Positions 1 to 64,000 of a DNA stretch of 64,000 nucleotides are shown one piece after another. Each line of letters starts with the position of its first letter. Within the stretch, counting starts at the first letter, position 1. The DNA is taken from the NCBI RefSeq assembly GCF_964204865.1, contig NC_135259.1:9734001-9798000 (forward strand). Direction: 5' to 3'. Both the position numbers and the translations under genes were made by a program. A model generated the notes under the pieces. That model had not been told where the DNA came from. It searched no databases and saw nothing but the letters and a program-made list of their open reading frames with translations. This DNA comes from Styela clava (lineage: Eukaryota).

Positions 1-445
1 ATATATACATAACACTTATTTACCAATAATTAACTTATTTACCAATCACCAGATAAACCATTCACCAGATTAGTACAAGGTGACACATTTGATAGGCCGG
101 AGTCACCATACGAATCTGAGACGCGTATTGCTAATATGAACCTCTTATTAAGTAGACTAGGCTTTCGATACCTTGAGTAGAATGTTGCAAAACGCAACGT
201 TATAATGGCCCAGATATTATGACTAATTCATGTGTTTCTTTAATTTTGTCTGATTTTAATGACCATCCTTGTCCTTGTATGATCACTATACAGTGTGATA
301 GGTTTTTGCTTAATGTTCGTAAATTGCCGCTTGTAATTAATAAAAAGTATTGTATTATATATATATAAATTAATTACCAATCGGCAAAGACGTGCGGTAT
401 CAATTTAAGGTCATTTCATTTCATATACCTCTAAAATAACAATAC

Positions 446-478
<33 letters not shown>

Positions 479-479
479 T
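446..479. repeat. (TA)n microsatellite, one interruption
   Basis: catatatatatatatatgtatatatatatatatatc seen directly. Confidence 0.9.
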
Positions 480-1360
480 CGATAGACCCGTGTTCTCCAC
501 TCCACTTAATGAAGATAAGAAAATTGTGCAATTCTATAAAATGTATCGTCTGTTTCTTCGAATAACGATTCGAAACATTTTTCTTACGAATCAGGTATTA
601 ACGTACACTATTACTCGTATAAATGAAAAATAAGGAAACAATTTTCTACAAAGGTCTGAAATGTAAGATTCTACATAGTGATTTGTATTGTGAAGAGATG
701 CATAACTCATCCATGCATCATGTAACCCTCTGTATGTGAATATACATCTTATCTATGATAAATTACCTGAATCAATATTATTGCGTTATACACGGTATGT
801 TAGTCGTTGGTTAGGCCTATACATTATCAATATATTGCGTTTGGTACTGACCACCTCTCACAGGGATATTAAGTTGACATTCATGTTGATCACTATAATA
901 TACCGTTCTTTTCGACTTCTATTTTTGATTTACCTTGTTGTTCTAATTGTTTTTGTTTGCGAGGTGGGAGACATCGCTCATTAGCATTTAAATTTCGCTC
1001 GAAGTTTTTTTTTTTATGGAAAATCCCAGCAACCAAATTACACTTACTTACTTTTTTCGAATGTACCAGTAAGCTTTCTTGGATGTGTGGCCAGCGTGTT
1101 TTGTGAACTTTCGATGACTACAAGTGAATCATTTGAAATGATTCAAATACAAATTACCAAATGAGATCAATTCGAATGCGACCGATGATTCTGTTTGATC
1201 TAGTCATACTGATCGATCCAGTCTATGGTATTCACGCAGACACATTTTCAATACACAACAATACATTATTGAACTTTTTTTGACGGAAACAAACAGTGAA
1301 TAAATAATAAAAGGTAAAATATAATGAATAATACTGCATAAAAATACGCGTTGCATCAAA

Positions 1361-3427
1361 TTACAATAGTGAGCAAATTTTCTTGGGTTTTTCTGAATTT
1401 GCTGGATACAAAATTGCCGAAGCAGTCTCTACAAACAATTCCCTGATATTCTCTTGCGTCTTAGCTGAACATTCTCTGTAAAAAAGTACTCCCAACTTCT
1501 CCGCTAATGCAGATCCTTCTTCATACCTAGAATTCCATTTTAAAAAATACATTCTAAATTTATTCATCGTGAATGGCCTGAATAATTAGATGAGCATAAA
1601 TCAGTTTACATTGTAAAATTGTTGAGTCACTTTAGAATTCTAAGAAGTATGAACAGTCATATCCAATACCATTACATTTTTTTAGGCTCACACCATACAG
1701 ACAGCACAATTTCCACAACCTTCACATAAAAACAGCGCACTTTTGACCATAGTATGCACCGGCCTACCCGCCTACGTACGAGCAACTTAATTATTATTGA
1801 AGCAAATCTGTATTTTTTCAAATTTTTGCAAAACATGTCAACCAAATGCTATGCGTTATTAAGTATATTATCCTGTTACTACATATGGTTATAGATAATA
1901 TATTATGGATTGTCACGACAGGTTTTTTTTTCAGTAAATTGAGACTGATAAAGAAGAGTGTTCGATTTCTATAAGACTTGTGCGAATTTACCTATACGAA
2001 TGATTACTCACGTGACAGGACGTTTTCCTTGTTTTTTCAACTCTTCCGCCACCGCTTCCGAATTTCGTAAATCCATTTTTGTACCGACTAATATCGTTTT
2101 TGCTCTCGGTACGTGATGAGTTACTTCGGGAAACCATTTTTCGACAATATTGTCCATTGACGTTGGAGATGTTACAGAAAAACAAAGTAAGAAAACGTCT
2201 GTTTTTGGATATGACAGAGGACGAAGTCTGAAACATAGATTCATATTTTTCTACCATTTATAAATAACAGTAACTAGAATATACACATCCTTCATTTATG
2301 ATCAAATGCACCACCATTAAAATCAATGATACCCAATAAGGGTTATGATGCATTAAATTTGATAACATCTTTGTACGTAGGAAGAGATTTCTCATCCGGC
2401 TTCTGACTATGGGACTTTGTCACAGCCATGTTCAGTCTTGTTTTTGATATCCAGTGGTGATATAATGTTTTACGATGTACCTGTCATAATCTTCTTGACC
2501 CGCCGTGTCCCATAGTCCCATATTTACAAGAATGTCATTGACCATAACATTTGCTGAAAAATTGTCGAAAACTGTTGGGATATATTCTTCTTCAGGGAAA
2601 GCATTGTTGGTAAAACTTTGTAGAACGCATGTTTTTCCGACGCCTCCATCTCCAACTATCACACATTTAACGGCCTTGTAAAATGAATCAAGAAAGTAAA
2701 TCCATTCATATGAGAATAAGTTTTATTGGTAAGTCTACTTGTCACTGGGTATCTATATGTAAATAGTTTTGTTTATACAATTGGTTTTTGCTAAACCAAT
2801 ATGTATGGATATGGCAATACTAGTGAATGACAAAACCATTCAGAAATATTTCAATCACTTCGATGTTTTGGGTTTTATAATTAGGCCTAGTTGCATAACT
2901 GAAATATATGAGCACAAAGACGGTAGTATCGAGCATCAGGAATCCCAACTGAAGAAATATAGTAGTTTGGGCAGAAACGTCTCGGGTTAAATAAAAATGT
3001 AAGAGCCTTCGATCCAGCAAGAAAAAAGAGAAGTGATCACTGGTGCACTATATATTCAAAATTAAAACCAACATTTTCATCAAAATATAACTTCGTGTTA
3101 TCAACATTAAGAACCGAACACATAAGCCGCCAAATACGCAAATTATTGAATGATCTATTATTCTATTACATTTGGCAAACCTTTACCTTCAAATTAAAAA
3201 TTTTGCATTCGGAATTTTGTTTTTGAGTCAGACTCTATTTCACTTTCTTAAATTCGTTTACAAAGTTGTATGACAACTCATAATCCAATAACCAATATAT
3301 ATCCTAGTACTAGTAAAATAGTGATATATATATATTCAGATTCTACAGCTAATCATTCGTAATTATATACATAAAATTATAATAATAAATAGGATTTATG
3401 TATGTAACATACTTGCTGCACGGACAT
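1361..3427 (-). CDS. Rac-like Rho-family small GTPase, 4 coding exons, about 196 aa
   Basis: Exons (minus): 3427-3413 (MSVQQ, gtatgt donor), 2674-2481, 2227-2012, 1526-1361. All introns are GT-AG and phases (0,2,2) are consistent. Protein has P-loop GDGGVGKT, effector [29 protein letters not shown]4 VGTKMD, Rho insert helix, ECSAK and CAAX box CSLL. Closest to the Rac/Cdc42 type; exact orthologue not assignable. Confidence 0.92.
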
Positions 3428-5189
3428 CTCTCTTTAAGAATTGGATGAGAACTTGATATCAGCGAACAAAATTTTGTATCCAAACGGCAATTTATTTATT
3501 GGTAGCTAGTGACTCTTTATGTCTGTTTATCAAGACAGTCCACCTAAGGTAATAAGCTTCCGCCACATAATGAATTGCATTTGCGTGGTGGACGTTTTCA
3601 ATCTATTACATCGTTGTTTTATCGGTTTCATTTGAGTATTTCAAGCATAGTATGATGTGGAATTTGTGCGGCCCACGATTAACTGGTATTTGAATAGTGA
3701 TCACAGGTGCTCTCTTGGACTATTTTAAATAAATACACAATATAAAAAATGTGTTTCAAATGAGAAATTTATTGTAATCATTATTATACCGTCAGAAATT
3801 TCTGGTGGGTCAATATGTATTCAATTTAGACGTGAATTAAATTTGTTAGAATTAGACTTGTACATACCGCTACTCGAATTGTATTCATTGTATTCACATT
3901 TAAGTACTATGAAATTCTATACAACATTGCTTGCTATTTTTAATAGTGATGAATTAACCAGCCCATCAATTGCGTTCGTGTGACTGCATATCGACGTAGC
4001 ATGTGTCATATGTCTTGCTATATAACCTGAGAACCTATTACGACAACTTAGACAACAGGATATATATATACGTGATAATGTGGTCTTCATCATCTTCTCC
4101 TATAACATTTCAGACACTATACTGTTTACGGTTTCTTATTTCTTCGTCATATTCGACTTGTTCACATCAGTTTTAAAGCGTTTTTAATAATTACTTTGTC
4201 AAAATTTTTCTTGCTTCGGTATCACATGGTTTGGTCATTTATCACGCCACCATGGCAGAAATTGCCACTTTTCTCCAACGACCACCTCCTGTCCATGCAG
4301 TTCACGGTCGGAGGCATCATGTGTGGGCTTTCTGTTAACTTTTGGATGTATGTGTGGAAAGTTGGATTGTATGTCAAAATCAAAACAAATAAAATAAATC
4401 ATTCTTGATAACATTCAAAGCCTTCAAATTTACTGAATTTGTTTATTGCTCGTGCATTAAGACCTATGACGATTCCTGCATTATATCATTACACCAAATG
4501 CCATGAACTTAGGTGGTTTCGTGTTGCGTGCAGTAGTTTTCAGGGATTTCTGATGTGCCATATATATAGTATATATATTACCGGTTTGACTCATGACTAC
4601 TTATCACACTAATGAGGTACGCTAAAATTGTCTTATTCTTTTTGCATAATACAGAATTTGTATACAAATCCCTGTTTTTTTTTACATGGCCGATGTTCAG
4701 AAAAAAAAGGAGTTGGACATCAAATATTTGAGTCTCATTCATAAGTATACAGGTTACCCAGATAATTGGTATCTTTTCCAGCGCGGTATCTTGTCTAAAC
4801 CTATTTCGTTTCAATCATTTTTATTTTCAATACAATTTCAATATGTGGAAAATTCCGTTATTTAAAAAGAGCCTTCGTAATAGAAAATAGACATTGTATA
4901 TACTAAACAAACATGAGAGATACTGATATATTGACGCCGAACCTGTTATATTTATGCTTATTTAATTTAATCTGGTGGCAACTGACTCTGGTGACCCCTA
5001 AAGGCAGTATCGTTGCGTCCCAGTCATGTACCAAAAACATCTGTTTATTTGATATTTATATATGTATGTATGTATATATTGTTTTGACGAAATAAACTCT
5101 CTCTACTGTGGGACATTTTTATTCCTTCTTCTTATATATCTGATAACAATCTTTTTATCTTACAATAAACAATATATTATTTATATATT

Positions 5190-6010
5190 GTTAACCATAG
5201 AGACCTTATAACCGTATAAGCAAATAATAGCTTTTAATCCAAAACGTGAGCAATACTGTAAAAATCTCAAATTGTGATAGAATTTTGAAGCAAAAGTGTA
5301 GATTGGATATTGGGAGAACACCACAGTCAAGCGTGGTACTTTTGGGATATCCGATTCAAAATTGCACCATGGAGATTTTTTGATGGTTTATCAGCCAAAC
5401 ACATAGCAATAGGTATACGACAACTCCATTAAATGATCGAGAATAAATACCGAGACGAATTAGCAAAATAATAAATTCAATTTGAATCAATACATAGCCT
5501 ACTCTGAATTCCTCCAAAATTAATTTAAATTCGGTCTTTCAAATGTTAGTTTTTGTCCATTTTATGGTGATAAGTTCAAAGTCTGTGAATTGCCTACGGG
5601 CTAAACGGATATATTTATGGGTCAATTAGATCGAAGTGCTTATTTTAGATGCTAATATTAAAAGCAATGTGCATTAGTGAAGAGTGTTCGTCATTTTATA
5701 TTCTTTTAACGGTATGGTATGTTTATGCAAGGGCGACACGTGGCGGTGAATATCTGACATTCAATTCGTCGTACCAAAGAATAATTTTTCACTAGGACGT
5801 AAGATATATATTCCGTTATTTTGTCTGCGGAAAAAAAACTGTAACAAATCAAAAGTATAACGCGATGTTTGGTATAGAATAGTTCAGAGATCCTCTAACA
5901 GAAAGTTCGTGTTACCTTGTCGACGAGACCATTTGGTTCGTATATCTAAGAATATTGAAGTATGTATGCCAATATATGCGAAGTTAAAATTTCCTATATA
6001 AAAAAGTTCA
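5190..6010 (-). repeat. Interspersed repeat; inverted copy of 23145-24030 and partly of 45300-45680
   Basis: Shared blocks such as gcacttcgatctaattgacccataaat, tgtcagatattc(c)accg and tatacggttataaggtctctatg, reverse-complemented here. Boundaries approximate. Confidence 0.85.
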
Positions 6011-6136
6011 AATGCCTGTTTGGAGTTTTCAGAGGCTGCGCACACGCATAGATTTACTGCGCACAGACGTATTTTGATAAAATCGAATGTTCTCGGTTGG
6101 CAGGTTGAGAAAGTTTGTTGTTGGCCCACCCATTAC

Positions 6137-6535
6137 TAGGGCTGGGCATTTCGAATCGAATATTCGAATCGAATCGAATAGTAAATTATTCGAATCGGTT
6201 TGGAGCAAATTTTCGAATCGCCGCCATGTTGTTTTACTCTTTCCGCCAATGGTCGAGGTAAATTTCTCAATTTTTTTTTTCATTGAAGCCATATTTTTTT
6301 AACACAATGCTGACTTATGACTCTTTTCTGTATTAAGGTATTGATGAAAACGTTTTTTTTTTATTGTCAGTGATGTATTCTATGTTTTCAGTAATTTATG
6401 TGTCTGAAGGACCTAAAATACTAAGAAATTTACATACAATTTCATACCTTCCAAGTATTCGAGATTCGATTCGATTCGAAAAAAATATTCGATTCGATTC
6501 TGAAATCATCAGGTATTCGAAAATGCCCAGCCCTA
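6137..6535. mobile_element. Non-autonomous hAT-type MITE
   Basis: TIR tagggctgggcattt...aaatgcccagcccta, subterminal (cgaat)n arrays, perfect 8-bp TSD CCCATTAC at 6129-6136 and 6536-6543. Confidence 0.92.
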
Positions 6536-8229
6536 CCCATTACGCGGTTAGAACGCTAAAATTTCTTCACTGGTTTTTGCACAAATATTAGTCATTTCCA
6601 AAAAAGTGCGCACACACCAAAATTTCTGCCCGCACATACTACAAAAAATTAGAGGGAACATTGGTTATGGTCGATATTATTTATTTTTATACATATATAC
6701 ATGTTTCATTGGGAAAGTGGCGAATACGGCCGTTACTTTACATTTGGCTCATCTCCTGTATATTCACTTTTTGAATACATAGTCTCGGAACTTCCTGCCC
6801 TAAATGTGAAACAGATATGGAAACTGCACTAATTTAAATTCAAAAGACCTCAAATATTCAATTGTCAAAAATGTGTGTACCCCATCCCCGTTCAAACTAG
6901 AGACATATTTACCAGAGAAGTTCTAACATGACAGCATAAGTGAATGAAAATCAAAGTTATCACGAATGAAATAAAACACACAAAATCCAATCATAGTCGC
7001 AATCTCTCGAGTTTGTTAAGTCCCCTTCAAATGCAGCTAGCAAACATATAACTCGGACAGTTTTCCTTCTGAATTCATGCGTTCGTCATCTCCGCATTTG
7101 GGAGAAAATGTTCCCTCCTGGATTCACTCCTCCTCTCCGCAGGTTCCCGCTCCGATAGGCAACAGTACTAGCTCATATTGACCACGCACAATGAGATTCC
7201 AACAATTCAGGGCTCCACCACTGAAGTCAATACACTCAATCCCATTTCTGAAAACCGGTCACAACAGTCCAGCCAGTCTCAACCACCGCCTGCATATTGA
7301 GCAAACATCATTACTCGAAAGCTCATTCATAAAAAAAAAACATTGTTCAACACCAAGGGGGGACAATTTCAATTCCCAACTCTGCTGCAACTTGGAACAC
7401 ACAGTCTTTTCACCACTAGACATTATCGTCAGTCATATCAAACTCACTTGAACAAAAGCCCATAGTCTACTGCTGGTCAGGATCCACTACATATTCACTG
7501 CCTCCGCCGGATGAATACAGGTCAGGTCCATTTCTCATAAACTTGCCCAGACATTGCGCTGCTCCTATCCGAAAATCTGTGCATTGCCCCCCTTGAAACA
7601 CCGTTCCTGAAGTCGACGCCTTTGGTACACGATTCTTCTATGCTGAAATTCGCTTCCTTTTGTCTTCTTTGAAATAGCCGTCAATAAATCTGTCCAAATA
7701 CGCTGCGTGCTTGCCATTGTCACGGACGAAGATGTAATCCTGGCGTGCTCGCCATTGTCACAGTTTATGAAGATATTGCTACTGTGTGTTGAATGAATCA
7801 GAAGACTCAAGAATTCCGGATTGGTTGTTTATTGTACGCAACTCCAATATCAGACTTATAACAGATTACATCACTAAAAACACGACCGACCTTCAACCCG
7901 ACGGCCGTAGAAATGAAAGCGAAAGATATAATTTCCTCTTAACGTGTAGTGAGTGGTCGGAGTCCAAATTCGACAAAACTGCATTGAATAAGGGTCAACA
8001 TTACAGTCTTTAAACATAAAAATATATATACACACAATATAAACGTGGACGCCATGGTCCGCGACAGAATCAATTGGAAATGTAATAGCTTTTAACAAAG
8101 TATATAGAAGATAGTTATTAAATTGTACTTGATAAGGGATATATATAAATGATCATGAGCGTGTTGAAAGTTACTGCTAACACTATGTGATTAGGCTCTG
8201 ACCAATATTGAATTACCATTATATGACAT

Positions 8230-11200
8230 ATGGTCAAACAGTATAATATAGAGCAGTCAGACCAGAAATCGGTGCATAAATTTAGCAATCTCAAGGGTAT
8301 GAATGTCGGACAGTTTCAACACTCTGGTTTTATGGTAAAGGGGGTTTAAGTTTGTACGCTCTGGAGAGAGTTCTAAGTTAGAACTTCTAACAGCTGTATT
8401 CTGTAAAACTTCTAATTTGTGAATGTTGGTTTGAGTTGCAAAGCCCAATGCAGTTATAGCATATTGGATGTGGGATTGAAAACGAGCAAAATAAACGGTT
8501 CGCAGAGTATCATCCTGCACATAATGCCTAAGTTCTCCCAAAATCCCAACCGACCTTGACAATTTCTTGTGCATCTCGATAATATGAGTGCTTCATTTTA
8601 AGTTACTATCTTTATAGCGCCAGAGATATTTATAGGATTGAACAGCTTCCAAAACAACCCCCCTGCTTTTGATTAGGATGTTAAAATGTTTTTTAAGCGA
8701 TTTAGAACTGGATAGGGTGACTTCAGATTTTTCCACATTCACAGTGAGTTTGTTGCATAACATCCACTCAATTATTTTATCTATTTCACTGTTCAAAGTA
8801 TGTTGGAGCGTGGTTGAATCTTCGGCACTGGCAAGTAAGCAAGCATCATCGGCAAAGAGTTTTGTTAAAAGAACCCAACAGTTTGACAAATCATTTATGA
8901 AAAGTAAGAAAACCAACGGTCCAATGACCGAACCTTGGACAATTCCACAGTGGATGGGCAATATCGGAGACCTATAGCATCCTACCTACCTCAACAAACT
9001 GTGATCGACCAGTCAGGTAATTACATAACAGTTTGCTTGCATTGCCTCTAAAACCACAGTGTATCAACTTTTGGACAAAGATTTGATGGTTAACTGTGTC
9101 GAAGGCTTTCGGTAAAATATCTAAACTAAATGATAAAATAAATAAATAAATGACCCAAATGTATGATGTATGCGACTAGTTACAAGAAAAAATATAGAAT
9201 ATTATCATGCCCAGCTATTTGCCTTCTGGAACTTACTTTTGAACATATTGTTTTTATGTTCGATGTAATTATGAATTCCTTTGGTAATCCAAGGTTTGAA
9301 GTAAAATTTATTTTCTTTACGTAAAAATGGTCTTAATGGGGCATGCATATTGATTAACCACTTGAAGTGGATAAGAAAAAGATCGAATGAGTTATTAAAG
9401 TTTTCTACATAATATAACATTAGTAAAATTATTACACATTGACTTAGCTTTTAGCCTGGATGAGTCAGCACAAAATTTAGCCATGTCCCGTTTCATGCGA
9501 GTGTTTGTCATAACATTGCCAGTAGTTGATCATATTGTACACATTATGGGAATGTGGTCGGCAAAATCACCGAGCAAAATAAATGACGAAGTACAGGAAT
9601 TTATGTGATTGGTGTAGATGTGGTCAATTAATGTGTGGGAGGTTGAGGTCACTCTGGTTGGTTTGGAGATAAGTGGACATATGAAATTAGTCATTAGCAT
9701 ATCCAGATACTTGGTAGTAGGATTGTCACAAGAATTAAAAAGATTTATATTAAAGTCGCCTAATATTATAAATTGCGTTTTAGCCATCGCCAGCTTCTCA
9801 AATAAACAATACATTGCTGTAGTTAATGATGGGATATTATTCTTTGGAGTTTGGATGTTTATATATTATACCGACAACAAGATTTTGAATTTTTGAGGTT
9901 GTTTGGAAATACTTGAGTTCGATCCACAAGTTCTCACAGTTTGGGAAGCAAAGGCTGGAGTCAGTGCATACATGATAAATCAGATGAAGTGCAGGAATTT
10001 ATGATATTGTTGTAGATGTGGTCAAATAATGTGTGGGAGGTTGAGGTCACTCTGGTTGGTTTGGAGATAAGTGGACATATGAAATTAGTCATTAGCATAT
10101 CCAGATACTTGGTAGTAGGATTGTCACAAGAATTAAGAAGATTTTTATTAAAGTCGCCTAATATTATAAATTGCTTTTTAGCCATTGCCAGCTTCTCCAA
10201 TGAACAATACATTGCTGTAGTTAATGATGGGATATTTTTCTTTGGATGTTTATATATTCTACCGACAATAAGATTTTGAATTTTTGAGGTTGGTTGGAAA
10301 TACTTGCGTTCGATCCACAAGTCCTCACAGTTTGGGAAGCAAAGGCTAAAGTCAGTGCATACATGATAAATCAGATTGTCCCTAATATAAAAACCAACAT
10401 CGCCTGCGCGAGTAAACAAGGGGGCATTAATGAAAGTGTAACCAGGGATATCAATATTTACAACAGCTGTCTCACTTACGATCCTGGTCTCAATAATTTG
10501 ATGCAGAATACAAAAAATTGAAATAAGCTCAACTAGATTATCGGCATATTTTGCCAAAGATCTGATGTTATGGTGCAATATAATAAAATCTGTTGGTAGA
10601 AAACTTGAAGTTACCCCATTGCTATTAGATATTTCGAGGTATCGACTTACAATAGTAGGTTGATTCCCAAGTCAGATAAGGATCATTCATAGATGAGGAA
10701 CGCTAATGGGTTCGAATTGAATTAGATAATATGAAGTTGGTTGATGCGAGGTGGGCATTAGAGGTCATTAGATGGGCTATTCCAATGGGTACTAAAGGTA
10801 ATTCAACCAATAATATGATAGAATATTTTACTCAGATATGGCAGTAAAAAATTAATTAGACTCATCTTTTTTTGATAAGATCTTCGTCTTCAGTTATGGA
10901 TAGAGTGTTAGTGTATTTGTTCTTTTTATCAGCACCTTGCCGTTTGATGTCTATAGGAAGGCGTAACCACATTGCTTTTTGAGAACTTTCGTTTTATAAA
11001 ATATGTTCTTGTTTTCGTCGGTCAAATTCTCAACAGCAAACGCTTTAGATAGGTTTCTTATGGATGTTGAATTGGTAGCGGTTTTGATTAAGTGGCGATT
11101 TTTGAGGATTCTAGCTGTGATTTCCCGATTGGTAAATTTTGCGACAATCGGTTTATAGATGTTGGAATTTCGCGTTGGACAACGATGTGTTACAGAGATA

Positions 11201-11720
11201 TCAGATGGTTTGATGTCCACATGAATAATTTTTTCAATTTCTGTCACCAATTTGTCAGTGTCCTCATTTTTATTAGGTGCAATGCCATGAAATTCTAGAT
11301 TGTCCCATCTAGATCGGCACTTTTGTTCCTTAATTTTTTCTGTGGCGTAGAATAATTTGTCCCCTAGGACTGGGGCATAAACCAACTCTTACAGATCTTT
11401 TATTTTTTTGCCATAGAGCACAAGTTTGTCATCTGTTATTTTTTTCTTGGCAATAATCTCATCATATTTTTCTGATTGAAAACTTTGAGATTCTCCCTGA
11501 TAGAAGCTTTTTTTTGCTTTCAGAGATACTATTTGTTCCGCCATACATTATTTTAGCCCAAGACTCATAGGTAGGTATTCAGAGGAGAAGTTTGCGGAGT
11601 TGAAGTTTTCAGCAAGGCATTTATTTGAAAATTAAATATGGTAATTGGTCTACTATATTTCTCTGTATTGCCTCCTGGAGATTCATCTGGAAGTAGAGAT
11701 GTTGTTGAGAGAAGCCATGT
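8230..11720 (-). mobile_element. Decayed non-LTR retrotransposon (L2/CR1 group, Crack-like ORF1)
   Basis: ORF1 fragment 10951-11385 (LEFHGI..., DISVTHR..., PIVAKFTNR). Endonuclease fragments 9530-10578 (HHNIRSL, IILGDFN, PTRVTSTSHTLIDHIY, ADH). RT fragments 8257-9110 (KAFDTVNH, GIVQGSVIGPLVFLLFINDL, LFADDA). Multiple frameshifts and stops. Boundaries approximate. Confidence 0.92.
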
Positions 11721-13144
11721 TGTTATAGATCTTTGACATATATGCTCGAATTGATGTTGAAGTGCACAGCTATGATTCAGTTAGAGTCTAACTGTTAGAC
11801 TATTATGCTAGTTTTAGGTTAGATTTTAAAACTATACTCAAACAACACTATACCTCAATCAAATAGCGAATGACTTCACCTGACTTATTTTTTCACTCAC
11901 AGCACGCAAGGCAATTTTAGAGCTACACTAGCGATCTATAAACTGTCTAAAAAAGGATACTCATTAAGATTAAATTTGGGAAAGCCCGCTCTAAATATTA
12001 CAGTGACCGTGTGATGTTGCGTTATCGCATAATTTTTCGCGCGGCGTGATTTCTCAATGATTTCACGGGTCACTGCGTTATCAACCGCGATTTACTCCAA
12101 AGTTCAGACCATTGAGGTATACACCTCAATGGTTCAGACGCGTTGCTCGCTGGTTTGACTATGACTTTAACATCAACGATTGGGTTTACTACTGAGGTTC
12201 TGGATACGGAGGAATAAAAGAATATGCAAAAAAGACGGTGGTGGATTCTCCTGTTTTTCAGATAAAGAGTACCCCAGGTAGAAAGATACCTGGTTGGTGT
12301 GGTTTCGTGCAGTACGGTGCACCTCTGCTGTACCGTACCCGTAACATTCGTATTTACCAATACAGCAACTACCGTTGTTCCAATTTTCCGTATCATATAG
12401 TCATATGACCAACCCTATATACCGGTAAGTAGGGTACCGGTATAACATAAGGCACAGATACTGTACAGCACCAGTTCACCCAATTGTTTATAAATGCTGC
12501 CAAATAACAGACCAAGATGTCTTGAAATCTATAAGATGCACTGACGTAATATAAGATAACTGAGAAGCATTGTGTGATTAATTTATGATATAATCTTCCA
12601 CCAAACTTTAAAAAATATTCTGTTCAGTATCAAATAAATAAAATAATTTTGTGTTTTTTGTAGAAAGTGAGAGCTATGGAACCTGAATTTTGGATGAACA
12701 ACGATTTTACTCTTAAATTTATATATATAGTTCTCTAAGTTCCCTTAATAAAAATTGATCTATCAACAATACCATAAGACACTTGGTGGTACCAATGCCA
12801 CACGCATATATCGTTCATGGATAAAAGAATTTCAAGATGTTTCTTTCTGGACATTGAATATCGAATTAAATAGAAAAAATTTCTAAAATGTCTTTAAACG
12901 AATTTTTCTATCAGAAAAAGTTTGTCGTCCAATGTAGATGGTGTAATACAGGGTACCTAAAGAAAAAGGTACTATGGCGTAGAGGAATAGAAACAAATTG
13001 AAAGCATAAAATTGAAAAGGGCCGTGTACAATAATATACACAAGAAAAAATAACCATATTTTGCCCTAATATTTTTTTGTGAAAATCTAGACGTATATGT
13101 AGATATATTTGGACGACACGATAAGCAGCATGTAAAATAAGAGG

Positions 13145-16100
13145 TTATTTTTCAACGTAGCACCCCGGGATTTCTGTAGATCGCAATGAAATTTTTACAT
13201 TATCGATTGTATCGATATTAAGAGTTTCGCGAACTAGATCTAATTTTTCATCGTCTGCAACGATGTCCGTATTATCTTCGATTGACGATTCCAAAGAACA
13301 ATTATCATCACCAAAGCTCACGCAACCTGAACTTGATGATGACTTTCGTTGTCGACGAGAAATCACATCATTGCCTACAGGCCGAATTTCTGCATCAGGG
13401 ATTGTTAGAAACGCACTCTTTTCCATGTAGTTGCCATTTGTGTAATCTTCTATTTCAGGTAACGTGTAATAATTTGTAACAAAACTGGCCTCGTTTTCAT
13501 CGATTTCAGCCTCAATAACGCAGCTCAGCCCGGTTTGGGATATATTGTCACAATCCGATGAACTTCTTTTGCTGGATTCCGAAAAACCAGAGTCGGTGTT
13601 CGTATTTTTTTCTGATGCCCGAGGACATTCGAAGCTGCTGCAATGCGAATCTACAATACCAGTTTCAAATCCAGAATCTTGCTGATCCCATGATACATCG
13701 TCTGAATGAAGCATGTGTGCGATATCTCTATTTTTTATTTTATCTTGTAGTTGGTGAACATCAGCAGAAGTTTCTCTTGGTTTTGATATAAGATCGACTT
13801 CTTCCTCGGTTGTGTTCATGACTTCACAGCCCGTAAGCACAGAAATATAACGATCAAATTCATTGCTTTCTTTTTCATATATACTTTCTGAAAATTGAGA
13901 ATTCGATATTAAAATCATGTGTCATAAATATATAACCCGATAGATGTAATACGTAGTCGTGGTCACTGAAAATTTTTGTGACTATGAAACTCTTTGCCTT
14001 CCCCGTGTAAAGTTGGGTTACTTATATATTTATTAACCTCATTTATTTATTTCACTGACACAGTATATTTTATTTAAATATAAATAGGTATTTATATATA
14101 TTAGGTAAATATATATATAGGTATTTGGAAAATCACTTTTAGACTTCAGTTTGTTTGGTATTTCTTTCACACATTCGTAATGAATACTTTCAAAATTAAC
14201 ATCATCGACAAAAGCACAATCTTCCGTATTACGAGCAACAAATGAATCCTGTAAAAAAATGTAACATTTATAAATATAAGTATAAATTGTGGGGATAGAG
14301 AGTTACAACTTAAGAACATTGTGCTACAAGACGGAGCTTAAACATTTAAAGTGAACAGAAATGAACTAATAACCCATATATATATTTATATGTATTATTG
14401 GCCATTATTAATAAGAACGATAAAGATAGTCAGAAAAAGGTCAAGACCTTTGGTGGCATATACAAAAAGGTAACTTTAAGCAAGGAACACAGAAAAAATT
14501 ATCAAAAAATAAAACTTTCCACGTCCGCACATCTTTTGTACCTGAAACGGCATAGATACAAAAACCATTTACATTGGTCCAGATTACTGTGTAATTTATT
14601 ATATTCTAAAAAGAATACCTTTTTGTTTGAATATAATATAAACGTTTTTTAAGTAATATCCCGTTTCACAATTAGGATTTACATATTATTATTAGAAAAA
14701 CAATTTATTTTTATTTCATTTTAATGCGATTCTCAATAATCTAATCTCAAAATGGCGATTAATTATGCCCAGAAGGCGCTCGCGTCAACCACCAAATTGA
14801 CAGTCGGTCGGGAGTTCAAGACGGCTTTGTTTAAAATGAATGAAGTTGCATGCATACAACTGAAAAAACTGAAATTCAGTTCTTTCGAAATATGTTTGAC
14901 TGCCAGTTCATTGATAGTTTTTCATAAAATTCCATGGGGAAATGCTACTCTATGAAATTAACTGTTGAATAAATTGGGCATCAAAATATAATTACCGGCA
15001 ACTCTTTGATTGAAGCTTCCAAAGAAGGTCTACATCTAGCTACAGATTTTCTATATTTCCACGTGAAAAACACAATGATGAGAAGTATGGTTGATATTGA
15101 TAAGGTTATAACAAGTGTTTTCCACGTGACATTGGATTGACCCAAGTAACAATATTTGTCTGAATGATTTAAGAGGAGACTAAGAACTAACAATGACCAT
15201 TTGCATGTTACGAAAGTAAAGGGTGCTTCTAAAAATTATGGTATTTTGCAGCAGATAAGAAAAAAAACTTCAACATAGACGCCTAAAATTTTTTCCTAGT
15301 GAACCTCACCACTCATACCTTTGGAATTGGGTAGTTCAACTGGATACTTTGTTTGGTAAAAGTTAGTACATAGAAAACAAATACATAGTAAATTAACAAA
15401 GTTGAGCTTTCCGCTGACGCAGTTTATAATCACGGAGCAAGATTCATAAGCTTGCGGTGTAAGTAAGAGAGCCAATTTTTTGTATGCTTTTATTTTTATA
15501 AACCGCAAATTTTGTGGAAGGCATTTAATTTTACATTCGAAAGAAGATTTTAAAAACACTTCATAAAATAAAAATTGGTATATTATTCTTGAGGATTACT
15601 TCCAAGCTATATGTTTTTGTATTGAAGATTATATACTCTGGGGATCTTATAAGCTAACTCGATTACGCTTCATTAATTACAGCGTTTAATATCAAGTGTA
15701 TAGTAGTTCTTTACGAATGATAATCTTGAAAAAAATATAAATGAAAGATTTTATTATACTTTCTATAAAAAGATAAATTCGCAAATCCCAACCTACCATT
15801 GTTGCAAGGTCTTTGACATATTGGATTCGAGCTCCATTTGTTATCATATCCTTTTAGTCGTGTGAAGAAACACATAGTCTCTTCACTATTTCGTTTATAC
15901 CTTGATAAAATATGCTCGGTAATGTTTTTTGCTGTAATATTTTCTAATAGATCGCATCTCTTCAATGTTTTCCCAACAAGAACGCTGTTTTGGTTTTCGT
16001 CTTGTTCAATCCCTTTGACGTCTCGAGAAAATTCACTGTGTGATTCATTGCCAGTTTGTACAAAGTCAGAAGGGGCGTGGAAAAAGCAAAAATCGACGCT

Positions 16101-19100
16101 GTAAAATAAGATAAAAACAATACAATTTAATGTATTATTTATTGATTCGTGACCCTTCATAATGGCGCCAACAATCGGGATACATGACTAGAAAAATTAG
16201 AAAATAACCATCAGAAGCCTGCGGTTATATATTCACAGATTTTTAGAACTGGTAAATGCAAAAAAAGCTTGATGGTCCGAGTCAGATGGGTTTCACAATC
16301 TTTTTCGAATTTTTTCTTTGCTCCATTCCGATCGGGACACGGTCAAGAATTTAATTAAAATGTCGCAAACTGTATTATATAGCTCACTAACAATCAAAAT
16401 TGGAAATTCTATATCAGTTATTTTCACGATTCGTACATGAAAGCTGAAACCACTAAAACATCTTCTTGTAGATGTTCCAATCTATTCGTTCTTGAATATT
16501 TGTAGCGAGTCAAAGCAAAAAATTGCTACGTTAATGTAGCATCATGAAATTATTTTTACTGACATCATTTCGAGATTATTTCATAAATTACCACAAATCA
16601 TACATGCAATTCGAAAAATTATTTCCGTAGAGTTGCCTCCTACATGTGTCGTATTTAGTTACGACTCCATCAAATATATTTATTAAATAGTATATATTAT
16701 TGAGCTTTCCGTCATAAATATATTTTGGGGTGATTTTACTCTGAAAATCGATGAAAGATCGAGTCGTCGGAACGTACATTGATGAGTCAGAGAAAATATT
16801 GACTTGACTTCAATATCATGCTTCATAGTGATCATCAATCTTGTGCCTTCATTTTTACCGACGGACCAATACCGATTACTCTTTGCAAGCTTCCAAAAAG
16901 CAACCGAGATTTACTCCGTTCATGGCACTTTTGTTTTACGGTACGGTATGTAAATTTATTAGTGAGAGTTGAAATGAAAACACTGATTATAGGATAAAAT
17001 AAAGTTTGACAAGAAGACATGGCGATTTGACGTTCAAAGCAATTTTCGAGTTTTCGATCAAATTAAAAATATCAGTGCTATTAAATATCGGCTGATACGA
17101 TATTTAGAACAGACATTCCAATTGGAATTGGATGCACGATCACGTGAATCAAAATGTCAAATATTAAGAAAATACATAAAAGTTGTGAAAGTGGAAACGT
17201 TGTGTATGATTAAGCATACGATCCAACTGTTTCTGTTTTGACATACCACATTGACGACATTATTATGTTTTAATTTTAACAGAAATATTCGTCATATTTC
17301 AAATCTGCGAGTCGAAGTTTCCTGAATTTCAATTTAATATTTGCAAGTTGATCTATATCTTAATTTATGAATAATTTATTTGATGTGAACCGTGTCGCGT
17401 AATAGTTCTCGCACGAAACATGTATTCATTTCAAAAAAGAAATGAACGCTACTAATATTTGAGCATATTTTTATATAAAGTATAGCGTATAACTGTACTT
17501 TACACTTTACAAATCATTAATTTATTATTCTGCTGCCAACTGCAATTTAGCGAACAAAGTATTTAATGCAAAATAAATTGGCAGTATAATTCGCAATATA
17601 TGCGACGAAAAGTATTATAGATTGCATTATACCCGTCCAAAACAATGTGGTATTATTTTCTTTCCATTACCTGTCCATAGGAGTGACCTTGCCCAGTAAT
17701 GTCATTTTAGTGTTACATAAAATGATGTTTACAAACAATCTAAGGCGTCGATGGAATAAGAATTTCCGTGACGGATTTTAACTAATAACATGTTGATATT
17801 ACATAAAGTCATTGTTGTGATAAGATATACCGATCACTTGATCCTATCTTGTTTATTAATTCAAGTCAGCAAATATGAAAAGTTCCATATTTAAACATTT
17901 GTGTATAAACAAAAGTCTCACCTTCTCTGTGTATACGTGAGGCAGAAAGATGCAAAATAACAACATCATAAAAGTACAAAAATTTACGAAAATAATCAGA
18001 AAATATCACTTACGGAGGATAAAAACTGTCGGTTGAGAGGGGTTGGTAAATTCCTTTGATCGATATAATACCACGAACCAGTTCTTTGCATGGAGTTCTA
18101 TCTGTTTCACTGCACCATTTCAATTCTTCTTGATATTCTTAAGGAAAGACATGATTTGCTGTTTAGTCCAACATGGATTAAAGTAGATTATGTTTGTATT
18201 CATATATATTAATGAATTCCGGGCGCTTTAACTTAAGTTTCTTTAAAACAAATTCCTAATCAGCGTGCAATAATTGAAAGATTTACTCTGTAATGCAGTT
18301 GTAAAACTAGTGAGGTTTTGGGTGGCACTTTCTAACGAATTTGGTCGTATTACTTATGATCTGAAACTTTATATTTTTAATAATTTTGATCATATTTTCA
18401 TACTTAAATGCAACAAAGTGTATATTTTTATATGGAAATATAATCCGTCTTATATTGTTTAGTGATGGATTGCACACGCAAAAAAATGGTTCATCAATTG
18501 TCTAAAGCGCTGAATTAAATATTCATTCTACCATGAGGACAGCACGTGCCCCTGAAGTACATACCAAACAACTGTAATTCACAATAATGTCCAGATTTTC
18601 TCATTGGCAGGTAAATAAAAAATACTTCGTCCTTTTTCCTCTTCGGCAACATGCAAGTACTAGTTGGGGTCATTCGGCAACAATCTCCAACACTTCGCCA
18701 ATTTTCTCCAATTTCTCTATATGCAATTAATAAAACATGCAAATAAGTTTAAGTCAATAATTAAGGACATTGTGGACGCGCTCATGTTTACATTCTAACT
18801 TTAAATGAGGCCACATACAAACTTGGTATCGGCCAGAGAAATATCGTCCTAGACAAAATAATTAAATAACTGAATCAGGTCAAAGCATATATCAAGTTTG
18901 AAGAAGCGTAACTTCCAAATTCATGACTGAGAATAATGACACAAACAAAAATTATTTTACATGAAGACATACATTACAATGCGTACATGTAATAATAACC
19001 AAGGATAAGTCTTCTTATTGGGTTTAATTATTTTTTTATCCTTTGAAAACCGAGACATTTCTCATATTTCGAGCAGTATATACAAATTATTCTGAATTAC

Positions 19101-19646
19101 CGCCATTGTGGAAATATAAAAGATATCAATCAAGCTAACATAAATCTGCTTACGAAATAATAGTATACGTCAAATTCTGTGCATAGTCCCCTTTTTCATA
19201 AATGTCAATCCAAAACTTGACGTCATCTCGAGATATGAAAAGATCTTGATGTGAAATACCAGTACAGTCTGTCATATCGCCATCGTCTAAATTAAAAAGG
19301 TATATTGCAATTTTATAACTACAAGTAATTATATTATACAGTATTTCCTATCGAATTAAAATCAAAGTCATATACACAAGTTAGCATGAACTTACTTGGG
19401 GGTGAAGGTACTTACTGTAGTGCAATTTGTTCTTATTTGTAACCAAATAATGCTCAATTAACAAAACATAACAAGACTCAATTCTGAAAATAAACAACCA
19501 TCTAAAGCTACAAACTCACAAAGTTTTTTCTTCAAGCAATCTTCGACTTCCACTTTACACATGTCTCCTTTGTAGCTACAATCAATATCCGCGTTCGTAA
19601 ATTTTAAGAAGAGAAGAACGATGAGGGTCAGACTCTCTTTGTTCAT
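13145..19646 (-). CDS. Type I transmembrane cytokine-receptor-like protein, paralogue A (618 aa, 8 coding exons)
   Basis: Exons: 19646-19520, 19286-19154, 18716-18565, 18137-18014, 16098-15797, 15159-14996, 14248-14137, 13887-13145; total 1857 nt, open to the stop, GT-AG introns with phases 1,2,1,2,1,0,1. Signal peptide MNKESLTLIVLLFLKFTNA, Cys-rich ectodomain, TM LVITLSISTILLIIVFFTW followed by KYRK, about 305-aa Ser/acidic tail. Gene structure is confirmed by the paralogue; family assignment is by motif only. Confidence 0.85.
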
Positions 19647-19704
19647 ATTTTCTAAATTACTAGTTTATTAAACATCATAATTTATACATACCATAGGTTA
19701 AAGA

Positions 19705-20045
19705 TTTGCAATCGGTTTTAATAAGGAAAAATATAAGTGATATAGTTACAGAAAATATAAATTTTTGTCTCCATTTTGTTTCGGATAACTTGTCAGTATT
19801 AGTCTATATTACTGTGGGAATAGCATAAAATTATACAGAAATACAATTCTTGTGGGAAATATTATACCTATCATATTATGTTGAAAAAATTGCAATCGGT
19901 TTTAATAATGAAAAATATAAGTGATATAGTTACAGAGAATAAAAATTTTTGTCTCCATTTTGTTTCGAATAACTTGACAGTATTAGTCTATATCACTGCG
20001 GAAAAAGCATAAAACTAAACAGAAATACATTACTTCTGGGAAATT
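19705..20045. repeat. Local direct duplication of about 183 bp upstream of the paralogue A start codon
   Basis: ttgcaatcggttttaataa.gaaaaatataagtgatatagttacaga... occurs at about 19705 and about 19889. Confidence 0.88.
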
Positions 20046-20479
20046 TTACCAACGTTTTACTACTAATACAAATCTAATTAATAATCATGCTATAAGAATG
20101 TCCAAGCACATGCCCAATAGTTACATGCCTCAACACAAAGCATCAGCACATTTCTTGTTGAACCCCGTTACAAATTTGAGAAATTATATATTACGATCGA
20201 ACTATTAATGTCAATCACTTATTTGCCTAAATCTCTTTTTTTCGTTTTGACAATAAAACGGGCTTCTGAATATCCCCGCTATATACTAATCCAAAATCCC
20301 CTCGCATCTGCTCAACTTTACTCTCATTAAATATGTGACATGAATAATCGCCCAAAATCTAACGCATAACTAAACAAAACAATAAATCTATTTATAATGT
20401 TATTAGTTGGGACGGGCTGATAATCGTGTTGATTTGTCTATTATCGTGACATTAGGTATTTTTATGATAAGATGGATAA

Positions 20480-21330
20480 CTTCATTCAATGTTTATCAGC
20501 TTGTAAATTTATTGTTGGTGGTTTCTGGAATAAGAATCGTGAAGATTTAGTCTACCGATAAACGCTTCAAAATCACGTTAGATTTTGGGAAAAACAATTA
20601 ATATTATTACAAACCCACAGATTTAAGAGTGACAATACCAATAGTAAATTATCTGCGTCACTGTCGAAAATTCCCACCCAACAAAAACATGATATTTTGA
20701 ACACGTTTGCCAAATAACATACAACGAAGCATAATATTACATGGTAATATAAAACCGCATATTTGAAGCGAATGTAAATACGTGGCAATCCTTCGAATCC
20801 CAAATTAACAATAAACAAATTCACCACTATTAGTCGATCTTATCACGATGTTTTTCTACTCAAAGCTCGGTGAACAACATGTAAATAGAATTAAATGGTG
20901 GCCAAATATGGCGGTCAGCTTAATTTTTTAACATTAACAAAAAGAACAATAGTGTTTAAATAGAAAAATAAGATAATTATTGGGTATTCCCGTAGTATTT
21001 GTACCAGATTAAGGTGAAGTCATAATTTCATTCCGATTTTCCCTATTTTAGTTCTAGTGCGAGTTCGGGGACGGTTTGTGGTCGCCAAGCAAATATACCC
21101 CCTGCCATAGGCTTTCGTCCTTTTACACAACTTGGTGTAAAGTAGGTACACATACTTCTGGAGCGCCAATTATTGTGCACAATTTTTTTTTTTTTTTGTA
21201 ATAATTTTAATTTAAAAAGTTACAATTGTGAATCATTACAGGAAGAGTCATTTGTGATGTAAAACTTTGTGATAAATTCAAATACAGCCAATCAACCTCT
21301 TGGGAGATTTCTGTTTATTCCGACCTGCTC
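20480..21330. promoter_or_regulatory. Putative promoter/5' region of paralogue A, conserved with 41210-41900
   Basis: Non-coding block alignable between the two gene copies. Includes gccaaatatggcg (YY1-like, 20901 and 41651) and ggtttctggaataag. Function is inferred. Confidence 0.4.
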
Positions 21331-23144
21331 CAATCATTATTATTTTCTAATATTATCCCCTCGTTCATTACTAGTATTCTGTTAATTTTACACCTGATTT
21401 GATTCCTTTTGACAACCAGAAAGATGGCATGATATGTTAATATATATTTGGGTTACTAAATGCTTCAACAAAGGCTATGTAGTCATACAGGGACAATCGC
21501 TACAGCATTCCCGAGACTAGATATGAAAAAGACACCGCAAAATACATATACATATATATGAATTTAAGCTCATTAACAAACTGCGCCGTCTTCGTCAAGC
21601 ATAAAAATAGTTTTATAGTTTGACATTTTTTGAGAATTTTTCCAAAATTGAGACAAATCCCAGGGGATAAAATTTATTTTTACGTATTAAGTATTTTTTT
21701 TTCGAAAAAGACTATCGACCCACAGATTCTACATTAAAATTTCATCATATTTTGTTACGTGACATACAAATCAGAACAAAAACTACTTGCCGATCGTAAT
21801 CTGCATTCATACATAGAATACCTTACTAAAGTATGCCTATACAAAGAAAAACATTCTTTAAAAGCCGAGCCTCAAGTTCTTGGATTCAAAGACGACAAAA
21901 TTGGCCAATAAATGAGGTAAACTTGGTAAATCTGCATAGTGTGACTACGTCAGCCTTGTGAAATTGGTTCATTGAATCTTTAACGACGAGATCCATTTCC
22001 ATGTTTGATTATGATCTACTACAGATGAAATCCCATCAAAAAGTAATATTTCTAGTGGAAGCCGAGTATAGCTCACTCATAAGAACACACATTGCTCCGA
22101 ACCGACCGCAAGTTTGTTGCTTGTACCAGCTATGGTGAATTTAATAATAGATGAAAGTATCAACGCCCATCCACTGTCTGAAAACGCGCCCATCAGCTAT
22201 ACGAAGATGAGTAAATCGTATTATACAGTATCAAGTGCGTATGACTAAAATCGTGAGTCATAACATTATATATTAAAACAAAATATGCGAGTGAGAAAAA
22301 GGGATTTTTTCACATGGATATTCAGAAATTATCTCAAAGTTTTTTTGCAAATTTAGAATTTGTGATTAATAAGCATATTTATTGACGAATTTTTTCGTGT
22401 TTTAAATTCATAATTAAAGGTGGGCCCATCCAGCAGCTATCTCTAACTAAACACGGGACTACAGTATATGTATTTTTTAATATATGATTTGCTGAAACTT
22501 CCCGATAAGCTAGTCTTTAATTACTATGCTACAGAGATGAATTTCAATGCCTCAGTAATGATTTATCTTATTTGTACGCCACAATCGGTAATCGATTAGC
22601 AGTCAGTTGTCATTTGAGATCGTTTTTCAACAGGATCAATCACTTTATAATTCGAACGCCTGTCATTGCTTCAACGGGCGCCTTCGACGTGGATTACATT
22701 TCTTATGTTGCAAATTACAAATTGCTATATAGGTTATCGTTTTATCTCGTCAATTTTAACCACATTTGACTAACATTGTACTGAAATTTGGTTAACATAT
22801 CAAATTACTAATAGTTTTCGATAAATTAAACTTGAAATTTGATGTTCAGGTCGCGACAAGAGCTCAAACAGTTCCTGATTGACAATCACTGTCAGATTAC
22901 CTTAGGTATGTAACTTACAAAAAGCAATTTTCGAGCAGCTAATTGAATCTGCACAAAACTCTAATCATTTATTTTGATTACAATAATAGATTTGAATGCG
23001 AGGATGACCAGATGGAGTATAATATGATTCTTTCTTGCTCTACACTCACTTTATAACCTGGAAATGTGATATTGCAATCTATCAGTACTTGAGACTATCT
23101 ATTCAAAAAACTAATATACACAATATGAGCCAAATGTGGGGTCA

Positions 23145-24030
23145 TCAAATTTTTTATATCGACAATTTCAACCTCGCATAGGTTTGCAAACATACTTTAA
23201 TATCCTTAGAAATACGAACCGAACGATCTCGTCGACGAGGCAACACAGACATCCTGTTATAGGAACTCTAAACTATTATATACAATACATCACGTTATAT
23301 TTTTAATTCGTTACAGTTTTTTTTTCGCAGACAAAATAACGGAAAATTTATCTTACTCACTAGTAGGAAATTACTCTCTGCTACGACGAATTGGCTGTCA
23401 GATATTCACCGCCATGTGTAGCATTTTTTCGGACGTGCATTATTGAGCAGAGATTTTAAATTGCCAGGCATGAACATAACATACCGTTATAAGATTATAA
23501 AATGACGAACACTCTCCACTAATGCACATTGCTTTTAATCTCAGAATATAAAATACGCACTTCGATCTAATTGACCCATAAATTTAATATCTGTTTAGCC
23601 CGCAGTCAATTCATAGACTTTGAACTTATCACCTATCGAAATGGGCAAAAACTAACATTTGAAAACCCGAATTTAAATAAATTTTCGAGCAATTCAGATT
23701 ATGTATTGATCCAAAATAAGATTATTATTTTGCTAATTCTTTTCAGTATTAATTTTCCATCATCCAATGAAGTTGTCCTAGATCTATTACTACGTGTTTG
23801 GATAATAAACGATTGGAAACACTTTTACGGTGCAATATTGAAGTGGATCGGATATCACACAAGTATCACGCTTTGCTGTGGTGTTCTCCCATAATTCTAT
23901 CTGCAGTTTTCATTCGAAATTTCAACACAAGTTGAGATATTTTACTGTTTTTCTAAAGTGAAGCAATTGAGCCGTCCTGGACTAAAAGCTAATATTTGCC
24001 TATACGGTTATAAGGTCTCTATGATTAACA
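23145..24030 (+). repeat. Interspersed repeat (same family as 5190-6010 and 45300-45680)
   Basis: Direct similarity seen across several 20-30 bp blocks. Confidence 0.85.
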
Positions 24031-24324
24031 ACCGTATAGTGTGAAATATTTATCTTAAACATGAAAATACGCAACAATATCTTATCTCATCAAATCATCA
24101 AAAATATTAAAAAATCTCTCTGAACTGGTCTTTATATTGTTTTCAATAACAGTATACCAAGAACTGCATAATTTCCCTTTCACGTATATTTAGCTTCTTA
24201 TTGCGACCTTTACAATACTACTCTTTGCTGTTGCAACATTGCCAACTGACAATGCCCCTAAATCTGGATTCGCCCTCTTCTACAATGCCGTTGCATCAGG
24301 CATGTGCGACATCGGATTCATCGA

Positions 24325-24565
24325 TATTTTTACTTATTGAGCATGTTGATATCGGTAAATATGTAGGTATTTGTTTGTCTTTTAGACACTTTCGTATGTA
24401 AGCGATATCTCATGAAAGCGAGGTTTGTTCTGCAACAAATTTTGCATGTGCATTCATCATATCTCGGACCAGAAGCTTATTGATTTTGGATGACACGCGG
24501 TGTTGCTATTGAGTCAGAGCGGGGGAATCGAAACCGCAGTTTCTGTTTTGGGGGATTTCCCAACT
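24325..24565 (-). mobile_element. Short interspersed element, possibly Helentron/DINE-like; same family as 49040-49295
   Basis: Shares cctcgctttc.tgagatatcg, cccccaaaacag and gataagtaa/aataagtaa blocks with 49040-49295 in opposite orientation. Class is inferred. Confidence 0.55.
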
Positions 24566-24627
24566 TCCGGCGCTGCGAACGATTGTGTGCGTAACAATGC
24601 CCTGTCTGCGATGTGGAGCGTTTAGCT

Positions 24628-25331
24628 CAGTGGTTCTCAACCTGTGGTACGTGGGAGCTTTTCAAGTGGTACGCGAGCAGATTTAAATTATTGCAACAAT
24701 TAACCCTACAGTTGGCTAAAATCTGCCGGCAACGCTTTATCTTCCTTACTGTATGTATTCACTAAACAGCGTTTATGGATGTTTACCCAAGCATCAGTTT
24801 ACTGGTTCATTTCCGTAACCATACCCAATCAGCAATAAGTCAATAATGACGCAACACGTAACAATTGCAATTTCTGCACCCAGCCGGCCAGACACTTCTG
24901 TCGCCCAAAGAGATATTCAAGCATGGTTGCAAACATGTTTTTGTAGTTTTGAGTGATATTTGTCAGTTTTCGGTTGTGTTTCAAGAAAATAATTGTGAAT
25001 TAATTAACTTAATTGTAATTGTGTCTTCCGCGGAGCTTTAAACCTTTGTATATCAGTACCTGCAAACGACACATGGTTGATTAATTTTAATAAAATGATG
25101 GTTTCAAACACGTAAACCAGTTTTTATGCGCCAACACATCAAAACATTTTCCGAATAAGCATAAAGTTTGCAATAGTAAAGAATAGGGATAGTGCCTTAT
25201 TATGAAATACTTCCATAGCCCGTTTCTTGTGTCTTTTTCTTAACCCCACATAAGGCGCTTTGTTGGTGGTACGCGGCCATAGTAAAAAACAGTAAAGTGG
25301 TACGCGGTCAGTAAAAGGTTGAGAACCACTG
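24628..25331. mobile_element. Non-autonomous hAT (Charlie-like) element
   Basis: TIR cagtggttctcaacct...aggttgagaaccactg; perfect 8-bp TSD GTTTAGCT at 24620-24627 and 25332-25339. Confidence 0.93.
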
Positions 25332-25684
25332 GTTTAGCTATTTTGGTTACACGGCGCTACGACTTTGTAGGGCTGGTGATGGCCGGTGTATTGTCCCAAA
25401 TTGTCGAGTAAAATATTGAACATGTGGAAGATCGATAAGTCGGTGGTCTCCAATCGCTATCTAGTTTTAGTGTCAATACAACAGCATGTCCAAAAAATTG
25501 GTTGGAATATTATCGATATGAATTGAAACATTATCCGGATTCAATTGACGTTTATACGATACCCTTGTCTCATTCAAAGCTCAATCGCGCTATATTTAAT
25601 AATGATTGACCCCAAAAATACATAACAGATAAATTTATTAATAAGTTATTTAATTTTTTCCACACCTGGATTTCTGTTTATGTA

Positions 25685-28135
25685 CACTCTAAGAAATATT
25701 TACCGCCAATCGCCTGGCATTACATATTTCTGGAATGTAGTTGTGAAATTTTGATGCGATTTTAAGGTAAATATCACAAGAATTTTCGGTAAAATCGCTG
25801 TTGATCACCTGTGAATTTTTTAATTCTTACAATTTCATTACGGTAATTTTCACCGGCAATGCGTAGTAATATTTACCGACGCTAGCCTGTGAATTTACAT
25901 TACAAATTCGGTGAATTTACATTCAGAACCCGGTAAAAATTACCGTAAATATCCTGGCATTACATTTTACAGGATATTATTAGTAAAAATCACAGACTAT
26001 CGTATGAAACAAGGTTTATTCAAAAAATAAAAGTGAACGTGAAATGAATGATAAAACTTAGAAAAATGAGAAATTGTATAGTGAAAAGTTAGAAATGCGA
26101 GGTAGACAGAAACTTCTCTATGAAGAAATTTATGCTCGCAGGGTATCCGTTCACATAGTCACTTTAAACAACTTTCTATAGACAGCCCTTGTGAGAGAAT
26201 AGTCTATGGCAGAGGGGGAGTCTTTCCGGGTTAGTGTTGCCCATGCTGATTGTATTGCATTATCCATCTGCTTTTACGAACTCTTGGTATTTTCTTCTCC
26301 ATAACTCCAAGTTATCTGAAATGGAATGTACAAAGAGTTTTACCCAAACAACTCCAAACTTTAAAAATAGTACCTAATTTTCGAATAAGATTTAACATTT
26401 TGTAGTATTCAATCAATCAATCTAATTCTTTGCAAGTTGGAAATATCTGAAATTATTTAATTGCAAGTACTAGCATTCATTACAATATTCAACCTTCCTA
26501 TAAACTTTCATATATTCTTTTCCTCTTGGAGTTCAAGGACAAAAATTCTGTGGGCAATCAATCAATACAGACTTTTCCATTATTACCAAACTTTATAGAT
26601 CAGATGGAAGAGGTACCTAAAATAGTATTTAAATGGAATAAAATATTTAAAAGTCCTTAAATAATAAAAATTACACTCCTAATACTTTATTGTCAGAGCA
26701 GATGACAATGTTTCTCTTTTAACAATTTGAAATTACCATTATAACAAACCTCAAATACTTCCCCCTTGAAAAAACATGTTAGTAAGAATCTCAAATATTA
26801 TGAAGCCTTAGACATTGAATTTTTCACAGTTTAGAGTTGGGGCAGACAATTTGTTCATGCCTGCATAATCAGATACTTTAGTTTCTAAAGAGAAAACACT
26901 GTTAAAAAAGAATGTATTCATTCCCCAAACTTTATTATATGTAATAGACTATGTTTAAATTTGGTCTTATTCAAAAGAGAAATTCAACCAAATTTACAGA
27001 ATTGGTTTTGGTAAATATGCAGAATAAGATAGATAAATATTGTTTTGATAAATTTTCTATTTATAGTCTCATAAGTTAAAAGGAAATCTAGTGTTTTTAT
27101 GACATTTAAATGTGAATTGCCTAAAATTGCTCTTTTTCAAATGAAACTGTTCTGAATTAGTCCTAGAATCAATAATTTAAAATATCATAATCAAATACAA
27201 ATCTGTCTGTCCGTAGATGATTTTCAATCACTGAATCAGTATATAATTATATGAGTATATAATCAATTGATACCTGTTTATTTTAATGCCATATTCTTCA
27301 AGCCACGGTTTCTGGGTGTAGAGCAACGTCACCTCTTCCCATATCTGCCTGTTCATGTGTTTCCTGTAGTTGATGATTTGACGGTTTATCTTGATTCAGT
27401 AATTAGATGCTAACATTTCAAAGTCTAGAGCTGTAAAGAGGGCATATTCAGATATTGTATTGCCATTCTAACATTCGCCAGTCTACTGACAAAAAAAAAA
27501 CTCAGATTCGGAAATACGAATCAAGCACTGGCTGTGTTAAGTAACATGGATCTGCGGATGTACTGATGTAAGCTGCTAGTCCAATCAACCTTATACCAGT
27601 ACCGTATACTGCTGTACTGTTATAGCAAGTATGTATTCATATATATATATATATATTAATTCAGTCTTACCCTACTTCCCGACTGCCCTATACTGCCATA
27701 ATCACACTGAACAATACATTGATAACCAGCATTAAACAACACGACACCTACACTGACATTATTGAATCCAAGATGCATTGCCTTACAGAAATACTGCCAA
27801 CGCAGTACTGCAGTAATAACAAAAGCGACCAAGATATAACTGTTGGCCGACCAAATATCGAAGTACAAAAGTCTGGAATTCGTCAAATGTCAAATCAAAC
27901 GGACAAATTAAGGAGTAAAGCAACAAAAAACGCGCGTGATTAATTACGCGTTTGAAATATAGCAATATAGCGTCTGATTGGCTGCTCTCCTTAACCAGTG
28001 TGCGCGCGCAACATTGATTAACGTCACGCCTCCAATGTCGGTGATTATTACCGACATCTGTCGGTGAATCAGTCTACCGAACTAATTTTTTACCCCCAAA
28101 ATGACGGTAATATTTACCGAACATTTCTTAGAGTG
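25685..28135. mobile_element. Non-autonomous DNA transposon with CAC...GTG termini (CMC/CACTA- or Transib-like)
   Basis: TIR cactctaagaaat...atttcttagagtg; many tttaccg/cggtaa subterminal motifs at both ends. No clean TSD and no transposase ORF. Confidence 0.72.
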
Positions 28136-30660
28136 ATATGATTGTACACAAGTTCCAATAATCTAGGAAGTTTTTCTCAATATATGTTCCAGATGAGCTT
28201 CTTGGCGTTTGAGACTTTCAACCGTTGCAAAAATATGTTTCTTAGTTTTTTGCTGAAGCTTATTTTCCGCTGTCACCACATGCTATTAGCAAAAATAATG
28301 TTCACTGAAACATTGCACCTCCAACGAAAGACTTACAGTACTCACACTCAGTAAAGTGCGCGGCATGCAAACATTGCATAATCGAACCATATTGGTCTGA
28401 AGACAAAAAATGAAAAGAGCTTAAACAGAATGTTGTGGTGCTAAGGAAGTTCTGGTCATCACTTGAGCAATAAAGAAGAGGGATTGATCGAGGTGACTAG
28501 TAGTCCAGTTGTAGCGAATACACATCAAATCACACTCTCGACTGGTTAGGAAAGGCTAACCAGTAGTGACGACGAGTGGGCATCTCATTCAGATCAATCC
28601 TCATACAAATGATGAACTGGTGAACTAAAACCTGCAACTGCAGCAAGAATCAGAAAATCGGCATGGATGAGTGCGTGCGAGTGATCAATAATATTACGCA
28701 GCGGATGCAGGACTGTTTCCAACACCGAGGAGGTCATTGGTAACGTAGTCTAGAGAAAACGGTTGTCGCCTTTTAAGCAAAACGATTTCCAGATTCCTGA
28801 AACATTTGGCTATAATCATACACAAACAGAAATTCAAGTGTAAAAAAATGAATTAATCATCGATTTGAAAATAGAATAAGTACTCACCTGTATACAACCA
28901 ATCATCAACGATAGATAAATGTTTAAACTAAAACTGGGATAAGAAATTGATTTTATAGATGCTTAATTTTCATGTTTGACACCTGATAGACATGGAGCCA
29001 TGTAGTCAAATCTAATTTGTCCTGTTCACTCTCTACGTCAATGAAAATTTTGCTAAGGACGTCCCATACACCAATTCCATCGATAGAATTTCCAATGACT
29101 TTAATTAAGCAATTATTCTAAAGTAATCTAGAAGGGTTCCTCTCAGTATCGGGCTATCTTATTTCAATTGACTAGATCGATACAAGCTTTGTTTATATCA
29201 CTCTATTCCTAGTTTACACATCGATTCTCTTCATTGTTTTAAAAACATTTACTTATAAGTATTGGATTACTACTAAGTATTACCTTCTTTTTTTTTTATC
29301 TTTGAGTCAAGTTTTAATTGCCCCACGATTTTGTGTTTGATAAACAATCGATCCATTCTTTTTTTAATTCGAATTTGCCTATACCTATCAATCTTCCCGC
29401 TTACCCTGCAACTTATCTCATTAGTATTTCATTGTATAGGACTTTCAATTTGTTTAACTTATTCCAGGCCGTATTCATCTAATGCAAAACTTATCATTTT
29501 TTTGTATTTGTATATTGGTTTTTAGCCCTTTACATGTTGCATTGGAATCTCTGTCTTACTATCAAAAATCTTTCAATCATAAAATGGCATTTATCATTTT
29601 TGATGATTACTGAACGTAGCTGACGATGAGGATAGTGCGTGACTCATTTATTGAACAGTTTAAACCTCATGTTAAACTTAAGTCATAAAAAGTCATGTTA
29701 CAAAAATATTGTATTGTACGTCATATTTTTTATTTAAATACACAAATATATTTAGCTCTCGATGTCTTCCAATACCACATATCCAAAGTAAATGAAAGAG
29801 TATTCTTTGTTGTTTGTATGTTGGTTCACAGCAATCTATCCTGTCTTAGGCCAGAACATGTCACTGAATCCTGCATTGTCGTCGCGATCCACACCTATCT
29901 TGATTTATAAAGAATTTGATATTCGTCTAAATTAATCTTATATCATGGATTATTATAGGTGGAACTGGTGAGATGGCATATCAGAGCAGCACAATTTTTT
30001 TTCATTAAAAATATTATATTTTGTTGCGAATGTAAATTATCATGTTATTAAATTTTTGATAGCTTCAACTTTGAGATATCATTTTTTTAAGCACTGCAAA
30101 AAACCAATGCTCAAATATATGAACACTAAAACCAAAACTAAGTAGTAGGCCCACTCTCCATATTAGCAAAAGGCTAGCAAAATCTTATTGCAAACTATTC
30201 GATGTCATAAAAAACCTGCTTACAGTAAAAAAATATCTTAATTGACTATCAGACATTTGACATTGTGCCATTATGTCACCGTCGAAATAAACAGAAGTCA
30301 TAGCTTTCTAGCGACAACACGCGTTTATAGCGCATTTTTTACTATAATTTTTTCGTGAATTTTTTGAAACGGGATCTAGTTAAATAAATAATCATACAAA
30401 CTTTAAACTACTTTTCACTCATATAATTAAAGTTGCAAATTTTATCTATAGCAGAATTCTCTAAAAATAAAACGGATTAGGATTGAAACAAAATATGGAA
30501 AGCATAAAATTTTACTTTACAAAATTATGAAACGGAAACAAAAAATGACAACGTCTAAAACCTTCTTATAACTTTATAATTCCACCAAAAATTTTACCAA
30601 TTCATTTTTATTTCAAATAGATTTTCTTTATTCAAGCAACTAATGAAATTTAGCATCGAT

Positions 30661-33600
30661 TTATTTTCTAACGTAGAATCCCGGAGTTTCAACATCCGCT
30701 GCTTCTTCGATTGACGATTCCAAAGAACAGTTATCATAATCTAGACTTATGCAACCAGAACTTGACGACGTTTTTCGTTTTTGATGAGAACACAAATTTG
30801 AACCGGCATTTTTAATTTTTGCGTCGGAGATTGTTAGAAACGAACTCTTTTTCATATAGTCGCCACTCATTGTGTAATTTTCCACTTCGGGCAATGCGTA
30901 ATTAATTATATCACATCCAATCTCGTTTTTTGCAGTAAGAAAACTTATATCAATTTCGTCATTTGCAGAGCAGCTTGATCTAGTTAGTGATACTATTTCA
31001 CTATTAGCTGAACTTCTTTTGCTGGATTCCGAAAAACCAGAATCATTGTTTCTATTATTTTCTAATACTTCAGGATGTTTTTCGAAGCTGATGCAATGCG
31101 TATCTGGTATACCAGTTTCGAAACCAGGATCTTGTTGATCCCATGTTACGTCGTCAGACTCGAGTTGCACAGAAATAACACTATATTTTGTTTCATCGTG
31201 TAATTTGTTAACTTCAACTGTTGTTTTGTTATGCTTTGAAATAAGTTCGACTTTTTCTTCAAGTGTCCCTATGATCCGGCCACGCGTAAGCACGGAAATA
31301 TATCGATCCGAATCGTTGTTTTCATTTTCATAAAAGCCTGAAATGATTATGATTAAAAATATACATCATTAATATAGACGATGAAATAAAAAACGGGTTG
31401 AAAAAAGTGACGTCTGAAGATGCTGATGACCGAAAAACACAATTTTAAAAACGACCTTGATAGAGTTTTAGTTATTGTACATTAGTAGTACCAGTAGTAT
31501 TATTAAAGTTTAGTGAACTTGGGAAAGAAAGAGGAAACAGATGAATTGCGTATTTGGGACTCAAGTTAAATGGTTTATCACTGTGAAAACAGATTTCCTG
31601 TTTTACTATGATCTTCTGTATATTTTTCTCGATATAATAAAATAATCACTCGTTGATTTTAGTTTCTCAGGTATTTCTTTCACACAATCCCGATGAATAG
31701 CGTCAAAAGTAACATCTGCGACAAAGACAAAATCGTCCTTATTTTGAGCAACAAAGGAATCCTGTAAAACAAGCAAACCCAAAACTCAAATATTTCAGAT
31801 ATGGACTTAGATAACTTCGATTCAACAGAATTTACTGTCGAGGGATTATATTCGTTGCATAAATTTTTTTTTTTCAAATATAACAATATTTCACAGTGAG
31901 TTGGATTGCCCAATTTTGGTAACCCACAAAGTCGACAATAAGAACCTCTAAAGTGGTTTTTTCGTTATACAAATTGATTTATAGAATATTATATAAACAA
32001 CAATTTATTTGTATTTGACTGAAACGTGAAGTGATCACAAATTGGCGATTTATTATGCCCGGGAGGGTATAAACCTTTACTACCATGTTGCTTACATAAT
32101 ATTGCCACCAGGTATATACTTCTTGGAAATACAACAAACGCGTCGTTATTTAGAATTTTTATATAGAACGATGTGTTTTTTTGTATAGAAAATCGAAACG
32201 TTCGCGAAGTATATTGTTTTGCTATCGCCGTTTGTCTTCTATATAATTTGCCAAGCTATCAGGTTAATTTTTGAGAACGTAATTATTCGTATTCGGAAAT
32301 CTCATAATGATTTTTTTTTTCATAGAAAAAAAATTTTGTAACTTAAATTCAACTTTTTAGAAATCTTTATTATCAGCTGTTCCCTGTCTAATTTTTTTTA
32401 TTCAATTGCATTTTGTGAAAATGCTGCACTATGAAATTATCTCTTTAAACCCACATGGCATTGAAATATTATTTACCGGCAACTCTTTTATTGAATCTTC
32501 CAACGATGGTCTGCATGTAGCTACAGATTTTTTATATTTCCACGTAAAAAACACAATTATGAGAAGTACGGTTGATATTGATAATGTTACAATTGTTTTC
32601 CACATGACATTGTGATTGTGTTGATCCAAGAAAAAATATTTCTCTGAATGATTCAACATTTTATCTTTAACAGTTAATTAGGTGAAGAACTGGGAATAAA
32701 ATAAAGATGTATATATCAACAATATCGGCCATTTTTCCATATCGGTATAGGCAAATATAGACCAATAATTTCAATATTAATTTCTTTGTTCTGATCTAGA
32801 ATGTTTCGTAAGTGGTATGAATATGATCATAACTGATCAAATCATTAGTATATACGTTGACGATAATTACATATTACACAACGGTATCCGTGATATCGGC
32901 ATTCTGAAATATCGGTGTACAGGTATCGGCGTTTTTCCATGGTGTCGATGAAAAAAGTGATATCTGTACAGCTCTATAGTTTGAATATTTGTGTGGCTTT
33001 ACTCCACATATCATCGCACACAAATTTTCACCGCACACAAATTTTTCAAATTGAAGCTTTCAACCAATTTATGGCCATGCAAATACCATCCGTGATCGTA
33101 AGTGTGGGCTATATACGCAAAATTTGAGAATAATGGAATTGTATTCATACTCGAAAGTTGAGTGCCAAAAAACAAATAAAAATTCTCAAATAAATAATTA
33201 ATTCATATGCTAGTGTGTGTTATATATAGTGTGTTATATATATATATTATTTTAAAATTTTCTTATGGGAGGTTATATAGTATACAGTAGTGGAGAATCT
33301 TATAAGCAGACGTGGTTATAATTTGTTTTACATTACAGCGTTTACAAATCAAATATATTGTACATCTTCACTAGTGGAAGTAGTCTACTGACAAACGAAT
33401 TGTAGTCTGACAAAAAACAATGAACGAAAGATTTTAATATATTTTCCATGAAGATATATTCTCAAATCGCAACTTACCATTGTTGCAGGGTATTTGACAT
33501 ATTGGATTTGAGCTCCATTTGTTATCATATCCTTTTAGCCGTGTGAAGAAACAAACAGTCTCTTCAGCATTTCGTTTATACCTTGATGAAATATGCTCGG

Positions 33601-36600
33601 TAATGTTTTTTGCTATAATATTTTCTAATAGATCACATCTCCTCAATGTTTTCCCAACAAGAACGCTGTTTTGATTTTCATCATGTTTCATCCCCTTCAC
33701 GTCTCGAGAAAATTCACTGTGTGATCCATTTCCAATTTGTACGAAGTCAGCAGGGGCGCGGAAAAAGCAAAAATCGACGCTGTAAAATAAGACAAAATTA
33801 ATATAAATCTTTTTTGTTATTTATTCACTCGGTTCGACCCTAAGTAAAGGCGCCAACAATCAAATGCATGATTAAAAATTGGAATATATATATAACTACC
33901 GCAGCTTGAAATTTTGTATTCACAACTTATGGATGCAATTAGGCTTGCACGTAATTGACAAAAATCAATTCCGTAATTACGGCAAAATCAATTACGTAAT
34001 GACCCCGTAATTGCGATATTTTTCCACGCATTTAAACCTATCATAACAACCAATTGAATCCACTTCTTTTCCGAATGGGCCATTGAAGTTGGGTTTTCAT
34101 ATTCTTGGCAGTACTACACGCCGGCGGCAGATGTTAACGACAAATATCAAGGAGTGAATTCAAACTAATTTTATTCTGATTTTTATCTTTTGTGTTAGCT
34201 TTGGTTTTCCTTCATCACCTTCGCAAATTAACTGTCCCATTTTTATGCGATCATCTTTATCATTACCGACACTGGTATACGGATATTTATGGAAACGATA
34301 GTTTTTTAAAATCGACTTTCGTACTAGATAAAAATGACGGGTTTCTAATTTATTAACCACCGACGAGCTTATTCTCTCGTTTGATTAACCTTGCGATTTC
34401 CTCGCGACGAAGACTTGTTTTTGCAGCGTTTTAGGCATTATCCGACATTACTGCCTTGTTAGCATTTTATAATAATAATTATTGATGTCGACTTATTGAC
34501 GATATTCCGATTACCATGCTTCATTTTACATTTAATCATTTCGCGGACTGAATGTTTATAACATTATTTACGATAAATTTAAATCAAATATTATTTATTT
34601 GCGTATAATTTAAATACCGAACTTATACAAAGTTATATCGCAAAACAATGCATTTTGTGACATTTATTTTACACTCACGACATTTATTTGCTAACTCAAG
34701 TCGGCGATCCTATCGGCCAAGATTGACACAAGTTTGGTCGAGTGTCGGTGGTATTCAAGTCGACGATAAATCAAAATAAGTTGCCGCATTTGGTAAGACA
34801 GTTAATCATATATGGCCGAAATATTGCGAGGAATTGTGAAAAACATCATGAGCAAGGCCAAGTCCGGACTGATATATAACGATAAAACCGTTAACAGAAC
34901 ATCAAGATTTTGTAATAGAAAATGGATCTCGCACAGAATATACACACTGGCTCATATTTGATTATATATGATAGCAGTTAAATTTTTAGCGATCCGCGAG
35001 GAATCCGTCGTTTTGCTGTTTCTCTGCCGTCTCAATCGCTTTACCGATGCCGAGAAGACGAAGTTGCGCTGGTTCATTGCGCAATCTCTCTTTTGTCGTC
35101 ATATTTCTATTTGATAAACGCGACATTAATTATCACGGCGAGGTATTGGCGCGAGTGATCAATCGCTCTTTTCGCTTATTTGGTTCCAATTCGTCGCGAA
35201 AGCTCTTCGTTAAATTTCACAAGATCGTCGTGTTGAAAGGTTATGGATATTTTCCTGTTATTCCCCAAGTCTGAAATAAAACAGCCAAAAGCAGTATGAT
35301 ATTCCATGTTCATATATCAAGTGTTGATATTAACAATAAAGAATGGTTAAGCATTGCTAATCCACACTTGGCGGGGAATTCCCACTATTTAAACGCGTGA
35401 CTATAAATTAGAATAAAATAGAAACGGAACATATATACCATAAGTAACGGAAAACTGGAACAAGTAAATAATAAATAAAAGTAAAATGGATACAAATGTT
35501 TGATAGACCATGTTTGATAGATTCATCTCCTGCGTTCATTAGTCATTTCACCCGAAGAAGTTGAAACCGGGCTGTTAGCGTCCATCGGTCTTAACACAAT
35601 TCTTCCCCCTATCTACGGTTATTAGGTACATTGGCCATGGCCATGCTAGATAAGATGCGAGAGAAGTTGAAACCAGGTGTGTTGGCGTCAATCGGCCTCA
35701 ACGCAATGCTATCCCTTATCTACGGTTAAGTTGCGGGAGAAGTTGAAACCAGGTGTGTTGGCGTCAAACGGCCCTACTCAGTTCTTCCCCCTTAACTACG
35801 TTAATAATAAACATTGGCAATGCCAGATAAGTTGATAATAGGTTAGTAAATGGCAACGCGTCATGCCTTCCTTCACCTACATAACAAGAGAGAGAAAAGA
35901 GAGAAAAACGGCTGCGAATACCGAAACTCTAACTTCTTCTACTTGTTGAGCTTTCATTTTTCGCAATCGACGAAATTGACTGCTTTGAAGAAAGCTCGTT
36001 TTAATGCAATTATTACGACTTTACGTAATTCGTAACTTCCCTTCCGTAACTCCAAATAATTACGTAATTCCGTAAATCCGTAAATTACGTGCAAGCCTAG
36101 ATGCAATATTTCATGATAATTTGAATCAAGAAAATACAGAACAATTTCACGATCTCCTGAAATATTTAGTGCTAGTCCAAACGGGTCACGGTTACAATTC
36201 TATTTGAGTAGTGCAAACTTTATTATATATATAGCCACGTTATTAATTAATCTTGGATATTTTAAATCAAATATTTACTTTTCACTATTTTTAAACTGAT
36301 ACTACTTCAGTTGTCTATATATTTTTTCAAATCGTCAACTATTTTACCTCCAAGTACTAGCAATTTGATAATGCATGTAATAAAATGTACTCTGTTATGG
36401 TAGATATAGAGCAATTTAGACTTTACACTTTAATGTAGCGTTGTAAATAGAATTACACCACTTTTATCAAATCCGAAAAGCTAATGGCAATGACGTAAAA
36501 AAATATTAATACTTCCAACATGTGTTGGGCATGAACGCGAACACTTTTTTATGCGACTGTAACCGCATATATATGTCACACTATGGATATGACTCTGTGG

Positions 36601-39600
36601 AATATAAAAAAAAATTCACTGCATATTATCGCATACTTCATGCCCTAAATGTATTTCTGTGTGATTTCACTCAAAAAATCGATGTAAGAGCGAGTCGTCT
36701 ATAACGTAAAGCGATGAGTCAAGAAAAAAAGCCGACGAAAATATTGACCTCATTGGCAACGGCGGGTAAATATTAAGCAAGTTTACAGTATAACTACCCA
36801 GATTTACTTTATTCGAGACACCTTTTTCTTATGGTTTGATTGAAAAATTCATCTGTGAGAGTTAGTGAAAGAGTTTAATAAAAACCCCGATGAGGAACTT
36901 GGTGCACAATACAATCTGACAAGAAGATATAAAACTTGTGAGCTCTGTGCAGAACTTGAACTTAGCTTGATCACAATTAATCGTCGCATTTCAAATCTAC
37001 GAGTCGAAATTTCCTGAGTTTCAATTTAATATTTGCAGGTTGATCTATATCTTAATTTATGAATAATTTATTTGATGTGAACCGTGTCGCGTAATAGTTT
37101 TCGCACGAAACATGTAATTAGTTCAAAATAGAAATGAACGCTTACTTATATTCGACAAATCATAAATTTATATCCCGCTGTCAACTACAATTTAGCGACA
37201 AAAGTATTCAACAAAACGCCAATATAATTTGCCATATGTGCGACGAAAAGTATTATCGATTTGCATTATACTGTTCGAAAAAATGTGGTATTATTGTCTC
37301 GCCACTACCTGTCCATAATATTTTCAGTAATTTTATTGAAATTTTACATTAAAATGATGTTTACAATGTAAGGCGTCGATGGAATAAGGATTTCCGTGAC
37401 GGGACTCGACTAACAACATGTTGACATTACATAAAGTCATTGTTGTAACCAGATCCTAGCTTAATCCTATCTTATGTTGGTGTTTAATAATTCTCAACAA
37501 CACAAGTGGAAATCTTCATATATAAGCTTTCGTATATATATATACAAAAGCACCACCTTCTTTGTGCTTCCATGAGCCATTTGCGCAGAGCATTATTTAA
37601 GAGAAAGATGCAAATTAGCAACCTCAAAAAGACCACAAATATTACGAAAATAATGAGAGAGCATCACTTACGAAGGATGAAAATTGTCGGTCGAGAGGGG
37701 ATGGTAAATTCCTTTAATCGATATAATACCACGAACCAGTTCTTTGCATGGAGTTCTATCCGTTTCACTGCACCATTTCAATTCTTTTTGATATTCTTAA
37801 ACAAAGACATGATTAGTTGTTTAGGTTAACATGCATAAAAAGAGCATAATGAGTTTTTATGTATTGGTAATATAAACTTGACGTATACCAGGATAGTTCG
37901 ATAGTTCAAAGCAAGATCTTAACTCCTGATTAAAAACTCAAAGATTTACTCAGAATTGTATTTGCATATTAGTGGCTTAGTGCAATGTGGTGTCATGTGT
38001 GGCAAACAAATATATTTTGCCGCCGTAAGCCTAATGATATCAGAATTTTTATGCATAACCAATTTGCCAATACTTCTTATACTTGAATGCAACAAAACAA
38101 GTAATCTCACGACTAGTCGTATCTTATGCATTTGGTATTGGTAATAGACCTTGGTTATTCAAAACCCACCCTACGCGCAAAAAATAAAAGCGACGTAAAC
38201 AAAACGATTTTAACATTAGCTCTTATGGGGAATGTGATCACCAGAGAAGAAATTTGCATTCTTGTAATTTTCTAGTTATCTTTTGTTGTAGACGTGTGCA
38301 GTTTTGTGAATAGAATACTTTTTATATACTTTTTGATATTTTTATCATGATAAACATGGCCAAGATTTTTGATAATCGTTCATTGAAATAATAATGGCCG
38401 TGGTGTTCCCGCTGGCGTGACATTCTGCCAACGCGCTGTGATCTGTGAAATGTGCGCTCCAACTGCTTCTTATTGTGTGATAACAGAATACCGGGACCAC
38501 AACATACCGTGTTTGACGTTTAAAGAAAGACCTATTTTAGATAGTAAAGTTTGGCCGGAATGGCAGTCTGTTCACATATTCAGTCAGATTCACTTTTCAA
38601 GGTTACTGGCTTTGCGCATATTCTGTCGGTACAGCGAGCGACTTTTCTCTGAAGGCATGCTGACATGTTTTTAACCTAGTTAGGATACCGGTACTGTACC
38701 GTTATTGAATTTAATGTAATGGGTTGGTGATTTTTATCTTTGTTTTTGTATATAACTTATCCGACCGGGACCTATTTGCTAACATTTCAGTTCTGATTTA
38801 GTTTTCACCCCCTTCTGCCCTGGTACGGTACTGGTAGTTTAAAATAAATAACACGTCAGCATGCCTTCAATAGATGGGTGCTAACTGTACAGGTATAAAT
38901 GCGTAAAACCAGTAAACAAACGCGATTGAAATGATATAGATAAAAGACTGTCGATTCCAAACGCTTCCAGTACCGGTACCGTACTCAAAGCGACATTAGC
39001 GCTGCAGTTCGTATTTCACAGGTTGGCAGAATGTCACGGTCTAGGACTAGGGGGAGTGACGTCAGCGGCAACGTCACGCTCATTAAAATTATAATGTACG
39101 ATTATCAAAAAACTTGACCATGTTTATCGTCATAAAAATATGGAAGAATATCTAAAAACCACTCTATATTTAAAACTGCCCAGGTTTACAACGAAAAATC
39201 ACAAAAAATGCAAATTTTCGCCCTGGTGATCACATTCCCCATAATAGCCAATGTTAAAACAGTTTTGTTTACGGCACTTTTATTTTTGCGCGTAGGATGG
39301 GTTTTAAATGACTAAACTAAGGTCTATTGATGGATAGCGCGTATAAAATTTAATTCCACTATTACCAAGAACGCTAAACAAAATATTAATCGTTAGTTGC
39401 TGTGATTTTTATAGTACATACCGAATAACTGTAGTTCACAGTACTGTCCAGCTCGTTTCATTGGCAGGTAAATAAAAAATACTTCGCTCTTTTTCCCCTT
39501 CGGCAATATACAAGTGCTAGTTGGAGTCATTTGGCAGCAATCTTTAACACTTTGCCAGCTTTCTCCGATTTCTCTACACATGTAATTGATGAAAAATGCA

Positions 39601-40710
39601 AAAAAGTTCAAAAGTCATGTCGTTGTTAACGAATCACGACGCCATATACAAACTTGATTTCGACCAAAAGAAATATTTTAGTTTAGACTAGATATCAGAT
39701 AGCTAAAGTAATCAAGGTAAACGCAGGTCACCTTGGAGCATATATTAAGTTTGAAGAAGCCTAACTTGAAAAATTTGTGTCTAAGAAGGATGGAACAAAA
39801 AACTAATTTTGTATGATGATAAATGTGTATATATTGTATATGTATTATCTATGATATTGCAGATAATCAACGGAAAGAATTTTTATTGAGTTATATATTT
39901 TTTTTAACACATTGGAATGCGAGGCTTTTCTAATATTTGAGTGCACCTCACAGAGATGTCCATGTTTGATATTCAGCTTGTGTTGCAATATTTTGGAGAC
40001 GTATACAAAATCTTATTACAATCCAGCCTATATGGACCAAAGTTATACTAAACTCCTAATCTTTATATAAACATGAACTCATATTCTTACATTTCTCGAG
40101 TTCAAAGACTCGTTCATATTCTGAGCAGTATACAACGGTTCAAAAGTGAAAACTTGATCTCACATTTTTCTAAATTACCGTTATTGTGGTAATATTAAAG
40201 ATATCAATCAAGCTAACATAAATCTGCTTACGAAATAATAGTATACGTCAAATTCCGTGCGTAGTTTCCTCTTTCATAGATGTCAATCCAAAATTCGACG
40301 TCACCTCGAGATATGAAAAGATCTTGATATGAAAGACCAGTACAGTCTGTCATATCGCCATCGTCTAAATTAAAGATATATTGCAATTTCGAATTTACAT
40401 GTAATGTTTTATAGATTTACTCCAAACAAAGTCAACACTCATCTATAACTTTATGGTAAAACTACGAGTTACCAGTGCTTATCAATTTGTTCTCAATAGC
40501 GACCAAACAATCCATTAATCAATGACGGATTATCAATGATGAACCCCAAACTCTGTTTTAAAAATAGATAACTGCAAACTCACAAAGTTTCTTCTTTAAG
40601 CAATCTTCCACGTCCACTTTACACATATCGCCTTTGTAGCTGCAATCAGTGATGGCGGTTGAAAATTTCAAGAAGAGGAGAACGAGCAGGGTCAGACTCT
40701 CTTTTTTCAT
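30661..40710 (-). CDS. Type I transmembrane cytokine-receptor-like protein, paralogue B (597 aa, 8 coding exons)
   Basis: Exons: 40710-40584, 40364-40232, 39573-39422, 37795-37672, 33779-33478, 32643-32477, 31761-31650, 31337-30661; total 1794 nt, open, same intron phases as paralogue A. Exons 1-5 and 7 have identical lengths (127,133,152,124,302,112). Third-position substitutions in exon 4 support the chosen frame. Confidence 0.85.
33940..36099. mobile_element. 2.16-kb non-autonomous hAT element in intron 4 of paralogue B
   Basis: TIR taggcttgcacgtaatt...aattacgtgcaagccta, subterminal cgtaat/attacg arrays, perfect 8-bp TSD GATGCAAT at 33932-33939 and 36100-36107. Absent from the equivalent intron of paralogue A. 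Confidence 0.92.
35555..35830. repeat. Three degenerate tandem units (about 77-105 bp) inside the hAT element
   Basis: Units start with gaagttgaaacc at about 35557, 35662 and 35738. Confidence 0.85.
38143..39328. mobile_element. Foldback-type DNA element with very long inverted arms, in intron 3 of paralogue B
   Basis: Termini aatagacctt...aaggtctatt. Arms pair over several hundred bp, e.g. atggggaatgtgatcaccag with ctggtgatcacattccccat, and ggcatgctgac with gtcagcatgcc. Absent from paralogue A. Confidence 0.85.
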
Positions 40711-42049
40711 ATCAACTAATTTATTAATCATCTTAGGTATAACAAGAAAATACTTTAATAATGCAAAATATAAATGTCATTACTGATGATACCTTTTTGG
40801 TTGCTATTTTGTTTTCAAGCAGCATTACACTAATTTGGGACAAGCACAGAATAATTGATATTTACAATACCTGGGAAATATTGCATACATTTTCCATGAT
40901 AATAAAAATGTAAGTGATAATGATACTAAGAATATGCATTTAATCAGCCCATTCCCAACAGTTACTTGGCTCGTACTTGGTAAAATTTAGAGTTGAACTT
41001 TCGTTACATATTTGTGATACGAAATATTACGATGTGTTTTTGTTTTGTCAATGGGCGTAGCGCCATCCACAAAACGCAGCTCAGCCGCAATCTGCTACAT
41101 TTCACGAATCACATTCATTCCCAAGAATCGCTCGAGTTCAATTCTTTTCGTCCAATATATGACATATATAATTATATAATCGCTTGAAAATCTGAACTTT
41201 TAAACAGCTATAAACGGCTTGTAAGTTTATTGTTGATGGTTTCTGGAATAAGAACCGTGATGATATAATCTACTGGGTAAGGCCTTAAAACCACGTATAC
41301 TGTAAAAATAACAATAGAAAATCTGACAAGACGTCAGATTTAAAGATTGACAAAAACAATGATAAACTAACTTCACCACTGCCATCAATTTTCAGACGGA
41401 AAAAAATTTGCCGTATACACAGCAAAGTACTATTACATGCTATGGGGAACCGCATATTTGAAGAGAATTAACAACAATGGAAATATCTGGTAATCCCTCG
41501 GAATAAGAATTAACATCAACCACTTTACCACTAATGGTAGATCTTATCACAATAAAAACATATAAATAGATATCAATGAAGACCAGAATATCCCAAGTTA
41601 TTTTTTTAAATAAAGTTCGCTAAACAACAAGCGAACAGAAAAAAATCGTTGCCAAATATGGCGACAACGACAATTTTTTTTTAAACATTAATAAATAAAG
41701 ACGATAGTGTATTTTATTAGAAAGAGGAAAAAGATGATTGTGCTTCATTTGTGTTTTAAAATAATTTTAATTCAAAATTGTAAATTAAATTTGTTATATA
41801 TACATTAAATATTTTGTAGTTACACTCGTGATGAAAAACTTGGTAGGAAATTCAGATAACGCAAATCAACCTTGTGGGAGGGTGTTTTGCAATCCGACCT
41901 ATCCCATATTTTCATTGAGAAGAATCATTAGTTACATCAATTGATGTTCCATCAAACGCTGTCTTTATCAATATATCATTTATTTCTAATATAATGAACT
42001 CTTTCAATAAATAAATATATATAAGTGTTTATTCATCCTAAAATCATTA

Positions 42050-42960
42050 ATCAACAATCAAACATAAAACACAATAAAAACTCTCATCACTCAAACAACA
42101 GACTAATAGGGGAATTAATAGGAGGCCAGAAGAACCATGCGATAAGTGAATCAAAGCAATTCTACATTGTATATTTATAACAAATATAAATCATGTTGAT
42201 TTATTGTTGGTAATTATCATGAATCAATAATACTGTGAGATACACATACGACAAAATTTAAAATAACCGGAGCAAGCAAAAACGTTTTATTTTATTTTAG
42301 ACATGTGTAAAGTTATATCAATATTTATTTAGAAGATATTGGGAATTTAAAAACTGGAAATTTTTATTGAGTATGTCATTTACATTTATTGTCAATAAAT
42401 ATTTCAAGATACTTCATGTATTACATTTCAGCTAGAATTTCACCACCAATGGAAAGACTTGCTTACATTTTTTATGGAAGAGCTTAAAGTCGATTTAGAA
42501 TAACTTTATTTGCAACAATTCATTTGCTCTCATCCAATCATTCAATTTTGTGATTCTATCATTCATAACAATTTGAAGAGTATTAGCAATCTGGTGGATT
42601 TTAGCAATACGAGTGTCGTCAGCAAACATTGTTGTGTCACTGTTGGTAGCATTTTTCAATCATTCAAAAAAAATTATAAAAAGTAAAAGGCTCAGTATTG
42701 AACCCCGGGGAACTTCGCAAGATATTGTGAATTTTTTGAATTCAGTTAGACGTATATACTGACTTTGCTGAAACATATATTTTGGAAAGTGATGGAAGTA
42801 TTGAAATAGAACAATAGTTTGACAAATGTCACTTTGTGGAGCTGGCAGTTTAAAAATTGATAAAATCTTCATTTTTATACACAAATAAAATAGTCTTGCT
42901 AAATAAGGAGATATAATAACAGATGAAAATTTGATATTTTTTTGGAATAGTATGAATACC
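42050..42960 (-). mobile_element. Old 5'-truncated LINE reverse transcriptase remnant
   Basis: EVPRGSILSLLLFIIF (degenerate GVPQGSILGPLLF) at about 42670-42720 and MFADDTRI at about 42607-42630 on the minus strand. Boundaries approximate. Confidence 0.75.
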
Positions 42961-45299
42961 AATAGCTTTGCCGCAACAAAGGGTAGTTTCCAAACAGTGG
43001 CGACATGTAGCCTGCAGCATTCATGAGACCCTGTCCTAACTAATCACTGATTTTGGAATACTCAGTCATTGTTCTTAATTGATTCAACTATCCCAAAAGC
43101 AAATGTAAAATATAATTGAATATAGGATTTAACATTTCTGCGTAGTCACACTTAACATTTATGAAGAGCTTTCTCTTAGGATCTTTAAATGTTTCCATGA
43201 ACTGGATGGACTGAAACATCATTGTCAATATATTATTTCCGTTGGAGGTTTTCGATATATCAACAACTTGAAATAACAATGAATAATTTTTTATGTTTCA
43301 ATTTCAATATTTTACGTTTTACAGATACGAATTTTCGACAGTTGCTATTTCAGGTTCCGTATATTTAGCAAAACGTTTATCGGGCAGAGAGAGTATTAAT
43401 TGGTACCACTCCATTTCAACACTTTCTCCACTCCTAAAACAATTATATATAAAATGCGCTTCATTCACTCCAAAATCTGAACTTAGGAAATTAAATACAC
43501 TAAAGCGTCCTAACGTGCTCTGAAGTATGAAATTAGTTTCATGATTTAACATTTTTTCAAATTTTTGCAAAGTCGAGTTAAATCCCGAAGGACAGAATTA
43601 TGAAAATTTTAGCTTATGCTCTATATATATAGATATTGGAATATCTGATAAGCAAAAGTATACAATGTCCACTCACAACGAGAACACACGCCCTATAATA
43701 GTAGGCAGTTCTTTCGTTCTGCCTCGCACTGCACAGGTATTAAAATGTTGTGTTCTTTTCTATTTGTTCTTATTTTCCGCGCAGATCTTTTGTTGGAGCT
43801 CCCATGGCATTCTATTCCCCGCAACTAAGCAAGCTCTTAGAGGAAACGTTGGTGTACACTGTACAGTATCAAGGTCATATGACAAAAATCGCAAAGAATC
43901 GAATTTTTTACCAAAACGACGAAATTAGAATAATAAAATTGTATTTTTAGTAAGATATCCGAACACTGTCTCATTGTTTTTCTCGGAATTAGAATTTGAG
44001 ATAATGGGCATTTCATTGACCTGGTGGGTAAAGTCGAGTTTTGAAAAATAACTAGAGCAGAATCTACTTGCTTCTCTGTATCACTGATCTGTTATCATCT
44101 TTTTTCAAATCATAAAAGGGTTTGCACATGATAAAGGGAATAACCTGTTCAAACAATCGGTATCTAAACTTAGGACTTGTATATATGAACGTTTATATAG
44201 TTTCGTTCAAACGTTCTGATTGTTAATCTATATTACCAGGATATGAGGGCCAAATTTAAATGTCTAGAATAGAGTAATGCTGTATCTAACAAGGATTTCT
44301 GTCGAAATCTGGAATCGATTTCAGCCACGATTTCATAAGAGGCAAGGCAAAGAATTACTCAAAAGCCGGAAGGCCTTGCCGTTGCGGGTATGCCAATTGA
44401 GCCTGCAATTTGGCTAATTTAATCAACATACGCTTTATAAACCAACGCCTACAATCGCTACATCGAACGCCTCTGAATGTTACATGATATCGCATACTGC
44501 ATCACACTTCGGAATAGTTTATCGTTTATCACGACTTCAATTCTAATCACATTCGACTACCATTGTTCCAGAGTTTTGTAATTTTCTATTGCAGGTTTAG
44601 AGGAATAAAGGAAACATAAATTCATATAGTGATGAAACTTTTGAAATTATTGAACGCTAAACGCGGATCGTTTTACTTGATTACTGTTTTTGTTCATGTG
44701 ATATTTGCCGTTGGGAACAGATCACTTTTCTCCGAAATTAATGAACCAATCGTTTCAAATTTCCAGGTGCTTGAAGATGGAAAAAGCCGCAAGGAAGCTT
44801 AAACTTCTATTGTGCCACCACGTGACATTACGTCAGATCAGTCCGACATCTTACAAATAAAACTGGTTCTCACCTCACGGTCTAACATGTACCTACCATT
44901 TATTCGAAATAATAATGCGAAAATGCCCTGATGATATATAAATATAATTCAATATTGCACACAACACCAGCTATCTCACTCGAACATCAGGTATACGAAT
45001 ATATTCGAATTTAGTAATGGGCTCAAGACTATGTATTCAAAAAACTAATATATATGTATAGCCTACACAAAATTTTTATTGTTCAAATCTGTACTTGATA
45101 GTGTTGTACTTGATGATAAACTTCCAAGTAAATACGTAGCTATAGAAAACAAAAATATCGATCCCAACCCGTCATCACAATTTGGCATTGGGAGTTTTTA
45201 CACAGGCAATTTTAGCGACGAATCAATCAATACTAATTAGCGTATCCTACACGTTTCATATTTCCGGAAATAGGATCGGAAGAATCTCGCCGATGCGGC

Positions 45300-45680
45300 A
45301 ACGCGGGCCTTATGGTATACAATCGACACGCTATTCTATGAAATACATCACGTTACCTTTTCGATTCGTTACGATTCGTTTTTTCCGCAAACAAAGTTAC
45401 AGAAGAGATGATGTCTTAGTGTGTTTCTAGTAAGCTTTCTGCTACGACGACTTAGCTGTCAGATATTCCACCGTCATCTGTGTCACTTACAAAGGCATGT
45501 ATTATAAAGCAAAGATTCTCTAAATACCGAGCATAAACATAACATATCGTTATAAAATACCCATTTCACAGAATGAACAATCTACTAATACACATTGCAT
45601 TTAATATCAGCATCTAAAATACGCACTTCGATCTAATTGACCCATAAATTTAATATCTGTTTAGCCCGCAGGCAATTCAG
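45300..45680 (+). repeat. Partial copy of the 23145-24030 repeat, at the matching position upstream of paralogue B
   Basis: aaaatacgcacttcgatctaattgacccataaatttaatatctgtttagcccgcag identical to about 23550-23606. Confidence 0.85.
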
Positions 45681-48573
45681 AGAATTTAGAGTTCCGAATT
45701 AAGCGTTATTCAAAATATGGAATTTTAGTGCATTCAGAAGATTTCGGAGTATGTATAGATTCATAATGCTCTAACATTTTGCTATTTCTGTTAAAGATGA
45801 ATTCGTTAATTCACAAGAGTTATCATTAACATGTTGCAACGATATAAGAATTAAAAGTATTTCACAACTTAATAAGATGTTCAGCCTATATCATAAATGT
45901 ACCAGACTTCATTGTGGTGGTCTCTCAATACCAGAGCTGCCAAACAAAATTGAAGATATGGTATTATGCTTCTGAACTGCAGAAATTAGGACACATTTGA
46001 CTTGAAAACTGATACTTAGCCTACTTACAAAGATTTGAATTTTAATATGCTTAACAACCATAAAGTGTAAAATCAATATCTTAAGCATAAATTTACTCGT
46101 TACATTACAAATAAAATTCAAAATTTATTAATTCTTCCTGAACTAGAATTTTTTTTATATTTTCCACAATTGGATTTCCATAAGTTGCCTCATATGTAAA
46201 TTTATTCTGACTTCGACCTAATTGCAACCTAATTCGACTTTCTTAAATACCCGTAATTCTCAATTCGTCCTCATGTGCAGTAACGGTACTCATATTCTTC
46301 ACGTGCTTTAGTCGACGAACCTGTTATCCTTTGGTGTAATGCAATACACTGTCAAAAACGTCGGTTATAATATTTTTAATGTAACTTGAAACATTATCCA
46401 GAAGGCACAAGTTGATGGTGACATGATAAACCTAATGCTTATACTTGCATACAGCTGCTATTTTCCTGTTTGTGTACTCAGTTTACATTTCATTATTATA
46501 ATGACGAAGTCATAAATAGATATTATGATGTATGCTGTAATGCTTGCGTCAAAGTGATTAATGAAAATCAAGGGAAAAAGGAAGCCTACTTCTTTACAAC
46601 TGTGTATTATCTTTTATATATCACAAACATCTCAAAAGTTTTTTAAATAGATTCATCAACAAAGCCAGAAGTATTCTTAGCTTGACTGTAACACCGAGCG
46701 AAAACTGAGAAGAATTGATATTTCTGAATCCCCACTTAGAGGTTTTTACATATTACTTGATTTTTAACAGCACGCCGTGAACGACCCGTAAAGTCATGGA
46801 AACAGATTCGTAGTCCTATCGTACAAAGTCTTCTCTTTATTCATAGTTCTTTATCAATACGACTCCTGCACGTAGGGATTTGTTCAAAAAGAATTGTTTT
46901 AAAACAATTGTTTTAAATCAAGTTTTTTTTTGCCTGTTTTGTTCAAAATGACTGTACTATTTGATTTTTTTGTATTAAATGGGTTGAAGAAAAATGGACG
47001 TAAAAACTCGCCAAGCGCTTCATATTTGCAATAAATCTTACAAAACGCCACAAATATCGATAGAGACCCATGTACACCTTCTCAAGCTGTAGTTCAGGGG
47101 TTGGCGCAGTAAGACGCAAACCAATAAGCCATTACGCGAACGACCCTGCTGCGATGAAACCAACTTGCGAAAATTGGAATGCGATCGAATAAATGAGTTT
47201 GTATAACCTTGAAAAACTCTATCACTTAAACCTTAAAAACAAAGCATGCTAAGCATAAATTAACCGAACAGTATTAACCGTAATAATGCCTTCATTTTAT
47301 GAGGAAAATGTCAATACATGAACTCGAAATCTATATTATGGCGTCATAACAGATTAGTTATGGCGTCTTTGCAGCAGAGGACTCCTACAATTAGCATAGG
47401 CTAGGCCAGGATGTCTCGTCGTTTTGTATCAGTAGATTACCGCCGATAGAAGCATATTCTTCATTATCGCAACCCACTCGTTTTGCCGAAGGGCTGCACT
47501 TGATCTAATTGCTTTTGTAGTGGGCTAGTGAGCTAATTTTCATGATTATTCTTACTCAAAACGTCTCTCTGATATCTCGGCTAAACATTCCGGGTATAAT
47601 CTTATGACTTTGGTGGAGATACAAACGTGGCGATAAATGCACGCAATAGAAGTAAAAGTCAAATTAAAAAATGTTACGTACGTTTTTGAAATTATAATTC
47701 CGGCTGCGTGTGCAACTGCCAGAATGCAACGTTTTGGCGTAGTTTCGCGGCGATGCAAGGGGTATTTCAATAAAATAAAATACAGAAAACATTTAATTTA
47801 AAACAAGCCCTCGTTTTAAAACACCATGTTTTTTTTAGAATTGATAAAAATAAAAAAAAACTACCTGCACGGCAATTCAGAAAAAAACTAATCGAAATGA
47901 AAAATACATAGCTTACGGCAGCGTTTGCAAACCTATCACCGCAACTCAAAGGTCGCCTGAAAATACTCTTGGGTCGCTTGTTTTTTCAATGAAATCCTAA
48001 AAGTTGGTAATTTTAATTTTTTTTAATAATTTTTTTTGACATTGAAGCGTTGATAAATATATGTGGGAAGCACCACGGCGTAATACTAATCTATTTTGCT
48101 AATTTGAAGCCATGCCACTATTTTGAAAACGAGCGCAAATTTCTCACGATGAGATAAAATATGATTGTTATACGAAAATGATTGACTGTAATCTATTTAA
48201 CTTTGGCGGTCATAAAAGCAGTACATGACATTTAGTATTTTCTTGGGTCGCGGGGTTTTACAAAATTTATTTTCCAAAAAATGGGGTCGCTTAGAAAAAA
48301 TTGGAAACCACTAACCTACGGAGAATAAAAGGCATAGTTAATATTTCCACTCCCAGTAACCGCAATATTATATTTAACATTTCGATTGTTCGTGAAACAA
48401 ATTTCATCTTTGGATAATTCGAATCATGATAAAATTTAAATATTTTATAGCCTATTTAAATTAGGGCAAAATGTGAACATATATCGAAGAATAATTCTTT
48501 GCTATAACATGGAAAGAGTTACCGGCAGATGAATAGGATTTTATTTTTCTCTGTGAAGAATTACCGTTTTTTC

Positions 48574-48660
48574 CAGCGTTTCTCAAACTGTGTGCCTCGG
48601 CACAGTAGTGTGCCGCGAGAGATTCTCAGGTGTGCCGCGGAGTTTTTTGAAATTTTAGAA
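48574..48660 (+). mobile_element. One end of a hAT/Charlie-like element, other end not found
   Basis: cagcgtttctcaaactgtgtgcc...gtgtgccgcg terminal motif. Confidence 0.5.
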
Positions 48661-49039
48661 TTTGGAATAAGCTATTCGTATTGCACATAAGCATGCATGC
48701 AACGGGCAGTCTGTGAGACTTGGAGTACGCATTATTTATTATTACACTGATAATATTATAGCATTTACCTTGTCGTTATAGTAAGGGTAATTGTTACGTT
48801 TTAACTATATTGTTATGTCATAATGTATTTGTAAGCAGACGCCCACCTTCCACCACGTTGACTTGCGCGGTTAGTTTGCAAACAGAAAACCAAGTTTGGA
48901 CGGGTTCTGACCATCTGCGTACAAATTTTATTCAATCATCGGTGCCAAAGTCATCAAAATAATCTAGTCATTTGCATTCCCATGGCACTGTAAACACGGA
49001 TTTTCTGCTCTGCAGAAAACACATCGCATTAACATTTAA

Positions 49040-49295
49040 ACTAGAATTCGGTTGGAAACCGAAGACTTATTGGTCGAAGGTTCGGGGATCCCCCAAAACA
49101 GTGGTCTTACTCCATAGTGACACCGTGTGTCCCATCACTAATTAATTAATAACTCGCTAATTATACGACATAATCCATCCAAAATCTGGAGCAGATTGAA
49201 CCTCGCTTTCGTGAGATATCGGGTGCATCTAACACACAGACATACAGACAGACAAAAACCTATCAACATACTCACCGATCAAGATCGATAAGTAA
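49040..49295 (+). mobile_element. Short interspersed element with (acag)n tract, possibly Helentron/DINE-like
   Basis: Similar to 24325-24565; contains acacacagacatacagacagac microsatellite near its end. Confidence 0.55.
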
Positions 49296-49945
49296 TAACG
49301 AGTATAGTTAAACTTGACGAAGTGTGCAACAAAATCCGTGGTTTTTATACGAACAAAAACTATTCTTATCACAGGTCTCTTGGTCTCCCTTAAAGTCAAA
49401 ACTACATTGAATTATAGTGAAAAGGACTGCTTCTTCGTCTAATTATAATACATTGTTCTCCACTGTCCATAGTGTTCAACCCGAGGGTACATGTCCTCAG
49501 ATTCCTCACATATGTTCTGGATCAGTTCTATTATTGAACACGTTTAGTGGCCATAACGATCGTTTCAAAATTTTGTTGTTATTGTTATTGTCTTTCGTCA
49601 TTATCATTAAAAAATCGCTTTTCTCTTCGAATACTGGACCAATTGCTTTGGAATTTTCAGTGGTTCAAGATTGATTTTTTCGCCAGAAGGCTATAACTTT
49701 CATTTATTTTTGAATTTTCTATGAATTTTATGAGATCTAATATTTCATCCAAAATTGCGCTGTATTAATTTTTAATTATGGGAACACGGTTTTCAATCCG
49801 CCAAGCGTGACGGCTGACTGTGAAAATTCTTGCGACTGAAAACCCGGAACTTTTTGAGGGTACGGTACCGGTAACGTCAAAGGTAAACCCTGCTTCGCTC
49901 TAGTCTACGTGTCCATATATTTGAGCGTTGCTCTCTTGTTTCAAT

Positions 49946-50053
49946 GGCGCTCCCGAAGTATGTGCACCAAGATGGCGCACAACCTGAAGCCTAACTTGGT
50001 ACACATTCTATGTTTGGGTTGTGCGCCATCTTGGTGCACAGACTTCTGGAGCT
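49946..50053. mobile_element. About 110-bp palindromic MITE
   Basis: gctcccgaagtatgtgcaccaagatggcgcacaacc paired with ggttgtgcgccatcttggtgcacagacttctggagc; related copy at 53741-53853. Confidence 0.82.
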
Positions 50054-50282
50054 CGATTTTAACTGCGTAAACATAATTTTTATAGAAAGTATATAGGTGC
50101 GAGTTTTTAATTATGCTGGAAGGAAACGTCATTAAATAATATATTCAAATTGAAACATGGTAAATATTATTCCAATCAGAATACATACACACCGCGCTTG
50201 GTACCACTGGCCGCCAGCCTGACACAATGCCGTTTTGTTAACTGTTCATGTCGGATCGCTATAATAGTCTGGCGTATATATA

Positions 50283-50540
50283 TATTGCACCCGAGACATT
50301 TGTGCCCGTATACTTTTGCTTCCACAGATTTTAGCACCCGCATAATATTGTACCCGATAGACACCCATGGACATTTGCACCCACGTGCAGTTTCATTCAC
50401 GTTTGGCATTTGCACGTATGGGTATTTTACGCACGTACATTTGCACTGATGGAATTTCGCACGCAAATACGTTTTCGCTCAGCATGGACATCTGTAACCG
50501 TGGATATTTGCACCCACGGTACGCATCATTGTGCGCCCCA
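50283..50540. repeat. Degenerate array of about 20-bp units with core tttgcaccc
   Basis: Recurring (t)ttgcaccc, ttgtgccc, tagcaccc, ttgtaccc, ttgcacgt at roughly regular spacing. Confidence 0.65.
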
Positions 50541-51190
50541 AAACTAATCCAGTCGAACCATGACCTAAAAAAAATGCAATTTTGTGAAATTACCGTGGCT
50601 GAAATTTTCAACTGCCTATATGTCTTTGACTTGGGCTGGTACAAAAAGCTTGGATAGTGACAGTTTGTATATACAGTATACTAGTTTCTGCTCTGTTTGA
50701 ATCTGCTATTTCTTCCTGTATAATAAAGTCCTTTTCCTACAGTTTTTAACAATGTGGCGTATAGGTACTTGGCAGCGGGCAATAATTTTTCTGAGCATAT
50801 TGTTAGTGAAGAGTATAAATATTGGCGAATATTTTCCACTGTATGCCAAAACTAATGTAATCGAATATCAACAGATATCACAATAGTTTGAAGGTTTTTA
50901 TTGATCGTGGAAATATTATCGGAACATAAATGTTATGTAGTTATAATATTATCGGAAGATGGATATATATGCTGTTATTTGTTCCATAATACGCGAGAAT
51001 GTAATCGTGTAAATTGAGAAACTTAAAAGTAAATTAAATATAATAAATAATTTATTGGACAGATTAACAAAAATCACGTTATAATTTGAGCTGGAACAAA
51101 TTCTGCAACTGCTCCGTACTATCGTTTCTTCCCAGCTACTTCACGATCAAAATGCATAGATCAGGCATTCCATAAATTAAATAAATTTCA

Positions 51191-52471
51191 TCAAAGTTTT
51201 GCGCGACTGTAAAAAACTTCGTTAAGATACTTTAAGATTTCTTTCCATGACGATAGCTGTGCTTCAGCATGCTGCTTTGAATTCCCACCCCATCTCTGAG
51301 GTAGATTGATTAGCTTTGCATGCGTAAGTGGTGCGTGTGGACTGTATGGAGGTTCCAATAAATGACCGGCTCCAGGGTGAGTGATTATTTTACACTCACA
51401 CGTTTTCTCTTTGGACAAAAGGTGGTGCAAGACTCGTTGCATGAGCTCAGTATTGATAGCTTTATCGGCTTCGGAATAAAAAAATAAAAAAGAACTTTTC
51501 GATTTATGAAACTCTATCTCTGCGTCCCCAAGATTGTTTTCATCAACAGAATCCAGACAAGAACCAAAAACGACCCCATTATTTTCAACGTACATACGAT
51601 TCATATCATTATCAACTCCTGGCCACGACCTCCCTTTGTATGTAAAAGTTGCATACTGGACAAAAGAAGGACCATTTATAACAACTGCACACTTGAAGCC
51701 TTCAACATACGACGCTAAAGTCATTGCAATTGTGCCACCAACAGACACTCCGATCACGCCAATGTCACCTTTCGCAGCAGAATGGTGTTCTTTTAAATAG
51801 TCTTTTGCTTCTTCAAAGTATTCTAGATCAAGGTCCACTGCGGATAAAGGTAAATCATCATGAGCAAAATAAGCCAATGCAAAAGATAGATACCCATGTG
51901 AAGCGAGCAATGATGCCCTGAATTCCATCAGGCCGCCAGCTGTACCAAATAAATCGATGACCGCCGGAAATGGTCCTTTTCCGGGCGGTATGAATATTGT
52001 ACCTCTAAGTCTGCCATTCCTAACCGGCTGTCTCTTAACACCAGGCGCTATGTACGACCGATATACTGTCGTCGAAGATAAGGGAACACAGCGATTTATT
52101 AGTTCTGGTACCAGATGTAAATCATAGACGTCTATGTGAAATTCTAACGATTTTTCAACATCAACTTTTGGTGACATTCTACTGTGAGCTCTGTCATTGT
52201 TTGGTGACGGAATCATGCTAGTAAACAGCCCCATAGGTTGGACGCCTGTGTATAAACCGCCGGTGGCAGACTGCCTTCGTAAGTCAACGATTCCATTGTT
52301 ATCGCTTGTATAATAAACATAACTCTCAAATATATCAGTCTTGTCTCCATTTACCCAAGACCTTATAGTTATATTCTGATTTGCTTTCAATCCACCGACT
52401 AAAATGCGAACTTCTTTGTCGATCAGAACGTGTACCGGAGAAACGCTTACAGTAGGGCCATGTCGCTCCAT
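51191..52471 (-). CDS. Acyl-CoA thioesterase 1-6 / bile acid-CoA:amino acid N-acyltransferase family protein, peroxisomal, intronless CDS, 426 aa
   Basis: GGLYTGVQPMGLF, GRLRGTIFIPPGKGPFPAVIDLFGTAGGLMEFRASLLASHGY, nucleophile motif GVSVGG (Ser), Asp in SEAD, His in GAGHLLEPPY, C-terminal PTS1 AKL. ACOT/BAAT/ACNAT orthology not resolved. Confidence 0.95.
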   Translation of the reverse strand: MERHGPTVSVSPVHVLIDKEVRILVGGLKANQNITIRSWVNGDKTDIFESYVYYTSDNNGIVDLRRQSATGGLYTGVQPMGLFTSMIPSPNNDRAHSRMSPKVDVEKSLEFHIDVYDLHLVPELINRCVPLSSTTVYRSYIAPGVKRQPVRNGRLRGTIFIPPGKGPFPAVIDLFGTAGGLMEFRASLLASHGYLSFALAYFAHDDLPLSAVDLDLEYFEEAKDYLKEHHSAAKGDIGVIGVSVGGTIAMTLASYVEGFKCAVVINGPSFVQYATFTYKGRSWPGVDNDMNRMYVENNGVVFGSCLDSVDENNLGDAEIEFHKSKSSFLFFYSEADKAINTELMQRVLHHLLSKEKTCECKIITHPGAGHLLEPPYSPHAPLTHAKLINLPQRWGGNSKQHAEAQLSSWKEILKYLNEVFYSRAKL

Positions 52472-53740
52472 GCCTACGAGGCACAGCAGGTTTTTCTGAA
52501 GCTATGACACGACGTACAATAATTTACTCACATAGATTAAATAGGCGCTATTACTGATTAACTTGATTTTAAAACTTAGCGTCACGCCCGACCTGCTGCA
52601 GTCATCCGAGACGTGCAGCGTTTAAAATGAATTCCGATACTTGAATCATACCTATGTTAGTCGTTGAATCATACCAAATTATGTGGCCAATATAAACTTT
52701 CTGGATATGGTTGAAGCATACGCAAACAAAAAGACCAAATATGTATGTATAATATAGAAGAGCAAAAGAAAATCATATAGGAAAAAACCTTTGGGAAAAC
52801 AAGATAATATTAGACATGTAAGTCTAATTCTTTCATTTATCTCCGTTTAATTCAATCAGTTTAATTCAATTTGTTGTAAGGGGGCCATCAAATGCCAAAG
52901 CTGTTGTTGCACAGGATCATTTTAATTGAAATTTTTCCACAATTTTTGTCTTCGCTGGAGTGTCAAAAATTATATTCGTAAGGTAAAAGTAACATAATAA
53001 CCAATTGAATGTCATTTTTATTAGGTTACGCCGGGAATTACGCATATGACATCCTCGTAGGGAAATCGTAGAGTACTATTGTGGCCACTCGCATTCATTA
53101 CTCACTCAATTATAAGAAAGATCCGTTAAGTAGACCTTCTTTGGGTCAATGTCAGAATCAAACAAGAGTGACCCTATGAGTGCAACGAAGTATTAATTTA
53201 TAAACACAGAAATTCACATTCCGATTAAACGAATATTAATAATTCGTTTCAAAATCTAAAACAGGACTGTGCAAATTGCGGCAACGAGATTTTGCCTCTT
53301 ACGACATGCCTCGTGGCTTAAGTTTATTTTCATTATTGCATGTAATTTTTATCAGAAAATTGTGTTTTAACAAATCTTTTGGTGCTACTTTATTTGAGGG
53401 TATATTTAACGAAATTTTTGGTAATGTTATTTGTTCAATGTGACATTAACGATCAACTTCAATACCAGCAGTGTTATAGAAAATTTGCTGACTTTATATG
53501 AGTTCACAGAGATTATATCTACAGCACAACAAAAACATTATGGATCGTTAAACACCTAACAAACAAAGCGGATCTGAGGTCTAAATAAAATCGTTATAAA
53601 TGCCATAAATTCTTACAAACTACAAAAAAATCCTAATGGTCGGACAAATTGACTTTCGCGGAACCGATAATATGCGCACCCCTAACTATCCATGGGGAGT
53701 TTGAAAGGGCTGAACAAAAGGCTTGAACCTATTCTATGCA

Positions 53741-53853
53741 GGGTGCTCCCGCAGTATTCGTACCAAGATGGCGCACAGCCTGAACATAGTATGGGTACCA
53801 AGTTAGGGTTGTTCAGGTGGTGCGTCATCTTGGTACTAATACTTCCGGAGCGC
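53741..53853. mobile_element. About 110-bp palindromic MITE (same family as 49946-50053)
   Basis: gtgctcccgcagtattcgtaccaagatggcgcac...gtgcgtcatcttggtactaatacttccggagcgcc. Confidence 0.82.
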
Positions 53854-54122
53854 CCGATGCAGTGCCTGATGCTAATGGCAAAAATCTTCTACAGTGGTTT
53901 CAGTTAACAAAAAATGGAGATCCACGATCAGAAAATATTCAGATCTGTCTACTCTGCGAAAATCAAAATAAGTGGATTGTTTAAAATCAGACACAGCCAT
54001 TGCGTTGTTTACCATGAAGCTCCTGTCATACATGTTCTTTACACGATTATCATTTATTAAAACGGGGTTGAAGCATCATCAGTTTACGATTTTTCAGGAA
54101 GAATGTAACGCAGAATATAGAG

Positions 54123-54430
54123 CAGGGGTGCACAACACAGGGCACGCGTGCCAAATTTGGCACGTCATATGCTCAAACGTGGCACGCGAACGGTTTTGTA
54201 AAAAAAAAATTGTATTCATGATATACATTAAAATATCACGTTTATATCAAAATCAGCTGTTGTTCAAGACATTAAATTGTTCCAATCAATAGGTATTCGA
54301 TATTATTATTAAAATTTGTCTGATGTGTGTTTTACGGGGGTTAATTTACAATACCAACGATTAGTGTGGCACGCAACAAGATTATTTAGAAAAATTTGGC
54401 ACAAGTCCTCATTTGAGTTGTGCACCCCTG
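54123..54430. mobile_element. Non-autonomous hAT-type MITE
   Basis: TIR caggggtgcacaac...gttgtgcacccctg; perfect 8-bp TSD ATATAGAG at 54115-54122 and 54431-54438; internal ggcacg repeats. Confidence 0.92.
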
Positions 54431-54558
54431 ATATAGAGGATTGTTTTATTTGTTGTTATTGAAAATACAGGGTTTGTAACCAAAATGAAAAACAAAAACA
54501 AAGAGTAATTATGCGGTGAGAGATCAAACAAGGACATGATCAATAAAATGATGGTTGT

Positions 54559-56075
54559 CTAACCATCTTTTATACGATTTTGTTTCTTGCATCTCCAGGA
54601 TGTGCTATTCATCAGTCGATCGCAAGGTATTATGTGGAGTTTAGGCGATCTAATTCGAAGACAGGTGGACCCCTGCTGTATATCATCTTTTGAAGGTTTA
54701 AAGTGTTGGTCAATACCTTTGCACATTTTTTTCTGAAAGCAATACCTGGAAACTGATCGCAAACTATATAATTGGGATACGGTTGTTTTATTAGAGTATT
54801 GCAGTATTATTCTAGTATTGAATATAGTTAAGTACTAATGATACATTTAAAAGCATCAATCGACGATACAAAGAGGGACATTGACGAAAACTATTTTGAT
54901 TTGCTGCAAGTCCTGACAGAGGTTTTCATTCAACACGTTGTTTGACATTGAGAAGCAACGGTTTGAGGCAACTAACTTTTTCTGTTCGCCCAGGCAAAAA
55001 CATTATATATATCTATTCTTACAAACAGATTTATAAATCAGCAATATTTTATTTGCAATTCGGAGTAGCTCCTTCAAGACAATTTCGAAAAAAAAAAGCA
55101 CGAAGGATAAGCATGGAAGAACAGGGGCTAATTGAACATCCTTGAGGAACTTCGTGCTTCTTGATACAAAGTAGAAACACAGTTGCCATATTGTACAGGT
55201 AGCTTCTGGCCATATTAAATATAAACGGCATTGTGTCATAATTACATGAAATCGCTCACTCGAAGATTGGAAGGATTTGAAACGTTGTCATTTTTAAGCC
55301 GTCTCAAAGTTTTGAATAAGTAATTCATCAGATAGTGAAAGGACGTAGCAGGATAACTTTAAAATGTGCCGGAACGTTACAAATTTTGGGTGAGAAAAAT
55401 TATTTTAGTCATAGGATATCAAATAGACTAGATTTTGTCGTAGGCAGCCAAATAGTTTTCACCACACTGTAAAGTTTATGGTTTATGCAATTTTCTTGCT
55501 TATCATATCTGTTCATATATAGTCAGGAACTGATTATATTTTTACCAAATAATTCACACAGATCAATGTTCTGAGTCTCAGCGGAAAGTAAACGTGTTGA
55601 AGGATTACTGATATTTTTCTCGTTTAGAATTTCTACTTGAGATCTGTGGCATGGAGCGTCACGCATGTTTTTAGGGCAATTATTGGTGGTGATGCAAAAT
55701 TAAAAGTTACGGGGAAAAAATTGAGATGAAACGTAGAAATAAACTGTAAATTGGATATCGCTAGTAAATAGCCTGTTGCAGGGCCACAGTAAATGTTAAT
55801 TTTAACATATCTATCACATTAAATATTAAATGTAAGTTTTGTCTAAAATTCACGAAGGGGTTCGCACTGACCAAATAAATATCCGTGTCCGTGTTAAAAG
55901 AGATTGAGAACCCTTGAGTTAGAGAAACATGCTGGAGATTTTTCGTAAAATGACACCAACACCATTCCCATACCCTTTCCTTTATGTAATGTTCAATGGA
56001 AATGAGTTTTTGACCAGCTCCATATGAGATAGCGCAAAGAAGAAGCCATAAAGTTGAGACAATGGATGACATCAT
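54559..56075 (-). other. Candidate small secreted Cys-rich protein gene or pseudogene
   Basis: Signal-peptide-like MMSSIVSTLWLLLCAISYGAG followed by a gtatgg donor near 55973. An exon-like segment at 54745-54559 after tttccag encodes C..Q.F..I..CL..PCD..W.C. I could not join them into one open frame. Confidence 0.25.
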
Positions 56076-58111
56076 CCATGATGATTAATGATGGCATCTG
56101 TCACGCTTGCTTGCATTTAATTGCTAAAAAATTACATTAAACCAATACATTAAAATGTTAATAATGCGCCAGATCTGAATCATGTTTGAAACCGATCTGA
56201 TGTACAATCGCAAACAAACGTTTTGTTCACAACAATACGAAAACCAACATTTGAGATAGATTGCGACATCTCGCTGGATTGAAAATGTAACCACGGTAAG
56301 TCTGTGTTTGTAGTATGAATTGCCTATTAACCGTACTTGGACAACCTTGAAAATAATATTCTCTCGCGGCTTTCCCTGTTCGGGATTCCCCAACGCAGTG
56401 AATACCATCTCGACAACGTTCGTCTGTAAATTATTGACGCACGATTGAGTCAGCCCAAAGAGGCCTAACGAAACGGTTCTCTAATTTCGTGTATCTGAAT
56501 TTAGGTTTAGCAGTCAGAAGATAATGGTCGTTATTTACTAACAAACTTAATGAGATTCCAGATACTGAATCAAACTAATGAAGTTAATAAATAATTTGTT
56601 GACGAAGAGCATCATTATTTCTTATTGAATATGGACAAGGATGCACTATAAAGCCAATTGAAACTGGAATAAGTTTTAAGTGACTCATTAAGAATGAATT
56701 TAGAAACCCGAATGTGACATTTATGAAATATAAATCTGATGTGGCGAATAGTTAACTTAACTAATCCACTGAGGTAGCCACACCGAGAGAGAGTGAAAGA
56801 TACCAAAGGAGACGTCGGTCTTATTTCAGTCTTAATTTTTTTCTGACGCATTAATTCCTTGTACGAAGTACGAACCATAGTTGAGTCAGCTCGATCTGAT
56901 CTGAAGTCACTTGTCACAGGTGTATTTTGAAATCAGCTTTAAATTCTATTGAAGGACAGAGCGTACACTGGTTGGCTGACTAAACATATATAACCTACCC
57001 ATAATGACTACAACTGTGCATTGATTGCATGGCCATCAAACGTTTATGTAAGTATACAGGCTCTCAAATAAGGGTAGCGTACCTCAAATAATCAATTGTA
57101 CACACCAACGCACTCAAATCGTTACATCAAAATCTATATGCCAGTTTTGTTGATTTCAAATTTGAATTCTGAGACAAACTAACAATATGACTACATGAAT
57201 ATTGTACGTTTAGTATACCCATAACGCTTTGACTAATAGTTTCTCTGAGCATTTATGTGTCATGATGACGGAATTGGTTATTGGTAATCATGAAACTTAG
57301 AGATGCAGCAACGCGGAATAATTTGATTATTTATGGTTATACACGCTACCAAATATAATGAAAATTACTTTTGTGAATTTTCCTTAGGGTTTTAGTTAGA
57401 TGATATTTGGCGTTTAAGTAAAAGCATGACACAGTTGCTAGAGACACGGATTTAATAATTTAATTTAACCTTAGTATGAAGGCATCTGGCCAGGTTTTTA
57501 CTTTGGAATGAGTAAAAGAACTGTTATTCACAATATTAATATTGTATTCATCTAAATGATTATTTGCTTTGACGAATAGTCATGATAAAGAACGTTTACT
57601 CACTAATTCAAATCTTAACTTTTAAGCCAGCTTTGAATGATATTTATTGTTTATTGTAATTTGAACTATTGACTCTCTATAGTAATCATTAATTTTTAAC
57701 TCCGCGCTACAAGCGTACTTGTATTAGGTAAGGTCTTCATAATAAACAATGATATTTGATATATACTTACGAATCATTTGTAATACGTATTTTTTTCGTA
57801 CAGAACATGGCGGATTTTTTACAACCACAACAGACTAGAAATGTGTTAATTGATTCCATACGAAATATAGATAGCATACTTCCTGAGACAGTCTTGCCTA
57901 ATAAATGTCTTCGCAAATCTATAATTGGCTAACTATAATCTATATATGTCCGGTTATTATTCGGCAACAAATCTAAGTCCAAATAATATATTCCGTTTGT
58001 CTGCAAAACACAATTTGTTCAAAACACAATTGTTGTATATGTTCAATTTTTGATTTCGTTTAATGAAGTGCATAAATATATATTCGAGCTGAGAAATCAT
58101 TTCCGACCAAG

Positions 58112-61100
58112 ATGGCTGAACCAGGAGGTGGGGGAAGATATATACCCCCACATTTGCGTGGCAATAGAGGCCGCAGAGGATTTAATCCTGGTTATCGCGG
58201 AAGAGGAGGATACAATGCAAATGCCCCGCGTGGTCGAGGAGGGTATGGAACTTTTTCTTGCGACACTACTAGGAAATAACTAAGTGGTAGATTTGCACTC
58301 ATACTCACAATTACTGCTGGCCAATATAATATTGAACGCGCTAAGTTCAGGAAACAATCGAATATTTGATTTTTGTTTATCTGTCAGCACAACCTTATAA
58401 ATTAAACTAAACAGAGATATTCACTGGTAACGTGAGCAATAATCATGTACATAGTATAGGAAGCTAAATTGACTTGAAAATGCAGCTTAATTTTGTCCTG
58501 GGCCAAAAAAAAAACAATGAAGAGGGCCTTGTTTTGGGTTGAAAATTTTGAATATTTATAGGTATATTAATAATAATATATATATTATTGATAATGTATT
58601 TTTGTTCTAAAGCTCGTTTCCGCGTTTCATAATACAATTCTTCCGTTAGTTCGTTAATAAACAATGTTGTTTAAATGCTTATAACTATGAATTATACTAC
58701 TCACTTTTAGTAATAGACGAAGAAATGAAGACGATTTATTGATGGGAGAACAACGAGAGGAAAATTATGATAATAGGCGATCACAAACGAGGTAAAAACA
58801 GTAGTAATTATCAAAAAAAATATATAATAATCTGTATTATAATGGAAGGAGATCCATATACATTTCTCATCTGCAACAACATAAAATAGGAAAATATTAG
58901 ATTTATAGGAATGCCGGAATTATTAAAAAAAAACTTGCAACAATTTATAAATCAAATGAAATGTTACATTCATCATTTTTTTATAAACTAATTAGTATAT
59001 ACATATAAGAGGGCCTCGCTTGACTTTAAAAGATGCATGTTGGAATCAGTAAAAACGTCAAACATGCACAATGGCATTAAATCACGTCACAAAATTGTGT
59101 GATAAAATTTAGGTATTAATATTAAAAATTGACTTTTCAGACCAATAGGCTACAAAAAATTGGAAGAAATTGAAGAAAAGGAAACTCCTCAAGATATTGT
59201 TCTTATACTTGGGACAGGTAAATCTGGATTGGAAGAGACATTAAGAGGAGATCGAGGTCCACTGAATGGCGGTAAGCTTTGTTCGAAAGTCTTTTATACG
59301 AGTGCTCCTCAACTTTATAAGATAATGTTTGTAACACTACCCATGAAACACGAGAAATCTGAATTAATTTAAGAACAAGTTAAAGTGTTCGAGCTGCATT
59401 ACTTGAACTCTTTTTCAATCCCGCGTCAAACAATGATATTGTTATTAATATTTCATCGATTGCAGTTCTGTAGAGTCAGGACATGATTTGTGCTGATTGG
59501 AGTCGGATCCGGGGTTAGATGTTCTCACTACCTGTACTTATAGAGTCGGTTTGAATTAAACTTACCGATATCAGATTAAACATTTTAAACTTAAAACTGG
59601 TTGCCGGATAATTGAAATTTTGAGTCGAAAACGGTCGAATTTGACTTTTTCGTGGCATTGTTTCGATCGAATTTTGATAAAATATCATTATATTTAGGTT
59701 TGACACAAATGTTGCTACGAGTTTTTGGAAAGATGTGTGACAGTGACGAATCAACCCAATCCTTGACTCATATTTTACAATTGATTTTAAAACATGATTT
59801 TCATCAGAAAATTATAGACTTTTTATTTGGACTGTTGACAGAGCAGTAAGTTCTTTTCATAAAAAATCAGTGAAATGATACTGGGAAATTCAGCTACAGC
59901 TTTGAGTTTTTGTATATTAGTTTTTTAATCTCAGACGGAACTTGCTCAAACGCGTTTGTTGAAAAAAATACGAAAAAAAAACGCGTGTAACCTTCTTCAT
60001 ACCCAATGAAGATTAAATTGGCAACATGTCCGTTATAGTGAAATCAAATTTTGACGTTTCCAAGCCTTTTTCGTTCAGACGAATAAACACCTAACAAGAA
60101 GTTGCGAATTAGTAGAAATCAATATGTTTTCTAATATTAATCGACATGGATGTGATTCAGAGTCAAATCCAACTTTTTATTGGCGTATTCGTGACCTACG
60201 TATCCTTATTCTGTACACATCTTGAAATTCTAGATCTGTTCTAAATTTATATGCATACATGGAATTGAAATTTGTACAAGTTAGCACAAGTTAACTTATT
60301 GTGTTTTATCGATTTAATTTCAAGCATAAACAGACGAAGCCGAGCTCCTCTTCATCTAAATAATGCATTGAAGCTGATGAATTCTCTTCTGACGGTTTTG
60401 CCAAATGATTCGCATAAAAAGGTATCAAAATCACGAATGTTATTTTAATAAGTTCATATAAATCAATTGACGATATATCAAAAAGTATACAATTTACAAT
60501 TATGTTGTCTACTCGTAAGACAAGTAATCCGCCTACATATCATACAACTGACATGTTAACTTATAGTAATAAAATATTGTACATTATTTTGAGCACTTTC
60601 GTTTTTGCAACTTGATCTCAATGATCAAATTTTTGCGGCATTGTCTTCCCACTAGGTAAATAAAAAAGGGCTGTAACGGCTGTAAAGGGCTGTACGGGAT
60701 ATGACTTTGAATTGTGAACACGGATCTTCACGTCTTTAATAATTTGAAAAAATTTGTAATTTGAAAGGTATCCATGACAATGATTATTATTGATAGCGTA
60801 ATTGATGGCTTGGGAAGTGTGAATGAAGATGTTTATAATAATCGAATGCTGGTTAAAGACAGGCTAAACAATTTTCAGCAAAGACAGCAGGATGCAATTG
60901 AAAGGTGATTCTCTTCTTTTTCGATGTGTGCAGAACACTTGTTGATTGAGTTTATTTTCCTTGTACGCCGTAGAAAAAATTGATGTATACTTTTTCGTCG
61001 CAAGGGAATTGAGGCCATCATTCAATTTCACCACCATTCAATTCTATGCATAAGCGATGGAGAACAAAAAATTTTAGTTATACTATACTTCATTAAAATA

Positions 61101-64000
61101 TTCCGATATCTTACTTGAAATGTTACCGAGGTAAAGTCTTTGTCCTAACATGTGATTAATCTCTCCTATATCGGCTTTTCTCCTCCGAAGATAAATATGA
61201 AAATAGTTGAAGTTCAAGTTGAAGCATCATTTGTTGAAGTGTACTTTAGAGATGTCAGCGGACTGTCTCAAAAATACAAGTGGTACCACAGCTAAAACCC
61301 GGATACATCTAATAAAGTGCACGTAATAGATAAATTTTGATTACAATATCACTGAAACATTTTAGAAATCGTGTCAAGGTTTGGAAATCTGCAAACAATA
61401 CATGTATGATTATTAGGCTTATTTGTGGGAATGGGAGTCCCATGAGAAACGTCCCATGGGATGGGATGGGGCAACACACATTTGTATTTGCTATGAGACA
61501 CAGAAACCGTATTATTTTCAGGGAAATGATGGTAAAACATTACGTTATAGACTTTGTTACCATATATTTGAGCATAACTCTCTTGTTAGTTATGAAGAGC
61601 AAAATATATTCAGCCTTAACAATATACTACGTGAAGGGACTGATGGACACATGCATACTAGTTATGAATACGAAGTTAACAAAGTCCGTAAATATTGTTG
61701 TGTTGCATGTCCCTTCGTACACGTAGTCCTATTTAGTAGACGCTAAACCAAAATTTAACAATTTTTATTGAATTATATTCCAATGGGATGGAATGGGACA
61801 GGCATAATTGCTATGGGATGGGAATGGGATAGAAAAATATGTCCCATGGACAAGCCTGTTGATTATGTTTGGATGTAATTAGCATAATATAATTTCAACC
61901 ATGATTCTCATTCGGCACTCGAATTCTGGTACGAAATGGGAAAGTCTATACATTGGTTAGAACCATTATATTTTTCGACTGGAATAACTGACTTAAATTT
62001 CTATTGATATTCATGTAAAAAGCACCTAGAATCATTTTTAGAAGATATCAAATCCGAGGAAAAAAATATGTGTGGGGGTAATATGAACAGGTATTTTTCA
62101 AGGAAAAAAAACATATTGAACTTTCAAAGTACACGATAAAATATATGAAAAATACCTCGGCTAGTGAATTATGTGTGAATATTTATTCTTTCCCTTTGAA
62201 ATATTAAAACTAATTTAAATATACATATCGCAGGGCCGCCGGCAGCAGAGAATCTCGCTTTGACGATTTACACTCTCAAGCACCACCAGATAACTTCAGA
62301 GAAATTCCTGTTTTTCCACAACTTAGTGATATTCACGGAACTGCACAATTATTCATACGAACAAACCTAATTGACAAAGCATATCAAAAGTAAGTACTAT
62401 CAGTGCAATTTAGCACAGATTTAACAATACACTGTTTATTTACTGTTATGCTGAGTTCATACGACGCCGCAAACTTCACTTTATATATTTGTTTTTCGCT
62501 AGAAGCTAGAAGGCTGTTACGTTTATTTATTTCCAAAATCTCTGTGGGTACTGAGGGATTCGTTTTTTGTGCGATTTTGTCTACTGTGACAGATTAAATA
62601 CCCATACTACTTAGTTTTGGCCTTCTTGTCAGCCCCTATATTTGAACATCGCTCTCTTGTTTAATTTCACGTAGTATTGTTGAGTGGGTATGCTTTCTCG
62701 GTAAAATATGCCGAGATATCGAGATTTGGAATCGAGAAGCCTAAATTCAGGAATCGGATAAGAATCGAATACTTGTCATACTTGGCATCCTTGTTCACGA
62801 TTTGGCGCTTTCGATGTATATCGGTAATTGCACGTCAAAAAAGCACCCTGTTTTTGAGTGCCTTTACTTTACTTTTTTTAAACTTATTTTTGGTTTCCAG
62901 TATTGACCATTACTTGGATGTACAATTCCGCTTGTTGAGAGAAGATTTTATTCGACCACTTCGTGAAGGAATCGGGGAAATCATGCATTATGGTAAGATC
63001 AAATGACACTTGCCTAAGCGGGAATATAAAACAATGCATGGATGGATAAGATTATTGAATCAGATATTACATTTTTAACTGTAAATAGTTAGTCGTAATG
63101 GTTGTTAGTCATAATAATGGACCCATAAAAAAGCTATTCGTAGTTACAGCACCTAGTCCTTAGTCAATCCTACAATATAATGAAAACGGCAAATTAATTC
63201 GTCCAAGCAATTTGTTTATCAGTGAAAAAATGGAATGCAAATTGCAAAGTTTCTTCATAACATTTGATCTATGACTTATTGAATAATTTATTTTTGTCTT
63301 CCCTATTTTATTGCTTATTATCCAGGCGATCGATTGAGGCCAAGGGGACCAGGTCCAATTCAGAGCGTAAAAGTTTACAAAGACGTAAAGATCGAATTTA
63401 TGAAGCCAGATCAACGAGGTAAAAACTATCATCTCCACTTTTATGACTAAAAATTTCACTCAATTTTTAAGAAACATTCCTAAAAAAATAATTTTGTAAG
63501 AAGCTCTGAAACATTTCGCAGGCTGTTATTATTTCGTTTTATATATGTTCGAGACTTAATTCATCATAGACTAAGCATACGGCACTTCATAATTATAATC
63601 TGTTGGGCCCTCGTAGGAACATGAAACAAATTGCATATTTTGTGTTGAATATGTAGAGAATACGTCATAAAACATCATTTAAAAAACGTAACATTCGTTT
63701 TGAAATGCGAGAAATAATTGAAGAGTTCAATATATGAAAATACGTTATTAATGGTTATGAGGGACAGTGCCGAAATGTTTGCAATCTTTCCCATGATAGT
63801 CCTAAAGCTTAGCCACAGACAAATAATAACGAACGAGATAAGATATTGATAAATATGCGGGGCAGAATTTAAATATATATTGTCGTTAGTTTCATACTAC
63901 CATAGATTAATAAAAATGACAACTAGTATGTTTTGTTCAGGTATTTTGCATCGAATTCATTTCAGTTTGGAAGGATTACAGCGAATAAGATGGCGAAATA
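58112..64000 (+). CDS. ZNFX1: NFX1-type zinc finger-containing protein 1 (UPF1-like SF1 RNA helicase family), 5' part; gene continues beyond the window
   Basis: Exons 58112-58242, 58711-58791, 59141-59271, 59698-59845, 60325-60421, 60768-60904, 62234-62389, 62901-62992, 63326-63418, 63941->64000 splice in frame. Diagnostic peptides IGYKKLEEI, PPDNFREIPVFP, HYLDVQFRLLREDFIRPLREGI and RIRWRN match remembered vertebrate ZNFX1 (YLDTHFRLLREDFVRPLREGI, VRWQNSKRL). The start codon is the least certain part. Confidence 0.92.
61414..61858. mobile_element. Non-autonomous hAT-type MITE in a ZNFX1 intron
   Basis: Termini taggctt...aagcctg, subterminal tggga/tccca repeats, TSD ATGATTAT / TTGATTAT (7 of 8 match). 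Confidence 0.8.

What the first reader, a model, noticed from the sequence alone, without database searches (positions are those of the whole stretch)
13145..40710. Tandem pair of intact orphan cytokine receptors with class II (interferon/IL-10 receptor) hallmarks in an apparently invertebrate genome
Seen: two 8-exon genes with signal peptide, about 275-aa Cys-rich ectodomain, one TM helix and a roughly 280-305-aa low-complexity tail, with no kinase, TIR or SEFIR domain. The first domain reads NLTYTIIS^EIGENWRSVGDCCRMTPTSTC and the second ends TMCFFTRLKGYDNKWSSNPICQ. Known: class II receptors have a D1 pattern like IFNAR1 NVTFSFDY..NWIKLSGCQNITSTKC, with a phase-2 intron at the same place, and a D2 end like IL10RB YCVQVRG..GEWSEPVC. 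Their genes split each FNIII domain into two exons and often lie in tandem clusters. Inference: these are divergent class II-like helical cytokine receptors. Interferon and IL-10 ligands are generally regarded as vertebrate innovations, so the ligand would be unknown.
Basis: partly seen in the sequence, partly recalled or inferred. Interest (0 to 1): 0.9.

Follow-up and report, generated by a model that had tools for sequence, protein, structure and literature searches.

The report
Orphan receptor gene pair in sea squirt
Two neighbouring, expressed genes of the sea squirt Styela clava encode single-pass membrane receptors built like cytokine receptors, but their kinship with the vertebrate interferon/IL-10 receptor family is suggested only weakly and is not shown.

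Summary
Two minus-strand paralogues (13145-19646 and 30661-40710) each have 8 GT-AG exons and an open frame (618 and 597 aa). They encode a signal peptide, a roughly 270-aa Cys-rich ectodomain, one TM helix and a 283-306-aa tail with no Pfam domain.

All seven junctions of gene A appear in transcript-like contigs of three runs and not in a DNA run. Database names give the organism as the tunicate Styela clava (LOC120338218 and LOC120338219, "uncharacterized").

The genes belong to a six-gene family found almost only in this species, arranged as three two-gene clusters. Between the two copies dN/dS is 0.36.

The class II reading is only partly supported:
- No Pfam, PDB-sequence or ESM-feature match was found, to Tissue_fac and Interfer-bind in particular.
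- Two low-confidence AlphaFold models (pLDDT 54 and 60) give two beta-sandwich domains.
- Intron phases are 1-2-1-2-1-0-1, against 1-2-1-0-1-0 published for class II.
- There is no WSxWS motif and no canonical box 1.

Conserved tail motifs and TM-exon-skipping transcripts fit a cytokine-receptor-like way of working.

The parts
19520..19646 (-). Gene A (LOC120338218) exon 1: start codon, signal peptide and the first three Cys of the N-terminal Cys cap. Ends in phase 1.
   Evidence: (junction 19286|19520 in X1, X2)
19154..19286 (-). Gene A exon 2: the fourth cap Cys (Cys50) and the first half of domain D1 (ends ...NLTYTIIS). Ends in phase 2.
   Evidence: junction 18716|19154 in X1-X3
18565..18716 (-). 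Gene A exon 3: second half of D1 (EIGENW...CC...C.LP...C). Ends in phase 1.
   Evidence: junction 18137|18565 in X1-X3
18014..18137 (-). Gene A exon 4: first part of domain D2 (WC...C). Ends in phase 2.
   Evidence: junction 16098|18014 in X1-X3
15797..16098 (-). Gene A exon 5: the main part of D2. It holds DFCFF.APS, the dibasic RYKR site, and the family-invariant C...R...W S..P.C end. Ends in phase 1.
14996..15159 (-). Gene A exon 6: stalk, TM helix and the conserved juxtamembrane motif (...CRPSLEASIKELP). Ends in phase 0. It is skipped or shortened in minor transcripts, which then encode TM-less products of 285 and 282 aa.
   Evidence: (15159|15797; minor 14247|15796 and 15050|15797)
14137..14248 (-). 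Gene A exon 7: acidic and hydrophobic membrane-proximal part of the tail. Ends in phase 1.
   Evidence: junctions 14248|14996 and 13887|14137
13145..13887 (-). Gene A exon 8: the rest of the tail, with DSGFETG, DSGFSESS, GNYMEKSA, RKSSSSSGC and the C-terminal GCYVEK, then the stop codon.
40584..40710 (-). Gene B (LOC120338219) exon 1
   Evidence: P0001, P0002
40232..40364 (-). Gene B exon 2
39422..39573 (-). Gene B exon 3
37672..37795 (-). Gene B exon 4
33478..33779 (-). Gene B exon 5
32477..32643 (-). Gene B exon 6 (TM helix). Present in isoform P0001, skipped together with exon 7 in isoform P0002.
31650..31761 (-). Gene B exon 7. The donor is inferred from gene A; database isoform P0001 reads on into the intron here.
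30661..31337 (-). Gene B exon 8: tail and stop codon. It is in frame in isoform P0002.

Best explanation
The two genes are paralogous chains of a small receptor family that is restricted to the Styela lineage as far as the databases show. They are built, and most likely work, like the non-enzymatic chains of cytokine receptors.

Shown:
- Each protein has a signal peptide and a short Cys-rich cap.
- Two beta-sandwich domains follow, each encoded by two exons. The membrane-proximal one is FnIII-like and closed by a family-invariant Cys pair (C255 and C273 of gene B).
- Then come one TM helix and a long, acidic, Ser-rich tail without any known domain.
- The genes are transcribed, spliced as modelled, and under purifying selection.
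- Minor transcripts of gene A drop the TM exon.

Inferred:
- A secreted ligand brings two chains together. These are probably the products of paired genes; one of the other clusters pairs a long-tail gene with a short-tail gene.
- A cytosolic tyrosine kinase held on the conserved juxtamembrane motif (K-T-C-F-P-x-Y-x-x-T-I-K-E-I/M-P in the paralogues, CRPSLExSIKELP in this window) phosphorylates the repeated G-Y-[M/V/T]-x-K motifs. That kinase could be the species' JAK or another kinase.
- The phosphorylated motifs then dock SH2 proteins such as STAT.
- The DSGFSxxS motif recruits beta-TrCP for down-regulation, as in IFNAR1 and IL-10R1.
- TM-less splice forms act as soluble decoys.

Whether the family descends from the class I/II helical cytokine receptor stock remains open.
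For: - Gene models and splicing.
- Selection.
- Family of six genes in three two-gene clusters, all Styela clava, plus one unplaced 111-aa fragment. The profile search of 1.84 billion representatives gave only 9 hits, 3 of them spurious..
- Conserved 8-exon plan and intron phases in the paralogues.
- Beta-rich two-domain models.
- Foldseek's best hits for the gene B model were EpoR, IL-22R1/IL-10Rb, IFNAR2, IFNLR1, beta-c and IL-2Rb, at E 1e-3 to 3e-2.
- Conserved tail motifs across paralogues that are only 23-30% identical.
- IL-10R1 carries two DSG degrons (PMC3210801).
- TM-less products of 285 and 282 aa.
- STAT and JAK-like genes are present in the genome.
Against: - No sequence-profile link to any cytokine receptor family.
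- In the unbiased search, generic FnIII domains tie with the cytokine receptors.
- Foldseek on the second model gave sliding clamps and Fabs.
- D1 matched only jelly-roll, CBM and GOLD-type sandwiches.
- No WSxWS, no PxP and no PxxLxF box 1 near the membrane.
- The Tyr motif has K, not Q, at +3, so STAT docking is a guess.
- No ligand is known. A 2026 preprint that screened S. clava proteins by structure reports no IFN homologue outside lancelets and jawless vertebrates (10.64898/2026.05.30.728932).
- DSG and Tyr motifs are short and can arise independently.
Confidence: 0.45

Rival explanations
1. The genes are true, highly diverged members of the class II helical cytokine receptor family (the IFN/IL-10 receptor stock). 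They would bind an unrecognised tunicate class II-type helical cytokine and signal through JAK and STAT.
For: - Class II receptors lead the re-ranked structural hits for both models, and an IFNGR1 fragment is rank 1 in the unbiased search.
- Intron phases 1-2-1-x-1-0 match the published 1-2-1-0-1-0 at five of six positions (PMC8863823).
- The D2 end has an invariant C...R...W/F-x-x-x-P-x-C, where class II has its F-G disulfide.
- Genes lie in pairs, including a long-tail/short-tail pair.
- There is a DSGF-type degron, as in IL-10R1 (PMC3210801).
- A preprint reports IFN and cognate receptors in lancelets, which would put class II before the tunicate split (10.64898/2026.05.30.728932).
Against: - Tissue_fac and Interfer-bind models do not match these genes at any threshold tried.
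- The D2 intron is phase 2, not 0, in every paralogue tested.
- Phase-1 borders are the rule for extracellular modules in general, so most of the phase match is cheap.
- An extra Cys cap and many extra Cys are present.
- D1 was not recognised as FnIII.
- No PxxLxF box 1.
- No class II ligand has been found in S. clava.
Confidence: 0.17
2. This is a lineage-specific surface protein family unrelated to cytokine signalling. It could be a recognition, adhesion or endocytic receptor whose beta-sandwich ectodomain binds non-cytokine ligands such as microbial or self surfaces. In that case the tail motifs would serve trafficking and turnover.
For: - The family is confined to one lineage and evolves fast, at 23-30% identity between clusters.
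- The ectodomain is Cys-rich and glycosylated, with no known domain.
- Tandem beta-sandwiches are common in adhesion and recognition proteins. Generic FnIII domains from adhesion receptors score as well as cytokine receptors.
- The acidic Ser-rich tail with a DSG motif fits regulated endocytosis.
Against: - Repeated, conserved G-Y-x-x-K tyrosine motifs, a conserved juxtamembrane motif and the two-domain size of the ectodomain all fit signalling receptors better.
- The ectodomain is the more conserved part (dN/dS 0.30, dN 0.083), not diversifying as many recognition receptors are.
Confidence: 0.3
3. The two genes are decaying duplicates or mis-annotated transcribed sequence with no protein function.
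For: - Database isoforms of gene B lack either the TM exon or the long tail.
- No homologue with a known function exists.
Against: - Both frames are open over 8 exons with canonical splice sites.
- dN/dS is 0.36 at dS 0.44.
- Spliced transcripts appear in several runs.
- Ten Cys are invariant and motifs are conserved across three clusters.
Confidence: 0.03

Closest known systems
Class II helical cytokine receptors (CRF2/CRFB: IFNAR1/2, IFNGR1/2, IL-10R1/R2, IL-20R, IL-22R1, IFNLR1, tissue factor)
   Same: - Type I topology with an ectodomain of two beta domains, each on two exons, a TM exon and a kinase-less tail.
- Intron phases 1-2-1-?-1-0.
- A Cys pair closing the end of D2.
- Genes lying in pairs or clusters.
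- A DSG degron in the tail.
- Soluble forms made by dropping the TM exon.
- Class II receptors are among the best, though weak, structural matches.
   Different: - No Tissue_fac or Interfer-bind profile match.
- The D2 intron is phase 2 instead of 0.
- An extra cytoplasmic exon is present.
- There is an extra N-terminal Cys cap and about 10 further conserved Cys, including a CC doublet.
- D2 is about 140 aa with a helix inserted.
- No PxxLxF box 1.
- No known ligand.
Class I cytokine receptors (EpoR, GHR, gp130; Ciona gp130-like)
   Same: - Same overall architecture.
- An 8-exon layout like the one I recall for EpoR from memory (signal, 4 ectodomain, TM, 2 cytoplasmic exons).
- EpoR is the top Foldseek hit for the gene B model.
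- The tail motifs G-Y-M/V/T-x-K recall, from my own knowledge, the G-Y-M-P-Q type STAT3 sites of gp130.
   Different: - No WSxWS, no CX9-10CXW cysteine pattern and no PxP box 1.
- No fn3 or other Pfam match.
IL-17 receptors
   Same: Two FnIII-like, Cys-rich ectodomain modules. The family is known in tunicates.
   Different: No SEFIR domain in the tail, and no IL17R_fnIII match at E up to 10.

Membership tests
Class II cytokine receptor (CRF2) | Sequence-profile match to Tissue_fac (PF01108) for D1 and Interfer-bind (PF09294) for D2 | tested here: not met
   hmmscan found no hit at E up to 10, either exon by exon or with full-length P0010, P0001, P0003, P0004 and P0008. Six-frame genome searches with both models hit nothing in the window. 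The weak hits elsewhere are generic fn3 repeats.
Class II cytokine receptor (CRF2) | Ectodomain (D200) made of two tandem FnIII domains | tested here: inconclusive
Class II cytokine receptor (CRF2) | Intron-phase array 1-2-1-0-1-0 over seven coding exons (PMC8863823; 10.64898/2026.05.30.728932) | tested here: not met
   Genes A and B have 1-2-1-2-1-0-1 over eight exons. Phase 2 inside D2 is also found in P0008 and P0004. Five of the six positions agree.
Class II cytokine receptor (CRF2) | Conserved cysteine pairs, one in D1 and one near the end of D2 | tested here: inconclusive
   C255 and C273 are invariant in all family members and sit on the last two predicted strands of D2. D1 has four conserved Cys, including a CC doublet. 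Pairing could not be read from the models, and no tool-derived class II sequence was available for alignment.
Class II cytokine receptor (CRF2) | Membrane-proximal JAK-binding box 1 (PxxLxF type), binding of JAK, and a class II helical cytokine ligand | tested here: not met
   The motif is absent near the membrane. A different conserved Pro-containing motif takes its place. JAK binding and the ligand cannot be tested with these tools.
Class I cytokine receptor | WSxWS motif in D2 and the CX9-10CXW...C pattern in D1 (PMC1963337) | tested here: not met
   A regex search over all six family members found neither. Only a single W-S/D-x-x-P-x-C is present.
IL-17 receptor | Cytoplasmic SEFIR domain and IL17R_fnIII ectodomain modules | tested here: not met
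   No Pfam hit in the tails or ectodomains.

The most novel reading that the evidence does not exclude
The six-gene Styela family is the tunicate remnant of the class II (IFN/IL-10-type) cytokine receptor stock, diverged beyond sequence recognition. Its gene pairs would encode the two chains of heterodimeric receptors for still-unseen tunicate helical cytokines. Together with the reported lancelet IFN system, this would place class II cytokine signalling in the chordate ancestor and give it a handle in tunicates.
Probability: 0.17. Interest if true: 0.85.

Novelty: new variant of a known kind. Interest (0 to 1): 0.55.

Why it matters
[quoted passage not shown] A 2026 preprint now claims interferon and its receptors in lancelets, but found no ligand in Styela clava.

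This expressed, conserved family has a cytokine-receptor layout and sits in the vertebrates' sister group. That makes it a concrete candidate for testing whether tunicates kept, replaced or reinvented this signalling arm.

Even if the family is unrelated by descent, it is an uncharacterised, lineage-restricted signalling receptor family. Its tail motifs are clear and testable: repeated G-Y-x-x-K sites, a DSGFSxxS degron and a conserved juxtamembrane motif.

Tried and rejected
- Pfam exon by exon and on full-length database proteins gave nothing meaningful.
- Profile searches against PDB sequences gave only TM-helix or OspA-like noise.
- The ESM Atlas feature search gave a best score of 0.75 (CMV US8), below any useful level.
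- Three hits of the exon-5 profile search (P0005, P0006, P0009) are repetitive, unrelated proteins.
- Foldseek on the paralogue model gave sliding clamps and Fabs.
- The wide VIA search on the gene B model was swamped by the TM helix.
- Two attempts to deepen the alignment with the search for homologous proteins returned only Styela clava proteins.
It is a 1409-bp Logan contig.
- The acceptor at 15186 for exon 6 was rejected by the transcript contigs.
- The weak Interfer-bind hits elsewhere in the genome are ordinary fn3 repeats, not better class II candidates.
- The IL-17R reading is rejected for lack of a SEFIR domain or any IL17R module.
Instead I used database proteins that equal the spliced models (P0010 is identical to my gene A model; P0001 equals the gene B model through residue 373).
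- I did not run complex prediction, because no binding claim is made.
Full report
**What is there**

The window has about 33% G+C and no N. Between 13.1 and 40.7 kb lie two diverged direct duplicates. DNA blocks of 70-86% identity line up in the same order, and translated comparison picks out eight conserved coding blocks on the minus strand.

Reading the boundaries gave eight GT-AG exons and an open frame for each copy. The intron phases are 1-2-1-2-1-0-1. No third copy is in the window.

**Transcription**

One search for sequencing runs found eight transcript-like runs holding 12-19% of the sampled words of 13700-19700. Exons make up about a fifth of that stretch. It also found four DNA-like runs holding 76-84%.

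I laid three transcript-like runs and one DNA run on 13701-19700. All seven gene A junctions appeared in two or three of the former and none in the latter. The exon 6 acceptor is 15159, so gene A encodes 618 aa. That sequence is identical to database protein P0010.

Two minor junctions skip exon 6 (14247|15796) or most of it (15050|15797). Both shift the frame and give TM-less products of 285 and 282 aa.

Its two database isoforms skip exons 6 and 7 in frame (P0002) or retain intron 7 (P0001). The full-length 597-aa form is therefore my inference.

**Organism and family**

NCBI names attached to the database proteins identify Styela clava, a tunicate. Gene A is LOC120338218 and gene B is LOC120338219, both "uncharacterized".

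A six-frame search of the 377-Mb assembly with exon 5 found three more distant copies. A profile of the five exon-5 peptides was run against 1.84 billion representative proteins and gave only nine hits:
- Five are family members from S. clava, representing four genes (the two isoforms of gene B; gene A sits in the same 50% cluster): P0001, P0002, P0003, P0004 and P0008.
- One is an unplaced 111-aa fragment from a 1.4-kb Logan contig (P0007).
- Three are unrelated repetitive proteins.

With P0011, the family has six genes in three two-gene clusters:
- C13: the two genes of this window.
- C6: LOC120331924 and LOC120331655, in tandem.
- C2: LOC120336723 and LOC120336719, tail to tail.

The clusters are 23-30% identical to each other in protein. 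They share the eight-exon plan and, at every junction I could resolve, the same phases.

Between A and B, dN/dS is 0.30 in the ectodomain, 0.39 in the tail and 0.36 overall, at dS 0.44.

**Protein anatomy**

- Residues 1-19 form a hydrophobic leader.
- A short cap with four Cys follows. Three are on exon 1; the fourth, Cys50, is on exon 2.
- Exons 2 and 3 make a roughly 95-aa beta domain that contains a CC doublet and C.LP.
- Exons 4 and 5 make a roughly 140-aa domain starting WC...C, with DFCFF.(A/V)PS. It ends with the invariant C-x3-R ... W/F-x-x-x-P-x-C.
- Ten Cys are invariant family-wide.
- After the TM helix comes a conserved juxtamembrane stretch: CRPSLE.SIKELP here, and K-T-C/F-F-P-x-Y-x-x-T-I/V-x-E-I/M in the paralogues.
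- Then comes an acidic, Ser/Thr-rich tail of 283-323 aa. It carries DSGFS..S (C13 and C6 genes), RK.SSSSGC, and two to four copies of G-Y-[M/V/T]-x-K, one of them at the very C-terminus.
- One C2 gene has only a 55-aa tail with no tyrosine.

**Homology tests**

- Pfam found nothing for single exons or full-length proteins, so no Tissue_fac, Interfer-bind, fn3, IL17R_fnIII, SEFIR, TIR or kinase domain.
- The two class II Pfam models, run in six frames over the genome, did not touch the window. Their weak hits elsewhere are ordinary fn3 repeats.
- Profiles against PDB sequences gave noise.
- The ESM feature search gave noise.
- Regex tests found no WSxWS, no class I cysteine pattern, and no PxP or PxxLxF box 1.

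**Structure**

Two AlphaFold2 runs on the shallow family alignment gave low-confidence models: gene B isoform P0001 at pLDDT 54, and paralogue P0004 at pLDDT 60. Both have the same plan of leader helix, short helical cap, a seven-strand beta domain, a larger beta domain with one helix, and a TM helix.

For the gene B model:
- No Foldseek hit passed E 1e-3. The list was nevertheless led by cytokine-binding modules: EpoR, IL-22R1/IL-10Rb, IFNAR2, IFNLR1, beta-c and IL-2Rb.

For the paralogue model:
- Foldseek gave noise.

My reading is that the membrane-proximal domain is probably FnIII-like. The type of the first domain is undetermined. The data do not separate class II from class I or from generic FnIII. 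All scores are below the level the tool's own notes call trustworthy.

**Gene structure as evidence**

Published class II genes have phases 1-2-1-0-1-0 (PMC8863823) or 1-2-1-0-1 across the two FnIII domains (10.64898/2026.05.30.728932). The Styela family has 1-2-1-2-1-0-1.

Phase-1 borders around extracellular modules are general, so the informative matches are only the phase-2 intron inside D1 and the phase-0 intron after the TM exon. The intron inside D2 disagrees in every paralogue tested. This is compatible with deep kinship but is not evidence for it.

**Mechanism**

The layout is that of a non-enzymatic signalling chain. The conserved juxtamembrane motif is where an associated kinase would sit. 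The repeated G-Y-x-x-K sites look like SH2 docking sites. DSGFS..S fits the DSG(X)2+nS beta-TrCP consensus shown to act in IL-10R1 (DSGFGS) and IFNAR1 (PMC3210801). TM-less transcripts would give soluble ectodomains.

The genome has a STAT gene and a JAK-like gene. Another note of this scan reports a gp130-type receptor elsewhere (s1-822931, not checked here). All of these mechanistic steps are inferred.

**Literature**

- Ciona is reported to have only two class I receptors and one JAK (PMC1963337, PMC3296744).
- BLAST surveys date IL-10R to fishes (PMC9857879).
- I found no paper on these Styela genes.
- The 2026 preprint claims IFN and its receptors in lancelets and lampreys. It built a structure database that included S. 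clava proteins of 400 aa or less and reports no IFN homologue from other invertebrates.

**Verdict**

The class II interpretation is a reasonable lead and stays unproven at about one chance in six. A cytokine-receptor-like mode of action, irrespective of ancestry, is my best single explanation at about 0.45.

Noticed in passing
window 8593-11385 (minus strand): Three ORFs of 122-205 aa lie here, one with a reverse-transcriptase domain (RVT_1, E 3e-9). This looks like a decayed non-LTR retrotransposon just downstream of gene A.
   Followed up: partly
window 51191-52471 (minus strand): A single-exon 426-aa ORF carries Bile_Hydr_Trans and BAAT_C domains (E 2e-29 and 4e-51). It is an acyl-CoA thioesterase / BAAT-type gene, apparently intronless.
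   Followed up: partly
window 17280-18182 and 36972-37840: About 900 bp around exon 4 is conserved between the two genes at 76% identity, far beyond the 124-bp exon. Intronic sequence here is kept better than in the other introns. I have no explanation for it.
   Followed up: no
window 14996-15159 (gene A exon 6) and 31650-32643 (gene B exons 6-7): TM-less splice forms occur in both genes. In gene A, exon 6 is skipped or shortened, which shifts the frame and gives 285/282-aa products in runs X2 and X3. In gene B, isoform P0002 skips exons 6 and 7 in frame, joining the ectodomain directly to the tail.
   Followed up: partly
window 15890-15901 (gene A) and the same place in gene B exon 5: A dibasic RYKR sits in the predicted helix of D2. 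It is kept in genes A, B and one C6 gene, is RYTR in the other C6 gene, and is absent in the C2 genes. A furin-type cleavage is possible but untested.
   Followed up: partly
G000:C13:10391665-10391865 (same contig, about 0.6 Mb from the window): A JAK-like match (Jak1_Phl, 37 bits) lies inside an open frame of 1119 aa, which suggests a JAK gene with very few introns.
   Followed up: no
G000:C2:12105950-12136000 (loci L003, L006, L008): The C2 cluster pairs a long-tail gene (LOC120336719, 308-aa tail with five G-Y-x-x-K-like sites) with a short-tail gene (LOC120336723, 55-aa tail, no Tyr), arranged tail to tail. This recalls the R1/R2 chain pairs of class II receptors.
   Followed up: partly
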